Below are positions 1 through 64,000 of a stretch of 64,000 nt of DNA, in pieces. The stretch is taken from positions 4,865 to 68,864 of IMG/VR virus record IMGVR_UViG_3300037067_007506; one strand, written 5' to 3'. This DNA comes from a virus (Duplodnaviria; Caudoviricetes). The notes under the pieces are model-generated. The model did no database searches, was not told the DNA's origin, and saw only the letters and a list, made by a program, of their open reading frames with translations. Made by a program: the position numbers and the translations under genes. How positions within the stretch are numbered: the first letter of the stretch is position 1; every line of letters starts with the position of its first letter.

Positions 1-109
1 TATGGATAAAACAATTTAGAGAAGATAGTATTAAAGAAAAATTAGAACAACAAAATCATAAAGAAGTTTATGATGTGAATGATTTAGAGTTTTTTTAAAG
101 GAAAATACA

Positions 110-811
110 ATGTGTAATATTTTATTTGATGAAAAATATAAAGAATCAACTAAAAATAATTTTATAACTGCTTATGGTTCTGAAGTTATGGATGAAGAAT
201 TTTTTGAATTCTTTTTCAAAAATCATGAAACTGTAAATTATCATTGTTTAGAATTTTTGAATAAATTTAAATTAAATTTTTCTAATAATAAATATTACTT
301 TATAAATAAAAAATTTAATGAAAAAAGAATGTTACAATTATTTTTATTATCTATAATAACAAAAATCAAGTATGAATCAAAATCTACTGATGAATTGAAA
401 AAAGTTATCAATATAATACCTACAGGATCGTTAAGAATTTTTGAACATTATGAAATAAAAGATTTTATGGATAATTTATTGAAAAAAGAAGATAAATTAT
501 CCATAAATGATTTTGATGATGTTGATTATATTATATTGAAAGATTTTAAAAATGAAAGTTTAACTGACAAACAGGTTGATTATTTTAAACCTGTTTTATG
601 TTCTTTTATACAAAGATTATTATATACACATACAAAAATAATATTTTTATCAAATAAGATAAATAATAATATAGATTTGTTAGTTGATAATGAAATTTTA
701 GATAACTATAAAAAAATAATTTCAGATAAAGATTTAGATAAGAGTTTAATTTCACAAATTGTTAAAAAAGATAATAATATTCAAAATAAAGTAATATTTG
801 AACCATATTAA
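110..811 (+). CDS. hypothetical protein (possible degenerate DnaC/IstB-like AAA+ fold)
   Basis: 233-aa ORF with AAGGA RBS; DYIILKDF resembles a Walker B strand, but there is no intact Walker A. Confidence 0.3.
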   Translation: MCNILFDEKYKESTKNNFITAYGSEVMDEEFFEFFFKNHETVNYHCLEFLNKFKLNFSNNKYYFINKKFNEKRMLQLFLLSIITKIKYESKSTDELKKVINIIPTGSLRIFEHYEIKDFMDNLLKKEDKLSINDFDDVDYIILKDFKNESLTDKQVDYFKPVLCSFIQRLLYTHTKIIFLSNKINNNIDLLVDNEILDNYKKIISDKDLDKSLISQIVKKDNNIQNKVIFEPY

Positions 812-840
812 TTTTAAATATTATATTAAAGGAAAAATAA

Positions 841-1497
841 ATGGTAAAAGTAATAATTGATTTTAGTCAGATAATGTTTAAGACATATTTTATAAAACGA
901 GCACAAAATATGCAAGTTGATTGGGATTTTTGGAGATATTTGATATTAAATAACATCCAAAAATTAATACGAGATTTTCAAGCTCATGAAGTAATATTAG
1001 CTTTAGATTCTAAAAGTTGGAGAAAAGATTATTTTAAATATTATAAAGCTAATAGGGATCATTCAAAAGAAAGTTTGGATGGATTGTTTGATGAATGTAA
1101 TTCTTTTATAAAAGAATTAGAAGCTTTTTTTCCTTATAAAACCATAAGAGTATTTGGTGCTGAAGCTGATGATGTTTTAGCTGTACTAACATTATTTAAA
1201 AAACCTGAAGATTTGTATGTGTTAGTTTCAAATGATAAGGATTTTATTCAGTTATTATCACAGAAGAAAGTTTTATTGTACGATTTATCTAATGAAGAAT
1301 TTATTGCTGATAAAATACCTTTTATAGTGAAAAAAGAAGAATATAATTCTATACAAGATTATATTCATTCATTAATTATTTCGGGTGATGTTGGTGATAA
1401 TGTACCATCAGTTATGCGTGATATATATTTTACAGATAAGTTTATTAATTATATTTCTAATAATACAGAATTTAAAGAGTTTTTAAATGAAATGTAA
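841..1497 (+). CDS. rnh: T4 RNase H-like 5'-3' (flap) exonuclease, N-terminal fragment
   Basis: IIDFSQI, ILALD, WRKDYFKYYKANR, EADDVLA, SNDKDFIQL and GDVGDNVPS match the FEN/T4 RNase H catalytic motifs; the ORF stops just after the GD..DN motif. Confidence 0.9.
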   Translation: MVKVIIDFSQIMFKTYFIKRAQNMQVDWDFWRYLILNNIQKLIRDFQAHEVILALDSKSWRKDYFKYYKANRDHSKESLDGLFDECNSFIKELEAFFPYKTIRVFGAEADDVLAVLTLFKKPEDLYVLVSNDKDFIQLLSQKKVLLYDLSNEEFIADKIPFIVKKEEYNSIQDYIHSLIISGDVGDNVPSVMRDIYFTDKFINYISNNTEFKEFLNEM

Positions 1498-2791
1498 AAT
1501 TTGTGATCGTTATTTTAATAAGGTGTTTAGTATAAAACGACATGTTTTAGGTACTCATAAAATTAAAATAAATTCTATTAATTTGAATGATTATATTATA
1601 TTTAATTCTATTTTTGAAGTAAATATTTACTTCAATAAATTAAAATCATATTTGTGTGGTTATGATAAACAATTATTAGAAATTTATTTAAATCATATTT
1701 CACAAGTTAATATGATGTTATTATATTTGAAAAATAATATTAAATATAATAACATTAATAATGAATCAATATGTAGATTACCTAATTACTTAAATTATAA
1801 ATTAAGTAACAAATATGTTACATCTAAAAAAGAAACCTATATATTTCAATATGGTGAAGATTTAGGAATCAAATTATTTTTAGAATATCAAAATTTTCAA
1901 TCTAAAGCTGGAGTATCTTTAGATTGGTTTCAAATAAAATATGGTTATGAATTAGGGACAATTAAATGGTTAAACCTTAAAAAATCCCAAAGTGAAAGAG
2001 CTAAAATAAATTCTAAAAATGATATTTGGATTTCTAAAGGTAGTAAAAGGTATTGGTTAAAAAGAGGATATGATGAAATTGAATCAACCCAATTATCTTT
2101 AAAATATAATTCTTATTCTAAACAATATTGGATTTCTAAAGGTTTAACATATGAACAAGCTCAAAATAAAGTATTAGAAAGAATTTGGACCTCTGATAAA
2201 TTTATTAATAAAAATAATATAAATTTACAAGAAACAAAAAATAAACTTGTTTTAAGTATTAAAAAATCTGATTATTATAAAATACATAAAAAATATGGAT
2301 TAAAGAAATATTGGATATTTAAATACGGTTATGATTTAGGATGTCAAAGATATGAGACTTTCTTATTTAAACGTTCATTATATCCTAAAAGAAAAGTTAA
2401 AAGGCAATCTAATATAGCTATAAAATTTTTTGATGAGTTATTAACATATATACCTGATAAAGAAAATGTATATTATTATAATCATAATGGTGAAAAGAAG
2501 ATAGGAAAATATTATGTAGATTTTTATTATAAAGGAATAGTTATAGAATTTAATGGTGATTTTTGGCACGGAAATCCTAGATTCTATAAAGAATATAATT
2601 ATAATACTGTTTTAAAAAAGTTCTATTCTGAAATTTGGGATCATGATGATATAAAGAATTCTAATATATTAAAAATAGATTATATAAAAGAATTGTTTAT
2701 AATTTGGGAAGATCGTGATAAAACTAAAGAAAGTTTAACTTCATTATGTTTAGATTTGATTAAAAATTTTAAGGAGTATAATATATGTTAA
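1487..2791 (+). mobile_element. free-standing homing endonuclease (C-terminal Vsr-like PD-(D/E)XK domain, N-terminal C2H2 finger, YGxxLG/WxxKG repeats) inserted in rnh
   Basis: YYVDFY..IVIEFNGDFWHGNP nuclease motif; KCKICD..H...H finger; overlaps both rnh fragments. Confidence 0.8.
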
Positions 2792-3180
2792 CAGAATTAG
2801 ATCAAAAGATACTGGATTTTAAAAAAAAATATCCGGAAAAATTTGAAAAAATTAAAAGTGATTATATGAAAATTAATAAAATGACTAATAAACCTTTTAG
2901 TGATAAAACTATAAAGAGTATAATTAATTTAGGTATTGTTAAATGGTTAAATGGTCAACCTAAGGAAGTTTTAGAGAATTACGAACGAAATAAAAAATTA
3001 ATTGTTTTATCAAAAGAAACAATTCCACAAGAAGTTCAAGATAATATATTAGAAGCTTATAAAAATTCTAAACCTGTGGTTGATAAAGTTTTAATTGATA
3101 ATTATTTGAAATCTAGAAACATGGCTTCAATGTATAAGAAGGTAAATGATTTTTTACCAAAAAAAGAATTATATTTCTAA
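2785..3180 (+). CDS. rnh: T4 RNase H-like exonuclease, C-terminal fragment
   Basis: NYERNKKLIVL..IPQEVQDNILEAY resembles the T4 RNase H C-terminus; own AAGGAG RBS at 2771-2776; same frame as the N-fragment. Confidence 0.8.
   Translation: MLTELDQKILDFKKKYPEKFEKIKSDYMKINKMTNKPFSDKTIKSIINLGIVKWLNGQPKEVLENYERNKKLIVLSKETIPQEVQDNILEAYKNSKPVVDKVLIDNYLKSRNMASMYKKVNDFLPKKELYF
3134..3180 (+). repeat. upstream copy of a 47-bp direct repeat flanking TnpB-1
   Basis: 3134-3158 is identical to 4457-4481; 41/47 identity over the full repeat. Confidence 0.95.
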
Positions 3181-3219
3181 AACTAACTATTCTTAATTAT
3201 ATAAAAGGAAAATAAACAG

Positions 3220-4431
3220 TTGCAACGAACAGAAAGACATATATTAACAAAATATAATGAAAATTTTAAACAAATAGATAATCTTTGTTTTTTATCAAAA
3301 AATCTATATAATTATGTTAATTATTTATTGAGACAAAATTATTTTGAAAATATGAAAAAAGATAAAAAAGAAAGAGTTTGGTTAAATGAATATGAATTAG
3401 TATCACAATTAGCAAAAGATGATCAAATAGATTATAGATCATTACCATCAAAAACTAGTCAACAGATAATTAAAGTTTTGTTTAAAAATTGGAAATCATT
3501 TTGGAAATTAATCAAAACAAAAGGTTTAAAAGGTAAACCTCAAATACCAAAATTTAAAGATAAATTAAAAGGTAGAAATATAATAATTTTCACAAATCAG
3601 GGTTGTAAAATAAAAGATGGATTTATTTATTTTAACAAAAAATGTGGAATAATTAAAGTAAAAACAAATATTAAAAATGACCAATTGAATCAAGTTCGAA
3701 TTATTCCACAATCAAATTGTTATGTGTTAGAAGTTGTTTATGTAAAAGAAAAGGAGGAAAAAGAATTAGATATCTCAAAATATTTAAGTATTGATTTAGG
3801 TATTAATAATTTAGCTGCATGTATAACTAACCAGGATTTAAATCCTTTGTTAGTAAATGGTAAAATTGTAAAAAGTATCAATCAATATTATAATAAGACA
3901 AAAGCAAAATTTATGAGTTTCATAGGTGATAAAGGTATTTCAAATAGAATTAGAAAATTAAATTTTAAAAGAAATAATAAAATAAATGATTATTTTCACA
4001 AAACAAGTAGATTTATAATTAATTATTGTTTAAAAAATAAAATACAAACAATAATAATTGGTTATAATGAAGGTTGGAAACAAAATTGTAATATTGGTAA
4101 AGTTAATAATCAAAAATTTGTTAGTATACCTTATTTAAAATTAATTAAACAAATTGAATATAAAGCTGAAGAAGTTGGAATATTTGTTTTAATTAATGAA
4201 GAACGTTTTACTTCTAAATGTGATGCTTTAGCATTAGAGGAATTGAAACATCATGATAAATATTTAGGTACTAGAGTTCATAGAGGATTATATCAAAGTT
4301 CTGTAGGAAAAATGATAAATGCTGATGTAAATGGCGCAATAAATATCATGAGAAAAGTAGTTGATAATTTGATTGTGAAATCAATAATCAATAGAGGTTG
4401 TGTGAATCAACCAATTAGAATTAATTTCTAA
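3220..4431 (+). mobile_element. tnpB: TnpB-1, IS200/IS605-family RNA-guided endonuclease (rearranged RuvC-II type), no tnpA adjacent
   Basis: SIDLGINN (RuvC-I D), IIIGYNEGWKQ with Glu relocated to EERFTSK, INADVNGAINI (RuvC-III D). Confidence 0.9.
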
Positions 4432-4456
4432 TAAACTTTCTTAAATGAAAGAATTC

Positions 4457-4503
4457 ATAAGAAGGTAAATGATTTTTTACCTAAAAAGGAAACTTATTTC
4501 TAG
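4457..4503 (+). repeat. downstream copy of the rnh 3' end, in the predicted omega-RNA guide position of TnpB-1
   Basis: Encodes KKVNDFLPKKETYF-stop versus KKVNDFLPKKELYF-stop upstream. Confidence 0.9.
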
Positions 4504-4556
4504 TTTACTATTGTAAATTTTTAAAAACCTACTATACTTATAATAAGAGGAATATT

Positions 4557-4949
4557 ATGTCAGATAAGAAATTAAAATTTTGTATACTTGAACAAGACCA
4601 TAAATCTTTCACTTACATGACTCGATTGATTACATATATAGAAGAGTTTGAAAATTTTCAATTAAGTTCTTTTGGTAATATTTTACAGTCTGAAGAAATT
4701 GAAGATCATTTAAGACGTCACGGTTTTAAATTAGAATCTCGTGAAGCTGTATTGGAATCGTTAAATTGGATTGATAAATATGGTGAAAGATTTAGAATAT
4801 ATTTAAATACTTTGATGGTAGCTTATCTATTATATATATCTCATAGAGATGAAACTAATGATGACGAGTTAACTTTTGACACATTTAGGTTGATAGCTAA
4901 AGAATTAAATGAAACAAATGCTAAAAAAATACTAAATTATATTTTTTAA
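4557..4949 (+). CDS. hypothetical protein
   Basis: 130-aa ORF with GAGG RBS, preceded by a TTGTAA...TATACT promoter-like sequence. Confidence 0.6.
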   Translation: MSDKKLKFCILEQDHKSFTYMTRLITYIEEFENFQLSSFGNILQSEEIEDHLRRHGFKLESREAVLESLNWIDKYGERFRIYLNTLMVAYLLYISHRDETNDDELTFDTFRLIAKELNETNAKKILNYIF

Positions 4950-5251
4950 GGAAGTTATATGAAGTTAATGCTAATATTTATTATTATGTTATTTTTTTGT
5001 TGTCAATCTAATAAAAGTTTTATTGAATATGAAAAAACTAATAAAACTAACACTATACATTTACATATATTTGGATTGGAGGTTTTAAAAAATAAATGAA
5101 AACTAACATACAAAATTTTATTATACTAGTTATAGCTATTATTATTTTAGGGTTTATATTTGTAGATTCTTTTATGGAAAATCTAAAAACAAATTTCAAA
5201 AAAATTTTTAACAAATAATCTTTGATTTTATATTTGTTAAAAGAGGTATTT

Positions 5252-5713
5252 ATGATTGAAACAATTTTAACAAATTTATCAAAGGAATTTTTGAATAGTT
5301 TTTTCCAAATGTTAGTTATTGGGTTAACAAATGCTATTATTACAGTATTTTTCACGGAAGCATTTAAAATAAGTTGGAATTCTTTATCCAAAAAGAAATT
5401 GAATAATGTTCTTAGTTGGATAGTGAATATATTCTCAATAGTTATTTTATCAATTGCATCTATGATTGTATTTGGAACTCAGATATCAATTTTGTATTTA
5501 TTTTATTATGGTTTAAGTTTGTTTTTTATTACTTTTTCAGCCTCAAAAGTATTTTATGTGACAATTTTTAAAACTATAATGAACAAAGCTAAACATTTAA
5601 TGAGACATTCAGAATTAGAAAATATACTTTTAGAAAATGAAATTGATAAAAATATTAAATTGATTGATGAAATTAAAAAAGAAAAAGTTTTGAAAGGTAA
5701 ATTAAGTGAATAA
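5252..5713 (+). CDS. multi-pass membrane protein, holin-like
   Basis: 3-4 hydrophobic segments and a charged C-tail; GAGGT RBS favours ATG 5252; first gene of a membrane cluster. Confidence 0.4.
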   Translation: MIETILTNLSKEFLNSFFQMLVIGLTNAIITVFFTEAFKISWNSLSKKKLNNVLSWIVNIFSIVILSIASMIVFGTQISILYLFYYGLSLFFITFSASKVFYVTIFKTIMNKAKHLMRHSELENILLENEIDKNIKLIDEIKKEKVLKGKLSE

Positions 5714-5835
5714 AAAAGAATATTTAAATTATAAATACCATTATGATTTTGATAAACCTAATAAAGACTTAATGATCCAAATTAAAAGATCTTTAAGACG
5801 AAAAAATAAACAAAAATTCCTGATGGATATAAAAA

Positions 5836-6192
5836 ATGATAAAATGGATTAAAGAACACCCAAAACTGACCATTATAATTGTGGTTGCTGTAATAGCTTT
5901 AATATTATCTTTAGTTTTTTCAAATGTATTAATAAATATTGTTACTGGTATCGTTGCAATATTTAAAATGTTAGGTAAGTCCAAAAGCACTGATGAATTA
6001 ATAAAAGAAAATAAAGAAAAACAAGAAGCTTTAGATAAAAAGATAAAAGAATCAAAACAAAATCAAAAACTATTATCTGATCAAATAGACGAACAAAAGA
6101 AACAACTTTCTGATAAAGAACAAGAAGTTGAAAATATAAAAAACAATCAAGTTGATTTAAATGATATAGCTAATAAATTAAATGATTTATAA
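5836..6192 (+). CDS. N-terminally anchored coiled-coil protein (i-spanin-like)
   Basis: N-terminal TM segment followed by a K/E/Q-rich coiled coil. Confidence 0.4.
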   Translation: MIKWIKEHPKLTIIIVVAVIALILSLVFSNVLINIVTGIVAIFKMLGKSKSTDELIKENKEKQEALDKKIKESKQNQKLLSDQIDEQKKQLSDKEQEVENIKNNQVDLNDIANKLNDL

Positions 6193-6427
6193 AATATTAA
6201 ATTATATAAATCATAATAAAAAAGTTCTAATAATAGGTACTGTGATATATTTTTTAATATATTGTATACTTGGAACAGTAGGATTTTTATTAATCGGAAA
6301 AACCTTATATTATTCAATTATTAAATCTATTATAATAAATTTAATTGGTACAATTTTTGGATTTCCTATCAATTTAACTTTGTTTTGGTTAGGACATAGA
6401 TTAAAAAAATATTTGGAGGGTAGATGA
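6182..6427 (+). CDS. small two-TM membrane protein
   Basis: Two hydrophobic segments; overlaps both neighbours. Confidence 0.5.
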   Translation: MIYKILNYINHNKKVLIIGTVIYFLIYCILGTVGFLLIGKTLYYSIIKSIIINLIGTIFGFPINLTLFWLGHRLKKYLEGR

Positions 6428-6852
6428 ATAAAATAATTTATATAATATTTATGCTAATGTTGTCTTTTACGTTTATTACTGCTGATAATACTACTGACGG
6501 AAAAGCTGTTGTTTTACAAAAAGGGGATAAAGCTCCTTTTGATGGTATTTTATTAGATAGTGTTAAAGCTAAAAAAGTTGAAACATTGCTAAAAGAAAAT
6601 GAAGAAATACTAATTTTAAAAAAGATAATTGAATCTCAAAATAATTTGATAATCGAAAAAGATAAAGAGGTATCATTATGGAAAGAAAAATATGTTCTAT
6701 CAGATAATTTGAATACTAAGTTAGAAAAAGATATTAAGTTTTATAAAATAGTTAATAATATATTAATAATAACAAATTGTATTGGTTGGTCTATTGTTGT
6801 TGGTGAAACAAGTGGGATAGCTGTAGGGTTTTATTTAAAATATCATTTGTGA
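6424..6852 (+). CDS. secreted/membrane coiled-coil protein (GDKAPFDGILL motif), possible spanin partner
   Basis: Signal peptide, coiled coil and hydrophobic C-terminus; GGAGG RBS. Confidence 0.4.
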   Translation: MNKIIYIIFMLMLSFTFITADNTTDGKAVVLQKGDKAPFDGILLDSVKAKKVETLLKENEEILILKKIIESQNNLIIEKDKEVSLWKEKYVLSDNLNTKLEKDIKFYKIVNNILIITNCIGWSIVVGETSGIAVGFYLKYHL

Positions 6853-6862
6853 GGTATATGAA

Positions 6863-7048
6863 ATGGATGAAGTTGTAATTTTTTATTGTAAAAAATGTAA
6901 AAAAGATATTGAAGTTTCCTTGATGGAGGCTAAAGGTATGGTTAATTGGAAGTGTGTTGATTGTGAGACAATTTGTATGAAAAAAGGATCAAACGCTCCA
7001 GCAGTCATTTGGAATTGTTCAAAAGGTGGATATGGTGGATTTAAATAA
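6863..7048 (+). CDS. FmdB-like zinc-ribbon protein
   Basis: FYCKKC...CVDC...APAVIW..GGY pattern. Confidence 0.6.
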   Translation: MDEVVIFYCKKCKKDIEVSLMEAKGMVNWKCVDCETICMKKGSNAPAVIWNCSKGGYGGFK

Positions 7049-7238
7049 GTTGTATTAGTAATCAAAGTTTGATTTAGTTGGTTTCACAACCAAAGACTTA
7101 TATATCACTCAACAAAGGTAATTCTTGTTAAGAATTACTAATGAAACAATAACCTTGTAAAATAATTGTAAATAATAAATATTAATTTGTAGTTTTATTA
7201 ATTATAAACTATAATTAATAATATATAAGGAGTTTACA

Positions 7239-7427
7239 ATGATTGATTTAACAATGGAAAATTTAAATGAGACTTTAAAAAACCGAGTTGAAATGTTTAG
7301 ACAAGAAAATCTAGAATTAAACTTAACCGATGAACAAATTATTTCTTTGTTTAAGATTATTAAACGTGAAAGAGTTACGAAAAAGTTTATTGAGAAGGAA
7401 AAACATTTACAATCAATCGATTATTAA
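7239..7427 (+). CDS. hypothetical protein
   Basis: 62-aa ORF with AAGGAG RBS. Confidence 0.55.
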   Translation: MIDLTMENLNETLKNRVEMFRQENLELNLTDEQIISLFKIIKRERVTKKFIEKEKHLQSIDY

Positions 7428-7444
7428 ACAAATAAGAAAATATA

Positions 7445-7472
7445 AAGCCTACTAGAAATAGTAGGCTTTTTT
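7445..7472 (+). terminator. rho-independent terminator
   Basis: AAGCCTACTA-GAAA-TAGTAGGCTT followed by a T tract. Confidence 0.85.
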
Positions 7473-7530
7473 ATTCACTTTGTAATAATTATATCTATTA
7501 TTTTTTAAATATTATACACGAGGTGATAAA

Positions 7531-8118
7531 ATGACAGAAATACAAAATATGAAAATAGCATTTTTCGAAAACTCAATAATTAAAAGTGGGTTACCTATGG
7601 TTGTTAATTATGATGAAATATCAAAATCTGATATTCCTTCAGAATTAGATATGAAAAGAGCTTTTACTTTAGCAAAGAATAAACCTGGAACCGGTCATAA
7701 TAACTTTTTAAAAGGTATTAGAGTTCAATTTGATATTAAATATCCGGAGTATTTATCACCTGAAATGCAAAGATATCATTGGTTTGATATAGTTTCTTCC
7801 ATGTCAAAAATGCATAGACTAATTAAAATGAGAATAACTGTAGATAATTGTAATAAATATGTAGATGAAAGAATAATGGTAATAGTTAATGAATATATAG
7901 ATATTTATAATGTTGATCCTTCATACTATAATTTTATGAAAGTAGTTTCAAATTGTCCATTAGGATTTGAAAAATGGATGACAATAGATACTAATTATTT
8001 ACAACTTAAAACAATTTATTTACAACGAAAAAATCATAAATTAAAAGAAGATTGGGGTTGTATTTGTGAAGCAATTAAATTACTACCATATGCTAATGAA
8101 TTAATTATAGAGGGTTAA
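7531..8118 (+). CDS. ThyX-like (flavin-dependent thymidylate synthase fold) protein
   Basis: GHNNFLKGIRVQFD..., QRY, SSMSKMHR, TNYLQLKTIYLQRKNHKL..W pattern seen in phage ThyX-like proteins; canonical RHR motif absent. Confidence 0.5.
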   Translation: MTEIQNMKIAFFENSIIKSGLPMVVNYDEISKSDIPSELDMKRAFTLAKNKPGTGHNNFLKGIRVQFDIKYPEYLSPEMQRYHWFDIVSSMSKMHRLIKMRITVDNCNKYVDERIMVIVNEYIDIYNVDPSYYNFMKVVSNCPLGFEKWMTIDTNYLQLKTIYLQRKNHKLKEDWGCICEAIKLLPYANELIIEG

Positions 8119-8120
8119 AG

Positions 8121-11100
8121 ATGAAATTAAAAGTTTTTGGAGATTTACACTTAACAGGTAATAATATTATAGATGTTCCAATTATAAATTTTTTAAAAGA
8201 TAATATTGCTAAAGATGATACGGTGGTTTTCTTAGGTGATATATTTGATACTTTTAATATATCTGTTCAATATAATATTTTTTATGATTATCTAAGTACT
8301 GTAAAAAATACAGTTTATATTATATTAGGAAACCATGATTTTAGTCAAAATCGTTGCTGGTCAATTCCAATAAAGAATTTTGTTTCAAATATAAAAATTA
8401 TTAAAGAATATGAATATGTTGATATCAATAATAAACTCAGGTTACATTTTTATAACTATTTTAAAAAAAATATTAAGCAATTTAATGTGAAAGATGATGG
8501 CTTCAATATGTTATTTTCACATTCGGATTTGGTTGTTACAAATCCATATCCGGAATATTCTGTTATGAATCTTTGCGTGAACGGCCACCAACACGATTTC
8601 GACCAATCAGATAAATACATCAATCTTGGTGCAATAAGACAATGTAAAATAGATGAAAATTCAAATAAAAGATTATTAATATTTGATACAGATACCTTAC
8701 AATATGAATTTATTAATTTTGATACGGTTATAGATATTAAACAATATTTTGCTAAAGATATTGACAATATTACAATAGAAAAACATACCATTTTAAATAT
8801 TTTATTGTGTGGATATCAAAATCCACATGATGTTATGGAACAAATAAAACAAACACCTTGGTATAATAAAGATTCTATAATTATAAGATTTGTCCCTTTT
8901 ATCGATAAAACTGTTATAAATAATATTCTAATAGAAATATCTAAAAATAATAATTTAAATCTTAATACTATATTTGAAGAATATTTAAAAATATATGAAG
9001 AAAAATTTAAAATACAAATAGAAAATAAAGAAGAAGTTTGTGATTTATTTAAAAAGATATATGAAGAAAAAGGTACATTTATAAAAGATTTATTTCATGT
9101 TTACCCAATTGAATTAATAGAATTACAAGCTGAAAATTTTAAGTTATTTAGAAGTTTAAATCTAAATTTTACTAAATATAATGAAATAACTTCTATTGTT
9201 GGTAATAATTATGATGAATTAAATAATATGAATTTACCATCATCTAATGAATCAGGTAAATCTAATATTAGAAATATGTTGGAATATGTATTAGGAACAT
9301 CTAATGATAAGAATGTTTTAACATATAATGAGAAAAAAGGTTGGGTTTCATTACAGTTAAAAATAAATGATGATTCAATTTTAATAAAGAAAAAATATAA
9401 TAAAAATGTAAGTGAATTAGAAATAACAATTAATAATGAAAGACAATGGGAAAATGAAACTCCCACCAATGTTATGAAGATGTTTTATGAAAAATATAAT
9501 ATACAAAATGCAATACCTTATATTTTAGTTTCAGACACTGGAATGGCAAGATATTTTTTTAGTTCTAAAAATTCAGAAAAATTCAAAATGTTTAGAAATA
9601 TATTTCCAATTATAGAAACAGTTAGTTCGTTTATTAAGTTGATTGATGAAGATGTTAAATTGAAAGAAATTGAATTTAATAATATACAAAATAAGAAAAA
9701 CGTTATTAAAGACAAAAGAAAAGATAAATCTACATTTTATTGGAATACTTATAACAGACTATACTTAGAAAAAAGTAAACTTAAAGTAAATGAAATACAA
9801 GATAAAATTAACAAATTAACTTGGAATAAAACTTTATTAGAACAAGAAAATGATTTAATTTATATTAATAAAATATTATCTAAATTTTCAATACACTTTT
9901 GGAATAAAATAATAGATTTAAAAAATAATTATGAAGTTCAAAATATTATGGATTCACATGATGAATTTTATAAATCTAATGAAATATTAAATTATTATAA
10001 TATTAATAAACTAGAAAGTAAGAATAGAATTAAAAAAATTGAAGAAGAATTAAGTAGTTTAAAATTAGAATTAGAAAAAATAAATATTGGTAATTGTGAA
10101 TATTTAAATTTAGATTTAAATAAAATAAAAGATAATTTAATTAAAGCTGGTCATTTTGAACATATTACAAAAACATATAAAGACTATAATAAGATATTTG
10201 ACATTGAATGTATATTAAATGATTTAAAATTAAAAGAATCTAAAGTCAATAAATCTAAGGAAGAATTAAATAGTTTAAAAGAAAAGTATATTAATAAAGA
10301 AAATGATTTAAAAGAATTAAAAGAAAATGCTATTAAATGTCCTAATTGTGATTTTGAGATTTATGATATTAAAACACAAGAAAAATTAACTGAAGAATTG
10401 TTAGATATTAAAAAACAAGGTGTTGATAAAAAATCTGAACATAATAAATATTTAGAAGAATATAATGATTATAATACTAATATTTATTTACCAATTAATG
10501 AAATAAACGAAGATATATTATATTATTTTGATGAACAAAATTTAACATTAAAACAGTTTAAAGAATATTTGTTAAACCCGTTTAATTATGATAATATTAC
10601 ATTAGAAAACATTGAAGAATTAATTAAAACAAAAAATGATTATAATGTTAATAAAACTAATTATGATAATTTAACTAAGCAAATTACTAAATTAAATTTA
10701 GATTTAGATAGTGAACAAAAAAAGTTATTTGAAAAAGAAACTAAAATAGAAGAAATTAAAAATAATCTAAAACCCTATAACAAAGAAGATTATGAAAAAA
10801 TAATATCCGTGTTTAGGGAATATTCCATCACTAAAAATGATTATTTTGTAACATTGGAAAAAATAAATGATGTATTAAGTAAAAATATATTAAACGAATT
10901 TACACAAGATGAAATTAATAATTTAGATAATTTAATGATAGAATTAGATAATGCTAAAAAAACAAAAAAACTTTTTGATGATTTAAATGTTGAATTAAAA
11001 TATGAAAAACAAAAAGAAGATAATTTAAATAAAGATTATAATAATTTATGTTTAGACATTAAAAAAACCAAGAAAGAATTAAACTTTAAAGACATAAATA

Positions 11101-11609
11101 TTAAATTAAAAGAAGTTGAAGATCAATTTAAAAAATATGAATTGTTATATAATATTTTAACATCTAAAAGAGTATTCAATTTCGAAAAATTCTTCATCAA
11201 CCAATTCTTCGAAAAAATGAATAATATATTTAATGCTTTTTTAAAAGTATTATTTGATAGAAATGTTGAGTTAGTGATAACAGAAAATGATTTTAGTTTT
11301 ATAGATTGTAATAATTCTGATGTTGATTTTAATGCTTTTTCAAATGGTGCTAAAACGAAAATAGAAAGTTGTTTATTATTTACAATCAATATATTGTTTT
11401 ATAATATGGGAATCAGATCAAATTTTTTATGGATTGATGAGCTTATGGATAAAGGTGTTGATCAAGTAAATTTATCTAGATTGTTTGAAGTGTTAATTAA
11501 GTTTTTTAAAGATAAAAAAATATTTGTTGTATCTCATAAAGATATTGAAGAATATTGTCAAAATAAGATTGTTGTTGAAAGACATAATGGTAGTTCTATT
11601 TTAATATAA
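8121..11609 (+). CDS. fused SbcD/Mre11 nuclease - SbcC/Rad50 ATPase (gp47-gp46-like)
   Basis: GDLH, GDIFD, GNHD, SH and GHQH phosphoesterase motifs, then NESGKS (Walker A), CPNC hook in a coiled coil, FSNG signature, WIDE (Walker B) and VSH, all in one 1162-aa frame. Confidence 0.9.
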   Translation: MKLKVFGDLHLTGNNIIDVPIINFLKDNIAKDDTVVFLGDIFDTFNISVQYNIFYDYLSTVKNTVYIILGNHDFSQNRCWSIPIKNFVSNIKIIKEYEYVDINNKLRLHFYNYFKKNIKQFNVKDDGFNMLFSHSDLVVTNPYPEYSVMNLCVNGHQHDFDQSDKYINLGAIRQCKIDENSNKRLLIFDTDTLQYEFINFDTVIDIKQYFAKDIDNITIEKHTILNILLCGYQNPHDVMEQIKQTPWYNKDSIIIRFVPFIDKTVINNILIEISKNNNLNLNTIFEEYLKIYEEKFKIQIENKEEVCDLFKKIYEEKGTFIKDLFHVYPIELIELQAENFKLFRSLNLNFTKYNEITSIVGNNYDELNNMNLPSSNESGKSNIRNMLEYVLGTSNDKNVLTYNEKKGWVSLQLKINDDSILIKKKYNKNVSELEITINNERQWENETPTNVMKMFYEKYNIQNAIPYILVSDTGMARYFFSSKNSEKFKMFRNIFPIIETVSSFIKLIDEDVKLKEIEFNNIQNKKNVIKDKRKDKSTFYWNTYNRLYLEKSKLKVNEIQDKINKLTWNKTLLEQENDLIYINKILSKFSIHFWNKIIDLKNNYEVQNIMDSHDEFYKSNEILNYYNINKLESKNRIKKIEEELSSLKLELEKINIGNCEYLNLDLNKIKDNLIKAGHFEHITKTYKDYNKIFDIECILNDLKLKESKVNKSKEELNSLKEKYINKENDLKELKENAIKCPNCDFEIYDIKTQEKLTEELLDIKKQGVDKKSEHNKYLEEYNDYNTNIYLPINEINEDILYYFDEQNLTLKQFKEYLLNPFNYDNITLENIEELIKTKNDYNVNKTNYDNLTKQITKLNLDLDSEQKKLFEKETKIEEIKNNLKPYNKEDYEKIISVFREYSITKNDYFVTLEKINDVLSKNILNEFTQDEINNLDNLMIELDNAKKTKKLFDDLNVELKYEKQKEDNLNKDYNNLCLDIKKTKKELNFKDINIKLKEVEDQFKKYELLYNILTSKRVFNFEKFFINQFFEKMNNIFNAFLKVLFDRNVELVITENDFSFIDCNNSDVDFNAFSNGAKTKIESCLLFTINILFYNMGIRSNFLWIDELMDKGVDQVNLSRLFEVLIKFFKDKKIFVVSHKDIEEYCQNKIVVERHNGSSILI

Positions 11610-11653
11610 TAATAATTTATAAAAGTTTTTACATTATTATGTGAGGAGAAAAA

Positions 11654-11989
11654 ATGGAAAATATAAAAATTTATGCACTTGAAAATGGTTCAACTATAAT
11701 AGGTAAATTAAATTCAGAACTAAATAGATTAGAAGATATAATGCATCTAACATTACAAACTAGAATGACTCAACAAGGTATAGCAATGGAAAAAGTTATT
11801 GTTCCTTTAAATACGCCTTTTAATTCTTGTCCAAAAACATTAACATTAGAAAAATTGAAGGTATTATTTGAAATTGATAATATAGATGGAGAAAATCTAA
11901 AAATTATTAAGGAAGTTTATTTGGAAGAAGTTGATAAATGTAATAATCCAAATGTTGTAATTCCGAAGAAATCTAAATTAATATATTAG
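11654..11989 (+). CDS. hypothetical protein
   Basis: 111-aa ORF with GAGGAG RBS. Confidence 0.6.
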   Translation: MENIKIYALENGSTIIGKLNSELNRLEDIMHLTLQTRMTQQGIAMEKVIVPLNTPFNSCPKTLTLEKLKVLFEIDNIDGENLKIIKEVYLEEVDKCNNPNVVIPKKSKLIY

Positions 11990-12001
11990 AAGGAGTTTTA
12001 G

Positions 12002-13081
12002 GTGATTTTAAAAACTTTAAAGTTTAATAAGATATTAAAAATTCTTAATATCTTTTCAACTTTATCAAAAGTATTTGTAAGTGAAATGTCACGTTTTGTT
12101 AGAGTTTATTCTTCAGGTGGTGGTAAGTTATACTTTATTGTTAATAATGAAACTGATTTAAGAATTATACAAAATGTAGATATTGAGAAAGATATTGAAA
12201 TAGATTCAGTTTATTTAATATCTGAATTATCTAATATAGTTGAAAATGTTTTAAATTATGAAGATTTGAAATTAGAAGATGATATAATTTATTTTGATGA
12301 TGGTAAGTTTAGTTTAATGAAAATTAATTTACCACAAGACAAAATAGACCAAGTTTTTTATCTTGATATGGAAGAAACTGATAATTCTTTTGTAGTTGAT
12401 ACAGAAATTGAAAAAGAGATTAAGGATTTATTTTCAATTTTAAAATTGAAAGCTGAAACAGTTAATTCATATTTTTACGATGAAGGTCAATTATATTTTA
12501 TTTTTCCAGATTATTCAACTATATATATTAAGAAGAATTCATTGTTATCATTTATGATAACTGATATGTTTTCTTTAAGAATGATTAGTGTTATATTGTT
12601 AAAGAATTTAGGTAAAAGAGTTAATTATACAAGTAATAATGAAAACTTAATAATTGATTCTGATGATTTTTATTTAGAAACAAAAATTTATAAATATGAT
12701 AAGAATGCAGTTTCTTATTTAAAACAATATTTTGAAGATTTGAAGATTATAAATGAAGTTACTTTGAAGTTAGAATTTTTTAATTTTGTTAATGCAATTA
12801 ATTCTTTTGATGAAGATTCCATATTAAATTTTTCAGAGAATTCTATCACTGTAAATTCTAAAATGGTTAATTATCAATATAGAAAATTCTTAGGAGAATT
12901 TAATTTTAAGGAAAATGATAAAAAATTTGTAATTAGTACAAAGATTTTATTTAAAATTTTAAGCTACGCGATTAAAAATATTAAAGATGATGAAATTAGT
13001 TTTAAATTATTAAAAATAAAAAATAATGATTTTATTTATTTTAATATTAACGATGTAGAAATATTGACAGAGATAGGGTAA
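12002..13081 (+). CDS. putative sliding clamp (beta-clamp-sized)
   Basis: 359 aa, acidic, alternating beta/alpha pattern; clamp-loader gene nearby; weak sequence support. Confidence 0.4.
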   Translation: MILKTLKFNKILKILNIFSTLSKVFVSEMSRFVRVYSSGGGKLYFIVNNETDLRIIQNVDIEKDIEIDSVYLISELSNIVENVLNYEDLKLEDDIIYFDDGKFSLMKINLPQDKIDQVFYLDMEETDNSFVVDTEIEKEIKDLFSILKLKAETVNSYFYDEGQLYFIFPDYSTIYIKKNSLLSFMITDMFSLRMISVILLKNLGKRVNYTSNNENLIIDSDDFYLETKIYKYDKNAVSYLKQYFEDLKIINEVTLKLEFFNFVNAINSFDEDSILNFSENSITVNSKMVNYQYRKFLGEFNFKENDKKFVISTKILFKILSYAIKNIKDDEISFKLLKIKNNDFIYFNINDVEILTEIG

Positions 13082-13085
13082 AATT

Positions 13086-13361
13086 ATGGGGAATGTAGTT
13101 AATTTCAACATTAATAATGGAGGGATAAATATTTCAATTGAAGATATATCTAATGAACAATTTGATTATAAAAATATACCTGAATTAAATATTAAAGTTG
13201 AACATTTTGGACAATTAACAAATTTAATCAAAATACCAACAGACTCTCAATCTTTAAAATTGTTAGCTGATTTTTTATTGGATAAAGTTAATGAATATAA
13301 ACATATAGAAAATATTGAAAAATACCATTCATATGGTGTTCTAAAAGCTGAAATTATTTAG
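13086..13361 (+). CDS. hypothetical protein
   Basis: ORF in a tightly packed operon. Confidence 0.55.
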   Translation: MGNVVNFNINNGGINISIEDISNEQFDYKNIPELNIKVEHFGQLTNLIKIPTDSQSLKLLADFLLDKVNEYKHIENIEKYHSYGVLKAEII

Positions 13362-13371
13362 AGGAGAAATC

Positions 13372-13611
13372 ATGTTTGATATTATTGATTGTGACATTAC
13401 TATTCAATTTAAAGTTTCAACAGGGTTAGATTCAGATATTAGTTATGATGATTTTAAAATAATTAGAGAATATATGAATAAAAATTCTAATTTTTTGTTT
13501 CAAACTCAAGAATATCTTATTGATCTAATACATCTTTTAATTGAAAAAAGAGTTAAAATAAGAAAAAGTAGTATTAACGAAAATAAAATACAAGTTGTAG
13601 AAATATTTTAA
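13372..13611 (+). CDS. hypothetical protein
   Basis: ORF with GAGGAG RBS. Confidence 0.55.
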   Translation: MFDIIDCDITIQFKVSTGLDSDISYDDFKIIREYMNKNSNFLFQTQEYLIDLIHLLIEKRVKIRKSSINENKIQVVEIF

Positions 13612-13631
13612 ATTATATAAGGAGAATATAA

Positions 13632-13904
13632 ATGAAAATTAGACCGTTAGGTGACAGACTGTTAATTAAAATTCAAGTTGAAAGTGAAAAGACTTCTGGA
13701 GGTATTATTATACCTAAACAACAGCAACAAAAAACTGATACAGCCATTGTTTTAAGAATTGGTAAACAAATAATTGGTGAATGTGATCTAAAAGAAGGTG
13801 ACATTATTGTATATGATAAATATGCCGGCCAACCTTTAATTGTTGACGATGAAGAATTTGTTGTAATTAAAATGGATGATATTTTAGCAGTAATGGAAAA
13901 ATAA
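13632..13904 (+). CDS. groES: co-chaperonin GroES
   Basis: MKIRPLGDRLLIK..EKTSGGIIIP..GD...YDKYAG..DILAV. Confidence 0.95.
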   Translation: MKIRPLGDRLLIKIQVESEKTSGGIIIPKQQQQKTDTAIVLRIGKQIIGECDLKEGDIIVYDKYAGQPLIVDDEEFVVIKMDDILAVMEK

Positions 13905-14582
13905 ATGATTAATTTTTATCATAGTTTGAGTACTAAATATTTTGATGATGCTTATTGTAAAGCTTTTTTACTAAAAACGGGTAACACTTTAAAGTATTTT
14001 GATATCTCCTCAAACTATGATAAAATATTTGAAATTGATTATTTTGATAAAGATAAGAAAAAAAATATAAAAGACTTCTTACTTAAATATAAAGAGGTTT
14101 ATGTTATACCTTTAGAACTACCTGATGATTCTATTATAGGATTTCAATTAAGATCTAAAAATATAAAAGATTTTTGTAATGTGAAATTAAATGAAAAATA
14201 CCCTCAAATATTTGGGTTATATGACTTTAAAGATTTTAAGTATAATACACCTATAATATTATGTGAAGGTAGTAAAGATGCATTATTTATTAAATTATTT
14301 TATAAATATACATTAGCTTATTTAACAAGTCAACCTACTAAATTATTATTTGAATTTTTATTAACAATAACAAATAGAATAATATTTATACCTGATAATG
14401 ATGATGCTGGATTACAATTAGATACATTTAAAAAATTTAAGATTTTTAAAAAATATCATTGTAATGTATTAAATTATAAAGATTTTGGTAGTTATTGGGA
14501 AGTTGACAACGATTATTTGAAAAATTCTTTTATACGAGAATTAGAAACAATTATTAATCTTGAAGGATTAAAAAATGAATGA
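13905..14582 (+). CDS. DNA primase catalytic/TOPRIM domain lacking a zinc-binding domain
   Basis: IIGFQLR, IFGL, ILCEGSKD, FIPDNDDAG, KDFG motifs; no N-terminal Cys motif. Confidence 0.8.
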   Translation: MINFYHSLSTKYFDDAYCKAFLLKTGNTLKYFDISSNYDKIFEIDYFDKDKKKNIKDFLLKYKEVYVIPLELPDDSIIGFQLRSKNIKDFCNVKLNEKYPQIFGLYDFKDFKYNTPIILCEGSKDALFIKLFYKYTLAYLTSQPTKLLFEFLLTITNRIIFIPDNDDAGLQLDTFKKFKIFKKYHCNVLNYKDFGSYWEVDNDYLKNSFIRELETIINLEGLKNE

Positions 14583-15519
14583 TTATGAATTGTTAGATAA
14601 ATATAATCCTAATACTTGGGATGAATTGGTAGGCCAAGATCATATTGTTTCTTATTTTAAAAAAATAATTAAAGAACCTTTAAAATATCCTCATAATTAT
14701 ATTTTAAATGGAGGATATGGTACAGGAAAAACCTCAACAGCTAATATATTTTATAATGAATTAAAAAAAGTAAAGAATACTTTTAAGTATGATTTTGATG
14801 CTTCTGTAATAGGTAATAAAGAAGATATGAAAAATATTAAATCTGTAATAGATAATATTTTCATATTTTCTCAAGATTTTAGAGTAATAATATTTGATGA
14901 AATACAAGAAGCTTCTAAATCATCTCAATCATTATTTTTAAAGACTTTGGAAAATAAAAATTCTGATTATTTGAAAGATAAAAATTTGTATTTCTTTTTT
15001 CTAACAACAGACAGTTCACGGTTAATACCAACTATCATATCACGATGCATTGAATTAAATTTTTTATTTATTTCGAGTGATGATGTAAGAAAAAGAATTA
15101 ATCAAATAACTGAAATTGAACAAATTTTTATAGATGAAAGATCTGTTAATTTAATAATTGAAAAGTGTGAAGGACATTTAAGAGACGCTATTAAATTATT
15201 AAATGTTTATATGATAATGAAAGATGAATTTAAAAATATTATATGTAATACACAAAAAATAATATATGAATATATGTTTACTGATAATAAAACTATAAAT
15301 GATATAAAAATATTTCCAGTAAACATATTAATAAAAGATTTAAATAAGTTATTTACTAAGATAATTAATAGAAATATTGATGAAAGTTTTTTAAATATTA
15401 TACAGCTTTTCGAATTGTATATGAAATATAAAAATTACGTTACTACAATAGATGATTTTATATCAGTGATGAATATCTTAAAAAAGTTTATATCTATGAA
15501 AGGTCAAACATTCAAATGA
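14575..15519 (+). CDS. clamp loader / DNA Pol III gamma-tau-like AAA+ subunit
   Basis: KYNPNTWDELVGQDHI, GGYGTGKTS, IIFDEIQ, TIISRC, GHLRDAI. Confidence 0.9.
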   Translation: MNDYELLDKYNPNTWDELVGQDHIVSYFKKIIKEPLKYPHNYILNGGYGTGKTSTANIFYNELKKVKNTFKYDFDASVIGNKEDMKNIKSVIDNIFIFSQDFRVIIFDEIQEASKSSQSLFLKTLENKNSDYLKDKNLYFFFLTTDSSRLIPTIISRCIELNFLFISSDDVRKRINQITEIEQIFIDERSVNLIIEKCEGHLRDAIKLLNVYMIMKDEFKNIICNTQKIIYEYMFTDNKTINDIKIFPVNILIKDLNKLFTKIINRNIDESFLNIIQLFELYMKYKNYVTTIDDFISVMNILKKFISMKGQTFK

Positions 15520-16094
15520 AAAAACATAACTCAAAATTGGAAGATTATTGGACAACTGGTAATTATGAAAAGTTTAATATTGAAATAAAAAAGTTTACTG
15601 GATTTATTACTAGGAAATTTTTTAAAGGATTTAAACAAAGTTCTGAAGAATATAATGAGATACAAGATAGATGTTTAGTTAGAATTTATAAACAATTAAC
15701 TGAAGGTCATTACAATCCTTTAAAAAGTGAAAAACAAAATAAATTTAATAATTATATTTTTACTCAAATACGTGGTGAATTAACTAAGTTTTTTAATAAA
15801 TATAATAGAACTCGAACTCATTTAGATGTATTGAATTGTTTTGCTGATGCCGATACAAATAATTCATATAATTATAATATTAATTATAATTACGATATGA
15901 AAGATGAATACGATTATGTTAAAAATGAAATATATGAAATTATTAAGGAATATACTTTATCTATTAATTTAGATGATGTGTTTTATATATTATATCATGA
16001 ATCAAATAGAAAATCTAAAAAACTTGTTGATATTAATGAATTAAGATTAATTTCCTGGGAACTGTATAAACGTCGATTAATTATTGGAGAATGA
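15516..16094 (+). CDS. phage sigma-factor-like protein (T4 gp55-like late sigma candidate)
   Basis: Region-2-like segment YNPLKSEKQNKFNNYIFTQIRGEL resembles the gp55-family FDxxK..N..AY.TQ motif; about 190 aa; just upstream of the late genes. Confidence 0.55.
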   Translation: MKKHNSKLEDYWTTGNYEKFNIEIKKFTGFITRKFFKGFKQSSEEYNEIQDRCLVRIYKQLTEGHYNPLKSEKQNKFNNYIFTQIRGELTKFFNKYNRTRTHLDVLNCFADADTNNSYNYNINYNYDMKDEYDYVKNEIYEIIKEYTLSINLDDVFYILYHESNRKSKKLVDINELRLISWELYKRRLIIGE

Positions 16095-16545
16095 AATGAC
16101 TGGAATTTTAAGTAATATACCTAAAAAAGAAAATGAGGAATTATATTTAAAATGTATATCTATAGAATATAAAATTGAAATAGATGTTTTACAAATATTA
16201 AAAAAATACTTTCAAGATGATTTATATTTTATATTAAACAGTTTATCTGGAAAAACTATAACATTTCCTAAAGTAGAAAATTTAAATAACATTGATTTAA
16301 TGATTAAAATTTATCAAGAAATATTGGAAGGTTTAAATACTTTAGAAATTAAAATTAAAGAATATAATACTATAGTTGATAATAAAAATCATATTGTATA
16401 TAATTATGAATATATATTTTCCGAAATAATTAAAAAGAAAAGTAAAGAATATAAGATTACTACCGATCAAGTATTTTCATTATATAATAAAATGAAAATT
16501 ATTTTGGAAAAAGATGTTAAGAAAAAAATACATAATTACTTTTGA
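16084..16545 (+). CDS. hypothetical protein
   Basis: 153-aa ORF coupled to the sigma-like gene. Confidence 0.6.
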   Translation: MENEMTGILSNIPKKENEELYLKCISIEYKIEIDVLQILKKYFQDDLYFILNSLSGKTITFPKVENLNNIDLMIKIYQEILEGLNTLEIKIKEYNTIVDNKNHIVYNYEYIFSEIIKKKSKEYKITTDQVFSLYNKMKIILEKDVKKKIHNYF

Positions 16546-16550
16546 GGAAC

Positions 16551-16579
16551 AAAAAAACCACTTAAACAGTGGTTTTTTT
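16551..16579. terminator. bidirectional terminator
   Basis: A7-CCACT-TAAAC-AGTGG-T7. Confidence 0.85.
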
Positions 16580-16613
16580 GTTTTATTTTGTAATCAAATA
16601 ATTTTTGTATTAT

Positions 16614-16922
16614 TTATATTTTATTTAATTTACGTTCAAATTTTTTAATATTTTTAAGTAAATAATTTTTATGTTCTTCATTATCAGTATTTTCAAATTC
16701 TTTATATGCTGTTTTTAATTGTTTAATTTCTTGCAATATTATTCTTTTTAAATGTTCTATAGCTTTATCTTCAGTATCATGAAACATATGATTATCATCA
16801 GCTATAGAATTATATTGTTTATTACCATTTTTATTAATAAACCAAACAAAATCATTTTTCCTTTCAATAATTTCAATTTTTGTTATTTTAAAATTATTGT
16901 AATTTAATTTATAAAGTTTCAT
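16614..16922 (-). CDS. early-cassette hypothetical protein
   Basis: Minus-strand ORF between promoter and terminator; GGAG RBS. Confidence 0.7.
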   Translation of the reverse strand: MKLYKLNYNNFKITKIEIIERKNDFVWFINKNGNKQYNSIADDNHMFHDTEDKAIEHLKRIILQEIKQLKTAYKEFENTDNEEHKNYLLKNIKKFERKLNKI

Positions 16923-17128
16923 AATAACTCCTTATTTATATAAATTTCACAATTGTGTAAAATTTTTTCTATTTTTGGAAATTTATCATATGATAAATCA
17001 TATCCATTTTTAAATTTTAAAGTTAATTGTTTTTCATATATAATTCTACCAACTTTAATATTTCCTTTTCCATAATTTAAATCAAGTTGTTTTTGTAAGT
17101 CTAAATGTTTTTTTTGTAAGTTACTCAT
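16919..17128 (-). CDS. early-cassette hypothetical protein
   Basis: AAGGAG RBS directly after a sigma70 promoter. Confidence 0.7.
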   Translation of the reverse strand: MSNLQKKHLDLQKQLDLNYGKGNIKVGRIIYEKQLTLKFKNGYDLSYDKFPKIEKILHNCEIYINKELL

Positions 17129-17151
17129 AATATTTAACTCCTTATACTTTA

Positions 17152-17180
17152 ATTATAGTACATTTTTTTGATTAGTACAA
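17152..17180 (-). promoter_or_regulatory. sigma70-type early promoter
   Basis: Minus strand TTGTAC-17 nt-TATAAT. Confidence 0.8.
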
Positions 17181-17202
17181 GAAAATATAATTATTTTTAT
17201 TA

Positions 17203-17214
17203 TTTTATATTTAT
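17203..17214 (+). promoter_or_regulatory. putative late promoter motif TTTTATATTTAT
   Basis: One of nine exact intergenic copies found by eye upstream of late-region genes. Confidence 0.7.
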
Positions 17215-17229
17215 TTTGAGGTGGAAATT

Positions 17230-17601
17230 ATGGATTTTAAAGGCGTGCCAGCACCAATAGATTTTGATATAATGAAACAACGTATAGAACATTTATTAGA
17301 TTTTGTTCAACACGCAGAACAAGAATTATTTGATAAAGAAAAATTTGATAAAAGATCATTAGATGTTCAAGCTATACTATATGATAAAGCAAAAAAATCA
17401 TTAAATGATGATTTAGATATGGTTAGGAAATTTATTAGTAGTAAGTTTGATTTAGATCCAGCATCAACAAATACTATGAGAAATTTAATGGTGTTAAATG
17501 GAGATCAAAAGAAAGTAATATCTAAAGTTATAACAATGTTATTAAAACATGATACATCAGATTTGTTGGATGTTTTAGATGATGCTGATAATAAATTATA
17601 A
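17230..17601 (+). CDS. putative terminase small subunit
   Basis: Helical ~123-aa protein immediately upstream of terL; GAGGTGG RBS favours ATG 17230. Confidence 0.45.
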   Translation: MDFKGVPAPIDFDIMKQRIEHLLDFVQHAEQELFDKEKFDKRSLDVQAILYDKAKKSLNDDLDMVRKFISSKFDLDPASTNTMRNLMVLNGDQKKVISKVITMLLKHDTSDLLDVLDDADNKL

Positions 17602-17622
17602 ATAATATAAAGAAAAATAAAA

Positions 17623-19656
17623 ATGGGATTACCGTTAAACAAATACTCTTTCAGTAATAGAAATGCACTTTTAGATTTACAAAAATCATTATCTGAAGAT
17701 TCACAAGAATTAAAATTATTACGACCAATAGAACCAATAGAAACTTGGATAAATTCTGAATATTATACTGGACCACTTTGCAAGGATATATGGCCTTATT
17801 GGAAGGAAACAATGATTGAGTTCTTTACACCCCCAATAAAAAATATTTTTATAGCATATGGTTCATTGGGTGGTGGTAAAACTCGTGAATGTTTATCATT
17901 TTTTATACGATTGATATATGAATTAAGTTGTTATAATAACCCGATGTTAAAATTTGGTTTAGCTAAAACATCACCAATAATATTTTTCTTTTTAACTCCT
18001 TCAATAAAAGTTTCAGAAATAACAGGATTTAAAGATTTACGTGAGATGATAGATTTAATACCTTATTTTAATGAGTGTTATCCTAGAAATAAAGATAAGG
18101 ATTCAGTATTAGAGTTTGATAATGGTAGAATACAAGTTCATACAGGATCACAAGTATCACATTTTCGTGGTTCTAATTTGTATAGTGTAATATTAGATGA
18201 AGCGTCATTCCAACGTGGTGGTGATATAGCAAAATTTCAAGGTGCTCAAGAAATATATCGTGAATCAACTAACAGACGTAAATCACGTTTTATGCATGAT
18301 AAAGTTGAATATGGTGTTTCTATGATTGCATCTTCAGCTGACACTATTACATCATTTACAGAAACAGAAGTTGAAAAAAATAAAAACAATCCAAAAGCAT
18401 TAGTAAAATATGTTAAAAAATATAGTTTAAAACCAAAAGACTTTTCAGATCAAAAAATAACAGTATTTAAAGGATTAAAAGATTACGAACCATTTTTATT
18501 AGATTTAGATAATAAAGATAGATATAAAGCTATATTAGAATTTTTAGGTGTTGAAGATATAGATCAATATATAGATTATGAAGATATAACTAATATCAAA
18601 GTACCTGAGTTATATAAAGATTTATTCGTTAATCCACCAATAGATTTTTATACTCAATATAAAACAGATGTTTATAACACATTAAAAGAAGTTGACGGTG
18701 TTGCTGTACAAAATGAATTAAAGTTTTTTACAGAAGCATCTATGTTTTATTCATGTGTTAATCCAAGTTTAAAACATCCATTTTCTAAAGAAGAGATAGA
18801 ATTATCAACAGAAACAAAAGAAAATGATTTAATTAGATATTGGTTAAAAGGTGATCCGGATAATATTATAGAAGATAAAAAATTAAATAAACAAGAAAAT
18901 TTAATAGATAATGGTGTTAGAGGGATACCTGGAATAAATTATTATGTACGTATGGATTTATCTAAAACTGGTGATAGTACAGGTATAGCTATGGGGCATT
19001 ATGATAAAAAAATTAATAAAGTTATTATTGATTTTCAATTAATAGTACATCCACCAAAATATCCTTTCAAAATAGATTTTGATAAAATAAAAGATTTTAT
19101 TATGTTTTTAAAGAATAAACGGGGTTATAAAATAAAAAATATAACATTTGATCAATATGCTAGTGATTATTTTATACAATACTTTGAAAAAAGACATATG
19201 GATAGTTATTTATTATCTGTTGATAGAACCGATAAACCTTATTTATTTTTGAAAGAAAAAATTATTAAAGGGCAATTAGAATTTTATCATTATGCTAGGT
19301 TTGAGTTTGAATTATTTAATTTGATACATGATATGGCTAATAAAAAAGTTGACCATCCTCCTAAACAAAAAAATAAGCAACCTAAAGATGGTGGTTGGGG
19401 TAAAGATATATCAGATGCTATATGTGGGTTAGTTTATACTATATTTATTAAAGAAGGTATAAATGATGTTGAGATTAATCCATTATTAAAAACAATAGCT
19501 CAAAGGTATAATGAAGGTAAAAATAAATTTACTAAAGATAGTATATTAAAGAAAGAAAGTAAATTATTACATACTGATGTTAATAGTTTTACAAATCCGA
19601 AAGCTGAATCTATACATGATTATTTACAAAGAATGAGAATTAATAGAAAAATCTAA
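17623..19656 (+). CDS. terL: terminase large subunit
   Basis: GSLGGGKT Walker A, VILDEA Walker B, RMDLSKTGDSTG and KDISDA RNase H-fold nuclease motifs, KVDHP. Confidence 0.9.
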   Translation: MGLPLNKYSFSNRNALLDLQKSLSEDSQELKLLRPIEPIETWINSEYYTGPLCKDIWPYWKETMIEFFTPPIKNIFIAYGSLGGGKTRECLSFFIRLIYELSCYNNPMLKFGLAKTSPIIFFFLTPSIKVSEITGFKDLREMIDLIPYFNECYPRNKDKDSVLEFDNGRIQVHTGSQVSHFRGSNLYSVILDEASFQRGGDIAKFQGAQEIYRESTNRRKSRFMHDKVEYGVSMIASSADTITSFTETEVEKNKNNPKALVKYVKKYSLKPKDFSDQKITVFKGLKDYEPFLLDLDNKDRYKAILEFLGVEDIDQYIDYEDITNIKVPELYKDLFVNPPIDFYTQYKTDVYNTLKEVDGVAVQNELKFFTEASMFYSCVNPSLKHPFSKEEIELSTETKENDLIRYWLKGDPDNIIEDKKLNKQENLIDNGVRGIPGINYYVRMDLSKTGDSTGIAMGHYDKKINKVIIDFQLIVHPPKYPFKIDFDKIKDFIMFLKNKRGYKIKNITFDQYASDYFIQYFEKRHMDSYLLSVDRTDKPYLFLKEKIIKGQLEFYHYARFEFELFNLIHDMANKKVDHPPKQKNKQPKDGGWGKDISDAICGLVYTIFIKEGINDVEINPLLKTIAQRYNEGKNKFTKDSILKKESKLLHTDVNSFTNPKAESIHDYLQRMRINRKI

Positions 19657-19693
19657 GAATATTGTAAAATTTATGTAAATATGTAATTATTAA

Positions 19694-19721
19694 TTGACTT
19701 ATTAAAAAATTGTGTTATAGT
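19694..19721 (+). promoter_or_regulatory. sigma70-type promoter
   Basis: TTGACT-16 nt-(TG-T)TATAGT. Confidence 0.65.
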
Positions 19722-19777
19722 AAGTTTAATAGTAATTATTTTTATTACTAAATTTTTATTTTATTGGAGGATTTTAG

Positions 19778-20623
19778 ATGAGAGAGTCAAAACAAATAAT
19801 TAAATTGGTTAAAGTTGGAGACTTTAATTTTAGGAAAACTGCAATTTTTAGAACTTTTGTAGCAGTTAAGTTTGGTGATACTGGAATAGTAACAGATGTA
19901 GAGTTACTTTATCGAGATGGTAAAGTAAACTTTAAAATTATTGACTCAAAGTATATACATGTTCTTAGAAAAAATAATATGAAATTAGATAAAGAAGCAT
20001 TAATAACTGAATATTTAGATTTTGTAAAATTAAAAGAAAAAGAATTATTATTAAATAGTGTTAAATTAAAAGAAAAAGAAAATGAATATAATGATAGTTG
20101 GATACACAATTTTAAAAAAGATTTTGATGTATTAGAATCAAAAAACATAAAATGTAATGTTAAAACATTAGATGAATATTTAAAAGATAATGGTAAGTTT
20201 TATGTTGAATTAAAATATAAAACAGAAAAAATAAAGGTTTATAAAACACAATTAGGGGTGTACAATTTTGAATATTTTGAAAATGATATTAAGAAGAAGA
20301 AATCAGCAAAAGAAATGTTAAAATTATTAGAAATATTTATGGAAATAGTAAATAAAAAACCTGTTATAGAAAAAGTTGAAACTAATGTTGAAGAAAATAA
20401 AGAAGTTACTTATAATTTAAACCTATTAAGAGAACGATTACAATCTGAAATTAAATATGATAGACGTAATCAAGCAAATAAAAATGTGTTAGACCCATAC
20501 ATTATTGTAAAAGGTGATAGAAAAATAAACTTTAATTTTTATGCAGAATCTAATACATACACTTTAGGAAGCATCCCGAATTTAAATGAAGACCAAATAA
20601 AAAAGATAATTAATGTATTATAA
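19778..20623 (+). CDS. hypothetical protein
   Basis: 281-aa ORF with GGAGG RBS, its own promoter and a downstream hairpin/T-tract (20647-20672). Confidence 0.7.
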   Translation: MRESKQIIKLVKVGDFNFRKTAIFRTFVAVKFGDTGIVTDVELLYRDGKVNFKIIDSKYIHVLRKNNMKLDKEALITEYLDFVKLKEKELLLNSVKLKEKENEYNDSWIHNFKKDFDVLESKNIKCNVKTLDEYLKDNGKFYVELKYKTEKIKVYKTQLGVYNFEYFENDIKKKKSAKEMLKLLEIFMEIVNKKPVIEKVETNVEENKEVTYNLNLLRERLQSEIKYDRRNQANKNVLDPYIIVKGDRKINFNFYAESNTYTLGSIPNLNEDQIKKIINVL

Positions 20624-20681
20624 AATAATAAGTTATAGAGATTTAAAGTTACTAAACAGTAGCTTTTTTTTTGAGTTTTAA

Positions 20682-20693
20682 TTTTATATTTAT
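20682..20693 (+). promoter_or_regulatory. putative late promoter motif
   Basis: TTTTATATTTAT. Confidence 0.7.
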
Positions 20694-20740
20694 GTTAATA
20701 AAACAATAAATTTTTAAAACGCGTTATAAGGAGATATATA

Positions 20741-23700
20741 ATGAGTGTGATTATTAACAGAAATAATATTTCTTCTAAAATTTTATCTAGTGTTTCTAGA
20801 AATAGAAATAATTATAGATATGTTAAAGAAGATTTTATGGGAATTACTACTATAGGAAATTTGTTTAAAGAATATCAGTCAACAATTTTGTCAACATTGG
20901 ATGCTGCTATTACAAGAAATTATAGTAAACAAACTGAAGCTATAACTTCAAAAGTAAGTATTGATAATACTATTAAGATATCATTTACTGAAGTTAATGA
21001 TGGAGATTTTACTATTAAGTTTGATTTTTTAAAGAACGAAATTATAACAGAGGAACATTCATGTTCCGTAAGATTTTTTGTTGATGGCGAATTTTTAAAA
21101 TTAACTATTGATAGTCAATCAGATAAGTTTTTTGAATTAAATGAAATCGCTAATTTAATAGCTTCATATACTGATTCAATTTTTTCATTAGATAAGTTTA
21201 ATTTTGCAATTGACAAAACAATCAAGTTTATTTTTGATATGGTGTTTTTATATTTTATTTCATTAGAAAGATTTTCAATGCAAACTAATGATGATTTAAA
21301 TGCTCAAATGAAATATAAACAAGAAGTTATTAATTCATTTTTAACTTACTTACAAGAAGAAGTTAATAGAGAAATTTTAAGTAATGATTTATTTAAACAG
21401 TTTGTTGAGATTGAGGTTAGTAAAGAAAAATATACAATATCTGTAACTGGTTATACACCGGATAAATTAGGTTTTATTGTATTAGATTACGCTTATTCCC
21501 CAGAATCAGAAGATTTTATTTTAATTAATAATGTATCTTCTAAAGCTGCTGATGTGTTTAAAATTACAAACTTATTTTCAACCAATTTAATTGACTTTTT
21601 AAAAGCATTAAAAGATGATTTAGGTTCTATTTTTGAAGGTGCTGTTATACCTGAGAATACTGATGTATTAGTACAAGAATCAAATTTAATTATTAATTTG
21701 AAAGAAGTTAATAAAGAAAATAATATAGTAATTATTGAAATGAATGGTACCGTTTACAATTATGTTATAAAACCTGGTAAAGTTGCAGAAGATGTAGAAA
21801 AAGAAATTAAAGATTTATTAAGTAAATCACCAACTGAAGTGATCAGTTATATAGAAAATAACTTAGAACAAATTGTTAATACTACAGAACCTATAACAGA
21901 AGAAGCAGAATTAGGAACAGAAAAACCTGTTGATGGTAATGGTATAGATGATATTCAACAAAAAATTGCTAACACTGATCCTGAAGTAAAAGACCAAAAT
22001 CAACAAACAACTCAAATGGATGTAGCTAAAACGAGTCCAGAAGCAATGAAACCGCAAGAACAGACTCCTCCAACACCAGAAGTAAAATCAGAAGTAAAAT
22101 CAGAAGCTAAAACAGATAAAAACGGTAAATATCCCTTTGAAAAAGGATATATTAAAGATGACGAAGAAGATGCTGATGATGAAAAGAACGACAAAGATGA
22201 TGAAAAGAAAGATAAAAAAGAATCTAAAGAAGATGACGCTGAAGAAGATGATGATGAAAAGAACGACAAAGATGATGAAAAGAAAGATAAAAAAGAATCT
22301 AAAGAAGATGACGCTGAAGAAGATGATGATGATGAAGATGACGATGAAGAGAAAGATAAAAAAGAGCATGTTTGTTCAAACTGTTCTAAAACAATAAGAG
22401 AAGATGAACAAGGTGAAAATATTCCAATTGTAACTCCTCCAAATGTTGAAGTACCTGCAAAAAATAATATTGAATCGCCAGATACTAAAAAGGAAGGTAA
22501 AGTGAATAGAATAAAAGAATCTTTAAGACAAATAAAAGAATCAGAATTAGTTGATGGTGATAGTATAGATGATATTCAACAGAAATTAGCAAATACTGAT
22601 CCAGTTGTAAAAGATCAAAATCAGCAAACAACTCAAATGGATAGTGATCCTAAAATTGATCCAGTTATTCAAAACCAACCAACTCCTGAACTACAATCAG
22701 AAGATCTTGATGATGAATATGAAATTGAACCAGAATATGACTCTTTTTCAGGTGTAAATGATGAGACTGATATTAATGTTGTTGACAATGATAGATATTG
22801 TACAAATTGCGGATCTGAAGTTGATAATACTTTTGGATATTGTCCAAAATGTGGTTCAAAATTATCAGAATTAGATAATGATGATGATGTTGGTATAAGT
22901 TATGATGATAATCAAGATGAAATTATTGATTATAATGATGTAGATGATTTTACAGAAGATGCCTCGGGTCCACAATCAACTATGAATACTTCAACAACTC
23001 CAGCAGATTTTGATTCTTTTACACATGATGAAGTAGGTATAGTTGAACCTGAAGAATATAAAAATATTGATGTATTATCACCTGAAGAAGTTGATGAATA
23101 TAAAGATGAAATAGTTTATTTAGGTGAAGATAAAAAAGAAATATCTGAAATATTAGAAGTTATTAGAGAAGGTCGAGACTTAGATGATTTAATCAAAGTT
23201 ATATTATCTAAATATAAAGAACAAAAAAATGTTCCTAAATCACGATATTTATTTACAAACAATTTTAGAGAAGATTTAAAACTAAATAAAAATGATAAAA
23301 TTTATGAATCTAAAGGTTATAAGTTAATTTTTAATGAAAAAGAAGGTGGTGTTAGTTTATTAAGAAGCACTAATTTATTTTTTGAAGAAAATAAATATTT
23401 TGCAGAAAGTTTTTTAAACAGGAATAATGGTGATAAACAAGACACCTCAGACGTATTCGCAAAAATGAAAGCATGGGATAATATTCAAACAAAACCTGGT
23501 CAAAATAAAAATTCTGTATTTACTGCAAAACAAGAATCAGTTAATGATAATAAATTAAAGCAATCTATTAAAAAATACTTAGGGTCTAAAAATATTCAAA
23601 CAGATTTAAAAGATATTAATTTAGTTAATGAATCAGTTTTTGATAAAACTTTAAAAAACGAAAAAGCTACTTGGTTAGAAACTGTTAAAGCTAAAAACGG

Positions 23701-23761
23701 TAATGTGTTTAAGGTTGGTATTTTTGGAGATGAGTTTATTTTAGTAAATAAAATTAAGTAA
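20741..23761 (+). CDS. large acidic prohead core/scaffold-like protein
   Basis: 1006 aa between terL and portal; many (I/L/V/F)-x-E sites; internal duplications; CxxC-CxxC ribbon. Confidence 0.5.
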   Translation: MSVIINRNNISSKILSSVSRNRNNYRYVKEDFMGITTIGNLFKEYQSTILSTLDAAITRNYSKQTEAITSKVSIDNTIKISFTEVNDGDFTIKFDFLKNEIITEEHSCSVRFFVDGEFLKLTIDSQSDKFFELNEIANLIASYTDSIFSLDKFNFAIDKTIKFIFDMVFLYFISLERFSMQTNDDLNAQMKYKQEVINSFLTYLQEEVNREILSNDLFKQFVEIEVSKEKYTISVTGYTPDKLGFIVLDYAYSPESEDFILINNVSSKAADVFKITNLFSTNLIDFLKALKDDLGSIFEGAVIPENTDVLVQESNLIINLKEVNKENNIVIIEMNGTVYNYVIKPGKVAEDVEKEIKDLLSKSPTEVISYIENNLEQIVNTTEPITEEAELGTEKPVDGNGIDDIQQKIANTDPEVKDQNQQTTQMDVAKTSPEAMKPQEQTPPTPEVKSEVKSEAKTDKNGKYPFEKGYIKDDEEDADDEKNDKDDEKKDKKESKEDDAEEDDDEKNDKDDEKKDKKESKEDDAEEDDDDEDDDEEKDKKEHVCSNCSKTIREDEQGENIPIVTPPNVEVPAKNNIESPDTKKEGKVNRIKESLRQIKESELVDGDSIDDIQQKLANTDPVVKDQNQQTTQMDSDPKIDPVIQNQPTPELQSEDLDDEYEIEPEYDSFSGVNDETDINVVDNDRYCTNCGSEVDNTFGYCPKCGSKLSELDNDDDVGISYDDNQDEIIDYNDVDDFTEDASGPQSTMNTSTTPADFDSFTHDEVGIVEPEEYKNIDVLSPEEVDEYKDEIVYLGEDKKEISEILEVIREGRDLDDLIKVILSKYKEQKNVPKSRYLFTNNFREDLKLNKNDKIYESKGYKLIFNEKEGGVSLLRSTNLFFEENKYFAESFLNRNNGDKQDTSDVFAKMKAWDNIQTKPGQNKNSVFTAKQESVNDNKLKQSIKKYLGSKNIQTDLKDINLVNESVFDKTLKNEKATWLETVKAKNGNVFKVGIFGDEFILVNKIK
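22175..22324 (+). repeat. two tandem 75-bp units (DDEKNDKDDEKKDKKESKEDDAEED)
   Basis: Units start at 22175 and 22250. Confidence 0.9.
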
Positions 23762-23773
23762 TTATAAGTAGAT

Positions 23774-23802
23774 AAAAAAAGCCACTCAATGAGTGGCTTT
23801 TT
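23774..23802. terminator. bidirectional terminator
   Basis: A7-GCCACTC-AAT-GAGTGGC-T5. Confidence 0.85.
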
Positions 23803-23805
23803 GTT

Positions 23806-24102
23806 TTATAAATGTTTTCTTTTTGGAACTATAACAATATCATCTTTAAATATTATAGTTTTATCATGTAAATTATTATACTGTTTAATGTAGTTTGTAT
23901 AAGAATTACTACATTTTAACTTTTTTATATCTTCTCTAGTTTTTAATAATTTACTTTTATCTTTGTTATCAGTATGTTTTAATTTGTATACTAATTTAGT
24001 TTCTTCATGTTCTAACATTGTTAACTTGTTTAATAAAGCACGTTCTTTTTCGTTTAAGCAAATCTCAAACGATTTTAAATTAGCGTCATAATAAGATCTC
24101 AT
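23806..24102 (-). CDS. early-cassette hypothetical protein
   Basis: AGGAG RBS; promoter at 24122-24149. Confidence 0.7.
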   Translation of the reverse strand: MRSYYDANLKSFEICLNEKERALLNKLTMLEHEETKLVYKLKHTDNKDKSKLLKTREDIKKLKCSNSYTNYIKQYNNLHDKTIIFKDDIVIVPKRKHL

Positions 24103-24121
24103 ATAACACTCCTATATATTA

Positions 24122-24149
24122 ATTATAGTAGTGTTTTTTAAAATTACAA
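24122..24149 (-). promoter_or_regulatory. sigma70-type early promoter
   Basis: TTGTAA-16 nt-TATAAT. Confidence 0.75.
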
Positions 24150-24186
24150 TATAAAAACGTATAAATTTAAAAACTATAAAAAGATG

Positions 24187-24213
24187 AAAAAAGCCACTTT
24201 TAAGTGGCTTTTT
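24187..24213. terminator. bidirectional terminator
   Basis: A6-GCCACT-TTTA-AGTGGC-T5. Confidence 0.85.
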
Positions 24214-24215
24214 GT

Positions 24216-24434
24216 TTAATTTAATAAATCACTAAAATTATATCCATTAATTTTGTGTATGTTGTATTTTTTTATAATTGAATTAAATGTTCTTAAATCA
24301 ATGTCCCCAATTTCTTTTCCATTTTCATCTATTATATAATAAATAGGTCTAATACAATATGGTGTATCTCGATATCTTAATTTATAATTTTTACCTATAA
24401 TTTCTTTTAATTTAAGTTGTTTTAAAGTTTCCAT
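24216..24434 (-). CDS. early-cassette hypothetical protein
   Basis: AAGGAG RBS; promoter at 24458-24486. Confidence 0.7.
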   Translation of the reverse strand: METLKQLKLKEIIGKNYKLRYRDTPYCIRPIYYIIDENGKEIGDIDLRTFNSIIKKYNIHKINGYNFSDLLN

Positions 24435-24457
24435 ATTATCTAACTCCTTATAATATA

Positions 24458-24486
24458 ATTATAGTACATTTTGAATTAAATTACAA
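24458..24486 (-). promoter_or_regulatory. sigma70-type early promoter
   Basis: TTGTAA-17 nt-TATAAT. Confidence 0.8.
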
Positions 24487-24499
24487 GAAAAATTTATTA

Positions 24500-24511
24500 T
24501 TTTATATTTAT
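24500..24511 (+). promoter_or_regulatory. putative late promoter motif
   Basis: TTTTATATTTAT upstream of portal. Confidence 0.7.
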
Positions 24512-24542
24512 TTTGTTAGAAAAAATATGAAAGAGGTTTAAA

Positions 24543-26639
24543 TTGGCTAATAAAATACAAAGTTTTTTTAATAAAAAAATAGATGGATTTCTAAAGAAAA
24601 ATAAATTAGATTATAGTGAAATAAAAACACGAGCAGCATCTTTAGCCGTATCAAGATCTTCAGTATTTTCTTATTATGATAATTATATCAATTCAAATAA
24701 TAATGTAGTTTCAAAAATGAATGATTTTCTTCTAATGATGGAAGATCCAATCATATCTAATGCTTTGGAAATACATGTAGATGATGCTTGTCAATATTCC
24801 CCTATAACAAGAAAAAGAGTTTGGCCGTCTTTAAAAAAGAAAAATCAAAATAAAATGGTGCAAGATTTATTTGATGATCAAAATATAGATGAAGATTCAT
24901 GGGAACATTTAAATAGATTAGGTATGTTTGGAAATTGTATATTAAGATTGAGATATAAGAATCCAGATTTTTCAGGTGGTGTGGAAAACATAGAAATAGA
25001 AGAAGATATATTTAGATACATACCAATTGAATTAAATGGAATATTGGTAAAATATATTGATAAATACACTGACGAATTATTAGAACCTTTTGAAGTTGTA
25101 TTTGGTAAAATAAACATATTAGCTAGATGTACGATTATGAATAATTTCTATAACTTAAACATCCAACAAAAACAGAATCAAAAGTTTGTAATAAAAAATA
25201 CATTTAAATATGGTACTGGACTATTTGAAAATTCAAGACGTATATGGAAACAAATAAAATTATTAGAAGATAATTTAATATTAGCTAGATTAGATAGAAC
25301 ACCAACAATAAGAATATTTAAAGTTAAAACATTTGGAATGCAACAAGATGCTGCTGTTGATATGATAGATTTTTATTCTGATTTATTAGCAAAAACAAAT
25401 AGACGATTAACATTAGATGATGATGCTTTGAAAAATATGACAGGACAAATTGGATATGGTGAAAATATTATGTTACCTGTTGAAGATAAAGGGGACATAG
25501 AAGTTCAAGAGTTTGGTGGTGATACTGAAGTAAAAGGTATAGTTGATGTTGATTTATTTACAAAAAAGTTTTATGCATCTTTAAAAACCCCACTTGAATG
25601 GTTAGGACTTGATTCAGATAAGTCTTTTACGATTGGTGATGGGGGATTATTAAGAAAAGAAATTCAATATGCTAGACAGGTAAAAAAATTGCAGTTTTCA
25701 GCATTAAAAATGTATTCTGAAGTAGCCTTTTATCACTTATTAAGTTTAGGTGAAGAAATAGATTATAATGAAGTAACTATATTAATGAACATAGTTTCTA
25801 CAGCAGAAGATGAAGAATTTAAATCAGCATTAAAAAATTCTATAGAAAATGTAAACGGGTTTGTTGAATTGATAAATAATATAAAAGAATTTTTATTAAA
25901 CAATCAAGTTGAACAAGGTACACAAGATTATTTATTAGATTATTTAACTACTAGAATTTTAAATAATAATGATTTTAATTGGAAAGAATTTTTTAAAGAT
26001 ATGATGATAAATCAAAAACCTGAACAAATAGATAAACAAAATTCAGATAATGATATTGTTGATAATAGTGACGAAGAGGTTAAAGATCAAACAGAAAGTA
26101 GAAGATTGATAATTGAAGAAATAAGACAAAAAAATATACCATTAAATTTAGCATTGCATTTAGAAACAGTTAATACATTAAGTATTATACCAAAATTTGG
26201 TGCAGATAAAAATATAAAGTATATCAAAGACAGTTTACAAAAATCTGATAAAAGATATAAAGTAATATTTGAAGATGCTAATAATAAAATAAAAAAATTA
26301 CGAGTTGAAGATTTTAAGGATATAACTGAAAGAACTACCGATTTTGATATCGGGGTTTTTAATTTAAATTATGATCCAAGAAATATTAATTTTTCATTAT
26401 ATGATGTTGTCAAAACAGAAGACAGAAAAATAAATCAAGATGAATTGTTATTTACTCAAAATGTATTTAATATTAAACAAATAATGAACACTAACATTGA
26501 TAACAAAATAACATTTTTCGAGTTAAACAATAAAGTTTATTGTGACTATTTAAATGGATGTAAATATTTTAAAAATGTTTTAGAAGATAAAATAAATAAT
26601 TATCATGTTATAAGTTTAAAGTTAAAACCACAAAAATAA
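24543..26639 (+). CDS. portal protein (T4 gp20-like) with a long C-terminal extension
   Basis: ISNALEIHVDDA, LLEDNLILARLDR.P..RIFKV..G, G.EVQEF.G, D.DLF.KKFYASLK.P. Confidence 0.85.
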   Translation: MANKIQSFFNKKIDGFLKKNKLDYSEIKTRAASLAVSRSSVFSYYDNYINSNNNVVSKMNDFLLMMEDPIISNALEIHVDDACQYSPITRKRVWPSLKKKNQNKMVQDLFDDQNIDEDSWEHLNRLGMFGNCILRLRYKNPDFSGGVENIEIEEDIFRYIPIELNGILVKYIDKYTDELLEPFEVVFGKINILARCTIMNNFYNLNIQQKQNQKFVIKNTFKYGTGLFENSRRIWKQIKLLEDNLILARLDRTPTIRIFKVKTFGMQQDAAVDMIDFYSDLLAKTNRRLTLDDDALKNMTGQIGYGENIMLPVEDKGDIEVQEFGGDTEVKGIVDVDLFTKKFYASLKTPLEWLGLDSDKSFTIGDGGLLRKEIQYARQVKKLQFSALKMYSEVAFYHLLSLGEEIDYNEVTILMNIVSTAEDEEFKSALKNSIENVNGFVELINNIKEFLLNNQVEQGTQDYLLDYLTTRILNNNDFNWKEFFKDMMINQKPEQIDKQNSDNDIVDNSDEEVKDQTESRRLIIEEIRQKNIPLNLALHLETVNTLSIIPKFGADKNIKYIKDSLQKSDKRYKVIFEDANNKIKKLRVEDFKDITERTTDFDIGVFNLNYDPRNINFSLYDVVKTEDRKINQDELLFTQNVFNIKQIMNTNIDNKITFFELNNKVYCDYLNGCKYFKNVLEDKINNYHVISLKLKPQK

Positions 26640-26656
26640 CATTAAAAGGTAATTAA

Positions 26657-27814
26657 ATGATTAAAAAATTAATTGTTGAAAAAATATATGGAAGACAAGC
26701 CGTTGTTTATCACCGGACGAAGTCCGAAGATATTGCAAAAGGAATTTTAAAGACAGGTTTTAAAATTGGAACAGGAGATACGTACGGAGCTGGAGTTTAT
26801 ACTACATATGATTTAAACAGTCAGTTGAATGAAAAAATGGTTCATGCTTATGGTAATATAATCATAAAATTTGCAGTTTACATTCAAGATTTTTTAATCT
26901 TCGATTATGAAATATCACGTCAACTTTATGGAAAAAATTATAGTTTGGTTGATCAATTAAAAAAGAAGAATATTAAAATAACAGATGAAAAAATAGAAAG
27001 TTATTCAAAACAATTAGAAACTAAAAAATTTACATCAAATATAGCTTTAAATTTTTATGAAAATTTTAAAATAATTTTAAATAAGTTCAAAGGTTTAATA
27101 TTCACAGGCCGCCGGGATGGCGCTGTGTTGGTGAGTTATGATCCAAACATATTAATACCATTGTCGTTCTGTGAAACAGACACGACTGGAAGAAATATTA
27201 TAAAACCTTGGGAGAAAATTTTAAACAAAGAAACATTGAAAAGATATGTGACAGGTAGAAAAAATGTTCAGAATAAAATATTAAGTCCGTTAGAAAAACT
27301 AAAACAAATGTATGATGATATTTATTTTGATATGGGTAATGGTAATTTTAAAGTTAAAAAAGATGGTAAATTTGGTTTATATGATAAAAATTTTAAATTA
27401 GTTATTCCTGTTGAATATGATTATATAGATTTTTATAATAGTAATGGTAATTTTAAAGTTAAAAAAGATGGTAAATTTGGAATATTAGATAAAAATTTTA
27501 AACTAGTTATTCCCGTTGAATATGATTTTATAGATTTTTATAATGGTAATTTTAAAGTTCAAAAAAATAATAAATTTGGTTTATATGATAAAAATTTTAA
27601 ATTAGTTATTCCGGTTAAATACGATTTTATAGATTTTTATAATGGTAATTTTAGAGTTGAATTAAATAATAAATTTGGTTTATATGATAAAAATTTTAAA
27701 TTAGTTATTCCCGTTGAATATGATTATATAGATTTTTATAATGGTAATTTTAAAGTTGAAAAAGATGGTAAAGTTATATTGTTAGATAAAATTACATTGA
27801 AGGAAATTAAATAA
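26657..27814 (+). CDS. tagged PARP-like ADP-ribosyltransferase with four WG-type repeats (ART-1)
   Basis: MIKKLIVE tag; VVYHRT..I...GF..G..YGAGVY (His/Tyr ART motifs); C-terminal KFGxxDKNFKLVIPVEYD repeats. Confidence 0.75.
   Translation: MIKKLIVEKIYGRQAVVYHRTKSEDIAKGILKTGFKIGTGDTYGAGVYTTYDLNSQLNEKMVHAYGNIIIKFAVYIQDFLIFDYEISRQLYGKNYSLVDQLKKKNIKITDEKIESYSKQLETKKFTSNIALNFYENFKIILNKFKGLIFTGRRDGAVLVSYDPNILIPLSFCETDTTGRNIIKPWEKILNKETLKRYVTGRKNVQNKILSPLEKLKQMYDDIYFDMGNGNFKVKKDGKFGLYDKNFKLVIPVEYDYIDFYNSNGNFKVKKDGKFGILDKNFKLVIPVEYDFIDFYNGNFKVQKNNKFGLYDKNFKLVIPVKYDFIDFYNGNFRVELNNKFGLYDKNFKLVIPVEYDYIDFYNGNFKVEKDGKVILLDKITLKEIK
27347..27811 (+). repeat. WG-type coding tandem repeats, 99-105 bp units
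   Basis: Four full units plus a capping unit. Confidence 0.9.
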
Positions 27815-27822
27815 GTTTTTAA

Positions 27823-27834
27823 TTTTATATTTAT
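27823..27834 (+). promoter_or_regulatory. putative late promoter motif
   Basis: TTTTATATTTAT upstream of the protease. Confidence 0.7.
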
Positions 27835-27862
27835 AATATAAATTACGATTGGAGATTTTTCT

Positions 27863-29038
27863 ATGGAAAAAAATGTTTTGCAATATATAAAAGAACAGAG
27901 ATTAAATGAAACAGAAGCACAATATGGAAAAGTATTAAGTTATATATCAGAATCTAAAATTATTGTAGAAGAAAATACTAATGGTAATGGAGCAATATTA
28001 GGTAGAATTAAAGCTATTCTAATGGAACTAAATACTAAATCACAAAATGGAACATATTATGATGATGCTTGGTATGAAAAATCTATAGAAAATAATCAAT
28101 CTTTTCAAAGACGTTTAGCTAAGAAACTTATTTTAGGTCATTTAGATCATCCAGATAAAGCAGCAACTTCAGGATCTTTAACAGCATTTGCAGTTGTTAA
28201 AATTTGGAGAGAAGGTAATATTGTTTGGGGTGTATTAGAAATATTTAATACTAAGAATGGTAATGGTCAAGATTTATGGACATTAATAAATGCAGGTGTG
28301 GTAATAGGTTTTTCATTAAGAGGTTTAGGAACAGATTATTATGAAAACGGATGTACTAAAATAGTTGGCGATGGATTTGATTTGAAAGGTTGGGATGCAG
28401 TAGTTGATGCAAGTTTTATAAATGCTGAATTTAAAGAATTTACAGAACAAAGAAAACAAAAAATGATATTAGAACTTGAATCAAAAGTAAATGCAAAAAT
28501 GTCCGCAACCAGGTTAATATTGGAGACAATTAAAATGAATAAAGAAAAAGAAAGTAAATCTAACATTGATAGATTTGAAAATACTCAATTGAAAGATTTA
28601 ACTGAAAAACAAAAGAAAGTTATTACAGTATTAGAAGAAAAAAATAAAACTGAATCAACTTTAAAAAATAAAGTATTAGAAGAAAAAAATAGTTTAATAA
28701 CTGAAAATTTAAAATTAAGTGATAGAATTAAACAAATTGAATCAACTCAAAATAACTATAAGTTAACAATGGAATCTAAAGATAAAACTATTGTACAATT
28801 AAATAGTAAATTAAATGAAGTTGAAAATACTAAAAAATTAATTGAAGAACAAGTAAAAGAAAAAGAACTTTTAATTTCTAAATATTTAGAAGATATTGAA
28901 AACCTAAAAAAAGTTGTAAATGATAACAAAATTAACATTTCAATTAATAAATTAAGAACAGAAGATAAAAAAGAAAATAAAGTTAGACCTATAATTGGGT
29001 CATATAAATATAAAATTGTTGATCCACTAGACAAATAA
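27863..29038 (+). CDS. prohead protease (gp21-like) fused to a coiled-coil scaffold-like tail
   Basis: N.T.Y, LGHLDHP, GFSLRGLG and WDAVVDASF motifs; long coiled-coil C-terminus. Confidence 0.9.
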   Translation: MEKNVLQYIKEQRLNETEAQYGKVLSYISESKIIVEENTNGNGAILGRIKAILMELNTKSQNGTYYDDAWYEKSIENNQSFQRRLAKKLILGHLDHPDKAATSGSLTAFAVVKIWREGNIVWGVLEIFNTKNGNGQDLWTLINAGVVIGFSLRGLGTDYYENGCTKIVGDGFDLKGWDAVVDASFINAEFKEFTEQRKQKMILELESKVNAKMSATRLILETIKMNKEKESKSNIDRFENTQLKDLTEKQKKVITVLEEKNKTESTLKNKVLEEKNSLITENLKLSDRIKQIESTQNNYKLTMESKDKTIVQLNSKLNEVENTKKLIEEQVKEKELLISKYLEDIENLKKVVNDNKINISINKLRTEDKKENKVRPIIGSYKYKIVDPLDK

Positions 29039-29046
29039 TTTTCTAA

Positions 29047-29058
29047 TTTTATATTTAT
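29047..29058 (+). promoter_or_regulatory. putative late promoter motif
   Basis: TTTTATATTTAT about 320 bp upstream of the capsid gene. Confidence 0.65.
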
Positions 29059-29081
29059 TAAAACGGAAACTTATAAAGAAA

Positions 29082-29224
29082 TATTCAACACTTTTGGTAT
29101 TTTAATTTTTGTAAAGAATACGTTTAAAAACATACATAGAAACTTTAAAAATTCTATTCAACACTTTTGGTAGATAACAAAAATTTTTAAAATTTCAAAA
29201 AACCAGTATATCAACACTTTTGTA
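29082..29224 (+). repeat. TATTCAACACTTTTGGTA direct repeats in the capsid leader
   Basis: Perfect 18-mers at 29082 and 29155; degenerate copy at 29211. Confidence 0.85.
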
Positions 29225-29377
29225 TACAACAAATACTGATTAAGTTATTAAAGTAACACTTTTATTTAATGATTGAATCACATATGAAACAGATTAACTA
29301 GTCTGTTAGACTAATTTTACAATTTTGTTAAATTCAATATTTAACATACATTAGTGCATATGCACGGAGATTTTATT

Positions 29378-30877
29378 ATGGCTAATTTATATAATGAAGG
29401 TCAAGTTTATAATGCCCTTCAAAACAATATCAAAACTTATGGTTCAAGATACAGTGTGTATTTAGAATCGGCACGATCAAGCAACAAAGATATGGATATT
29501 CACAAAGAACATAATTTAGTTATGGCTCTTAAAACGTTTGAAGATGTTATGACAAACGGTTATAACAAAAACGGTGATGGTATTATGGCTTTTAGAAAAG
29601 AAGATGTACAAAAGTTCATTGACCAAAAATATATTAGAGAAGATGCTACAAGACCTGCAGATTTCGATTCTTTTATTCATTATGGTTTTGATGTAATTAC
29701 TTCTATGTTAACATCTAATCCAGTTGAAGAATTTATGACAATTCAATCAATTGATAAACAAATGGGTGAAATTTATTACATGGATTTCATCAAGTCTTCT
29801 AACAAAGGTTCACATGTAAAAGGTTCTTCATATATGTCAGCTAATAGTGGACCACATACTGGAGAAGATTATTCAAGTGAAAAAATTCCTTTGGAAGAAT
29901 GTTATAATGCAGATGGTTCAACTTTAGCATTTTCAGGTAAAAAATTAAATTGGTTACCTTTAAAAGCATCTAATGTTACTATTACATTCGTAATTGGTGG
30001 AACAACTTATTCAGTAACTGATAATGGTGCAGGACATTTCATTCATGCTAGAATTGCAAGTTCAACTTTAAATTATGTTGATGGTCAATTAGATGTTACT
30101 TTCACACAAGCTGTAGATAGTGCTACAAAAGTATTTGCAACTTATGTACAAGATTCAGCACGAGAAGATGTAAACCAAAACCCACAAATCACTGTTAAAT
30201 TAACAACCAAATACATTTATGCTTTAAGACGATATTTGTTAACAACTTGGATGATTGATTCAGCTTTGATCTTAGACAAACATTATGGTAAAAAACTTGA
30301 TGAAGAATTGTTAGAAAAAACCTTAAACGGTGTAAACAACGAAATTGCTATTCAATGTGCTAACAAAATTCACGCAGATGCAACAGCAAACAATTCTACA
30401 GCAGTTACTTTTACAGATGCAACTAATGTATATTACCCGCAAGTTTTTGGACGACAAGACAGTTTGATTAAAGTATTAGATGGTGCTGTTGAAATTGAAG
30501 CAGCTACTCAAAAAGTTACAGCTAATTTTATTATTGCTGGTAAAAAAATGAGTAAGATTTGTAGAACCTTACCACGTGATATTTTTAGTCCTGTTAAATA
30601 TGCAGACAAAACACCAACCGGAATGCGTGTGGTTGGCGTGATAGACGAACAGTATAAGGTAATACAGAATACTGAAGGTTATGCTGATAGTCAATTCTTA
30701 ATTGGAGCAAAAGGTCCAGATTGGATGACAACAGGAGCAGTATTAGCAGTATTTATTCCTTTAATGTCAACACCAATGCAGATTCATCCAAGTGGAGAAA
30801 TGACTCGGGGATTATTAACATATAATGGTGTAGAAACTGTTAATTCCGACTTTTATTGTAAAGGAACTATTGCATAA
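29378..30877 (+). CDS. major capsid protein (gp23-like)
   Basis: Follows the protease; E..TIQ.I....G.IYY; AVF.PL..TP..........RGL.T; high-expression codon bias; GGAG RBS favours ATG 29378; probable maturation site YIRE/DAT. Confidence 0.9.
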   Translation: MANLYNEGQVYNALQNNIKTYGSRYSVYLESARSSNKDMDIHKEHNLVMALKTFEDVMTNGYNKNGDGIMAFRKEDVQKFIDQKYIREDATRPADFDSFIHYGFDVITSMLTSNPVEEFMTIQSIDKQMGEIYYMDFIKSSNKGSHVKGSSYMSANSGPHTGEDYSSEKIPLEECYNADGSTLAFSGKKLNWLPLKASNVTITFVIGGTTYSVTDNGAGHFIHARIASSTLNYVDGQLDVTFTQAVDSATKVFATYVQDSAREDVNQNPQITVKLTTKYIYALRRYLLTTWMIDSALILDKHYGKKLDEELLEKTLNGVNNEIAIQCANKIHADATANNSTAVTFTDATNVYYPQVFGRQDSLIKVLDGAVEIEAATQKVTANFIIAGKKMSKICRTLPRDIFSPVKYADKTPTGMRVVGVIDEQYKVIQNTEGYADSQFLIGAKGPDWMTTGAVLAVFIPLMSTPMQIHPSGEMTRGLLTYNGVETVNSDFYCKGTIA

Positions 30878-30901
30878 TAGATCAATCAAATTTTTAAATA
30901 T

Positions 30902-30928
30902 GGCCTACTATTTTTAGTAGGCTTTTTT
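30902..30928 (+). terminator. rho-independent terminator
   Basis: GGCCTACTA-TTTT-TAGTAGGCT plus T tract. Confidence 0.85.
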
Positions 30929-31020
30929 ATTGATCAAATTATTGTAAATAATATTTAAGTTTTTAAACTTTACTATAATAATATTTTAAATACATATATA
31001 ATAAAAGAAGGATATAAATA

Positions 31021-32328
31021 GTGATTAAATGCCTAATTTGTAATAGAGAATTCAAAGATAAAGTTTGTTTAAGTCAACATATAAGTAGAAATCATAAAGA
31101 ATCAACTTCACAAGAATATTATGATAAATATTTAAATACTGAAGATTTAAAATGTCCTCATTGTGATAATAAAAGAAAATTTATTCGTTTTGTTACAGGT
31201 TATAGAGAAACATGTTGTTCAAAAGAATGTCATCAAAAACAAAAAGATAGTAATTTTTTAAAGAAATATGGTGTTAAAAATCCTAATCAATTACAAGAAG
31301 TTAAAAATAAAAAAGCAAAAAAATGTTTAGAAACTTATGGAGTTGATAATAATTTTAAAAGTAAAGAAATACAAGAAATATCTAAACATACCAAAAAAGA
31401 AAACTATGGTGACGAAAATTATAATAATCCTTTAAAAAGAAAAGAAACATGCTTAGAAAAATATAATGTTATTAATCCTGGATGTTTAGAAAGCACTAAA
31501 ATTAAAAGAAATGCAACAAGATTAGAACGATATGGTGATGAACATTATGTAAATGATAATCTAGCTAAACATACCAAAAAAGAACGATATGGCGATGAAA
31601 ATTATAATAATAGACCTGAAGCTATAAAAACTAGTCAAAAATTATATAATACAGATTATCCAAGTCAATCGAATGTTATTAAAATAAAGAAAATAAATAC
31701 TAGTTTATTACATTATAATGTGATTCATCCTTGGAAATCTTCAATAATAAAAGAACAAATTAAAAGAACAAATTTAAAAAATATTGGAGTTGAAAATTAT
31801 TCACAATCAAAAGAATTCAAGAATTTGTGGAAAGATAAAGGGTTTATTTTTTCTGTTATGTTAAAAAGATATGAGTCTCAAAAGAAAAATGGAACATTTA
31901 ATACTTCAAAACCTGAAGCTATTTTATATAATTTATTGTGTGAATTATTTAATAATAACAATGTTGAAAAACAATATCATTCTGAACAGTATCCATTTAA
32001 TTGTGATTTTTATATTAAAAGTTTAGATTTATACATAGAATATAATGGTTCATGGACACATGGATTTAAACCTTTTGATATATTTAAAGTTGAACATATT
32101 AATAGAATAAAGGAAATGGTATTAAAAAGTAACGAATTAAATTTTAAAAATAAACCTAAACAATATTATACAAATGCAATAAAAGTTTGGACTGAATCAG
32201 ATGTTAAGAAACGTGAAACAGCTAAACAAAACAATTTAAATTATATCGAAATATTTAATAACAATTGTTTTATTAATTTAAATAATATATTAGATACTTA
32301 TAAAGGTGGTTATTTGTGTTTGATTTAA
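31021..32328 (+). mobile_element. free-standing homing endonuclease (C2H2 finger, YGxxN repeats, Vsr-like PD-(D/E)XK domain)
   Basis: KCLICNREF..L..H...H; repeated YGVKNP/YGDENYNN; CDFYI...LYIEYNGSWTHG. Confidence 0.8.
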
Positions 32329-33098
32329 CTCCAATAGAAAAATATAATGATTTATATTTTAAACGTGATGATTTATTTAAATATAATAATGTTTGTGGTG
32401 GAAAAACTAGATCAGCTTTAGTTTTATGTGAAAACGAAAAAGTAGGTTTTGTTACTGCTGGAAGTAGAGAAAGTCCTCAAATACAAATTATATCTGAAAT
32501 AGCTAAAAATATGAAGTTACCATTTATAGCACATTGTCCTGGTGGAATGTTAACAAATGAATTATTATATGCAAAAGAAAATGGTGCGGAAATAGTTCAA
32601 CATAAAATGGGTTTTAATAATAATATAATTAAAAAAGCTAAAGATGATGCTATTAGAACAGGTTATAAATATATACCTTTTGGAATGGAATGTTTACAAG
32701 CTATTCAACAAAATGAATTTCAAGTACAAAATATTCCCCTTAATATCAAAAGAATATTTATAACTGTTGGTTCAGGAATGTCTTTATTAGGTGTATATGA
32801 AGGAATAAAAAAATATAATTTAAATTGTAAAATTATTGGTTTAGTTGTTGGTGCTGATCCATCAAAAAGAATAAATAAATGGATTAGAAATGAATTATGG
32901 GATTTTTCAGATTATCACAAAAGAATAGAATTAGTTAATTTAGATATTGATTATCACACAAAAATAAAAGATAATGTTTTTTGTGATATAATATTAGATG
33001 AAGTTTATGAAGCAAAATGTATTTCATACTTAAAAGAAAACATGAAAAAAGATGATTTATTTTGGATTATAGGAAAAGGTATTAGAAATGATAATTGA
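32316..33098 (+). CDS. PLP-dependent enzyme, ACC deaminase/D-cysteine desulfhydrase-like (fold type II)
   Basis: LTPIE...LYFKRDD...GGKTR (PLP lysine), VGSGMS, LDEVYEAK. Confidence 0.8.
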   Translation: MFDLTPIEKYNDLYFKRDDLFKYNNVCGGKTRSALVLCENEKVGFVTAGSRESPQIQIISEIAKNMKLPFIAHCPGGMLTNELLYAKENGAEIVQHKMGFNNNIIKKAKDDAIRTGYKYIPFGMECLQAIQQNEFQVQNIPLNIKRIFITVGSGMSLLGVYEGIKKYNLNCKIIGLVVGADPSKRINKWIRNELWDFSDYHKRIELVNLDIDYHTKIKDNVFCDIILDEVYEAKCISYLKENMKKDDLFWIIGKGIRNDN

Positions 33099-34434
33099 TA
33101 ATATTGAATTTAATATAACTGAAGTAAAATTACCTATTTCAAAATTTAAAGGTAGTAAACATTGTTATTTAGGGTTTGATGTTTCTTTTTTCAAAAATAG
33201 ATATAGAGATTATGATATAAATATTCAAAATAAAAAAGATAATATAATAAAGTTTATACAAAATAATTATAAAGAAGTTATCATAGAAAATGATACTATT
33301 TATATAAAAGAAATAGATTTAACAATAGATATCAGATTAGATTATATCCACAATTTTAATGCTTATAATAAAAAAAATGTTTTTCATATTAATTGTCTAA
33401 ATGAATTAATATTAAATAACGAAATAGATATAATTAGAACTTGGTGTATAATAGATCCTGAAAGACGTAGTAATTTTATATATAAAAAATATTTAGAAGT
33501 ATTTAATTATAACGATAATAATGATTTAAAAACACAAATAAATAGGGTTTGTAATGGTATCTTTAGATGTTATAATGATGATGAATTAAAAAAAGAATTA
33601 AATCAAATTATTAAAAATCCAGGTAATTATAATTCATCTCCAAGCCATAATAAGATAGTAACCAATTTTAATAAACACATTTTTAAAAATGAAAATGAAT
33701 ATTATTTAGATTGTATAAAAAGACGTAGACATATTGAAAATTGTAGATTTTTACAATATAAAGAAGAATATGAATTAACAGATAATGATATTTTAATTAA
33801 TTTTAGATTTAATAAGTATGTTCAGTATTATAGTTATTTTTCAGTATTATGGGCTAAAGCTTTTTTAACAGAATACAAAAATGATATTAAATCAGTATTA
33901 GATATATTTGGTGGGTGGGGACATAGATATTTAGCTTTTTTAAAAACAGAGTATATTTATAATGATATTTGGAATTTAAGTTTTGATGGAGTTAAAAAAG
34001 TACATGAATTTTGTGAAAGAAATATACATAGTTTACCTAAAAAAACTTTTTTAAATGAAGATGCTAAAAATTACAATTTTAAGAATTTAAATTATGATTG
34101 TATTTTTACATGTCCTCCATATTTTAATGTTGAGGTTTATGATAACGGAGAATATAAAGATTGGAACAATTTTATGGAATTGTGGGATAAAAGCTTAGAA
34201 AATTCAATAACTGATAAGGTTAAAATATTTGCTTTTGTTATTAGAGATATATTTGCTGAAGATTTAAAAAAAAGTTTGATAAATTATAATTTTGTTTTTG
34301 AAAAAGAAATTAAATTAGGAAAAAATATAAAACATCATTATAATAGAGGTAAATCTAAAAATTCTAGTTCAGAAACATTATATATATATTTTAATAAAGA
34401 TTATAAAAAGAAAGAAGTTTTTAATTATTTTTAA
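33088..34434 (+). CDS. amino-DNA methyltransferase-like protein (N6A/N4C type)
   Basis: VLDIFGGWGHR (SAM binding) and FTCPPYFNVE.Y (catalytic PPY). Confidence 0.75.
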   Translation: MIIDNIEFNITEVKLPISKFKGSKHCYLGFDVSFFKNRYRDYDINIQNKKDNIIKFIQNNYKEVIIENDTIYIKEIDLTIDIRLDYIHNFNAYNKKNVFHINCLNELILNNEIDIIRTWCIIDPERRSNFIYKKYLEVFNYNDNNDLKTQINRVCNGIFRCYNDDELKKELNQIIKNPGNYNSSPSHNKIVTNFNKHIFKNENEYYLDCIKRRRHIENCRFLQYKEEYELTDNDILINFRFNKYVQYYSYFSVLWAKAFLTEYKNDIKSVLDIFGGWGHRYLAFLKTEYIYNDIWNLSFDGVKKVHEFCERNIHSLPKKTFLNEDAKNYNFKNLNYDCIFTCPPYFNVEVYDNGEYKDWNNFMELWDKSLENSITDKVKIFAFVIRDIFAEDLKKSLINYNFVFEKEIKLGKNIKHHYNRGKSKNSSSETLYIYFNKDYKKKEVFNYF

Positions 34435-34823
34435 ATTATATATTTATACTAGGAGCCTAGTATGAAATGTGATAAAGATAGAAATTGTTTTTATAAGTTA
34501 GGTGATAATTGTGGATATAAAAGAATGAGATGTCTGTTAGATTGTAATTTAGAAATGAATTGTTGTGATTGTGAAGAATTTTATATAAATTTTTATAGGA
34601 GTTGTAAATGAAAAAAATTATATTTCAAATATTAGATGTTAATAATAACATTATATTTGAAAATGAATCAATGGAATTAAGAGATAAAAGATACGATGAG
34701 TTAACACAAAGTAACTCAGCTATGAAATTAAAAAAAAGTCAAGTTAATTTTTATACGGAGTAGTTATGTTAATATGTTTTACTAAATTTAAAGTTGGATG
34801 GTATTTTATTTTTAAAGGGATAA

Positions 34824-36056
34824 ATGTATAAACAATTCAAAGTAAGATTGTATCCGAATAAAATTCAAGAAGAATTGATAAATAAAACAATAGGATGCTC
34901 TAGATTTATTTATAATATAATGTTATCTGAAAGAATGAATAATTATGAGTTATTTAAAAATGATAATATTAAAAGAAAAAATAAATCAGTGAAAGAATAT
35001 AAACAAGAATATGAATTTTTAAGTGAACCATCATTCGGAGCATTACATGAAACAAGCAGACATTTAGATACAGCTTATATGAATTTTTTTAGAAATTTAA
35101 AGAAAGGTAAAGTTGGATTTCCAAAATTTAAATCTAAGAAAAGAAATAAATTATCTTATACTGAACAAAATTGTATATATCCTAAATATAACTCAATAGA
35201 AATAAAAGATAATTATTTAAAAATGTTAAAAGTTGGTCGGTTAAAATTTAGAGGGTTATCAAGTTCTTTCAATGGTATAATAAAATTTGTAACTGTAGAA
35301 AAAACTAAAACAAATAAATATTATGCTTCTATTTTAGTAGAAAAAGAATTAGATGTTAAACTTAGAAAATATAATTGTGTTATAGGTTTAGATTTAGGTT
35401 TAAAAGAATTTATTGTAACATCAAATAATGAATATTATAAAGGTATAAAAGATAAACTTTATGATATAGAGAAAAGAATTAAACATATAAGTAAAATACA
35501 TTGTAGAAAACAAAAAGGAAGTAAAAGAAAAGAAAAAATAAGATTACGTTTAGCGAAATTATATGAATACAAAACAAACGTAATCAATCATTTCCAATGG
35601 AATTTAGTTAATAAGTTATGTAGTGAAAATCAAACTATTGTAATTGAAGATTTAAATATTTCAGAAATGATTAAAAATAAACAATTAAGCCATTCAATTT
35701 ATTATTCAAATTGGGGTGGTTTTAGACAAAAATTAGAATCAAAATCTAAAGAATATTCAAGTGAAATATTTGTTGTTGATAAATATTTTCCAAGTTCAAA
35801 AACATGTTCGAAATGTGGTAATATAAATAAAGATTTAACATTATCCGATAGGATTTATGTTTGTGAATGTGGATTATCATTAGATAGAGATTATAATGCT
35901 AGTTTAAATTTAGAAAATTATTTTAATAATATATCGGATAAGTTGTCCGATTACAATCACAGAGAACAAATAAGACCAAAAAGAGTTATAGTTTATAATT
36001 TTTCAGGCAAGTTCAATGAAGTGATTATCTATCCAATAGGAGAAAAGACTTGTTAA
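34824..36056 (+). mobile_element. tnpB: TnpB-2, canonical IS605 OrfB type, no tnpA adjacent
   Basis: KVRLYPN..Q HTH; GLDLG (D), VIEDL (E), CSKC..C.C zinc finger, DRDYNAS (D). Confidence 0.92.
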
Positions 36057-36286
36057 TAGCAATTAATATTATATCATTTATATGTGCGATAGTTTCTATA
36101 GTTGGAAACTTTATGGTTGTTAAAAAGAACAAATGGGGTCTATTAGTTTGGACATTGACAAATATATTTTTAATACCTATTAATATATATTTTCAAAATT
36201 ATGGATTAGCTTTCCAGTTTTTAATTTATTCAGCTATCAATATATATGGATTTTTTAAATGGAATGTTAAAGAAAGTGTAAAATAA
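36050..36286 (+). CDS. PnuC-like small membrane protein
   Basis: Three TM segments; K..WG..VW...N and Q..Y....IYGF..W pattern. Confidence 0.6.
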   Translation: MLIAINIISFICAIVSIVGNFMVVKKNKWGLLVWTLTNIFLIPINIYFQNYGLAFQFLIYSAINIYGFFKWNVKESVK

Positions 36287-36482
36287 CATTTAATAATTTA
36301 AATTGATATTATACTATAATTATAAGGAGTAATAAATGAAAATAAGAGTATATAATTTTTATGTAGGTTTTTATTTTCAAAATGTTTCAACTACAAATGA
36401 AAGATATAATTATATTATCAATTTAGGTTATTTTATTATAGGAATTAAAAAATATGTTCTTTCAAAGTTAAGTTAATATAAA

Positions 36483-36557
36483 GCGGGAGTAGCCCAGTTG
36501 GTTACGAGCAGGTGTCTTATAAGCATTAGGTGAATGGTTCAATTCCATTCTCCCGCA
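36483..36557 (+). tRNA. tRNA-Ile with anticodon TAT (UAU); CCA not encoded
   Basis: Acceptor GCGGGAG/CTCCCGC, D loop AGTTGGTTA, anticodon loop CT-TAT-AA, T arm AATGG-TTCAATT-CCATT, discriminator A. Confidence 0.85.
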
Positions 36558-36767
36558 ATTTTTATTTTATAAAGTGAGGAGTAAATTATGGTTGATTTAT
36601 TTATTTTTTTAGGAATAATTTTGGTTTTTAAAGGTTTTTTGTTTTTTAACATGTTAAGGGAAAATAATAAATTAAAACGTAGTAACTCTTTAAAAACAAT
36701 TAAATATATCCCATATGAAAGGTTTATAGACACTCATAGAATGTACTAATTTTTTATTTTATTATAT

Positions 36768-36789
36768 CCACTCATTGAGTGGCTTTTTT
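36768..36789 (+). terminator. rho-independent terminator
   Basis: CCACTC-ATT-GAGTGG followed by C and a T tract. Confidence 0.75.
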
Positions 36790-36790
36790 A

Positions 36791-36802
36791 TTTTATATTT
36801 AT
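36791..36802 (+). promoter_or_regulatory. putative late promoter motif
   Basis: TTTTATATTTAT. Confidence 0.7.
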
Positions 36803-36820
36803 ATTACACTGGATGGTAAT

Positions 36821-37600
36821 ATGAAATCTTTAAAAGTATATACATTAGATTATTTTAAACAAAAAATGGTAAATAAGTTTTTTCCTAGAAAACTTATTAT
36901 GGCTAGAGATGAAAATGCTTTTAATGATGCAGTGAGGACGGCTTTATCAAAATTAAATGAAAATATATTTTATTACAGAGCCTATGAATTTTATGTAACG
37001 AGTCACGCACCAACAAGAATAGAAGGTGCTGAATTTGAAACAGTTGCAAATCTGAGTTCAGTTATTAATTTAAATGATTTAGCAATGAAAGGTGTAACTG
37101 TTAATAGGGTATGTGACATGATCCCTTCAGATAATTATGATTTGTTTTTGGAAAATTATAATTTAATATTAGGAAAAGGATTAATTAAGTTTAATATATT
37201 ACGATCACAAGATGATTTTATAGAATATTTTTTAAGTTTAGAATTCTATAAACAGTTAATGAGAAGAACTAAAAATTATCAAACAGATTATTTTAAAATA
37301 GATGACAGGATAATTTTAGGCGGAAGTTATAGAGGTGTGAATAAAGTAGTCGTATTTTTTATTCCTCAAATAACTATGGAATCAACAGAATGGGAATTAT
37401 ATAATAATGAAGAAAATTTTGTATCTAATTATTTAGAAGCATTAGTTAGTTATCGTGAAGGACGCAGTCAATCAGAAATGAAAGTATTAGATATGAATAG
37501 TAATGCTGATGATTTAAAAAATGATGGTTTACAAAATATGGAAAAATTGGAAGCTGCTTTTAAAAAAACAGCATATGCTAGAATCGGAAAGAGGTTTTAA
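36821..37600 (+). CDS. putative neck/head-tail adaptor (gp13-like)
   Basis: Position and pattern (..NDAVRTAL..; final helix ..LE); start moved to ATG 36821 because 36779 lies inside the terminator. Confidence 0.5.
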   Translation: MKSLKVYTLDYFKQKMVNKFFPRKLIMARDENAFNDAVRTALSKLNENIFYYRAYEFYVTSHAPTRIEGAEFETVANLSSVINLNDLAMKGVTVNRVCDMIPSDNYDLFLENYNLILGKGLIKFNILRSQDDFIEYFLSLEFYKQLMRRTKNYQTDYFKIDDRIILGGSYRGVNKVVVFFIPQITMESTEWELYNNEENFVSNYLEALVSYREGRSQSEMKVLDMNSNADDLKNDGLQNMEKLEAAFKKTAYARIGKRF

Positions 37601-37906
37601 ATGATTAAAAAATTATTTACAGAAGCACCATATATATCATATGGTGATGATAATAATAAAATATTTGATTTACAAATAGAAGATATCATAAATAAAGAAG
37701 GTATATTAAATTATTTAGAAGCCTTATTATTAGGAAAATCTTTTAGAGATAAACATGGAAATATTATTCAATTAAAAACAAGAGATGAAAAAATTAATTG
37801 TATTAAACAATTAAAATCTGATGTAATGTTTAATAGTTTAATAAATAAGTTTTTATCTAGTACTGAAAAAAGATTATTAGATATTTTATTTCATAAGTTT
37901 ATATAG
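37601..37906 (+). CDS. tagged putative internal-head protein
   Basis: N-terminus MIKKLFTE/A. Confidence 0.65.
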   Translation: MIKKLFTEAPYISYGDDNNKIFDLQIEDIINKEGILNYLEALLLGKSFRDKHGNIIQLKTRDEKINCIKQLKSDVMFNSLINKFLSSTEKRLLDILFHKFI

Positions 37907-37913
37907 GTTGGAT

Positions 37914-38528
37914 ATGATTAAAAAATTAGTATTAGAGAATTATAATAAACAAGAATTTCTAGAATATGTATCTGATTTATTATTAGATTGGTCATATAAA
38001 ACTAGGTCTCAAAATTTTTTCGATTTAGCAAATCAACAAAAAGTAAGCCTTAAAAATATGGTTTTAGATTGGTTAAAAAGATTTAAAAATCTTAGTTTAG
38101 ATAATTTAATGAATATGAATTTAGAAAATCTAAATAAAACTATTATTAATTGTGCTGAAAGTTTCCAAGGATTTAAATTTATAGACGGTTATTGGTATAT
38201 GCCTTTAGATGTTAGAAAAGAATTATTAAAATGGTCAACTGTGAATAGAAGCCCTTATAGCTTTTCTTTTTATAATTCAAATGATATTTCTTGGAGTCAT
38301 AAACCTGAAGGAAGCTTAAGAATTTCAAATCATTGGAATTTTAGAGGAACTAAGTATGATTCAAAAGGTTGGAAAGTTGATAACCCTAATCAAATTCATT
38401 GTAAAATAAAAGGAACTGGTCCAAGTTATCCATCAATAAACAAGTGGTTATTATGTAGATATGAAAAAGGTGAATATATTAAATTAAAAGAATATAAACC
38501 TGAATTTTTAGGGGATATGAAGATATGA
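37914..38528 (+). CDS. tagged putative internal-head protein
   Basis: N-terminus MIKKLVLE/N (ATG 37914); YSFSFY...W...P..SLRISNHWNF domain. Confidence 0.65.
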   Translation: MIKKLVLENYNKQEFLEYVSDLLLDWSYKTRSQNFFDLANQQKVSLKNMVLDWLKRFKNLSLDNLMNMNLENLNKTIINCAESFQGFKFIDGYWYMPLDVRKELLKWSTVNRSPYSFSFYNSNDISWSHKPEGSLRISNHWNFRGTKYDSKGWKVDNPNQIHCKIKGTGPSYPSINKWLLCRYEKGEYIKLKEYKPEFLGDMKI

Positions 38529-39565
38529 TTAAAAAGTTAATAGTTGAAAAGAAAACAGTTGATTTAAATAATTTAAAAATTAAAAAAACAAAAGAAAGTG
38601 ACTCAGATGAGTTAGTATTTATACGAACAGATTCAATGAAAGAAAGTTTGATAGATATTGATAAATATGAATTTGATATCATAAAAGATAATTTACTTGA
38701 TAATTTAGATTTTAATCAAACATATTTTATTAATGATGGAAATATTAACATAGGTTTTTATTCTTTAAAAATAGATGATAAAAAGAAAATAACTTATATT
38801 GAACATATGTATATATTAACTGAATATATAGGACAAGGAATAGGTAATTTTATATTAAAAAAAATTATAGATGAATCAAAATATCCTTTAGAATTAAAAA
38901 CTTTAAAAAATAGTAAAGCTAATGATTTTTACAAGAAAAATGGTTTTAAAAAAATAGATCAAAATGAATGGGATAATTTTTATAGATATGATAAAGAAAT
39001 AAAAGAAAGTAAGAAATATTTGGAATATTCAATAACAAATAAAAGTACAATAGCCGAATTATTATTTAATGCAAATGCTAATATATCAGAAGATAAATTT
39101 AAAGAATTAATAAATGAATATTTACAGATTCAAACGTATGTTAATAATGGAATAAAATTAAATTATTCTATAACACAAGTAAATGAATTTAGAAAACAAT
39201 TAAAAGATATATTAGATCAATTACATCATTATAATCTACGTGATATAGATAATGATGGAATGATATTAAGATTAAAACAATATGTTAATTCAAATGTTAA
39301 GAATGAAAAATTAATATATTTATTGAAAAGACTAGGATTTATTGATAATAACAATAATGTAACAGAATTAGGAAAATGGGTTGGACATCAACTACAAACT
39401 AATTCACAATTTAGTTATTTAAATATATTAAATGATGATGAATTAGAATCATATAGAAAAGCTTTTATACAATTAAAAATTAATAGAGAACCTTTAACAC
39501 AAGGTTCATTAAAAAAATATGTTGATAATGAAAAATTGTTTGATAAATTAAAGAAAAAAATATGA
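38525..39565 (+). CDS. tagged GNAT acetyltransferase plus a second domain
   Basis: MIKKLIVE/K; YIEHMYILTEYIGQGIGNFIL (acetyl-CoA motif A) and N.KANDFYKKNGF (motif B). Confidence 0.75.
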   Translation: MIKKLIVEKKTVDLNNLKIKKTKESDSDELVFIRTDSMKESLIDIDKYEFDIIKDNLLDNLDFNQTYFINDGNINIGFYSLKIDDKKKITYIEHMYILTEYIGQGIGNFILKKIIDESKYPLELKTLKNSKANDFYKKNGFKKIDQNEWDNFYRYDKEIKESKKYLEYSITNKSTIAELLFNANANISEDKFKELINEYLQIQTYVNNGIKLNYSITQVNEFRKQLKDILDQLHHYNLRDIDNDGMILRLKQYVNSNVKNEKLIYLLKRLGFIDNNNNVTELGKWVGHQLQTNSQFSYLNILNDDELESYRKAFIQLKINREPLTQGSLKKYVDNEKLFDKLKKKI

Positions 39566-40221
39566 TTAAAAAATTAGTATTAGAATTTACTAGAACAGAT
39601 ATTTTAAACGGTGTTGACCCAAACTTTATACAACATAAAAAATATACTAATGATCTAAAAAATAAAGTTGGTAAAATAAATTTAAATAGTAATAGTTGGT
39701 ATATTGATAAAGTAGATGGATCTAAGATATATATTAAAATAAGATCAGCTAAAGATAATAAATTGTTCTATTTAAATATAATACAGTTAGATGATTATGA
39801 ATGGTTAAGAAATAGTTTTAAATTTAAAGATTATGATATGAAAAATGAAAATGATAAAAAGAAATTAGTATATGATTTAAAAGATATTTTTAATGAAATG
39901 ATTGTTAAACAAAATATACAAACAAGTTGCTCTTGCCCTTCAGCATTATATTTCGGTTATAAATTTATTGGAACCCAATTAGATTATCAAGTAAAAAGAG
40001 ATAAAGAAAATAGATCACCAGATATAAGAAATCCTGATCAAAAAGGTACGGTGTGTAAGCATTTACATATAACATTAGATTATATTAATAATAAAGAAGT
40101 CAAAGAATTTGTAATAGAATGTTTAATTAATAGCTTTTTATTACGTGAAATTCGTAGAAGATATGGATATATTAAGCAATCTTTTTGGCGTAAATGGTTT
40201 AAAAATCAAAATTTAAAATAA
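39562..40221 (+). CDS. tagged SWIM zinc-finger protein
   Basis: MIKKLVLE/F; SCSCP...RNP....VCKHL. Confidence 0.7.
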   Translation: MIKKLVLEFTRTDILNGVDPNFIQHKKYTNDLKNKVGKINLNSNSWYIDKVDGSKIYIKIRSAKDNKLFYLNIIQLDDYEWLRNSFKFKDYDMKNENDKKKLVYDLKDIFNEMIVKQNIQTSCSCPSALYFGYKFIGTQLDYQVKRDKENRSPDIRNPDQKGTVCKHLHITLDYINNKEVKEFVIECLINSFLLREIRRRYGYIKQSFWRKWFKNQNLK

Positions 40222-40255
40222 TAAATTCTTATATACTATTTTACAATATTATTAC

Positions 40256-41248
40256 ATGAAAACTATTTGTGGTATATATGAAATTTTAAATATTCAAAGT
40301 AATAAAAGATATATAGGAAAATCAAAAAATATTTTAATTAGATTTGAACAACATAAAAAATTATTAAAATTAAATATACATTTAAATTTTCATCTACAAA
40401 AAAGTTGGAATAAATATGGTGAAGAATATTTTCAATTTAATATTCTTGAAGAATGTTCTGAAATTGAATTAAATATAAAAGAAATTTATTGGATTCAGAA
40501 ATTAAATTCAATAAAATATGGTTATAATATTACAAAAGGTGGAACAGGTGGAAATACATATTCTAATAGAACAGAATTTGATAAAGAAAAAACATCAAAT
40601 AAATTAAGTAAACATTTTAAAAACAGAATTTGGATTAATAAAGATAATAAAAATTTATTTATTAGTCAATTAGATTTAAAAATATATTTAAATGATGGAT
40701 GGATAAAAGGTAGAGCATGTTGTAAAGGTGATAATAATCCAGCAAAAAGACTTGAAGTTAGAAAGAAAATAATTGAGTTAAATACTGGAAGACGTCATAC
40801 TGAAGAAGCAAAAAAGAAAATGAGTGATTCTCATAAAGGTAGAAAACATACAGAAGACGTTAGACGGAAAATAGGTGAGGCGTCTAAAGGTAGAAAACAT
40901 ACAGAAGAATCTAAAAGAAAAATGAGTCTTAATAAGAAAGGTGATAATAATCCAGCAAAAAGACCTGAAGTTAGAAAGAAAATGAGTGATTCTCAAAAAG
41001 GTAAAAATTTAGGAGTAAATAATCATTTTTATGGACGTCATCATACAGAAGAATCTAAAAGAAAAATGAGTGAAGCCTCGAAAAATAAAGTTTTTAGTGA
41101 AGATACTAGAATTAAATTAAGTAAGCATTCTAAAAATAGAGTATGGATAAATAATCAAAAAATATCAAAAATGATTCAAAAAGAAGAATTAGAACATTAT
41201 TTAAATGAAGGATGGAAATTAGGAAGAATAAAATGGAAACAAAATTAA
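40256..41248 (+). mobile_element. GIY-YIG homing endonuclease with NUMOD3 repeats
   Basis: GIYEI.N....RYIGKS....RF..H; repeated HTEE.K.KMS. Confidence 0.92.
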
Positions 41249-41610
41249 AAATATTAAATGTTTTATATCCAATTCATAAAGTATTAAATATTTCAAATTT
41301 AAAAAGAAATATTAAATGCCCAAATATACAATTTCATAACGATAAAAGTCCAAGCTCACACATCTACGGTAATATAGTTTGGTGTTTCAAATGTAAACAA
41401 ATATTTAGAGTATCAGATATAATAACATGGAATAGTTTAAATATCAACGAATTATTCAACGAATTATCTTTAGGTTATAATTCTAAAGAAGATATGTTAA
41501 AAGATTATAAAGAAAATAAAGTTGAATTTGATATACAAGAAAAGAAAATTATTGATAAAAATGATTGTAATAATTTTTTAGATTATACAAAAAAGTTTTT
41601 TGAAGGATAA
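41233..41610 (+). CDS. stand-alone CHC2 zinc finger (primase zinc-binding domain)
   Basis: IKCP...FHNDKSPS......WCFKC; start could alternatively be 41212. Confidence 0.75.
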   Translation: METKLKILNVLYPIHKVLNISNLKRNIKCPNIQFHNDKSPSSHIYGNIVWCFKCKQIFRVSDIITWNSLNINELFNELSLGYNSKEDMLKDYKENKVEFDIQEKKIIDKNDCNNFLDYTKKFFEG

Positions 41611-41800
41611 TAAGAATAATATGGATATAAACAAAATTAAAGATTATGAAATTGAAGAAATAAAAGACTTTATATCATTTATACGAGATTATGGACATAT
41701 ATTTTATGGAAAAGAAACAGAATTAGATTCATCTTTTAATAAAATAATTGAAGGAATAAATGAAATAAAAAATATTGTTGATAATTATTATAGTTATTAA
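41600..41800 (+). CDS. hypothetical protein
   Basis: Short ORF. Confidence 0.45.
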   Translation: MKDNKNNMDINKIKDYEIEEIKDFISFIRDYGHIFYGKETELDSSFNKIIEGINEIKNIVDNYYSY

Positions 41801-41849
41801 AGGATAAATTATGGAACAAAAGAGGATTTATTTAAAAGTTTGAAAGATG

Positions 41850-41877
41850 AAAAAAGCCACTTAAACAGTGGCTTTTT
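41850..41877. terminator. bidirectional terminator
   Basis: A6-GCCACT-TAAAC-AGTGGC-T5. Confidence 0.85.
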
Positions 41878-41889
41878 GGTTGAAGTTTT

Positions 41890-42198
41890 TTATAACAGTT
41901 CAATTTCTTTCTTTTCTATATTAACTAATATATTACCTAAACTTGGAATATCTTTAGCTTCAACTTGAATATAAAATAAATCATCAGTTTTTAATTTAGT
42001 TATTAAATCTGGAATATATGTACATGCATAACTATTAGAATAAATTTTATTACCCCAATTTAATATATCTTGTTCAGTTACAAGATCACTCGTATATTCA
42101 ACACTTACTTCATCGTACATATCTTTAATACCTTGTACGTCAATAACTTCGTTTGTTATTTTGTTTCTAACCACTAAAAGTTCAATTGTTGTTTTCAT
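41890..42198 (-). CDS. early-cassette hypothetical protein
   Basis: AAGGAG RBS; promoter at 42222-42250. Confidence 0.7.
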   Translation of the reverse strand: MKTTIELLVVRNKITNEVIDVQGIKDMYDEVSVEYTSDLVTEQDILNWGNKIYSNSYACTYIPDLITKLKTDDLFYIQVEAKDIPSLGNILVNIEKKEIELL

Positions 42199-42221
42199 AA
42201 TATTTAACTCCTTATACTTTA

Positions 42222-42250
42222 ATTATAGCACATTTTTTTGAATATTACAA
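42222..42250 (-). promoter_or_regulatory. sigma70-type early promoter
   Basis: TTGTAA-17 nt-TATAAT. Confidence 0.8.
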
Positions 42251-42265
42251 CATAATTTTTTATTA

Positions 42266-42277
42266 TTTTATATTTAT
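42266..42277 (+). promoter_or_regulatory. putative late promoter motif
   Basis: TTTTATATTTAT upstream of TnpB-3 and the tagged-gene cluster. Confidence 0.65.
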
Positions 42278-42310
42278 AATGTATATAAAAAATAATATAA
42301 AGGTTTAAAG

Positions 42311-43579
42311 TTGAAAACATTAAAATTTAAAATAAGGAAATTAAATAAACAAGATTTTAATAAATTAAAAGATTTTTGTCATTATTCAAATAATCTTTAC
42401 AATTATTCTTTATATATTTGTAGAAAATATTTTGAAGAAACCAATAAATATTTAGGATATGTTAATTTAGAAAAAGAAGTAAAGACTAATGAAAATTATA
42501 AATTATTACCTGTTCAAACTAGTCAACAAATTATTAGAATGATAGATAAAAATTTTAGATCATTTTTTGCATTAATAAATAAAAAGAAAAAAGGTCAACA
42601 TTCAGATAATATTCACAAACCTAATTTTAAGAAAAAAGGTGTTATGAATAATTTAATATTTACATTCCAAAATTCTTTTATAAAAGAAGGATATATTCAA
42701 TTATGTTCAAGTAAAGAATATAATAAAAAATTAAATGTTAAACAAGGTCATGGTAATATTAAATTACCTTTCACATATAAGATTGATGGTAATTTTAAAC
42801 AATTAATTATTAAACCTATAAATAATGGACAATATTTTAATTGTTATTTACAATATGAAGAAAACAAAATTATAAAGGAGGAAAAAGATCAAAATAATTA
42901 TTTATCAATTGATACTGGAATAAATAATTTATGTTCTTGCTTTAACAGTTCTACTGGTCAAGCTTTCATTATTAATGGTAAAGCTTTGAAAAGTTATAAT
43001 TCATTTTATAACAAAAAATTAAGTGAATATAAATCTATTTTAAAAAAAGTAAATAATAAAAATTGGTCAAAAAAATTAGAAAGAATAAATCAAAAAAGGT
43101 ATTGGTATATAGATAATTATTTTAACCAAGTAGTTAATTATATTATAAAATATTGTACTAAAAATAATATTAATAAAATAATAATTGGTTATAATGAGAC
43201 TTGGAAAACTAAATGTAATATCGGTAAAATAAACAATAGAAATTTTTATAATATACCTTATAGTATTTTAAAACAAAAATTAGAAAACAAGTGTAATGGT
43301 TCTAATTTTATATTTATAGTACATGAAGAAAGTTTTACTTCTAAATGTGATGCTTTAGCATTAGAAGAAATAAAGCAACATGATGAATATTTAGGTACTA
43401 GAGTTCATAGAGGATTATATCAAAGTTCCGTAGGAAAAATGATAAACGCTGACGTGAATGGTGCAATAAATATCATGAGAAAAGCAAAAGTACTTAACGA
43501 TGAGTTGATAAAACTCCAGTTAATAAAGGGTTTAATCTTTAACCCTGTTAAAATTAATTTTAACAAAACTGCAAAGTAA
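42311..43579 (+). mobile_element. tnpB: TnpB-3, rearranged RuvC-II type, no tnpA adjacent
   Basis: SIDTGINN, IIIGYNETWK, EESFTSKC, INADVNGAINI. Confidence 0.9.
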
Positions 43580-43601
43580 AAGATTTATATTATATAAAAA
43601 G

Positions 43602-43814
43602 TTGGAGGATTATATGTATGTCTTTGGTAAAAAAATTAAAAAAGATAAATTATATGATCAACAACTAGAAACAACAATAGAATCTTTTAAAATGTTTAGA
43701 ACAACTTATAATAAATTAAAACAGTTTGTTCAACAATATAATGCTATGCCTCATATAAAATTATTTTTGAGTTGGTTAGCCGAAGATAGTGTAAATAATA
43801 AGGAGATAAAATAA
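43602..43814 (+). CDS. hypothetical protein
   Basis: Short ORF; true start probably a few codons downstream, after GGAGG. Confidence 0.5.
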   Translation: MEDYMYVFGKKIKKDKLYDQQLETTIESFKMFRTTYNKLKQFVQQYNAMPHIKLFLSWLAEDSVNNKEIK

Positions 43815-44417
43815 ATGATAAAAAGACTTATTAAAGAAAATTCTTTAATTAATGGTGTAAAAGAACGAGTAGTATATGCTAATAAAATGGTGGCATTTTT
43901 TGAAAATATATCTAATAGTTATGCACTTAAAATAGAAGCTCAATTAGCATATTGGAAAGAATATAAGGAATATTTAGATAACTGGTTAGGTAATAGAAAG
44001 TTTGAAAGTATTACAAATGATTCAAGGTTATTAGATGCTGGTGGAAAAAGAGATGCTGCTATATTTTTAAAAAACCATTTTGAAATAGATAGATGGGGTG
44101 GAGATATTAAAACTGAATCTAAAAAAGAAAATAAAGTAAAAACAGAATTAAAGAAAATACTTGAATCAGTTACAATGGGTAATTTACATACTGGTATGGA
44201 GTTATTAAGTGATGAAGGACATAGATGTAAAGTAATTGATGTAACTGATTATTATCCAGCTGTTCAAAAATATGATATGGAGAGAGACGGATATTTTTAT
44301 TGGAAAAATTACGGAAATGCAAATGGTTTTACTTTTGTAGCATTTAGAGATTTATATACAGGTGATTATAAAGTGTATAGATGTAAAGAAAATTCAACAA
44401 TATTAAGGAATGAATAA
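43815..44417 (+). CDS. tagged putative internal-head protein
   Basis: MIKRLIKE/N; internal KILE/S site separates two small domains. Confidence 0.65.
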   Translation: MIKRLIKENSLINGVKERVVYANKMVAFFENISNSYALKIEAQLAYWKEYKEYLDNWLGNRKFESITNDSRLLDAGGKRDAAIFLKNHFEIDRWGGDIKTESKKENKVKTELKKILESVTMGNLHTGMELLSDEGHRCKVIDVTDYYPAVQKYDMERDGYFYWKNYGNANGFTFVAFRDLYTGDYKVYRCKENSTILRNE

Positions 44418-45556
44418 TGTTTAAGAAGTTAGTATTGGAAGCCGGATTTGGAAGTAATGCTAAACAAGGTATTCAATTAGTTGTAAATCAAATAAACAAA
44501 AGAACAAATAAACATTATAAATTATCACCTATAACAGAACCTTATCAAAATAATTATGGTAGATTTATAGGTTATAATATTATAGATGGTAATAATAGAA
44601 TAAGATTTAACATTTTATTAAGTGATTCAACTTCTAATATTATAACAATTGATTTTTGGTTTAGTGTTAGAACAATTCCAAATAGAACAATTGATTTAGC
44701 CGGATATAATATACTACAAGTATTAGATGAAATATGTAAAATAATACTTAATCAAAAATTAGAAGATGTTGAAGGTAGAAAAACAAAAGAAATGAGACCT
44801 TCAGCAAAGAAAAGATTGAAAACTAAGCAAGAAGAATTAGTTGAAAAATATATGTTACAACGAACACCTGATGAACAATATAATCAGGTGGAAGTATATA
44901 TTAAATTATTAGTGAATGCAGCAAAGAATAGTTTAATTATATCAGGATCAACAGGATTAGGTAAAAGTGAAATAGTACAAAAAACTTTAAATGGTGTCGG
45001 TAAGACTTATTCTATGGCAAATGTTACTATTAAAAGAGAAAATGAATTATATAAAATATTATATAAGAATAATAATAAAGTTTTAGTATTTGATGATACT
45101 AATAAAATTTTTAATAAAACTCCATTTAAAAAATTTAGAGATATGATGTTGATGGCTTTAGATGTTAAACCAAGTAGAAGATTAAATTTAATGGATTTAA
45201 CGGATAAAGATATTGTTTCAGGTAGATATCCTCAAAATTTTAATTATGAAGGTAAAATAATTATTGTTTCAAATATGCCTAAATCCGCATTTGATGAAGC
45301 ATTATTAAGTAGAAGCTTATTTGTTTCATTGGATTTAAACAATGATGATATAATTGACCAAATACGAAAAAATATAAGTCATTATTATACTGATATATCT
45401 TTGACATATAAAGAAGAAGTTGTTGAATTTATGGATGAAATTAAAATAGCAGTTGGTAAATTAAATTTTAGATTATATAGGGATTTCTTAATGTTTAGAA
45501 TGACAAATGATCCAAATTGGAAAAAATGGGCATTTAATTCTATCCAAGAAAATTGA
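44417..45556 (+). CDS. tagged AAA+ ATPase
   Basis: MFKKLVLE/A; ISGSTGLGKS Walker A, VLVFDD Walker B, IIVSN, ALLSRS. Confidence 0.75.
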   Translation: MFKKLVLEAGFGSNAKQGIQLVVNQINKRTNKHYKLSPITEPYQNNYGRFIGYNIIDGNNRIRFNILLSDSTSNIITIDFWFSVRTIPNRTIDLAGYNILQVLDEICKIILNQKLEDVEGRKTKEMRPSAKKRLKTKQEELVEKYMLQRTPDEQYNQVEVYIKLLVNAAKNSLIISGSTGLGKSEIVQKTLNGVGKTYSMANVTIKRENELYKILYKNNNKVLVFDDTNKIFNKTPFKKFRDMMLMALDVKPSRRLNLMDLTDKDIVSGRYPQNFNYEGKIIIVSNMPKSAFDEALLSRSLFVSLDLNNDDIIDQIRKNISHYYTDISLTYKEEVVEFMDEIKIAVGKLNFRLYRDFLMFRMTNDPNWKKWAFNSIQEN

Positions 45557-45563
45557 GGTATTT

Positions 45564-45872
45564 ATGAGTTATCAAAAAGAGTTTATGGATAATATGTCTT
45601 TAGAGAATATGCATGAATGGTTAGAAAAAGAATATGGTGTTGATTTAAATAAAGATTATGATGATGTTCAACATTTAAAAAATGGGGTATTCACAAAACT
45701 TTATGAAGATGCTAAGAAATATTTATCTAATGGTACAGTAAGTAGATATAGACGAGCTATATTAATGAGTGGGAATAATAGACATAAAATGATTAGAAAT
45801 TCTGTTTTAAGTTTAGGACGAGCTATTTATAAAAAAAGAATGCTTGAAAAGAATAACGGAGATAAATTATGA
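45564..45872 (+). CDS. hypothetical protein
   Basis: GAGGT RBS favours ATG 45564 (MSYQKEF). Confidence 0.55.
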   Translation: MSYQKEFMDNMSLENMHEWLEKEYGVDLNKDYDDVQHLKNGVFTKLYEDAKKYLSNGTVSRYRRAILMSGNNRHKMIRNSVLSLGRAIYKKRMLEKNNGDKL

Positions 45873-46462
45873 TAACAAAATTATTTAAAGAAGAAAAGTT
45901 TTTATTTTATGAATTATCGTTTTTAGAACAAGAAGAATTATATAATGAATTTAAAAATTCTTATTTAAAAGCTACAGGAACAGCTTGGGATAAAAATAAA
46001 TTTGACCTTAAAGCTATGACTTGGACGTTTTATGGAAGCAAACAAGGTGGAGTAGCTGTAAGAGTTCAGAATTCAGGGTTAATAAAATTAAATGCTTCAT
46101 TTGGACCAATAAGAGAAATATATAAAGGATTTAATGAATTATTACAAAAAGATGGAAATAAACCTATTTGGGGTGGTATGAGTTTTGAATTGTTAAATAT
46201 GGTTAAAAGATTTGGGTTTATAACTCCTCCAGTATTATTGTTAAAGTTTTTATTACCTAATATTAAAAAAACATTTGGTGATGAAATACAGTCTGTAAAT
46301 AGTGATGGTTCTTTTAATCTAAATTATGATGGAAAAATAATTAAAAAGTATTTTATAGCTAATAAAGCCTATTATAAATGGTTATTAAAAGTAGGTTTAC
46401 AACAGGTTGGAATAAAAATACCTGAAGTTATTTTAAAAATAATTAATGGAATAATTAAATGA
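45869..46462 (+). CDS. tagged putative internal-head protein
   Basis: MITKLFKE/E. Confidence 0.65.
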   Translation: MITKLFKEEKFLFYELSFLEQEELYNEFKNSYLKATGTAWDKNKFDLKAMTWTFYGSKQGGVAVRVQNSGLIKLNASFGPIREIYKGFNELLQKDGNKPIWGGMSFELLNMVKRFGFITPPVLLLKFLLPNIKKTFGDEIQSVNSDGSFNLNYDGKIIKKYFIANKAYYKWLLKVGLQQVGIKIPEVILKIINGIIK

Positions 46463-47718
46463 TTAAAAAATTAATTGTTGAGAAAATATATGGTATGCAA
46501 GCAGTTGTTTACCATAGAACTAAAACTGAGGATATAGTGAAAGGTATAATTAAACAAGGTTTCAAAATTGGATCAGGTGCAATGTACGGAGCTGGAGTAT
46601 ACTGTACATATGATTTAAATTCTCAGCTTAATTCTGAAATGTTTAATACATACGGACCAATCATTGTTAAATTTGCAGTTTATATACAAGACTTTTTAAT
46701 ATTAGATTATAGTGTATCACGTCAACTTTATGGAAAAAATTATACATTAGTAGACCAATTAAAAAAGAAGAATATTAAAATAACAGATGAAAAAATAGAA
46801 AGTTATTCAAAACAATTAGAAACTTTAAAGTTTTCATCAGATGTTGCTTTAATATTTTATGGTAATTTTAAAGTTATTTTAAATAAATTTAAAGGTTTAA
46901 TATTCACAGGCCGCCGGGATGGCGCTGTGTTGGTGAGTTATGATAGTAACATATTAATACCATTGTCTTTCTGTGAAACAGACACGACTGGAAGAAATAT
47001 TATAAAACCTTGGGAGAAAGTTTTAAACAAAGAAACTTTAAAAAGATATGTGATAGGCAAATCAAATGTTCAAAATAAAATACTAACACCATTAGAAAAA
47101 CTAAAACAAATGTATGATAGTATAATATCTAAAGATAATTTTTTTATAGTTAAAAAAAATAATAAATATGGATTATTAGATAAAAATTTTAAACTAGTTA
47201 TTCCGGTTGAATATGATCTTATTTATTTTTATGATAATGATTATTTTAAAGTTAAAAAAAATAATAAATTTGGAATATATGATAAAAATTCTAAATTAGT
47301 TATTCCGGTTGAATATGATGATGTGGATATTTATAATGGTAATTTTAAAGTTCAAAAAAATAATAAATATGGTTTATATGATAAAAATTTTAAACTAGTT
47401 ATTCCCGTTGAATATGATCTTATTTATTTTTATGATAATGATTTTTTTATAGTTAAAAAAAATAATAAATATGGATTATTAGATAAAAATTTTAAACTAG
47501 TTATTCCGGTTGAATATGATCTTATTTATTTTTATGATAATGATTATTTTAAAGTTAAAAAAAATAATAAATTTGGAATATATGATAAAAATTCTAAATT
47601 AGTTATTCCCGTTAAATATGATTATATTTATTTTGATTATGATAATGGTAATTTTAAAGTTGAAAAAGATGGTAAAGTTATATTGTTAGATAAAATTACA
47701 TTGAAGGAAATTAAATAA
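46459..47718 (+). CDS. tagged PARP-like ADP-ribosyltransferase with five WG-type repeats (ART-2)
   Basis: MIKKLIVE; VVYHRT...GF..G.GAMYGAGVY; close paralogue of 26657-27814. Confidence 0.75.
   Translation: MIKKLIVEKIYGMQAVVYHRTKTEDIVKGIIKQGFKIGSGAMYGAGVYCTYDLNSQLNSEMFNTYGPIIVKFAVYIQDFLILDYSVSRQLYGKNYTLVDQLKKKNIKITDEKIESYSKQLETLKFSSDVALIFYGNFKVILNKFKGLIFTGRRDGAVLVSYDSNILIPLSFCETDTTGRNIIKPWEKVLNKETLKRYVIGKSNVQNKILTPLEKLKQMYDSIISKDNFFIVKKNNKYGLLDKNFKLVIPVEYDLIYFYDNDYFKVKKNNKFGIYDKNSKLVIPVEYDDVDIYNGNFKVQKNNKYGLYDKNFKLVIPVEYDLIYFYDNDFFIVKKNNKYGLLDKNFKLVIPVEYDLIYFYDNDYFKVKKNNKFGIYDKNSKLVIPVKYDYIYFDYDNGNFKVEKDGKVILLDKITLKEIK
47143..47715 (+). repeat. WG-type coding tandem repeats, ~99-105 bp units
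   Basis: Five full units (units 1-2 re-duplicated as 4-5, 303 bp apart) plus a cap identical to that of ART-1. Confidence 0.9.
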
Positions 47719-48156
47719 ATGGAAACCCTTGATATTATAGCTAAAAACATATTAGAAAATATTGATATGTTATTAGCAGTATTACCTTATTCATCAACAA
47801 TAGAATTAATAAGAGTGACAAAAACAGGACAATTTGGATATGAAATACCTTCAGTTGAAGAGCCTTTTAGAACAGAGGGGGTAATATTACATAAAACTGA
47901 AAGACGGTTTTTTAAAAAATTAGGTATATATGATGAAGGTGATTTACCTATAATAGGTATATTCAAAAATCAAGATAATTTTAAAAGAGAAGATATAATA
48001 TCAGAAATTACAAAAGATTTTGTAAATGGACAAGAAGTTGAATATAAAACTCAATATAGAATAACTGATGAAAGAACTTATGGAGATAAACGAACTTTTA
48101 AAAGAGTATTCTTTTTATCACCAGTTAGAGAAGAAATAACATTAAAAGGTAATTAA
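47719..48156 (+). CDS. putative head-closure/neck protein
   Basis: 145 aa, beta-rich; lies in the neck interval. Confidence 0.35.
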   Translation: METLDIIAKNILENIDMLLAVLPYSSTIELIRVTKTGQFGYEIPSVEEPFRTEGVILHKTERRFFKKLGIYDEGDLPIIGIFKNQDNFKREDIISEITKDFVNGQEVEYKTQYRITDERTYGDKRTFKRVFFLSPVREEITLKGN

Positions 48157-48756
48157 ATGATTAAAAAATTATTTATTGAAAAAATATATGGAAGACAAGC
48201 AGTTGTTTACCATAGAACTAAAACTGAAGATATAGTGAAAGGTATTTTAAAGCAAGGTTTTAAACTAAATAATAATTCTATTTATAGAAGTGGTATTTAT
48301 ACTTGTTATGAATTAAAAAGTCAATTAAATTCAGAAATGGTTAAAAATTATGGAAGTATTATAATTAAATTTGCCATTAATGTTTCAAATTTTCTAATAT
48401 TAGATTATGATGAAGCTAAAGTTGTATATGGAAGTAAGTATTTATTGACAGATCAACTTAAAAATAAAGGGTTGGAAGTAAACTCTGAGTTATCATTTTT
48501 ATCCGATGATTTAAAAGATAATCCTTTTACATCAACCGGGGCATATTACTTTTATGGAACGTATAAACAACATTTAAATAAATTCAAAGGTATAATTTTC
48601 ACAAGTCCTAATGATGGTAAAGTTTTAGTTTCATTTGATCCAAACATATTAATACCATTGTCATTCTGTGAAACAGACACGACTGGAAGAAATATCATTA
48701 AACCTTGGGAGAAAATTTTAAATAAAGAAACATTGAAAAGATATTCATTGAGGTAA
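48157..48756 (+). CDS. tagged PARP-like ADP-ribosyltransferase domain without repeats (ART-3)
   Basis: MIKKLFIE; VVYHRT...GF.....IYRSGIY; ends just after the shared PWEKILNKETLKRY. Confidence 0.7.
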   Translation: MIKKLFIEKIYGRQAVVYHRTKTEDIVKGILKQGFKLNNNSIYRSGIYTCYELKSQLNSEMVKNYGSIIIKFAINVSNFLILDYDEAKVVYGSKYLLTDQLKNKGLEVNSELSFLSDDLKDNPFTSTGAYYFYGTYKQHLNKFKGIIFTSPNDGKVLVSFDPNILIPLSFCETDTTGRNIIKPWEKILNKETLKRYSLR

Positions 48757-48761
48757 ATAAT

Positions 48762-49058
48762 ATGGTGATGATAAATTATAAACTATATGATATTAATTCA
48801 ATAGTTCAAGCATCAATTAGATCAGATATAGATAGAATAATAACAATAATAAGTCATTATAATAAAGAAATATATTATAGAAATGATAAGTTTTATACAG
48901 AATTTATATTTCGTGGATTTAAATTTTTAAAAGAAAATACAATATATATTGATAGAATATTTAGACAAACAACTAAAGCATTAAGATTAGGTAAAACAAT
49001 TGATGGTGATTTAATAGTTGTTATTGAAAAATTTCCATTAATATTTATGAATAGGTGA
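48762..49058 (+). CDS. hypothetical protein
   Basis: ORF in an operon. Confidence 0.55.
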   Translation: MVMINYKLYDINSIVQASIRSDIDRIITIISHYNKEIYYRNDKFYTEFIFRGFKFLKENTIYIDRIFRQTTKALRLGKTIDGDLIVVIEKFPLIFMNR

Positions 49059-49059
49059 T

Positions 49060-49641
49060 ATGGAAATATACATAAATGTAATTGATGAAAAATTTAGATC
49101 AACTTCAAAATGGAAAGAAATAAATAATATATTTAATAATCAATCACCAACATGGAACCCGGGTATAAAATTACCATTAAAAACAAATCCAGAAATGTTT
49201 GAATTATTCGTACTGTATATAGCTTTATTGTATAGAGAATATCTAATTAATGTTGTGAAAAATACTAGAGGGTACGAAAAATTTTGGATACCTTTATCTC
49301 CAAAATATTTAGCACAAAAAAAGAAAGATGGAAGATTTGAAAATATTTGGATGAACACCGGTACATTAATAAATTCAATATCAATATCTTATAATGATCA
49401 GCGTAAACAAGTTAGAGTAGGTATAGACGAATATAAAGTTTATAAGTTGCCGGGTAGAAAAGGTAAACGTGGACCAAAGAAAACATTACCTATTATTTTG
49501 GTGGCGAAATGGATGGAGTTCGGAACGGAGAAAATGCCAAGTCGACCTTTATTTAGAAGAGTTCGCGATTACATATCGAAGAATATCAAACGCTACGAGA
49601 AAGATTTCATAGATTTAATGAAACTTATGAAAACAAGTTAG
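49060..49641 (+). CDS. HK97 gp10-like neck/tail-completion protein
   Basis: W.PLS..Y...K, TGTL.NSI and A.WMEFGTEKMPSRPLF motifs. Confidence 0.6.
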   Translation: MEIYINVIDEKFRSTSKWKEINNIFNNQSPTWNPGIKLPLKTNPEMFELFVLYIALLYREYLINVVKNTRGYEKFWIPLSPKYLAQKKKDGRFENIWMNTGTLINSISISYNDQRKQVRVGIDEYKVYKLPGRKGKRGPKKTLPIILVAKWMEFGTEKMPSRPLFRRVRDYISKNIKRYEKDFIDLMKLMKTS

Positions 49642-49644
49642 TAA

Positions 49645-49656
49645 TTTTATATTTAT
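49645..49656 (+). promoter_or_regulatory. putative late promoter motif
   Basis: TTTTATATTTAT upstream of sheath. Confidence 0.7.
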
Positions 49657-49675
49657 AGTATAAAAGGAGAGAATA

Positions 49676-51487
49676 ATGCCAAATATAAATCCAGGAGTTT
49701 ATGCTTCTATAGAAGATAATTCAGATATATTAGTATTGAACAATTCATTAATAATGGGTATTGTTGGAGAATTTGAAAAAGGTCCAGATGATAAACCTAT
49801 GTTAATAAATTCTAAAACATTTAATCAATATTTTGGTAATATTGAAAATGCCCCAAATAAACAATCATATATTTCTGTAATAGAAGTTTTGAAAAAGTCA
49901 CAAGGTATACAATTAATAAATGTTTCTAACACATCTAAGTATGCTGGAGCCGTAGTAACATCTTCAGCAGTCACAGCTTTTTCAACAGGTGTTACTACAA
50001 AAGATTCTTTTAATTTTAATCCAGTTATAACTGATGAAGTATTAGGGTCGGGTGATGGATCAACTGCTAATTTTTCAGGAACATTAGTAAAATATCCAGT
50101 TAATTCGGTAACAAATATTAAGTATACAATAGGTTCACAATTATATACAGCAACTATATCAGCTTTAGGTGTTATTACAGGAACTCATATTACTTCAGGT
50201 TCTGTCAATTTATCAACAGGTGTTTGGAATATAATTTTTGATACACCTGTTGATAATAGTCAAAATATGACAATAACTTATTCTTGGATATCAGATTATC
50301 TATTTACTGTTATAGCTAGATCAAAAAAGTCTTGGGGTAATAATATAGGTATTAAAATAGTAGCTTCTAATTCTACAGATAAAACATTCCAAATAGCAGT
50401 ATATGAAAAACAAGCTGACAATACAGATAAATTATTAAAAACACATGAAGTAAGTAGAAATCAGTTTTATAAAACTGGTAGAGGTAAAAATATATTTATT
50501 GATACCATATTTACTAATGAAAGTTATGTATTATATGCAATTAATAATCCAGCTATTGTTTCAACAACTATTCCAGCAATTACAGCTAATATAGTATATT
50601 GTGCTGGAGGTGATGACGGAATAACAGTAACAAGTTCAGAATATTCTACAGCTATTAAAACTTTTGAAGCAACAGATATTAAGTTTGATTATTTTGTTGG
50701 TGCAGGAATTACAGAAAAAACATTAATTGATGATATTGCTGGAGTTTGTGATAAAAGAAATAAAACAGCATTCATAGATGCTATTGATGGTGATACAGCT
50801 ACAATCGTTACTTGGGTTAATAACACTTTAAATTTAGATAATATGAAAGTTTCTTGTTATTTACCAACTCAATATGTGAGTTATAACGGAAATGAGTATT
50901 TGTGCCCAGCATCAGCTTTAGCAGCAAGACAAAAAGGTGCTAGATTTTTAGGAGAGGGTGAGCCATTTATGCCTGGTGCAGGTATAGGTGAAAATAGAGG
51001 ATCTCTAAGTACTATCAGACAATCTAGGGTTTATGATGATATAACGGACATACCTTTATTAAATGCAGTAGGTTTAAATCCTATACATTATATTGAAGAT
51101 GTTGGTAATGTAATATTTAGTGAGTTTACTTTACAACGAAGAGAATCCTTCACATCATATCAACATACTGTACAAACTGTATTAAAAATGTTAGTTGATA
51201 TTCCAAAAGCATTAAGAGTTTTAGTATTTGAACAAATTGATAATGCTTTATTTTCACAAATAGAAGCAATTTGTGTTAGTTATGCTACACAATTATTATC
51301 ATTTAAAGGAACAATTGATACTGATATAAGTAAATTTAAGGTTGATTTTTCTGATAACGATGATATAACAAAAGATAATCAACAAGTATTTGTTAATATT
51401 ATTTTTGTACCAGCAGGATTAACACAAGAAATTAGATTAAGAATAACATATACTAGTAATCAATTATTTAGTGAATTAGTAGGTTAA
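49676..51487 (+). CDS. tail sheath protein
   Basis: PGVY..IED, GIVGEFEKGP, A.S...WGNNI.I, AGGDDG, PAS..AA, L...GLNPI. Confidence 0.92.
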   Translation: MPNINPGVYASIEDNSDILVLNNSLIMGIVGEFEKGPDDKPMLINSKTFNQYFGNIENAPNKQSYISVIEVLKKSQGIQLINVSNTSKYAGAVVTSSAVTAFSTGVTTKDSFNFNPVITDEVLGSGDGSTANFSGTLVKYPVNSVTNIKYTIGSQLYTATISALGVITGTHITSGSVNLSTGVWNIIFDTPVDNSQNMTITYSWISDYLFTVIARSKKSWGNNIGIKIVASNSTDKTFQIAVYEKQADNTDKLLKTHEVSRNQFYKTGRGKNIFIDTIFTNESYVLYAINNPAIVSTTIPAITANIVYCAGGDDGITVTSSEYSTAIKTFEATDIKFDYFVGAGITEKTLIDDIAGVCDKRNKTAFIDAIDGDTATIVTWVNNTLNLDNMKVSCYLPTQYVSYNGNEYLCPASALAARQKGARFLGEGEPFMPGAGIGENRGSLSTIRQSRVYDDITDIPLLNAVGLNPIHYIEDVGNVIFSEFTLQRRESFTSYQHTVQTVLKMLVDIPKALRVLVFEQIDNALFSQIEAICVSYATQLLSFKGTIDTDISKFKVDFSDNDDITKDNQQVFVNIIFVPAGLTQEIRLRITYTSNQLFSELVG

Positions 51488-51498
51488 GGGAGAAAACA

Positions 51499-52026
51499 AT
51501 GGACGAATATAATAAATTAAAAGCAACTGGAATGATGCAAACCAATTTCATGTGGCTTGTAGATATTCCATATATACCATATGTTGGAGCAAATAATTTT
51601 AAAATATTAGCTCGTATGACATCAGTTCCACAAATTAGAGTTAATCAATCTATTGTAAGAATTTTAGATGATCAATATAGTTTACCCGCAGGTAAACAGC
51701 ATGATGCAATATGGAATGTAGAAATGTTTGTTGAAGAGGGTCATAAACTTTTTGATCAAATGATATTATGGAATTATTATAGAAAACTTTATTCAACAGG
51801 AAGTATGATAAATACTGTTAAAGTTGACGTTCCAATTGGATTTAAAGCTTTAAATAATAAAGTAATTTCAAAAAGAATGAAATTAATTGGAGTAATGCCA
51901 TTAGGATATCCAGAAATACAAGGATTAGATCAAAATTCAGCAGAAGGAATTCTTAGAGTTAATCAGCAATTTTCATTTGATGATATAGATGAAGACCCTT
52001 TCAATTTATTAACTTTTTCAATTTAA
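51499..52026 (+). CDS. tail tube protein
   Basis: Follows sheath; 175 aa; gp19-like pattern (P...N..W.V; L.GV.P...). Confidence 0.75.
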   Translation: MDEYNKLKATGMMQTNFMWLVDIPYIPYVGANNFKILARMTSVPQIRVNQSIVRILDDQYSLPAGKQHDAIWNVEMFVEEGHKLFDQMILWNYYRKLYSTGSMINTVKVDVPIGFKALNNKVISKRMKLIGVMPLGYPEIQGLDQNSAEGILRVNQQFSFDDIDEDPFNLLTFSI

Positions 52027-52030
52027 ACAT

Positions 52031-52054
52031 AAGCCACTACCAAGTGGCTTTTTT
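52031..52054 (+). terminator. rho-independent terminator
   Basis: AAGCCACT-ACCA-AGTGGCTT plus T tract. Confidence 0.85.
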
Positions 52055-52113
52055 ATTGTAATAACATTGTAAATAATTTTTTACATTATATTTATATAAA
52101 AGTAGGAGAAAAT

Positions 52114-53079
52114 ATGGGTAGTTTTAAAGTAAGTGAAGATAAAATAAAAAATGTATCTGAATATTTCGTTAAATTTGGTTTAGAAAAAACAGCACAAGAT
52201 TTTAATTTAAAACCTGCAAGTGTGTTAAGATATGTTAGTTCAGCTAAATCAGATTTAGGTATTAATATTGAAAAAAATAAAATATTATCAAAACTAGCTG
52301 AAAAATTTTCAGATGAGGAATTAAAAAGTATACTTAAAGGTTCAATTTTAACTCCAGAAATGAATACATCTGTTTTAAATTTTGATGGAGAAATATTTAC
52401 ATTTGGATATATAACTGATACTCATGCTGGTAGCAAGTTTTTTAAAAAACATTATTTAACTTCATTTTTTGAAGAGTGTGAAAAACAAAATGTTGAATGT
52501 GTATTTCACACTGGTGATTTATCGGAAGGAATGAGCCATAGACCTGGACACATATATGAATTAACTCATATTGGATTTGATGCACAAAAAGAATACATTA
52601 TAGAATTATTTAAAGATTTTAAAAGAAAATTATACATAATTGATGGTAATCATGATAGATGGTATATTAAATCAAATGGTGCTCTAATAGTAAAAGATAT
52701 AGCTAAGAATTTTCCAAATTGGGAATTTCTTGGTCACGATGATGCAACAGTTATTGTCAATGGTATTAAAGTAGAATTATTTCATGGGGAAGATGCAAGC
52801 AGTTATGCAACAAGTTATAGAGTTCAAAAATTAATTGAAGCTATGCCTGGAGGGGAAAAACCAAATATTTTATTGTGTGGTCATACTCATAAGCAAGTAT
52901 ATATGATTGATAGAAATATACATGCTATTTCCGGAGGGGCTTTATCCTGGCAATCAAATTGGATGAGATCCAAAAAAATAGTTTGTCATTCAGGATTTTG
53001 GATTGTAAAATGTTGCATTTCAAAGGGTGAAGTTAAATGGTTGGAACCTAGATGGTATCCTATTTATAATAAGGATTGA
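52114..53079 (+). CDS. calcineurin-like metallophosphoesterase with an N-terminal helical domain
   Basis: ITDTH, HTGD, GNHD, FHG and GHTH motifs. Confidence 0.85.
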   Translation: MGSFKVSEDKIKNVSEYFVKFGLEKTAQDFNLKPASVLRYVSSAKSDLGINIEKNKILSKLAEKFSDEELKSILKGSILTPEMNTSVLNFDGEIFTFGYITDTHAGSKFFKKHYLTSFFEECEKQNVECVFHTGDLSEGMSHRPGHIYELTHIGFDAQKEYIIELFKDFKRKLYIIDGNHDRWYIKSNGALIVKDIAKNFPNWEFLGHDDATVIVNGIKVELFHGEDASSYATSYRVQKLIEAMPGGEKPNILLCGHTHKQVYMIDRNIHAISGGALSWQSNWMRSKKIVCHSGFWIVKCCISKGEVKWLEPRWYPIYNKD

Positions 53080-53081
53080 AG

Positions 53082-53314
53082 ATGATTAAAAAATTGTTTT
53101 TATAAGAATCATTAATAATATAATTGATTTAGAAATATGTCCACTATGTGGTCAAGAAGCTGTAATGAGATGTAGGATTAGTAATAGACATTGTATAAAT
53201 CATCATAGTTGGTTTGTGAAAGACAATCAATATTATATTGGGGATGGACATGATATTCCAGGTATACCTTTAGATGAATATTTAAGGATAAAAAATGATA
53301 ACAAAATTATTTAA
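53082..53314 (+). pseudogene. degenerate tagged gene (MIKKLFL-stop, with an out-of-frame Cys/His-rich domain)
   Basis: Tag-like start terminated at TAA 53103; the -1 frame encodes CPLCGQEAVMRCRISNRHCINHHSW up to TAA 53314. Confidence 0.4.
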
Positions 53315-54287
53315 AGAAGAAAATAGTATGAATGAAATTGAAAAAATAAGAAAAAGTATTAGGCCTCATATTATAGCTATTGATTTCGACGACACAATTG
53401 CCTATAATAGTTTCCCAGATATTTTAAAAGCGACCTTAAAAGATGGTGCTAAAGAAGTAATTAATAAGTTATATGAAAAAGGATATTATATAATCATTTG
53501 GACATGTAGATATTTAGAAAATCATGTTAATGATTGTATTAATTTTTTAAATAATAATGGAATAAAGTTTCATATAGTTAATGAAAATTATCCAAGTCTA
53601 CCATTTAAACCGACTCGTAAAATATATTACGATATTCTTATAGATGATAAATGTATGTTAGACGTTGATTGGAATAAAATAGAACAATTTATTAATGAAA
53701 AAATTAAAAATGATATTAATTATCACACTTTAATTACAAAAGAAATGATAGATTGGTTTGTTATTAGAACAAATACTCATATTAATTTAGTACAAAAATA
53801 TTGTCAAAAAATATCTGATAAATATTTAAAATATAATAAATTTATAGGTATTGAAAGTAGAGGTAATCAACATGATTCTAATAAATGGTTAGAACCTGAA
53901 GTATTACCTTATATTATTGTTTCTTGGAATTATCATTGTAAAGATATTGGTAAAGAATTTTATATAAATACTGAATTAAAAGAAAAAATGGATAAAGCTT
54001 CTGAACATCATGTTTTAAATAATTCACATCATCCAGAATCATGGAGTACAAAAATAAATTCTGAAATAATTAATAAAGATGATAGAGATGGAATTCCTAG
54101 TGAAATAATAGATGCTGAAAAAATGGATGAATTAGGTATAGCTGAAATGTGTGCTGATTGGTGTGCTATGAGTGAAGAAAGAAATAATACACCAAAAGAA
54201 TGGGCTGATAAAACTGTTAATAAAAGATGGAAATTCACAGATAAACAAGTAACATTAATATATGATATTTTAAATAACATATGGTGA
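53295..54287 (+). CDS. tagged HAD-family phosphatase fused to an HD-domain (DUF5662-like) phosphohydrolase
   Basis: MITKLFKE/E; IAIDFDDTI, IIWTCR, ILIDDK; then HD.NK, HH...N.HHPE.W, EM.ADWCAMS. Confidence 0.75.
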   Translation: MITKLFKEENSMNEIEKIRKSIRPHIIAIDFDDTIAYNSFPDILKATLKDGAKEVINKLYEKGYYIIIWTCRYLENHVNDCINFLNNNGIKFHIVNENYPSLPFKPTRKIYYDILIDDKCMLDVDWNKIEQFINEKIKNDINYHTLITKEMIDWFVIRTNTHINLVQKYCQKISDKYLKYNKFIGIESRGNQHDSNKWLEPEVLPYIIVSWNYHCKDIGKEFYINTELKEKMDKASEHHVLNNSHHPESWSTKINSEIINKDDRDGIPSEIIDAEKMDELGIAEMCADWCAMSEERNNTPKEWADKTVNKRWKFTDKQVTLIYDILNNIW

Positions 54288-54295
54288 TAACTTAG

Positions 54296-54307
54296 TTTTA
54301 TATTTAT
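54296..54307 (+). promoter_or_regulatory. putative late promoter motif
   Basis: TTTTATATTTAT. Confidence 0.7.
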
Positions 54308-54322
54308 TACAAGGACTAAGTC

Positions 54323-54853
54323 ATGCCTGCAATAGAAAGTTTATCACCATCCGGAGTATTAACAACAGCATTAAAATTAGCTGGTCAATTCCAATTCAAA
54401 AATCAATACATTATAACAATGCCTTACATACCAATGATAGGGTCAGGATTAGAAGTATCATTTTTGACAAGAAATACAATATTACCAGGCTTTAAAAGAG
54501 AATCAACTTTGGTCACAAATAGTGTAGGTAAAAGATTCACGATACCATCACCTCTAGCAGAATTTACACATGAATGGGAAGTTAATCTAATATTATTAGA
54601 ATTTGATCAAATATATAGAAAGTTGTATGTTTGGAATAGATTATTAGAATATATTAAGTTAGAATTATTAAAAACTAGTGCTCAAGTACTGTTAGTTTCA
54701 AGTGGGTTAACAAAAATACCAACAAAAGTTGCAAATATATCAGGTATATATGTAAAGAATTTTCCAGAAATAGGTGATTTAAATTATGACAATAATATAG
54801 ATTATTATGTTGGAAAGTTCCTGTTTGCATTTGATAGAATAGATTATTTTTAA
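54323..54853 (+). CDS. tail-tube-like protein (second paralogue)
   Basis: 176 aa; LPG..., EW.V.L, IY.K....IGDLNYD, F.FD pattern. Confidence 0.55.
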   Translation: MPAIESLSPSGVLTTALKLAGQFQFKNQYIITMPYIPMIGSGLEVSFLTRNTILPGFKRESTLVTNSVGKRFTIPSPLAEFTHEWEVNLILLEFDQIYRKLYVWNRLLEYIKLELLKTSAQVLLVSSGLTKIPTKVANISGIYVKNFPEIGDLNYDNNIDYYVGKFLFAFDRIDYF

Positions 54854-54865
54854 ATAAGAGAAGAT

Positions 54866-55519
54866 ATGTTAATAACAAACGTTTTAGATTTTTATGATCA
54901 ATCAGTATTAGGTGAATTAAAAAAACATTTTACTTCTGTACAGAATACCAAATGGTTAATTACTCCATCAGATATAGCTTTTCCAATGTCAAAAAAAGAA
55001 TTTGGTCAAGTTATTTTTCCATTGTATACTGTTTGGAGAACTGGACCAGCAAATAAAACACCCACAGGATCTCTAGCAGCAATGAGTGTAGATTTTAAAT
55101 TAGGTAATGGACAAGCAATTAATTTTTTAAATGTTGGTTTAAAATATCAAATAGATTTTTATTCTCGTAGTATGTATGAGGTTAATCTATCAAATTCAGA
55201 TCATTTAAAATTTCAATGTAATTCTAAATTATATTTTGATTTAACTCAAGTTGGTGTAAGAAATCAACCATTATATGAAGTTCCTGTAAAACATTTTGAT
55301 TCTGTAGATAATAGTAGTTTTTCAGATTATTTTAATGTTGGTAGATATTTTAGATATACTTATGAGATATATATTGATGCAATATATTTTGATCTTATTG
55401 AAGGTGTAGTTTGTAAAGAAATTATATTTGGATTATATAATGTTGAAAAAATAGATTCAAATAAATTAGGTGAAATAACTATAGATGAAGATTATGAATC
55501 ACCTGATGGAGATAATTAA
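54866..55519 (+). CDS. putative tail terminator/sheath stabiliser
   Basis: Position; FPLYTVWR and YQIDFYSR pattern. Confidence 0.4.
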   Translation: MLITNVLDFYDQSVLGELKKHFTSVQNTKWLITPSDIAFPMSKKEFGQVIFPLYTVWRTGPANKTPTGSLAAMSVDFKLGNGQAINFLNVGLKYQIDFYSRSMYEVNLSNSDHLKFQCNSKLYFDLTQVGVRNQPLYEVPVKHFDSVDNSSFSDYFNVGRYFRYTYEIYIDAIYFDLIEGVVCKEIIFGLYNVEKIDSNKLGEITIDEDYESPDGDN

Positions 55520-56241
55520 TGGATGTTAATTCAGTAATAAAAGCATTTTCAAATCAAACATTCGATTTAGAACCAGAAAATAAGTTTATAGTAAGTTTTA
55601 TTGAAACTTTTAATATATTACGTTCTAAAATGTTTGAATATCAAAGGTATTTTAATACTAAAAAAATTAAATATACAAGATCAATACCTATGTCATTACA
55701 GGTTGATAGACAAATTATATCTTCAATTGAAGATATATCAAAATTAAATGTTGATGTTTTTAATTACATATTTATGGTGAAAGCTATAGATTTACCAGAT
55801 GTTTCTATTGAAGGTCGTGATATTGACACAGGTAATTCAACATTTTATAAAGTTAGTAAAATAAAATTAAATGATACATTTAGTATAGAATTTTATTCTG
55901 ATACATTAAATAGAGCTTTAAATTTATATTATACTTGGATTAGTTTAATGACTGATGCATATTATAATACTATAAGACCTATGTATTATTTTGAATCAGA
56001 TATAAAAATATATAGGTTAAGTAGATTGAATGAAATAATAGATATTAGAACATATCACGGTTGTGTTCCTGTATCTACAGATAAGATAAGATATGATGTA
56101 AAACAAAACAAATATTTAGAAGGTAGACCAATTAATTTTAGAATTAATAATGGTATTACTATAGATAAAGATGATGGTGTTCAAACACCACCTCAACAAT
56201 TGGTAGCTGAAGTACCAAATATGTCATTAAGATTAGGATAA
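55519..56241 (+). CDS. tail-tube-like baseplate protein
   Basis: AIDLP.VS, F.IEFY, Y.GC.P pattern. Confidence 0.45.
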   Translation: MDVNSVIKAFSNQTFDLEPENKFIVSFIETFNILRSKMFEYQRYFNTKKIKYTRSIPMSLQVDRQIISSIEDISKLNVDVFNYIFMVKAIDLPDVSIEGRDIDTGNSTFYKVSKIKLNDTFSIEFYSDTLNRALNLYYTWISLMTDAYYNTIRPMYYFESDIKIYRLSRLNEIIDIRTYHGCVPVSTDKIRYDVKQNKYLEGRPINFRINNGITIDKDDGVQTPPQQLVAEVPNMSLRLG

Positions 56242-56250
56242 GGATAAAAT

Positions 56251-57345
56251 ATGAAATATGAGTACAATTTATTAACAAATGGTAATTTATTTAATTACCC
56301 GAAAAAACTTTTTGTGAAGAATATACAGATTAAACATATACGAGAATTATTATTAGCTGGACCACAAGGTGATGAAGTTGTGAATGAAGTTATGTCTAGA
56401 GTATTAGACGATCTAATAGATTTTTCAAAAATACCTGGATTAGAAAATTCAGATGATTTAACATTACCTGATATTCAAAAAATATGTATATTATTACGTA
56501 TGAACTCAAAAGGCGAAAAATATACTATTAGTTGGAAATGTCCTCAATGTGATAAAGATGTGACAAATACTTTTGATTTATCAAAAATTAAAGAAAATAA
56601 GTTAGAAAAATATGTGAAAGATATTATAATAACATTACCTGAAGAAATATTTGGAGTTACTGAACTTGAATTAAGTGTTCCAAGAAGAAAAGATTTTAAA
56701 AATATTAATAGAATAATTAAATCAATTAAAAAAGAAGTAATAGAAAAAATAAATAATGATTCAAATTTAACAGAAATTGAAAATTTAGAGCAAAAGAAAA
56801 CCAATTTGAAAAGTAATTTAAATAAAACCATTATGGATTTAATGAAAATTAAAATGGAAAAAAGTTTAAACAATGTTCAAGATTTAATTCAAAAAACAGA
56901 GTTAGGTATTAATGAAGAAAATGATGAAATAGATAATATAAAAAACAAAACAAATAAAGAGATATTAGAAATAGAAAATCAAATAGAGTTATTAAAGAAA
57001 AACAAAAGTGTGAATAATGAAAAAGTTATTAAGGTTTTAAAAGAATATTTAATGTTTGGTACAATAGAAAAATTAAACAAAGGTGAATTATTAAATGTTA
57101 CTATTGAGGATTTAATTTTTGATCCGTTAACAGAATATATGTTATCTATTATGATATGTGTTAAAAATTTACCTAATAATATTTTAAAATTTATTGGTGA
57201 ATTACAAGGTGAAACCTTAGACAAATTAGAATCTTTTACACAAAGTTATTATCATGGTTTAGATAATATATTGTTATTTAATTGTCCCTGTGGTTATCAA
57301 AGTAAAAGAAATTTTGAATTAACACCCGCTTTTTTTTTAGATTAG
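56251..57345 (+). CDS. tail assembly chaperone / gp26-like hub protein (short form)
   Basis: D..K..ILLR.NSKGE......CP.C; CPCG; ends AFFLD; two genes' worth of frame before the tape measure. Confidence 0.7.
   Translation: MKYEYNLLTNGNLFNYPKKLFVKNIQIKHIRELLLAGPQGDEVVNEVMSRVLDDLIDFSKIPGLENSDDLTLPDIQKICILLRMNSKGEKYTISWKCPQCDKDVTNTFDLSKIKENKLEKYVKDIIITLPEEIFGVTELELSVPRRKDFKNINRIIKSIKKEVIEKINNDSNLTEIENLEQKKTNLKSNLNKTIMDLMKIKMEKSLNNVQDLIQKTELGINEENDEIDNIKNKTNKEILEIENQIELLKKNKSVNNEKVIKVLKEYLMFGTIEKLNKGELLNVTIEDLIFDPLTEYMLSIMICVKNLPNNILKFIGELQGETLDKLESFTQSYYHGLDNILLFNCPCGYQSKRNFELTPAFFLD
57330..57339 (+). other. -1 ribosomal frameshift slippery site (T9-A)
   Basis: GCT TTT TTT TTA; the -1 frame stays open to TAA 57506, abutting the tape-measure ATG. 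Confidence 0.75.
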
Positions 57346-57506
57346 ATGATGGAAGAGAAAAAGCTATATCTATATTAGATACTATATTAGGGTTTACTAG
57401 TATTTTAAAAATGCAAAAAGATATAGTTGATGATTTAGAACTTTATGAATATGAACACTATGTTGATATTTTGAATGATAAGATTAAAGATATGGAGAAA
57501 AAATAA
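57336..57506 (+). CDS. frameshift extension of the tail chaperone (GT/gp51-like, 56 aa)
   Basis: FRLDDGREKAISILDTILGFTSILKMQKDIVDDLELYEYEHYVDILNDKIKDMEKK; no obvious independent start. Confidence 0.7.
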   Translation, partial: FRLDDGREKAISILDTILGFTSILKMQKDIVDDLELYEYEHYVDILNDKIKDMEKK

Positions 57507-59351
57507 ATGATGGATGATCAAGTATCTCAAAATGTAAAAGACTTTTTTACAAAAATTATCAAATCCGAAAAAAATGTCAATATTAGTGGTGATCTTATTA
57601 TTGAGACTGAGAACAAACCCTCAACTCCAGATAGAAATGTAGATGATAATTTGAGGAAGTTTGTTGAAACCCGATTGAGTAACCTAAATATTAGAAATCC
57701 TATAACAAGCGGTCTAGAAACTCAAGAACGTAGAATAGTAAAAGATAATGCTTTTTATGTTGGGCAAAAAAATACTTTTGATAGAAATCCAAACGAAGCA
57801 CAGAAGGTTCAAAGCACTTTAGGAAAAGTTCAAAATAATCTATATAACAGTTTCGGTGTAGGAAAAGTTCAAAATAATCTTAGAGGGGTTTTTGGACCAG
57901 GGTTAGTCGGACACTTTTCAGGATATACGTCTGGAGACAGAACTAATGGTATTAGAACAATAGATGATAAATCTTGGGGAACTAGTATAAATAGACAAGA
58001 AAGATTATCAGAGTCTGAAAGTTTTAAAGGTAAAAATTCAATATCTATATTTAATATGATACATTATAATATTTCTCAAATTGGAACTCATGTAAAAAGA
58101 ATAAGAGAATTGTATGAAAAAGAGGTTCAATTTAGTGCCGTTGATAGACTCAGACATCAAGAACAACAAAATGATGATGAAAGAAAAAAAAGAGAAGAAG
58201 AAGACGAAAGAAAAAAAAGAGAAGAAGACGAAAGAAAAAAAAGAGAAAACCCCGAAAAACCTAAGTTATCAACTAAAGAGGTATTACAACAAACTGGAAG
58301 TAGAGCATTAATGGGTGGAATTGGAGCAGCTATGATACTAGGTGATCTATTCGGAAAATCTGGTGGTGGAGCTGATATGATAAAATCTGGAAATGTATTT
58401 GGTGGAATAAAGACAGGTTTATTTGGAAAATCTCCAGAATTTTATGAAAAAGATAGCAAAGGTGCTTTACTTAAGGATAAAGAAGGCAACTATAAAGAAA
58501 GAAAAGATGCAGGATGGGAATCATTGAGATATGGTATAAGAAATGTTACTAAGTTTAGTATGTTAGGTGGACTAGTAGGGGGTGAGCAGGGGGCTATGAT
58601 AGGTGCTTTAGTGGGCGCCTTAGTTTCAGGATTTGATATTATATATAAAAAATTCCTAGAACCATTTTTACAGGACACTTTAAAACCATTAGTATATGAT
58701 GTCATTATACCCGCATTTCAAAATTTTAGCGATATGATTAATATATTTACAGGAAAGAAAGCAAAGTATGGTATATCTGAAAGATTAACAGCGTTAGTAG
58801 CACCTAAAGAAGAATTAGCTAAAAATTATATCAGCACAACATTATCAAAAAAAGCTAAAGAAAATATAATAACAAGTCCGACAGGATCAACATTAATATT
58901 TCCAGATAAAAATTCAGAAAACAAAAATATGTCTATAATGACAGGTAATAGAACTAAACAAAATATTTCAATGGATACGGGTTTAAAATATGAAACTGAA
59001 AAATTATTTGGTAAAGATTATGAGAAATTAAAATCAGCTCTTAAAACAAAAGAATTTGGTTTTGGAAAAAAAGATGAAGAAAAATTATTAGACAAGTATA
59101 AAGTAATAATGAAAGAATTTATTGATAAAGGTGTTTCAGGTGGATCAGCTCAAAATAGTTCTGAAGAATTAAAGAAATTTATTGAGAAGTTTTTTGAACA
59201 TGATTATAAATCTAAAGCAGATATAATGAAGAAATACGACGCTATGATTGACGCTTTAAAAATGAATAATTCAGCTATGAAAGAAGATATTAAAGATTCA
59301 GATGAAATATTAAAGATGCAGAATATGTTGATGAACAAAGGAAGATATTGA
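57507..59351 (+). CDS. tape measure protein
   Basis: Follows the chaperone; charged helical region plus Gly/Ala-rich hydrophobic segments. Confidence 0.7.
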   Translation: MMDDQVSQNVKDFFTKIIKSEKNVNISGDLIIETENKPSTPDRNVDDNLRKFVETRLSNLNIRNPITSGLETQERRIVKDNAFYVGQKNTFDRNPNEAQKVQSTLGKVQNNLYNSFGVGKVQNNLRGVFGPGLVGHFSGYTSGDRTNGIRTIDDKSWGTSINRQERLSESESFKGKNSISIFNMIHYNISQIGTHVKRIRELYEKEVQFSAVDRLRHQEQQNDDERKKREEEDERKKREEDERKKRENPEKPKLSTKEVLQQTGSRALMGGIGAAMILGDLFGKSGGGADMIKSGNVFGGIKTGLFGKSPEFYEKDSKGALLKDKEGNYKERKDAGWESLRYGIRNVTKFSMLGGLVGGEQGAMIGALVGALVSGFDIIYKKFLEPFLQDTLKPLVYDVIIPAFQNFSDMINIFTGKKAKYGISERLTALVAPKEELAKNYISTTLSKKAKENIITSPTGSTLIFPDKNSENKNMSIMTGNRTKQNISMDTGLKYETEKLFGKDYEKLKSALKTKEFGFGKKDEEKLLDKYKVIMKEFIDKGVSGGSAQNSSEELKKFIEKFFEHDYKSKADIMKKYDAMIDALKMNNSAMKEDIKDSDEILKMQNMLMNKGRY

Positions 59352-60283
59352 TGCCAAAAATAACATTGTTAAAAGATGTAAATAAATTAACTAATAATTA
59401 TAATACAGTTAGATTCATATTAGCTAAATATAAATATGATGGTAAAAGTTCAGATTTTTTATTGAAACGAAGATTAATACCAGGATCAGAAAAAGTTGTT
59501 ACTGCTTATTTGGGTGGTAATTATAAAGAAACTATAACATCCACTTGGTCAAGTGTTTTTTCAAGTTCAAATAAAACATTAGATTCAGTTAATAAAGTTT
59601 TAAGTTTTACAGGATTTGGATCATTAAAAAATAAATATTCATACTTACAAGTATGGGAAGATACTCAACCTATAGTAATTAATTTAAATTTAAATTTTAT
59701 AGCTTATAAAGATCCATTATTGGAAGTGGAAGAACCTATAAGACAATTACAAGGTATGATAAGCCCTCAAGAAAGAACAAATGATGGACAAAGTGTAATA
59801 TCTAATATATGGGAAAAGATTAAACAAGGAGCTTCAAGTTTAGGACCAAATGTTTTAGGTTCTCAAGCGTTTCAATCAGCTAATGAAATAGCAAAAGATT
59901 TAGATGTATTAATGAAAACATTTTTAGTACCTCCATCCGGAGCAAGTATTTCATTATCACAGTTTTTAGCTACACCGTATGATGCTATAGGAGAAATACA
60001 AATAGGTAATTTTATTAAGTTGAAAGATATAATAATAGAAGATATAGATTTTGAACCGAATATATCCGACTGTGATATATTCGGAACACCTACTTCAGCA
60101 ACTGTATCATTAAAAATAAAATCTAGAACAGTTTGGACGGATGTTACTATTTTAAATTTATTAAAATATAGAACAGATTGTGACCAAGAACCTCAATCAT
60201 ATAATTTTGGAAAATTAGGTGAAGATTGTGTTAATTTTGTTGCTAAGTTATTAGGATTTGAAAATTTTGATTTAGTTAAGTAA
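59348..60283 (+). CDS. baseplate/tube-initiator-like protein
   Basis: Position after TMP; IGNFIKL.DIII.DIDF; P..A.VSL.I. Confidence 0.5.
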   Translation: MMPKITLLKDVNKLTNNYNTVRFILAKYKYDGKSSDFLLKRRLIPGSEKVVTAYLGGNYKETITSTWSSVFSSSNKTLDSVNKVLSFTGFGSLKNKYSYLQVWEDTQPIVINLNLNFIAYKDPLLEVEEPIRQLQGMISPQERTNDGQSVISNIWEKIKQGASSLGPNVLGSQAFQSANEIAKDLDVLMKTFLVPPSGASISLSQFLATPYDAIGEIQIGNFIKLKDIIIEDIDFEPNISDCDIFGTPTSATVSLKIKSRTVWTDVTILNLLKYRTDCDQEPQSYNFGKLGEDCVNFVAKLLGFENFDLVK

Positions 60284-60298
60284 GGACAGGGGTTTTAA

Positions 60299-60601
60299 AT
60301 GACAAATATAAAAGACTACATAACAGATAGATCAGGTAATATGTCAATGTTAAATTTAAATGTAAAAGATTATTTAACAGATATAGATTGGTATAATATT
60401 TTGATAACAGATGAAAATAAATATAGAATAGATTTAATATCAGAAAAATATCTATTTAATAATCAATATTACATATATATATTAATGATTAATGATATAG
60501 TAACTTATGAAGATTTAGGACCTGGAAAATATATAAAAATACCAACATTAGATTTTATTAATAGGGTTATAAAACAATTAAAAGAAGAAAGAGGAATTTA
60601 A
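60299..60601 (+). CDS. LysM-like baseplate wedge protein (gp53-like)
   Basis: RIDLISEKY......IL.INDI....DL.PG..IKIP. Confidence 0.75.
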   Translation: MTNIKDYITDRSGNMSMLNLNVKDYLTDIDWYNILITDENKYRIDLISEKYLFNNQYYIYILMINDIVTYEDLGPGKYIKIPTLDFINRVIKQLKEERGI

Positions 60602-61726
60602 GTGGTAATTGGAAAAGGTTTTAAATTAAAAGTATTTTATGATAATAATGAATTACCATTAGATAATAATCTTTACGCGAGTTTTAAACTTTATGAAATA
60701 TTACATTATGGTATCTATTACGGTGAGCTTAAAATATTAAATATAACATCAGTTTGGAAGGAGTTTCCAATGTTATCTGGTGCTAAAATAAAAATAAAAA
60801 TAGAACAAGAAGAAAATGTTGAGAAAACATATAAGTTTATTTTATATGAACCTGTAATAGATGATAGATATTTAACTTTAGTTTTATTACCTGAAGTATT
60901 TGAAAAAATAGGTAAAGATAAAAAAACAAAATCATTCAACAATCAAATTCAAAATATTATAAAACAAATAGCAACTTCAGCAGGAATAACTCAATTTGAT
61001 ATAGATACAACTAGAATTCCGTCAGGTAAGTTTTTACAATTAAATAAACCTGATTTATATTTTATGTTAGATCTAGTAAGTAAAGCTTCAGGTAACAATT
61101 CTAATTTTATATTTTTTATAGACAAAGAGAATAAACTAAAATTTTATTCAATAGGATATTTGAAAAATAAACAACCTGTTTTAGTTATATCTGATGAATT
61201 AATTAAAGATTTAAAAATCGATGATAAATCTTTATCTTATCAAATTAATTCAGGTTTTGGAGCAACCGGGTTTTATTTTGATTGGGATTCAGGAGATATG
61301 AAAAAGTATGAATTTGATCAAAGTAAATTTAATCAAGTAAATAAGTCAAACACTATATCTGATAAACTTGGAGTAATGAAAGAATATATTAATGTAAATA
61401 ATTCAATTTTAATGTTAGATCCAATAGGTAAAAATGTTTATAGAGATGAACTATATAATAAAGCATCAATAGAAAATGTTGTTTTAAGAAAAAATTATTT
61501 TAATATTTTTTTAAGTTTTAAAACGTATGGAAGTTTAAAATGTACTCCAGCAGAAATAGTACAGTTTTATTTAAGAAGTTTGACAAAAGATTCATTCAAT
61601 AAGTTATATTCTGGTAAATGGCTAGTTTATTCAGTTAAACATGTTTTTCAAATAGAAGGTTATAATATGAATGTTGTTTTAACTAATTCAAGTTTTTATA
61701 ATGTCAACAACAAAAATATTATATAA
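60602..61726 (+). CDS. baseplate hub (gp27/GpD-like)
   Basis: Q.N.PD..F...L; FFIDK.NKL.F; SGKWLV.SV.H.F. Confidence 0.7.
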   Translation: MVIGKGFKLKVFYDNNELPLDNNLYASFKLYEILHYGIYYGELKILNITSVWKEFPMLSGAKIKIKIEQEENVEKTYKFILYEPVIDDRYLTLVLLPEVFEKIGKDKKTKSFNNQIQNIIKQIATSAGITQFDIDTTRIPSGKFLQLNKPDLYFMLDLVSKASGNNSNFIFFIDKENKLKFYSIGYLKNKQPVLVISDELIKDLKIDDKSLSYQINSGFGATGFYFDWDSGDMKKYEFDQSKFNQVNKSNTISDKLGVMKEYINVNNSILMLDPIGKNVYRDELYNKASIENVVLRKNYFNIFLSFKTYGSLKCTPAEIVQFYLRSLTKDSFNKLYSGKWLVYSVKHVFQIEGYNMNVVLTNSSFYNVNNKNII

Positions 61727-61735
61727 GGAAATATT

Positions 61736-62068
61736 ATGATTCTAACAATAAGTTCAACATTAGAAACAGATATAAATGGTATAATTAAAGTATTATCAGG
61801 AATAGAATCATTAAAAGATCAAATAAATTTGTATTTAACTTTAATAAGTGGTCAAATACCTTTTTCTAATTTTGGTAATACTTTAATTTTACATATATTA
61901 GATGAGTTAAATCCAAATTTAATAAATTTTTATGTTGATGAATTAATAAGAGATATATCTTCATATTTTAGTATAAATTTATTAGATTATGATATAACTA
62001 TAGATGACACATCAGCAACAATAAAATTGTATTTAACAAATGGAACAATTGATTTAACGAGTAATTAA
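61736..62068 (+). CDS. baseplate wedge protein (gp25-like)
   Basis: SLKDQI..YL....GQIPF..FG. Confidence 0.75.
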   Translation: MILTISSTLETDINGIIKVLSGIESLKDQINLYLTLISGQIPFSNFGNTLILHILDELNPNLINFYVDELIRDISSYFSINLLDYDITIDDTSATIKLYLTNGTIDLTSN

Positions 62069-62069
62069 T

Positions 62070-62879
62070 ATGAATATTTTTAAAGAAAATACCGATGAAT
62101 TACATTTTGGAATGCATAGAGCTAAAATAATTAGTTTAGATAATACTATTAAAAATGGTATATATAAAGTAAGAGTTTGGCCATTTATGGTAGATATTTT
62201 AGATAATGATCTACCATTAGCTCAATCAAATATGACTGTAAATGATAAACATATTAATTTAAAAGTTGGTGATTGGGTATGGGTATTTTTTGAAAATGGT
62301 AATCCTGAATATCCAGTAATATTTGATAAGTGTAATATAAAAGATAAGTTTCCAGATGGGACTGATGGTAATAGCCCAACATGGTTTAATAATATTCAAG
62401 CTAATAATCAAATAAACGAATCAACAGTAAATTACAATGGACAATATAATACAGTATCTGGATTTGATTTCGGTGAAATACATATACAATTTGATGAACA
62501 AAATAAACAACTTATAATAATGGTTGGAAGTAAGTATTTTATATTAGATTCTAATGGTGATATACATGAAAAAGTTAATAATAAATTTGTTACTGTTACT
62601 CAAAAATTAAATATGATAGCACAATCGTTTAAATTATTAACAACTATGGCTGATGAAATAAGTATAAGTGAAACAGGAAAAGTAACTATAAAAGGTGGAA
62701 CTAACCCAATGTTAATAAAAAATAGTTTGACAAGTTTGAAAGCATTAATTGAAGACGTTTTAATAGGGTTAAGTACACAAGTTCAAACAGGTAATTTAGG
62801 GCTTCCTATAGCTTGGAATTCAAATCCAAAATTAGTGACAGGATTAATTAAATTGAATCAATTATTAACGGAATTATAA
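62070..62879 (+). CDS. baseplate spike protein (gp5/GpV OB-fold)
   Basis: HRAKII......G..KVRV; VGDWVWVFFENGNPEYPVI. Confidence 0.8.
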   Translation: MNIFKENTDELHFGMHRAKIISLDNTIKNGIYKVRVWPFMVDILDNDLPLAQSNMTVNDKHINLKVGDWVWVFFENGNPEYPVIFDKCNIKDKFPDGTDGNSPTWFNNIQANNQINESTVNYNGQYNTVSGFDFGEIHIQFDEQNKQLIIMVGSKYFILDSNGDIHEKVNNKFVTVTQKLNMIAQSFKLLTTMADEISISETGKVTIKGGTNPMLIKNSLTSLKALIEDVLIGLSTQVQTGNLGLPIAWNSNPKLVTGLIKLNQLLTEL

Positions 62880-64000
62880 ATGACAAAACAACAAGCATTA
62901 GAATACATAGATTCAATCACACAAACGTTAAAACAATACAATCCAGAATCAAGTGAAGCGACTGAAGGGTATAATCCGTTATTTAATGAATTGAAAAAAG
63001 CTATTGAATCAACTGAAGGTGATTTCCCATTATCTGTTTACAATGTAATATATAATACCAAACAAGATTTTATGAATGATTTCCAAAATAATCTTGTTAT
63101 GAATATAATGGCTAAAATTATAGGAGATACTTGTAATTTAAAAATATCTCCAGTTATAAGTGATATATATGATAATTTGATTGGATATAAATTCTATAGT
63201 TCAATATATTCCCCAACATTAGATAATGATGGAGTTGATTCAGCAGGGTTAGGAAGAAGTTTTAATTTGTTAGACATTTGGGGAAACTTACAACTCGATC
63301 AAGCATATATATGTTTAGATAATACAACTCATAATGCGGTATGGGTTATTATTACTGGTGGTGGATCAGGAACAGATGAAAAAGTAGCAATAGATGCAGA
63401 AGCTACACCGGGATATTTAGGTAATACCTCAAGTGATGGGGTACTAAGAGTTTCTAGTGTATTCAGTTATACTGATGGTGGAGATTTTGTAACTATAGGT
63501 ATGAATGCCGCGGGTTCAGGATCAAATGGATATCTAACGAGTTCAGATTGGTCAAGTTTTAATGCTAAAGAAAACGCTTTAGGATTTACTCCAGAAAATG
63601 TAGCTAACAGAGTTTCATCGTTTCAAGTTACTCCGGATAATACTCATTATCCAACAGAAAAATTGGTAAAAGATAGTTTGAATAGTAAGTCTGATACGTC
63701 ACATAATCATGCTTTAAATAATCTAACAGAGAAATCTTATAGTTCTTTAACTGACAAACCAACTATACCGACAGCTTTGTCTCAGTTATCTGAAGATGAA
63801 AATCATAGAACTGTTACTGATATAGAAAAATCAACTTGGAATGCCAAAGAAAACGCTTTAACTTTTTCAACTGGATTACAAAGATCAGTTAACACTATTA
63901 CCACAAAAGATTCTGAAATAGATCACAATCAATTAAATAATTATGATATTAATAAACATTTTCTCAAATCAGATATTAATTTAGATGATTTAGGTAATGT
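62880..64000 (+). CDS. tail fibre/structural protein, truncated by the window end
   Basis: Open frame from ATG 62880 (MTKQQALEY...) with fibre-type motifs (DW..FNAK, H.H..NNL, L.DKPTIP, HR.VTD.EK..WNAK). Confidence 0.65.
   Translation, partial: MTKQQALEYIDSITQTLKQYNPESSEATEGYNPLFNELKKAIESTEGDFPLSVYNVIYNTKQDFMNDFQNNLVMNIMAKIIGDTCNLKISPVISDIYDNLIGYKFYSSIYSPTLDNDGVDSAGLGRSFNLLDIWGNLQLDQAYICLDNTTHNAVWVIITGGGSGTDEKVAIDAEATPGYLGNTSSDGVLRVSSVFSYTDGGDFVTIGMNAAGSGSNGYLTSSDWSSFNAKENALGFTPENVANRVSSFQVTPDNTHYPTEKLVKDSLNSKSDTSHNHALNNLTEKSYSSLTDKPTIPTALSQLSEDENHRTVTDIEKSTWNAKENALTFSTGLQRSVNTITTKDSEIDHNQLNNYDINKHFLKSDINLDDLGN

Follow-up and report, generated by a model that had tools for sequence, protein, structure and literature searches.

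To our knowledge, only a handful of host genes have been described as fractured by a free-standing endonuclease, and the EDxHD endonuclease family has only one characterised member. The splitting of a gene in this way, with neither an intron nor an intein, is already known from nrdA of phage Aeh1, interrupted by mobE, from gene 43 of phage 25, from genes 39/60 of T4 and from an SbcD-like gene. The split NrdA of Aeh1 functions as two polypeptides (Friedrich et al. 2007, reviewed in PMC2988022), and the family of Vsr-like endonucleases that concerns us here was found by Dassa et al. 2009 in "fractured" phage genes (PMC2677866).

The locus described here belongs to an uncultured, T4-like and very AT-rich phage (about 20% GC). 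All coordinates refer to the window, the whole stretch of 64,000 nucleotides that was analysed. The gene concerned is rnh, whose product, a FEN-type 5'-3' exonuclease, serves to remove Okazaki primers. We think it fairly probable that rnh has been split by a free-standing gene for a Vsr-like endonuclease, and that the halves re-associate into a working two-chain enzyme.

Organisation of the locus

Three ORFs follow one another on the plus strand, at 841-1497 (218 aa), 1487-2791 (434 aa) and 2785-3180 (131 aa). The first, rnh-N, is the N-terminal piece of a T4-type RNase H / flap endonuclease, the second is the putative Vsr-like (EDxHD / Hef-type) homing endonuclease, free-standing, and the third, rnh-C, is the C-terminal piece of the RNase H. 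As read from the letters, rnh-N has a ribosome-binding site, AAAGGAAAA, at 828-836 on the plus strand, 7 nt ahead of ATG 841. A weak site for the endonuclease, AAAGAG, is found on the same strand within the end of rnh-N (1474-1479, 7 nt ahead of ATG 1487), and the Shine-Dalgarno sequence of rnh-C, AAGGAG, again on the plus strand, lies within the 3' end of the endonuclease gene (2771-2776, 8 nt ahead of ATG 2785), where the initial annotation had placed it.

The same annotation had set ATG 1492 and ATG 2785 in one frame, and the coordinates agree. rnh-N ends in ...AAT GAA ATG TAA, where the ATG occupies 1492-1494 and the stop codon 1495-1497, and the offset 2785-1492 is 1293 bases, or 431 x 3, so that rnh-N and rnh-C share a frame. 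Formal deletion of these 1293 bp does give a single gene as claimed, an ORF of 348 codons, and the joined halves are seen as one HMM domain. The overlap of the endonuclease ORF with both fragments was measured to be 11 nt with rnh-N and 7 nt with rnh-C. The description of the insertion as "in-frame" holds for its length (431 x 3), but the reading frame of the endonuclease differs from that of rnh. Two copies of ATGT had been taken as the boundaries, and the shared ATGT is indeed present, but it is only 4 nt long. Homing leaves no target duplication, and the shared ATGT therefore says nothing about the mechanism.

The insert itself supplies the stop codon of the upstream piece, formed within codons 3-4 of the endonuclease, and also the strong Shine-Dalgarno sequence and the ATG of the downstream piece, overlapping the last endonuclease codons. 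No plus-strand terminator was found between 600 and 4700. Scans for promoters and late promoters (TATAAATA) were uninformative at 20% GC. The transcript of the locus is probably one polycistronic mRNA giving three proteins, RNase H-N, the endonuclease and RNase H-C.

Two halves of one RNase H

The PIN-like 5'-3' exonuclease domain with its metal-binding aspartates is present in rnh-N, as seen from the match to PF02739 (E 2.2e-21, 76.7 bits, Pfam cut-off 34.3) and from the alignment to residues 17-214 of T4 RNase H, 1tfr (E 2.7e-15). rnh-N also matches the exonuclease family phrog_107 (E 8.6e-33). In the 1tfr alignment D7, D56, R61, D110, D132 and D134 correspond to T4 D19, D71, R79, D132, D155 and D157, and D183 and D186 of the motif G182-D183-x-G-D186 correspond to T4 D197 and D200; the roles of the T4 residues are taken from PMC3012046. 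All the catalytic aspartates and the GDxGD motif are on rnh-N, and roughly the last 16 residues of this piece (about 203-218) are part of an insert that is absent from most homologues.

The C-terminal RNaseH_C subdomain is also present, but as a separate ORF. Residues 1-28 of rnh-C make up a Lys/Glu-rich head which is absent from insertion-less homologues, and residues 29-123 are the conserved helical subdomain (KP...RNxxL...IP...Y...F). Against PF09293 (RNaseH_C) rnh-C scores weakly, at 15.8 bits (E 0.019) and thus below the Pfam cut-off of 25, whereas it is detected by a profile of full-length homologues (E 7e-11), by BLASTP to residues 227-340 of the uninterrupted homologue P0009 (E 6e-16) and by similarity to the stand-alone homologue P0082 (E 3.8e-21). 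This profile, an HMM of 285 positions built on 67 full-length homologues, is covered by rnh-N from position 2 to 191 (E 2.5e-51) and by rnh-C from 196 to 285, and the two joined are a single domain over positions 2-285. The initial annotation had suggested alignment to uninterrupted homologues. The joined halves align end to end with P0009 (346 aa; 43% identity to rnh-N and 34% to rnh-C) and with rnh of Campylobacter phage CP81 (341 aa), in both of which the two complementary parts are contiguous. By these alignments rnh-N and rnh-C are truly complementary, colinear and non-overlapping halves of one T4-type RNase H/FEN, an enzyme that is normally a single polypeptide and is here in two ORFs, 1293 nt apart.

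No relatives more than 43% identical were found, the best being 34% in IMG/VR and 43% in a set of 5.8 billion proteins. A phage megablast for closer relatives or an empty-site allele gave none, a search with the last 99 residues of rnh-N alone gave no match, and no cultured phages with the same rnh split were found. Another intact rnh elsewhere in the genome would have spoken against the split, as the initial annotation pointed out. The 68.9 kb of contig, about 30% of a genome, holds no other PF02739 gene, and no second copy of either the endonuclease or rnh was found in it.

The AF2 model of uninterrupted P0009 (pLDDT 82.9) matches the T4 RNase H structures 3h8s, 1tfr and 2ihn with E-values of about 1e-14 to 1e-15. 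In this model the break falls in a loop between helices, within a segment of low confidence (residues 181-260). The counterparts of T4 D19, D71, R79, D132, D155, D157 and D200 are all on rnh-N together with GDxGD, and the T4 C-terminal domain is implicated in contact with gp32 rather than in catalysis (PMC3012046), so rnh-N alone could be the working nuclease and rnh-C either an accessory acting in trans, for example a gp32-docking module, or dispensable. We regard this as unlikely. In the P0009 model the C-terminal helices form one fold with the rest of the protein (residues 261-346, pLDDT 85-97), and a docking module would be useless unless it binds to the nuclease. Furthermore, the conserved residues of rnh-C are kept across at least five diverged split lineages, and the C piece is therefore kept for some role.

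The endonuclease in the middle

The middle ORF itself has no Pfam, PHROG or PDB sequence match to endonuclease families. LAGLIDADG, GIY-YIG and HNH identities were considered and dropped, with no match in the same three collections. The family was recognised only by way of relatives, a family profile and the literature. The core of Vsr consists of Asp51, His64 (or Asn), His69 and Asp97, together with the invariant Glu of the family (PMC2677866, PMC3239194), and the middle ORF has the corresponding D345, N356, H361 and D387 as well as E354, in the motif IEFNGDFWH. These residues, and W407, are in a C-terminal nuclease domain at about residues 308-430. The invariant columns of the family alignment, A1, include E354, N356, G357, D358, F359, W360, H361, D387 and W407. 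When the profile of the A1 family is aligned to Vsr, DF..., G.FWH and D...IWE fall in register, and its top PDB matches are Vsr, 1odg/1vsr (E 0.09), and I-Bth0305I, 3r3p (E 0.45). Half of the eight relatives match PF18741 (best 5e-7) and three of the eight match PF04480, DUF559; one A1 relative matches NUMOD3 and I-TevI_ZnF (2e-4 each). Ahead of the nuclease domain there are central repeats, YGxxLG and YWIxKG, and possibly an N-terminal C2H2 zinc finger at residues 3-24, for which the match is weak (E 0.009-0.05). For the endonuclease AF2 gave a poor model (mean pLDDT 50.5, reaching 58-74 in the C-terminal domain), and a Foldseek search with it found nothing significant; 1vsr came at rank 45 (E 6.5, TM 0.42 on target).

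The surroundings of the relatives point in the same direction. In L067 a DnaB-like part and an N-intein are followed by the endonuclease, in L069 PolB and an N-intein are followed by the endonuclease and then by a C-intein and PolB, and in P0005 a Rad50/gp46-like Walker A motif precedes the endonuclease in one fused protein. The rnh locus, L067 and L069 all fit a pattern of Vsr-like endonucleases within interrupted conserved phage genes. The insert had been called a homing endonuclease before its family was recognised, and the Vsr/EDxHD residues and the relatives in fractured DnaB and PolB speak for that identity; judged by these sequence features, the middle ORF is a putative Vsr-like homing endonuclease of the EDxHD, Hef-type group.

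No intron or intein detected

A cryptic self-splicing intron or a split intein could in principle rejoin the halves into one chain. Members of the EDxHD/Vsr-like family usually reside in a split intein or a group I intron (PMC2677866), and intein halves border the relatives L067 and L069. The locus itself gave no sign of either element, and we consider such a rejoining extremely improbable. An Rfam scan of 600-4800 at E<=10 found no Intron_gpI or other intron family and returned only two chance snoRNA matches (E>5), and the junction RNA appears unstructured, folding no better than shuffled sequence (z-scores +1.2 and -0.6). There is no non-coding room in the insert, since the endonuclease ORF spans the whole of it and overlaps both rnh pieces. 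With Pfam, no Intein_splicing or Hint match was found on rnh-N or rnh-C at E<=0.1. The P0009 alignment accounts for all residues of rnh-N and rnh-C, leaving none spare for intein halves, and rnh-C starts with Met-Leu-Thr-Glu, with no Cys/Ser/Thr nucleophile following and no His-Asn/Cys context. The initial annotation had seen neither an intron nor an intein around the endonuclease, and the Rfam, Pfam, folding and alignment results are negative throughout.

A break point shared by distant relatives

The same break point is the start of at least five further C-fragments from public metagenomes, all of them diverged and stand-alone. These fragments, P0082, P0098 (from internal Met32), P0099, P0103 and P0104/P0109, are 127-139 aa long and recur at 26-39% identity. 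In each of them the profile match begins between HMM positions 193 and 203, the head is homologous and led by Met, and R68, N69, L75, I80, P81, Y92 and F123 are retained. Two of them are found on contigs of 141.7 kb and 8.3 kb, one on each, and are therefore not stumps at contig ends. For the surroundings of the other C-fragments, viral contigs and those of metagenomes and genomes were scanned, which yielded intact rnh genes only, or nothing.

These fragments bear on whether the locus is simply a dead gene, in which a recent selfish insertion has inactivated a dispensable rnh, its frames being open simply because they are young. T4 rnh is dispensable, its mutants being viable given host Pol I (PMC3012046), and loss of function would therefore be tolerated; close relatives that could show purifying selection on this copy were not found, the best being 43% identical. 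However, at about 20% GC roughly one in ten random codons would be a stop, as estimated from composition, so a frame of 131 codons is unlikely to survive long without selection, and the insert provides a tidy stop, AAGGAG and ATG. The same break point also recurs with intact, conserved C-fragments. The initial annotation had asked whether the C-fragment is degenerate in relatives, and the diverged stand-alone copies keep its motifs. The persistence of such conserved pieces, as read from their sequences, argues against a dead gene, and we find that explanation improbable.

Extra residues at the break are found in a few uninterrupted homologues as well, P0009, P0094 and CP81. An insert of 39-57 aa at the same spot in an uninterrupted rnh is rare, and is found in P0009, P0094, P0106 and phages of the Campylobacter Eucampyvirinae. 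P0104 is 55% identical to the contiguous, insert-less P0015, and P0099 is 50% identical to the contiguous, insert-less P0012, in both cases only from residue 35 on, yet the heads of P0104 and P0099 are homologous to the head of rnh-C at this locus. For this reason it is conceivable, as a tentative reading to which we give a minor share of our belief, that the mobile unit is a cassette made up of the endonuclease, the tail of about 16 aa (N) and the head of about 33 aa (C), the latter two serving as docking peptides. The cassette may have homed into several rnh lineages, and the inserts of 39-57 aa may be healed scars left after in-frame loss of the endonuclease ORF. If so, it would be an intein-free way to render the fracture of a gene harmless. 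We also considered whether conservation is higher in the heads than in the cores, as would follow from recent horizontal spread; this was not supported overall, the identities being similar, with the exception of P0099/P0104 (65% for the head, 39% for the core). In a tree of 90 C-terminal columns P0015 pairs with P0104 (SH-aLRT 98), and the tree is otherwise too poorly resolved to count the origins of the split.

A proposed two-chain RNase H

The events that we propose for the split would begin with the insertion of a gene for a Vsr-like/EDxHD endonuclease into rnh of a T4-like phage. The endonuclease probably cuts uninterrupted rnh near the conserved ...DDxFV/GxRQKP... stretch that flanks the insertion, and its gene probably spreads via double-strand-break repair. 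By analogy we infer that the products of rnh-N, with the catalytic aspartates and GDxGD/H3TH, and of rnh-C, the subdomain that contacts gp32 in T4, would pair non-covalently into an active enzyme, as in Aeh1 NrdA. That diverged lineages conserve stand-alone C-fragments lends this pairing indirect support.

We found no report of a split rnh (RNase H/FEN) in the literature, in line with the initial annotation, which knew of no such case. The class of mechanism is well known, and what is new here is a break point common to several distant relatives. FEN-type RNase H would be a new host gene for an accepted, sparsely documented route to genes in pieces. With the active site on one chain and the subdomain that contacts gp32 in T4 on the other, the halves may form a natural fragment-complementation pair in a well-studied enzyme family. 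Because at least five diverged metagenomic lineages share the break point and the insert is found in some uninterrupted genes, rnh could be used to follow the cycle of invasion, tolerance and loss of an EDxHD endonuclease. For annotation it would imply that pairs of a short "5'-3' exonuclease" and a "hypothetical" ORF in T4-like phages may be one enzyme.

Comparison with known systems

The likeness to Aeh1 nrdA/mobE, already pointed out in the initial annotation, is apt (PMC2988022). In both nrdA-a/mobE/nrdA-b and the rnh locus a free-standing endonuclease is placed inside a DNA-metabolism gene of a T4-like phage, without an intron or intein, and the gene is left as two separately translated ORFs, with the endonuclease start overlapping the upstream stop. 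They differ in the endonuclease, HNH for MobE and Vsr-like/EDxHD here, and in the host enzyme, ribonucleotide reductase and FEN-type RNase H, respectively. Function of the split enzyme has been demonstrated in Aeh1, while for the rnh pieces it is proposed.

The intein-less SbcD-like gene (Dassa et al. 2009, PMC2677866) resembles the rnh locus in its endonuclease family and in a layout without inteins. Compared with intact homologues it has 25 and 9 extra residues at the sides of the break, and the rnh locus about 16 and 33. The host gene differs, the rnh break point recurs in several lineages, and the extra residues at rnh, unlike those of the SbcD-like gene, are also found in a few uninterrupted homologues. 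The fractured genes with split inteins (PMC2677866), with Vsr-like or GIY-YIG endonucleases, resemble the rnh locus in family, in the style of overlap and in having replication and repair genes as hosts, but they ligate the protein by their intein halves, which the rnh locus does not have. Two loci of this kind were recovered in our analysis, DnaB in L067 and PolB in L069.

I-Bth0305I, the EDxHD prototype from the recA group I intron of Bacillus phage 0305phi8-36 (PMC3239194), shares the Asp/Asn/His/Asp core (D345, N356, H361, D387), and its Vsr-like core is joined to separate N-terminal DNA-binding modules, for which the repeats and possible zinc finger of the rnh endonuclease are candidates. 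I-Bth0305I is intron-encoded and 266 aa long, whereas the endonuclease at rnh is free-standing, 434 aa long and has other N-terminal repeats and a possible zinc finger; in sequence the two are only marginally similar (E 0.45 for the family profile). T4 RNase H itself (PDB 1tfr, 2ihn) has the same fold and active-site residues, as judged by the alignments, and likely the same role in primer removal and on 5' flaps, but it is one chain of 305 aa, while the enzyme described here is in two chains with an insert of 44 aa around the break.

Architecture of the rnh locus

The rnh locus consists of three ORFs. The first, rnh-N (841-1497, 218 aa), ends ...AAT GAA ATG TAA, with its stop codon at 1495-1497. 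The middle ORF (1487-2791, 434 aa) starts with an ATG at 1487 inside the end of rnh-N, an overlap of 11 nt in a different frame, and its stop codon (2789-2791) lies inside the start of rnh-C, an overlap of 7 nt. The last, rnh-C (2785-3180, 131 aa), begins with the ATG at 2785 and is in the frame of rnh-N, 1293 nt (431 x 3) from position 1492. AAGGAG is found at 2771-2776, 8 nt before the rnh-C ATG, and a weaker AAAGAG 7 nt before that of the middle ORF, whose composition is that of its flanks (GC 19.7%, GC3 11%). No + strand terminator was found between 600 and 4700, and the three ORFs are therefore probably cotranscribed.

rnh-N matched PF02739 (E 2e-21), PHROG 107 'exonuclease' (E 9e-33) and residues 17-214 of T4 RNase H (1tfr, E 3e-15), and in the alignment it holds counterparts of every T4 metal-site residue and the GDxxD motif (residue roles from PMC3012046). 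The match of rnh-C to PF09293 was weak and under the cut-off (E 0.019), and no match was found among PDB sequences. What settles the question is a 285-position profile derived from 67 full-length homologues: rnh-N covers positions 2-191 (E 2.5e-51), rnh-C positions 196-285 (E 7e-11), and the two formally joined give one domain, 2-285. Judged by sequence, rnh-N and rnh-C are complementary halves of a single enzyme. In the uninterrupted metagenomic protein P0009 (346 aa), residues 1-208 align to rnh-N with 43% identity and residues 227-340 to rnh-C with 34% (E 6e-16), and the similarity crosses the junction, ...EFKEFLNEM/LTELDQK... against ...EFKNFIKSYSAKELNEK...; the rnh of Campylobacter phage CP81, a single CDS of 341 aa, aligns in the same way. 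An AlphaFold model of P0009 (pLDDT 82.9) matched T4 RNase H structures (E about 1e-14 to 1e-15) and places the break site in a loop joining two short helices, within residues 181-260, the sole low-confidence stretch.

Neither an intron nor an intein was detected. An Rfam E-value scan of 600-4800 gave no intron family, the insert is completely filled by the middle ORF, and the junction RNA folds no better than shuffled sequence. Intein and Hint models matched neither rnh-N nor rnh-C, and the alignments to uninterrupted homologues leave zero residues spare for intein halves. The initial annotation had described the fragment ends, shared frame, 1293 bp spacing, overlaps and AAGGAG, a single gene restored by joining, and a fracture free of intron and intein; all of these stand, the joined protein being collinear with P0009 and CP81.

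The window spans 4865-68864 of an IMG/VR viral record of 68.9 kb (CheckV completeness about 30%), has a GC content of about 22% and carries nearly all its long ORFs on the + strand. No DNA match was found among phage records. The closest RNase H in 1763 phage records, the majority named for hosts of T4-like phages, was that of the Campylobacter Eucampyvirinae, at about 35% identity. We take its source to be an uncultured T4-like phage whose host has a low GC content. A 233-aa ORF with zero Pfam or PHROG matches (110-811) lies immediately upstream of rnh-N; in Campylobacter phages genes for gp32 and a clamp-loader subunit precede rnh. Directly after rnh-C is a TnpB gene (3220-4431; IS605 OrfB with a Cas12f-like TNB; phrog_506 transposase, E 2e-49). 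It is bracketed by 51-nt repeats (3129-3179 and 4452-4502), copies of the rnh 3' end, 86% identical, which encode ...MYKKVNDFLPKKELYF and ...IHKKVNDFLPKKETYF, stop codon included. With the endonuclease insertion and this element, the rnh locus hosts two different mobile elements.

The inserted endonuclease

The middle ORF matched none of the classical homing-endonuclease Pfam families. Its few relatives share an invariant core, IE-x-NGDFWH...D...IW(E/D); PF18741 was matched by four of the eight, DUF559 by three, and NUMOD3 with the I-TevI zinc finger by one. Against PDB sequences the family profile gave Vsr as best match (E 0.09), then 3r3p (E 0.45), titled 'mobile intron protein', which is I-Bth0305I, with the catalytic Asp, His and Asp columns in register. 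The predicted fold is a weak model (pLDDT 50.5), with Vsr at rank 45 in the structure search. Vsr-like endonucleases in fractured phage genes, including one intein-less fracture, in an SbcD-like gene, were described by Dassa et al. in 2009 (PMC2677866); this family has since been given the name EDxHD, its prototype is I-Bth0305I, and the Hef proteins of T-even phages are counted among its members (PMC3239194).

The family has 92 relatives in IMG/VR. Those whose neighbouring genes were scanned include two contigs that carry fractured genes of the type of Dassa et al.: a DnaB-like helicase with an N-intein, the endonuclease and a 182-aa ORF (L067:907-3915), and PolB with an N-intein, the endonuclease, and a C-intein with the PolB remainder (L069:1542-5636). 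In L071, L072 and L074 the gene for a T4-type large terminase directly follows that of the endonuclease. Another member, P0005 (485 aa, ENA, 22.9 kb contig), is fused in-frame downstream of a Rad50/gp46-like N-terminal stretch (about 40 residues), whose last residues are the Walker A motif GINGNGK; next comes CLSPDTEI, which resembles intein block A. Possibly P0005 is an intein that acquired a Vsr-like endonuclease.

Recurrence of the break and its insert

An exhaustive search of 1.84 billion representatives with the C piece returned full-length rnh proteins and several short ones. P0082 (128 aa, E 4e-21), P0098 (from Met32), P0099, P0103 and P0104/P0109 start at profile positions 193-203, each with a Met-led, Lys/Glu-rich head (M..LDxKI..FK...) homologous to that of rnh-C. 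Every one keeps R68, N69, L75, I80, P81, Y92 and F123 at 26-38% identity to rnh-C (P0082 38%, BLASTP), and they are as diverged from it as full-length rnh genes from one another. The contigs of P0103 (141.7 kb) and P0104 (8.3 kb) show that these two are not contig-end stumps. That open frame, motifs and start codon are kept at such divergence, as seen at the protein level, argues against a dead gene, and degeneration of the C-fragment in relatives, which the initial annotation had listed as refuting its reading, is not what these proteins show. Residues 25-107 of the C-fragment also matched P0081 (1624 aa), P0087 and P0095, in 7-29 repeated segments; these long proteins were set aside, the similarity being most likely an artefact of Lys/Glu-rich repeats and not a sign of homology.

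A two-ORF rnh (5004-5588 and 5676-6152) was also seen in the T4-like IMGVR_UViG_3300028800_000060 (175.7 kb; L008:5004-6152). It is broken elsewhere, upstream of the GDxxDG motif, and between the homologous parts lie about 190 unrelated nt, with no Rfam match and an ordinary fold (z -0.6). The 201-aa P0063 stops near that profile position.

In the joined protein, the conserved ...DDxFV and GxRQKP... stretches are separated by a 44-aa insert that most homologues lack; about 16 of its residues belong to rnh-N and about 33 to rnh-C. Of about 95 homologues, only P0009, P0094, P0106 and CP81 have one of comparable size (39-57 aa) in a single chain. The split P0104 is 55% identical to the insert-less P0015, and P0099 50% to the insert-less P0012, in both pairs from residue 35 onward only. 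A tree that is otherwise poorly resolved pairs P0104 with P0015 as sisters (SH-aLRT 98), and overall the head identities are about those of the core. Given this distribution, and the restriction of identity to residues from 35 onward, the extra residues go together with the fracture. It is possible that the insert came first and offered the endonuclease a tolerant site, or that it arrived with the endonuclease, the insert-bearing single-chain genes then being healed scars.

Possible function and known systems

rnh-N would be translated from its own ribosome-binding site, and the endonuclease, with its weak site and 11-nt overlap, at the low level described for the T4 seg and mob genes (PMC2988022). 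Translation of rnh-C would start from the strong AAGGAG within the endonuclease tail. We infer re-association of the two chains by analogy with Aeh1 NrdA and phage 25 gp43, for which it has been shown that split halves come back together (PMC2988022). Chief among the alternatives is that rnh-N, which carries the whole active site, functions on its own. The T4 C-terminal domain is tied to the gp32 contact, and T4 rnh is dispensable given host Pol I (PMC3012046).

The initial annotation knew of no split RNase H/FEN, and this agrees with our literature search, which found no report, and with the cultured phages, among which no split rnh was found. Gene fracture by a free-standing endonuclease is a known mechanism, and so is the EDxHD family in an intein-less setting. 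The parts deserving further attention are the recurrent break point and the associated insert; extra residues accompany the fracture in rnh here, as they do in the SbcD-like case noted by Dassa et al. (PMC2677866).

Follow-up and report, generated by a model that had tools for sequence, protein, structure and literature searches.

TnpB is the ancestor of Cas12, and the manner in which the very common tnpB copies that carry no transposase are spread is an unsettled question, which the locus described here addresses. Among the elements of the IS200/IS605 superfamily, the non-autonomous layout, with tnpB only, is the most frequent (PMC10691335). The window analysed in the present work, by which we mean the whole stretch of 64,000 nucleotides, belongs to a viral record of 68.9 kb (~30% complete); it is AT-rich and has nearly all of its genes on the same strand. 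In this window, the right flank of a tnpB gene (tnpB-1), from which the guide of its omega-RNA would be read, repeats the 3' end of the gene located just upstream of tnpB-1. How did this gene end come to be present on both sides of a tnpB cassette, and what would TnpB do with a guide that matches its own locus? The parts of this arrangement are already known, viz. a non-autonomous TnpB/omega-RNA module, of the lineage with a relocated glutamate, in a phage. Our search of the literature found no description of a long, allele-like duplication of the guide flank that keeps a gene end whole, nor of the self-matching TnpB guide that results from it.

The Repeat and the Upstream rnh Gene

All of the features given below are located on the + strand. 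The first-pass annotation had reported that the sequence at 3134–3158 is identical to that at 4457–4481 over 25 nt, and that the longer repeat (3134–3180 and 4457–4503) is identical at 41 of 47 positions, and a repeat finder, word counts and shuffled sequences all bear this out. The repeat finder aligned 3129–3179 with 4452–4502 (51 nt, 86% identity) and 3134–3163 with 4457–4486 (97% identity), and the 25-mer ATAAGAAGGTAAATGATTTTTTACC has two occurrences in the window (3134 and 4457) and no others, with 0 matches in 100 dinucleotide shuffles when up to 3 mismatches were allowed. The local alignment of both flanks scores 33.5, the maximum among the shuffles being 13. The left edge of the repeat is sharp, as 4412–4456 is not significantly similar to 3090–3133 (p = 0.40), and beyond the exact block 3159–3180 is significantly similar to 4482–4503 (p = 0.0017). 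A reading of 4432–4456 (TFLNERIH) as a further remnant of rnh was rejected (p = 0.40). The spacer at 3181–3219 is weakly similar to 4525–4555 (p = 0.015), a possible extension of the repeat beyond the stop codon and into the ribosome-binding region.

The gene whose end is repeated is present in two fragments. Its N-terminal fragment (841–1497) contains the N domain of 5'-3' exonucleases/FEN (Pfam PF02739, 2.2e-21), and its C-terminal fragment (2785–3180) is a 131 aa ORF ending in ..MYKKVNDFLPKKELYF*. Between both fragments, and by its position splitting the gene, lies an ORF of 434 aa (1487–2791), for which Pfam and NCBIfam gave nothing above the cut-off. The 131 aa ORF likewise has no match in Pfam and NCBIfam; in a tblastn search and in an alignment with the C-termini of the full-length homologues in L003–L009, it aligns with the C-terminal third of T4-type phage RNase H/FEN proteins, which are single chains of ~290 aa with C-termini ..NDF* or ..QDF*. 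The label rnh given to it earlier is thus sound, and on this alignment the upstream gene is a T4-type rnh (flap endonuclease) gene with a genuine 3' end, split further upstream by the intervening ORF. The exact block of the repeat encodes KKVNDF, which corresponds to the conserved C-terminus of the relatives; hence, the upstream copy is native gene sequence and not a part of the element.

The repeat comprises the last 15 codons of rnh and the stop codon, and in-frame translation confirms the earlier statement that both copies encode the rnh C-terminus (..KKVNDFLPKKELYF upstream, ..KKVNDFLPKKETYF downstream). The upstream copy (3134–3180, with the exact block at 3134–3158) is the resident 3' end of rnh; the downstream copy (4457–4503) is a relic rnh 3' end, which we read as a donor allele by analogy with a sister locus described below. 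Of the six differences between the copies, two are synonymous, one exchanges TAA and TAG, and three fall within one codon (L to T). None of the six falls among positions 1–25 of the 47 (~0.007 by our own hypergeometric estimate), and divergence outside the exact block is ~27%. This clustering of mismatches could reflect homing that needs a guide-matching recipient, it could reflect gene conversion at a break, or it could be explained by conservation of the KKVNDF codons. Simple allelic divergence would not lead one to expect a perfect block of 25 nt next to ~27% divergence.

The distance from the rnh stop codon to the start of tnpB-1 is 39 nt. This spacer (3181–3219) holds the ribosome-binding site of tnpB (AAAAGGAAAA) and no left-end hairpin; its length leaves no room for a left end, and none is recognisable. 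On the other side, the next phage gene (4557–4949) encodes a protein of 130 aa for which no relatives were found. The right junction is confirmed by independent contigs, viz. L104 and one Logan contig. The two contigs besides that of the window that carry the 130 aa gene either have the same right junction or break within tnpB.

The TnpB Protein

The gene tnpB-1 (3220–4431, 403 aa) was identified with Pfam (OrfB_IS605, PF01385, 7.1e-20; TNB domain, PF07282, 1.5e-09) and with the NCBIfam model for RNA-guided endonuclease TnpB (NF040570, 180.5 bits, cut-off 100). Its TTG start codon falls at the position of the ATG of the relatives, within the conserved motif MxR(T/V)ERH. The sequence matches of the protein in the PDB are weak and of the Cas12f type only, and CxxC pairs (zinc finger) are absent from it. 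In an alignment of 31 sequences, D192 (SIDLG), E327/E328 (EERFTSK), and D369 (NADVNG) are invariant. The earlier remark that the RuvC residues look intact holds insofar as the Asp, Glu, and Asp are all present; it does not hold for the position of the Glu, which is absent from the canonical RuvC-II position (IIIGYN) and is relocated to EERFTSK. Such a relocated glutamate is the signature of IS607-type TnpBs such as ISXfa1, the ancestors of Fanzor (PMC10711439), and the combination of IIIGYN and EERFTSK in tnpB-1 is the alternative RuvC-II arrangement of that type. On the evidence of this alignment, tnpB-1 encodes an intact TnpB, and it belongs to the lineage whose RuvC-II glutamate is relocated.

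Transposase genes that could move the cassette were searched for in the 68.9 kb record, which covers ~30% of the genome, and neither a Y1 (HUH) transposase (PF01797) nor a serine recombinase (PF00239) gave a match there. With no TnpA match in the record and no left-end hairpin, the cassette does not have the make-up of an autonomous IS200/IS605 element. An Rfam scan of the whole window returned tRNA only, with no omega-RNA family at gathering score and no group I intron, such as an IStron would have. A second copy, tnpB-2 (42311–43579; NCBIfam), has 47% protein identity to tnpB-1; comparison of its flanks revealed no repeat, and the similarity between the RNA tails of both copies is not significant (p about 0.3–0.5).

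The Predicted Omega-RNA and its Guide

A consensus fold from 25 relatives predicts the 3' part of an omega-RNA scaffold at 4361–4458. It consists of a stem (4361–4365/4387–4391) and a hairpin (4396–4412) that both show compensatory changes among the 25 relatives, a hairpin holding the tnpB stop codon (hairpin 2, 4414–4432), and, after AAA, a small hairpin (4436–4451) followed by the tail AATTCAT (4452–4458). Hairpin 2 covaries by eye, with the arms ATTAGAA/TTCTAAT here and GTTAAAAT/ATTTTAAC, GTAAGAAT/ATTCTTAC, and ATAAGGAT/ATCCTTAT elsewhere. The last two features of the scaffold are part of a tail layout common to the closest relatives (L105, L013, and L019), which have tails of 17–55 nt after hairpin 2 with a shared ..TTCCGT/..TTCAT end. 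In L105 (69% identity), a CTTTT/AAAAG hairpin is followed by ..ACTTCCGT, the window having CTTTC/GAAAG, i.e., one compensatory pair; in L013, an 8 bp hairpin is followed by ..TAATTCCGTC; and the tail of L019 is ..ATAATTCCGTC. The large group of relatives from gut phages has a conserved tail of 14 nt that ends in ..CCAT and is followed by a site-variable flank. The single-sequence fold of the tnpB-1 3' RNA has a z-score of -2.7, and these comparisons indicate that a structured omega-RNA overlaps the 3' end of tnpB-1. A match at 34044 to a 16-mer of the tail is at chance level.

TnpB takes its guide from the flank beyond the right end of the element (PMC10055086). In the window, DNA of the host type, derived from rnh, restarts at about 4452–4459; with no rnh similarity to the left of 4452 and rnh-derived DNA to the right, the element ends at about 4452–4458. 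We thus place the predicted start of the guide at 4459 (± 2 nt), and the predicted guide is formed by the first 20 nt of the host-derived right flank (4459–4478; target sequence AAGAAGGTAAATGATTTTTT), which are identical to 3136–3155. The earlier view that the downstream copy serves as the predicted guide is therefore correct to within ~2 nt (4459 instead of 4457), as host DNA restarts after the conserved RNA tail.

Relatives and Sister Loci

Our survey of relatives covered 66 non-redundant loci of the tnpB-1 clade from viral and metagenome contigs, all of which are tnpB-only and are packed among phage genes of the same strand; bacterial relatives include cyanobacteria and Helicobacter. Long duplications of the flank are found in 3 of the 66 loci, viz. 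the window (z = 16.7), L024 (z = 8.7), and L016 (z = 6.6), the latter two having imperfect direct repeats of 30–46 nt. The sequences of these repeats differ between the loci, and hence they are host sequence. In all three loci, the start of the downstream copy coincides with the conserved end of the RNA or lies only a few bases from it, and the repeat extends across a gene boundary. The L024 repeat consists of the stop/start junction TAAAATG together with codons 1–8 of the following gene; that of L016 leads up to the start codon of the following gene, and the similarity of the flanks there extends back almost to hairpin 2. A search for element-free relatives of L016 found none.

For L024, an element-free relative allows the insertion to be reconstructed. 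To the left of the cassette, the contig carrying L024 (L250) is 99–100% identical to the element-free contig L251 over 1.5 kb, the left copy of the repeat included; to the right of it, the first 100 nt are 90% identical and the next 400 nt are 100% identical. The diverged patch, in which synonymous and conservative changes are mixed within the same gene, implies that another lineage donated the cassette along with ~100 nt of its own right flank. By this comparison, the exchange on the right was homologous and the junction on the left illegitimate, located 29 nt inside the downstream gene of the recipient. Because this left junction is downstream of the point where the homology of the donor flank starts, the interval between them was duplicated and the gene was kept intact. 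The resident copy of L024 matches the guide poorly, and cutting by TnpB need not have driven that acquisition.

A separate phenomenon is seen among the gut-phage relatives, which have terminal inverted repeats (GGCAC...GTGCC) and an 8 bp duplication, i.e., an ordinary footprint of the transposase type; for one of these relatives, the predicted empty site is present in 27 other viral contigs. Cyanobacterial relatives that are present in multiple copies are bounded by terminal inverted repeats and lack a duplication; their flank shows only a weak tendency to end in T. A reading of the window as bounded by terminal inverted repeats or by an 8 bp duplication was considered and does not fit the locus. 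The rule that IS200/IS605 elements make no target duplication, which the first-pass annotation had cited, applies to the elements with a Y1 transposase; it does not extend to this clade as a whole, which also contains the elements with 8 bp duplications. Members of the tnpB-1 clade thus move through phage populations in more than one way.

Origin of the Repeat

The window has the same architecture as L024, with a resident copy that is continuous with the gene and a diverged second copy at the right end of the element. The differences between its copies resemble those of alleles, a left end is lacking, and the tnpB start codon comes directly after a sequence resembling a ribosome-binding site. 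On balance, we favor the view that the repeat is a recombination scar, left when the cassette was imported from a diverged phage, over the footprint of a transposase, and by analogy with L024 we regard this account as rather probable. A non-autonomous TnpB/omega-RNA cassette, now lodged at the 3' end of rnh, would have entered from a diverged phage that carried the element, bringing with it the right flank of the donor, i.e., the 3' end of the donor's rnh. This flank would be the present downstream copy (4457–4503), the first ~20 nt of which would be read as guide by the omega-RNA. The right join would have been homologous, and the left join illegitimate, placing the 5' end of tnpB near a sequence resembling a ribosome-binding site, downstream of the point where homology with the right flank starts. 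With the left join past that point, the resident rnh end (3134–3180) would have been kept and the 3' end of rnh left whole, and it is this retained end that the predicted guide would match perfectly over 23–25 nt.

The proposal that the copies represent two alleles gains support by analogy from the sister locus, where the element-free relative reveals a resident copy on the left and a diverged donor copy on the right. Alleles related to the rnh end of the window phage, element-free or otherwise, were sought in viral contigs (exact 23-mer, 0 matches), in metagenome contigs (codon-degenerate 32-mer, 0 matches), and in phage records (blastn, matches to tnpB only), and none was found; the history of donor and recipient that we infer for this locus is consequently drawn by analogy.

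The Match of the Predicted Guide to its Own Locus

The claim that the predicted guide matches its own locus in front of tnpB is well founded. The match is to the resident rnh end, 62–84 nt upstream of the tnpB start, it is perfect over 23–25 nt, and the site at 3136 is the sole second match of the predicted guide in the 68.9 kb record. In the other loci (61 non-redundant), upstream and downstream flanks share no exact word of >10 nt. The upstream match is preceded by the five bases TGTAT (3131–3135), and the guide itself by TTCAT. ISGst2 has TTTAT as its TAM and TTCAC as the motif at the element end (PMC10055086), and by this analogy the upstream copy may carry a TAM-like motif (TGTAT). The left flanks of L013, L019, and L105 gave no consensus from which a TAM could be deduced. 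The TAM of the clade would decide if TnpB cuts its perfect match upstream: the carrier is possibly immune, TGTAT being no TAM; the nuclease is possibly poorly active on carrier DNA; or the locus is possibly truly cut or bound by its own product. If TGTAT were a functional TAM, the phage would be cutting itself, which argues for some further factor.

The cassette would now act as an RNA-guided nuclease, for homing or for cutting competitors, directed against rnh ends that have the same ~20 nt beside a TAM. Nuclease activity of tnpB-1 is expected from the preserved catalytic residues and the conserved RNA structure, its candidate TAM is taken from the analogy with ISGst2, and homing against element-free rnh alleles is, by analogy, a plausible prediction. 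Homing or exclusion of competitors fits the presence/absence pairs seen among the relatives. The block of 25 nt may need an added cause, i.e., a requirement for matching of guide and target, gene conversion, or selection.

Alternative Explanations

The same features may be explained without a donor lineage, by a one-off duplication in situ, with no second lineage and no present role. Following an ordinary insertion, slippage or an unequal exchange of sister genomes would have produced the second copy, and the copies would then have drifted apart. Duplications of such sizes arise readily in recombination-proficient phages, long flank repeats are limited to the three loci, and the searches found no relative showing the donor allele; however, the drift of a non-coding relic should neither spare exactly the first 25 nt nor favor changes of the synonymous type, an exchange between sister genomes starts with identical copies and yet ~27% divergence is seen outside the block, and the sister locus has a resident copy with a diverged donor tract in place of in-situ decay. 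We regard such an origin as unlikely. Slightly less likely still is a scaffold that ends at ~4435, after the hairpin with the stop codon, so that the guide would be CTTTCTTAAATGAAAGAATTC and the repeat would be entered only from guide position ~21, with no match of the seed to its own locus. The cross-clade conservation of sequence does stop shortly after hairpin 2 and AAA, which is also where the flank similarity in L016 begins. Against this placement, the segment 4433–4456 is not host-like (p = 0.40 vs. rnh) and, by the logic of the TnpB family, in which the guide is the first host-derived DNA, should be owned by the element; moreover, the tails of L105, L013, and L019, with their extra hairpin and shared end, continue past hairpin 2, and in the gut phages the conserved 14 nt tail precedes the variable flank.

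Another possibility accepts the guide as placed above and holds that its self-match is functional, the complex binding or cutting 3136–3155 either for a TldR-like regulation of read-through or in a recombinogenic manner that keeps the copies homogenised. In its favor are the perfect match from the predicted start of the guide at so short a distance before tnpB, the clustering of the mismatches outside a block of guide length, the want of a comparable exact word in any of the other loci, and the parallel between TGTAT vs. TTCAT and the TAM and element end of ISGst2. A nuclease-active self-target would nevertheless be costly, and a promoter-like scan at the site of the self-match was at chance level, giving no evidence of a promoter (a terminator scan was uninformative). 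Further, the upstream copies of L016 and L024 have mismatches within the first dozen positions of the guide, so that the self-match is not a conserved feature, and tnpB-1 has the catalytic Asp, relocated Glu, and Asp, unlike the nuclease-dead TldR, which is defined by the loss of its RuvC catalytic residues. The suggestion of TldR-like autoregulation made in the first-pass annotation thus finds no support, on account of both the catalytic residues and the lack of conservation in L016 and L024, and a functional self-match appears to us improbable. A broader proposal may be built on the import of the cassette from a diverged phage, namely that tnpB-only cassettes of phages move between phage lineages by recombination, with a homologous join next to the guide and an illegitimate one at the gene start, repeatedly leaving long target duplications that start exactly at the guide. 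Here, the carrier would keep a perfect target adjacent to a TAM, and TnpB would act on its own locus (by cutting and gene conversion that keep the copies identical over the length of the guide, or by binding that tunes expression) and not just on element-free competitors. We put this forward as a speculative proposal that is unlikely to hold in full.

Significance and Comparison with Known Systems

Together with its sister loci, the window provides sequence-level evidence from large lytic phages that tnpB cassettes are transferred by recombination with co-conversion of the flank, in the manner of free-standing homing genes, and that insertions at gene ends survive through duplication of the target. 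The duplication also yields a natural self-matching guide. With it, one can readily examine how a TnpB with nuclease activity evades, puts up with, or exploits a target that lies within the genome encoding it.

It is part of the general background that insertion by the peel-and-paste mechanism leaves no duplication, and that TldR proteins are nuclease-dead TnpB-like repressors that have lost RuvC catalysis and target host promoters. The OMEGA modules of ISDra2 and ISGst2 (PMC10055086, PMC10691335) resemble the present locus in having a TnpB with OrfB_IS605 and TNB domains, a structured RNA over the 3' end of the gene, and a guide in the right flank; the window differs from them in lacking a left-end structure and tnpA, and in the duplication of the guide flank upstream over 47 bp or more. 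With the relocated-glutamate TnpBs (ISXfa1 and the ancestors of Fanzor; PMC10711439), tnpB-1 shares IIIGYN, an ExxTS-type motif (EERFTSK), and the D-hydrophobic-G of RuvC-I, whereas it has neither a serine recombinase match in the record nor the GG crossover dinucleotides of IS607-type elements at its ends, and the gut-phage relatives of its clade are bounded by terminal inverted repeats with 8 bp duplications. Like TldR, the predicted tnpB-1 system has a fixed guide and a match in the same genome near the start of a gene, but its catalytic residues are present and the match is to a duplicated gene end. Integrative elements that bring a replacement gene end, such as phages or islands with an attP in the 3' end of a tRNA gene, are similar in that the host gene is left intact, direct repeats of its end lying on both sides of the insert; those repeats are made by a site-specific recombinase at a defined core, whereas the window has no integrase and its copies differ.

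A further likeness is to the free-standing endonuclease genes of T4-type phages, viz. SegF, SegB, and Mob, which spread by intronless homing (PMC13565253). In both cases a selfish gene lies between conserved phage genes. Its presence or absence in near-identical phages, with a co-converted flank, is a trait of those genes that is observed here for the sister locus (L024 vs. L251); in both cases, immunity of the carrier is expected from differences in the target sequence. The present system differs in that recognition would be guided by RNA, and in that the carrier in the window keeps a perfect predicted target.

Insertions in rnh and the two tnpB copies

The gene for the T4-type RNase H/FEN (rnh, window 841-3180) is interrupted by a 434-aa ORF that has no family match, which leaves its N-terminal part at 841-1497 and its C-terminal part at 2785-3180. 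Since the gene also has tnpB-1 (3220-4431, +) at its 3' end, it bears two selfish insertions.

The second copy in the window, tnpB-2 (42311-43579, +), shares 47% protein identity and 50-67% DNA identity with tnpB-1. A patch of ~120 nt (4226-4345 in tnpB-1 and 43366-43485 in tnpB-2) is 90-92% identical, which suggests either gene conversion between the two copies or strong RNA constraint. The sequence of an independent Logan contig from the same phage breaks off within this high-identity patch.

Element boundaries among the relatives of tnpB-1

The closest relative of tnpB-1 is found at locus L105 (357-1578; 69% identity). This copy is probably decaying or mis-assembled, because it has a frameshift near codon 73. 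In L013, another of the closest relatives, tnpB is bracketed by a 27-bp perfect inverted repeat (568-595 and 1830-1857), consisting of ACGGAATTATGCATTTGACAAACCAAA and its complement; shorter versions, of the form CGGAATTA...TAATTCCG, are present in L105 and L019.

Two near-identical phage contigs, one with the tnpB cassette (L250, from locus L024; 3240-4540) and one without it (L251; 3860-4060), differ by a 36-nt target duplication at the left of the cassette and by a diverged tract of ~100 nt on its right side only.

Multi-copy relatives (~44% identity) in the cyanobacterial genomes of Crocosphaera, Okeania, and Dapis (L153-L175) have long conserved ends of the inverted-repeat type (left, GGTATAATAAAAG...ATAGTC; right, ...GACTATATTTTTATGAACTAT), no transposase next to the elements, and flanks without duplication.

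In gut-phage relatives (L042, 1380-1470 and 2660-2760), the TnpB elements lie between terminal inverted repeats (GGCAC...GT[GA]CC), and 8 bp of the target are duplicated (ATTAGGAT in L042). The corresponding empty site is present in 27 other viral contigs (L223-L249). This pattern points to a DDE-type transposase that mobilises the gut-phage elements in trans.

Follow-up and report, generated by a model that had tools for sequence, protein, structure and literature searches.

An eight-residue N-terminal tag on eleven proteins of an uncultured distant relative of phage T4: a probable capsid-targeting leader

Leaders that load proteins into phage heads

The capsid targeting sequence (CTS) of phage T4 reportedly goes back to Mullaney and Black (1996). 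The CTSs of the internal proteins IPI, IPII and IPIII, as well as the N-terminal propeptides of Alt, gp24, gp67 and gp68, are removed by the protease gp21 (PMC3012670, PMC9026906, PMC5694885); in IPIII, targeting depends mainly on residues 4 and 7, and processing on residues 8 and 10 (PMC9026906). The leaders read from the T4 genome (AF158101) are MKTYQEFIAE in IPII and IPIII, MELITELFDE in Alt and MAKINELLRE in gp24; the core proteins gp67 (MEGLIE) and gp68 (MLLIPE) are encoded between the portal and the protease, and gp21 carries LIE-9 (cf. PMC9026906). The T-even phages have variable sets of internal proteins, with a conserved CTS on diverse proteins (PMC3012670, PMC9026906).

The ejection and inner-body proteins of phages phiKZ, 201phi2-1 and SPN3US have long N-terminal propeptides, and a gp21-related protease cuts at S/A/G-x-E (PMC5694885, PMC7411985). 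There, too, many head-internal proteins are cut after Glu by a distant relative of gp21, and the propeptides are inferred to direct proteins to the prohead, as we propose below for the tag; however, they are mostly longer than 100 residues and have no single short tag in common, and their P3 residue is small, not hydrophobic. In DarB of phage P1, an N-terminal 30-residue capsid-targeting signal suffices to bring both a large enzyme and a reporter into the head, from which they are delivered (PMC9024508); it is described for this one protein rather than as a tag common to many, with no removal by a head protease reported in the passages on it. The head genes of P1 are unrelated to those of our window (the whole stretch of DNA analysed here, 64,000 nucleotides). 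Iyer et al. (2017) are said to have treated polyvalent proteins of phages and conjugative elements, with effector domains, ADP-ribosyltransferases (ARTs) included, thought to travel with the DNA. Unlike these giant fusions, the domains in the window are separate polypeptides with a short tag on each.

The window belongs to a linear contig, whose source is an uncultured distant relative of phage T4. Like the T4 CTS, the tag is short, lies at the extreme N-terminus of unrelated proteins and ends in hydrophobic-x-Glu; as in T4, it co-occurs with a gp21-family protease, a gp20 portal and a gp23 capsid protein, and the cargo includes an ART (cf. Alt). One tagged gene (26657) sits between the portal and the protease, in the position of T4 gp67 and gp68. 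The leaders of IPII/III, Alt and gp24 have the layout h-x-x-h-h-x-E, which is identical to that of the tag (I2-x-x-L5-h6-x-E8); relative to each other and to P3, I2 and L5 are placed just as Y4 and F7 are in IPIII, and Alt and gp24 are alike in this respect. When the tag and the T4 CTS are aligned by this layout, only I and E are shared among the eight residues, and the charge in the centre is opposite, positions 3-4 being Lys-Lys here and Gln-Glu in T4; a peptide of only eight residues leaves homology undecidable either way.

Other differences concern size and cargo. The tag has 8 residues and the T4 CTS has 10-19; in T4 an identical leader is found only in IPII and IPIII, whereas here one near-identical tag is carried by 11 proteins. 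Seven of the 11 tags have F or V at P3, unlike the L/I of the T4 consensus, which counts against a capsid-targeting reading. The cargo consists largely of recognisable enzymes rather than small basic internal proteins, the ART is PARP-like, and the protease is fused to a scaffold-like tail. Like the internal-protein sets of the T-even phages, the locus combines a conserved leader with fast-changing unrelated bodies and signs of cassette turnover; unlike the separate set of small genes there, the tagged genes are dispersed in the head/neck/tail block and encode larger multidomain enzymes.

The tag and the proteins that carry it

We scanned all 68,864 bases of the contig in six frames for [IFLV][KT][KR]L[IVFL].E. 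The motif occurs eleven times, each time right behind a start Met and on the plus strand, with no internal occurrence (Table 1); rough amino-acid frequencies give about 0.005 N-terminal matches expected by chance in about 95 ORFs. All eleven N-termini listed by an earlier, sequence-only reading of this DNA, as well as its MIKKLFL-stop at 53082, were present as given. The tagged proteins belong to about nine families, in about 30% of a genome; eleven is a lower bound, because the contig is linear and about 30% complete (CheckV).

Table 1. Tagged genes and associated features, in positions of the window
Feature	Coordinates	Strand	Leader	Length (aa)	Description
Portal protein	24543..26639	+			T4 gp20 type; Portal_T4 E 6.7e-23
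Tagged gene 1	26657..27814	+	MIKKLIVE	385	PARP-like ART and C-terminal WG repeats (WG_beta_rep E 6e-28)
Head maturation protease	27863..29038	+			T4 gp21 type, residues ~45-200, fused to a coiled-coil scaffold-like tail
Major capsid protein	29378..30877	+			Clade orthologues match Pfam Gp23
Candidate late promoter	36791..36802	+			TTTTATATTTAT, ahead of the block with tagged genes 2-5
Tagged gene 2	37601..37906	+	MIKKLFTE	101	Without recognised domain
Tagged gene 3	37914..38528	+	MIKKLVLE	204	Without recognised domain
Tagged gene 4	38525..39565	+	MIKKLIVE	346	GNAT acetyltransferase, residues 56-150
Tagged gene 5	39562..40221	+	MIKKLVLE	219	Loose SWIM-like CxC...CxH region
Tagged gene 6	43815..44417	+	MIKRLIKE	200	Orphan
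Tagged gene 7	44417..45556	+	MFKKLVLE	379	P-loop NTPase
Tagged gene 8	45869..46462	+	MITKLFKE	197	'Domain X'
Tagged gene 9	46459..47718	+	MIKKLIVE	419	PARP-like ART and WG repeats
Tagged gene 10	48157..48756	+	MIKKLFIE	199	PARP-like ART domain alone
Tag remnant	53082..53105	+	MIKKLFL		Ribosome-binding site, ATG and seven tag codons, stop; 8 codons
Tagged gene 11	53295..54287	+	MITKLFKE	330	HAD-like phosphatase domain and DUF5662

Position 8 (P1) is Glu in all eleven tags, and position 6 (P3) is always hydrophobic (I in 4, V in 3, F in 4). The earlier claim that similarity ends right after Glu8, the three ART paralogues excepted, agrees with an all-against-all BLASTP comparison of residues 9 to the end: real similarity is found only within these paralogues (63-73% identity), apart from one weak pair, 48157 and 53295 (E 5e-4 in this 11-sequence database). 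Past Glu8 the bodies fall into different folds and domains, which we count in favour of capsid targeting. Replication, homing-endonuclease and tail genes of the window are untagged, as claimed before, and so are its TnpB, portal, capsid, neck, sheath, tube and baseplate genes; untagged structural genes (head-completion-like 47719, neck 49060, sheath, tube) are interleaved with the tagged ones.

If conservation acted at the level of nucleic acid, the tag being a translation-initiation region or a recombination boundary for cassette swaps, the peptide would be functionless. The codons at the start are A-rich, as is usual where initiation is efficient; the remnant at 53082, which consists of the tag alone, shows weak colinearity with the beginning of gene 37601; and the 21 identical bases shared upstream of 26657 and 48157 show recombination or duplication at such sites. 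However, conservation begins exactly at the ATG and ends at codon 8, while the upstream DNA is not conserved except in these two recent duplicates. Position 6 varies among hydrophobic residues only, via first-base changes, and position 7 is free; relatives such as those with MIRRLVNE and MIKRIVTE keep the chemistry of the tag with other codons (K to R by AAA to AGA, and L to I); and about 85 other ORFs of the contig start translation without the tag sequence. Such a functionless peptide is, in our estimate, very improbable. Codon use within the tag is close to that of the whole genome, and synonymous variation in the tag carries little weight, because the codon bias is too strong. The remnant and the duplicated ARTs are signs of cassette turnover.

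The cargo labels proposed earlier held in part. ART, GNAT and HAD stand, with Acetyltransf_7 (Pfam, E 3.7e-11) and a phrog_1249 match in 38525, and with phrog_1238 (E 2e-33) and DUF5662 (E 1.4e-23) in 53295. The 'AAA+' protein 44417 is to be called only a P-loop NTPase, with the Walker A motif GSTGLGKS at residue 177 (phrog_1250, E 4e-18), and 'SWIM' comes down to a loose CxC...CxH region in 39562. The homologue of 44417 in a 642-kb phage has a T4-like leader of its own, and 43815 has no homologue among 5.8 billion proteins. The mature tagged proteins are mostly basic by isoelectric point, which is uninformative, because the AT-rich proteome of this phage is basic as a whole.

An ART fold for the cargo of 26657, 46459 and 48157 is supported by an AlphaFold model of 48157 built with 56 homologues (pLDDT 92.6; the three paralogues alone gave 47, unusable), in which the first long strand comprises residues 14-21; disorder of residues 1-6, ahead of the ART fold, is a point that we count in favour of capsid targeting. 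Its best Foldseek matches were PARP4, PARP1 and PARP2 (E 6e-4 and weaker, TM about 0.38). VIA-align gave moderate Z-scores (6.3-7.3), all 50 rows listed being ART-fold proteins, with Rhs ART toxins, PARPs, Scabin, MbcT and NatT among them; the Atlas neighbours were ART-PolyVal, PARP and AcrIF11. Of the NAD-binding His and Tyr and the catalytic acidic residue looked for in such a family, His19 and Tyr48 are invariant across the 56 members; no Glu is invariant, and the nearly invariant Asp153 is a candidate third residue. The domain matched no Pfam ART family at E <= 0.01 and no PDB sequence at E <= 1, and tblastn against 50,697 GenBank phage records, T4 included, gave no match at E <= 1e-3. The likeness to T4 Alt would hence be functional only, that of a tagged ART, with no sequence relationship detectable. 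The untagged gene 47719, situated between two ART genes, was considered as an ART immunity protein and rejected, its Atlas neighbours being head-completion and collar proteins.

This PARP-like family has 695 cluster representatives in metagenomes. Among the best-scoring 145 homologues with a YHRT-type motif, the aligned Glu is E in 131 and P3 is L/I/F/V/M in 129; about 90% have a leader of the gp21 type, (L/I)-x-E. The leaders have 3-48 residues, and some are T4-like, e.g. MKSFKEYISE; we count this in favour of capsid targeting. Relatives of the ART also include fusions with additional domains, which can reach 1,523 residues.

The tag could also be a propeptide and nothing else, removable by the protease, which silences potentially toxic enzymes or marks them for cleavage; no targeting would then take place, and packaging would not be required. 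ARTs are often toxic, the ART domain begins within a few residues of the tag, and L-x-E is retained even where the domain is internal in fused relatives, all of which would suit such a role; because of this retention L-x-E could, in the ART family only, belong to the domain itself, which counts against capsid targeting. However, a disordered extension of eight residues is unlikely to inhibit GNAT, P-loop and HAD folds alike. Moreover, gp21 of T4 works within the assembled prohead (PMC5694885, PMC9026906), and therefore the substrate must be inside to be cut, and the conserved positions 2-5 lie upstream of P3-P1, in the place of the T4 targeting determinants (PMC9026906). IPIII of T4 is still taken into procapsids when its cleavage-site Glu is changed (E10D). 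We regard a propeptide without targeting as quite unlikely.

Protease, promoter and relatives

The protease 27863 matches Peptidase_S77 above the curated cut-off (E 5.5e-15) and phrog_207. In ten clade members the catalytic His96 and Ser151 are invariant, and Glu36 is nearly so; the latter ends a hydrophobic-hydrophobic-x-E motif, IIVE-36, in the conserved N-terminal segment, of the same form as LIVE in the tag. This protein is presumably both the enzyme that removes the tag and its docking partner. The capsid gene likely starts at the ATG at 29378 rather than at the GTG at 29354. In the clade capsid protein the Glu aligned with the Glu65 cleavage site of T4 has a non-hydrophobic P3 (S/T/N/A), so the cleavage preference of the protease is putative, which counts against capsid targeting; another candidate site is the conserved Y-L-E-S that lies about 30 residues into the protein.

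The 12-mer TTTTATATTTAT has 11 sites, versus 1.17 expected. Besides the block in Table 1, it precedes the portal (24500), protease (27823) and capsid (29047) genes, tagged genes 6-10 (43306) and the block from the sheath to 53295 (49645). The tagged genes are thus downstream of the same 12-mer as the portal, protease, capsid and sheath genes, and we count this in favour of capsid targeting.

Relatives were gathered through protease homologues; with the portal by itself as query, IMG/VR yielded none. The regex scan proposed earlier was extended to them. Of nine loci obtained from the phage's own rare AT-rich clade, five have the strict tag on other cargo, often adjoining the protease; in clade loci the motif occurs 6 times after Met and never internally. 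The strict tag is absent from 158 other T4-like loci (1.6 Mb); in the translation of 156 such loci, 3.27 million residues, the motif is found 148 times internally and never after Met. Within the loci compared, the tag is restricted to this clade. Locus L004 has a tagged gene between the portal and the protease and two just past the protease; L005 and L087 have one each just past it. The closest relative (L280, a 5.5-kb contig) has no tagged gene beside the protease, which counts against capsid targeting. For a degenerate DNA pattern of the tag over IMG/VR, the matches listed were single and chance-like in each contig, hence uninformative. A search for ORF pairs with 6 of 8 N-terminal residues in common detected the T4 controls (IPII/IPIII, alt/alt.-1) and 11 pairs in the window, and found none in L005-L166, mostly other T4-like loci; this does not show tags to be rare elsewhere, because the loci reach no further than about 10 kb to either side of the protease.

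Alternatively, the leader could be recognised by another partner, i.e. a docking site on the neck, tail or baseplate, a dedicated chaperone, or a leader-reading modifying enzyme. Tagged genes also stand among neck and tail genes, and 39562 has a match to phrog_1722, which bears the annotation 'tail protein', and a weak resemblance to P1 gp25 (a 'tail stability' protein) and Maribacter phage proteins. However, gp25 has no established structural role (PMC9024508); the tag ends in a gp21-type motif, present too in the N-terminal segment of the protease; tagged genes directly adjoin the protease in relatives; and ART, GNAT and NTPase enzymes would be odd external parts of a virion. No leader-reading radical-SAM enzyme was found on the contig. 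We consider another partner unlikely.

Proposed mechanism and its implications

Probably the tag is a capsid-targeting propeptide of the T4 type, which would bring enzymes into the head and be cut off after Glu8. This mechanism, put forward in the sequence-only reading, fits every comparative test run; docking, cleavage, packaging and ejection are inferred. The tagged proteins would be made late, and the tag would dock them onto the scaffolding core, in this phage probably the coiled-coil tail to which the protease is fused. The shell of the capsid would close around the docked cargo. The gp21-type serine protease would then cut after Glu8 (P3 = I/V/F, P1 = E), freeing the mature enzymes inside the head. 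At the next infection they would exit with the DNA and act before any phage gene expression, the predicted cargo including three PARP-like ARTs, a GNAT acetyltransferase, a P-loop NTPase and a HAD-family protein.

The earlier view of the tag and the breadth of its cargo as undescribed was too strong, and a protein-delivery tag is not a new idea: the principle of a head-loading tag and its use in delivery are already published, and the T4 CTS and the P1 DarB signal serve that purpose. New are the eight-residue consensus itself, the lineage that has it, and a cargo of this size and enzymatic character.

Tentatively, and with some doubt, we suggest a broader picture, in which a distant T4-like lineage, its genome perhaps about 230 kb in size, loads at least 11 pre-made proteins, and probably several dozen genome-wide, by means of one eight-residue address that is read per polypeptide. 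If so, injection of pre-made PARP-like ARTs would be a widespread, undescribed strategy of take-over or counter-defence. If the capsid-targeting reading holds, the T4 CTS principle would extend to phages very far from T4 (protease identity about 30%), whose cargo is more numerous and more enzymatic, and a large metagenomic ART family, uncharacterised so far, would be tied to head packaging. At eight residues the tag would be the shortest such delivery address. It would also serve as a sequence-only read-out of the proteins that an uncultured phage brings into the cell, listing candidate first-strike effectors (an ART, an acetyltransferase, an NTPase, a phosphatase and several orphans) without proteomics.

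If the address is read per polypeptide, a fused effector split into two genes should have a tag on each piece. Of the best 149 ART homologues, 11 have the ART domain in fusion with 'domain X', the domain of gene 45869; in the window, the two are encoded by adjacent genes, 45869 and 46459, with one tag each, and we count this fission in favour of capsid targeting.

Distribution of the tag

All eleven tagged N-termini of the sequence-only reading were reproduced in a plus-strand ORF listing with first residues. The window represents bases 4865-68864 of a 68,864-base contig, and in a six-frame scan of the whole contig we observed exactly eleven matches to [IFLV][KT][KR]L[IVFL].E, all on the plus strand directly after the start Met and none internal; by an estimate from rough amino-acid frequencies, approximately 0.005 N-terminal matches would be expected by chance among about 95 ORFs. 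Since the contig is linear (IMG/VR) and about 30% complete (CheckV), and a terminal repeat was looked for on it and not found, eleven is a lower bound. The tail and homing-endonuclease genes are untagged, as had been claimed, and so are the portal, protease, capsid, neck, head-completion-like and TnpB genes.

The decayed copy at 53082 comprises a ribosome-binding site, an ATG with seven tag codons and a TAA, and is weakly colinear with the 5' part of gene 37601. A 118-aa ORF of the early region begins with MIKWIKE, which is tag-like, one residue shorter and ends in I-K-E; it could be a chance occurrence or a twelfth, divergent tag.

The similarity does stop after Glu8 in all but the three ART paralogues (26657, 46459 and 48157), as BLASTP with residues 9 to the end links only these (63-73% identity). 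At the DNA level, the conserved stretch of the tagged genes runs from the ATG through codon 8 and no further, the upstream regions are unrelated except in the recent duplicates 26657 and 48157, and the codon choice in the tag follows the genome-wide pattern.

A word-seeded search of 5.8 billion proteins gave only nine homologues of the window protease; the contigs of the protease homologues and two collection scans yielded nine loci of one clade. The scan of relatives proposed in the sequence-only reading found the strict tag in these loci, six of six matches being after Met and none internal. In other T4-like loci, a check of each ATG with 40 or more codons after it gave no tag (158 loci, 1.63 Mb), and in open frames of 60 or more codons the motif occurred 0 times after Met versus 148 times internally (156 loci, 3.27 million translated residues). 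In the relatives, K is replaced by R and L by I via differing codons, which argues for selection on the tag peptide and speaks against conservation at the nucleotide level only. It is very improbable that the tag is a nucleic-acid element. The portal gene of one clade locus (L002) encodes 1,151 residues with precomputed Pfam matches to an intein splicing domain and an HNH endonuclease, and looks like it contains an intein.

Positions of the features in the window and in other contigs
Feature	Contig	Position	Remarks
Tagged genes (starts)	window	26657, 37601, 37914, 38525, 39562, 43815, 44417, 45869, 46459, 48157, 53295	
Portal	window	24543-26639	Portal_T4
Protease	window	27863-29038	Peptidase_S77, T4 gp21 family; C-terminal coiled-coil (protease-scaffold fusion)
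Major capsid gene	window		clade orthologues match Pfam Gp23
Tail completion/Neck1-like protein, sheath, tube, baseplate hub	window		annotated
Homing endonuclease and TnpB genes	window		annotated
Head-completion-like protein	window	47719	
IS605 OrfB/TnpB-type genes	window	3220-4431, 34824-36056, 42311-43579	n = 3
TTTTATATTTAT sites	window	17203, 20682, 24500, 27823, 29047, 36791, 42266, 43306, 49645, 54296	plus strand
AACACTTTT copies	window	29087-29263	four
MIKWIKE ORF	window	5836-6192	
Domain fused to ART elsewhere	window	45869-46462	about 190 residues
MITKLFLE; MIKRIVTE (two)	L004		between the portal and the protease; directly after protease
MIRRLVNE	L005		directly after protease
MIRRIEE	L087		directly after protease
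MIRKLKIE	L001		about 5.5 kb upstream of portal gene
MIKRIYIRE	L003		about 7 kb upstream of presumed portal gene
MITKIYHE (ankyrin protein), MIKKYYFKE, MLYVIE-type variants	L002		near head genes
Portal gene	L002	2958-6413	
Four ART-family paralogues	L282	8619-16204	
Four genes with T4-CTS-like leaders	L284	2603-5097	

Comparison with the T4 leaders

The T4 leaders (taken from AF158101) are MKTYQEFIAE in the internal proteins IPII and IPIII, MELITELFDE in Alt, MAKINELLRE in gp24, MLKEQLIAE in gp22, MNEPQLLIE in gp21, MEGLIE in gp67 and MLLIPE in gp68. Those of IPII/III, Alt and gp24 follow the scheme h-x-x-h-h-x-E, and the layout of the tag, I2-x-x-L5-(I/V/F)6-x-E8, is identical. In IPIII, targeting depends mainly on residues 4 and 7, and processing on residues 8 and 10 (PMC9026906). 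Genes 67 and 68 of T4 are situated between the portal and the protease, and likewise 26657 and its counterpart in L004. In the clade protease, Glu36 is nearly invariant within a hydrophobic-hydrophobic-x-E motif (IIVE in the window protease), paralleling LIE-9 of gp21.

Judging from the sequences, the tag is probably a capsid-targeting propeptide of the T4 type that is removed by cleavage behind Glu8, and we infer packaging, cleavage and ejection of the tagged proteins. The weak points of the propeptide reading are that seven of the eleven tags have F or V as residue 6 (P3), that the cleavage site of the capsid protein is uninformative, and that L-x-E persists before internal ART domains. It is unlikely that the tag is a leader for some other partner, and quite unlikely that it is a propeptide having no targeting role.

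The internal proteins of T-even phages are diverse, with just the conserved capsid targeting sequence, CTS, in common (PMC3012670). The CTS may be the means by which T4-like phages recruit varied proteins, and it delivers foreign proteins (PMC9026906); DarB of P1 carries an analogous signal (PMC9024508). Hence the claim of novelty stands in part: the principle and the use for protein delivery are already in reviews, and the new elements are the consensus of eight residues, the lineage, the number of cargo proteins and their enzymatic character, the evidence from gene fission and the large ART family with leaders.

Proposed cargo proteins and the ART family

The ART label was supported by the fold of a structure model built from 56 homologues (pLDDT 92.6): the best Foldseek matches were PARP4, PARP1 and PARP2 (E 6e-4 and weaker, TM about 0.38), AcrIF11 and a cyanophage A4 pre-ejectosome protein being also among the matches, and ART-fold proteins constituted all 50 of the 50 VIA-align matches listed (Z 6.3-7.3). 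The model shows disorder in residues 1-6 and a first long strand at residues 14-21. Throughout the family, His19 and Tyr48 do not vary, and the nearly invariant Asp153 is a candidate for the third catalytic position. The GNAT label of 38525 also held. The other labels were partly retained: 44417, described as AAA+, shows a Walker A motif only and is classed as a P-loop NTPase, 53295 (HAD-HD) has a HAD-like domain plus DUF5662, and 39562 (SWIM) has only a loose SWIM-like motif. The protein 43815 is an orphan, and domain searches with 37601 and 37914 gave no recognised domain.

An exhaustive HMMER search yielded 695 homologues of the ART domain; tblastn against 50,697 GenBank phage records gave no match. 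The 145 top-scoring homologues that have the YHRT-type motif include 140 in which 3-48 leader residues precede the domain, 131 with E at the position aligned to Glu8, and 129 with L, I, F, V or M at P3. Some leaders in the family are T4-like (MKSFKEYISE, MKRFKEYLTE), and the homologue P0150 is headed by MIKLIDILKE. One 60-kb metagenomic contig (L282) encodes four ART-family paralogues with the window-like leader MIKQLILE, each starting with MIKQLILEEVYG.

In 11 of the 149 best ART homologues, the domain of 45869 and ART are in a single protein under one leader. In the window they are adjacent genes, each separately tagged, as expected from an address borne by each polypeptide. Fusions of the 45869 domain (motif IYNxFKxSYExxxGxSW) with PARP-like ART, on either side of the latter, recur in proteins as long as 1,523 residues (P0035, P0049, P0087, P0117, P0139, P0094, P0098), which suggests a functional pair.

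A homologue of the tagged P-loop NTPase in the 642-kb uncultured phage LR756502 (LR756502.1, L284) starts with MKIKKYQAFYE and is one of four adjacent genes with T4-CTS-like leaders, the others being MSRIRKYKEFITE, MKHLKRFSELNE and an internal-start MRIRRFNE. Thus, the same cargo family bears that phage's own leader.

Gene neighbourhood and candidate regulatory repeats

The window is very AT-rich (G+C 20-27%). The capsid ORF is listed with a GTG start at 29354 (MHMHGDFIM...); the alignment with the clade orthologues begins at the ATG at 29378 (MANLYN...), and translation more likely starts there. Two of the three TnpB-type genes are situated within the late-gene block, separating groups of tagged genes.

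The 12-mer TTTTATATTTAT, mostly with TWA just before it, was observed 11 times versus 1.17 expected. It precedes the portal, protease, capsid and sheath genes and the blocks containing tagged genes; ahead of late genes such as those of the portal, protease and sheath, the distance is 20-60 bases. We consider it a candidate late promoter, and its position ahead of both structural genes and tagged blocks fits late co-expression. All four copies of AACACTTTT in the 64-kb window are localized in the 340 bases that separate the protease and capsid genes, and they belong to a longer repeat, (A)TTCAACACTTTTGGTA. They may constitute an array for the binding of a regulator, or an RNA element, before the most highly expressed late gene.
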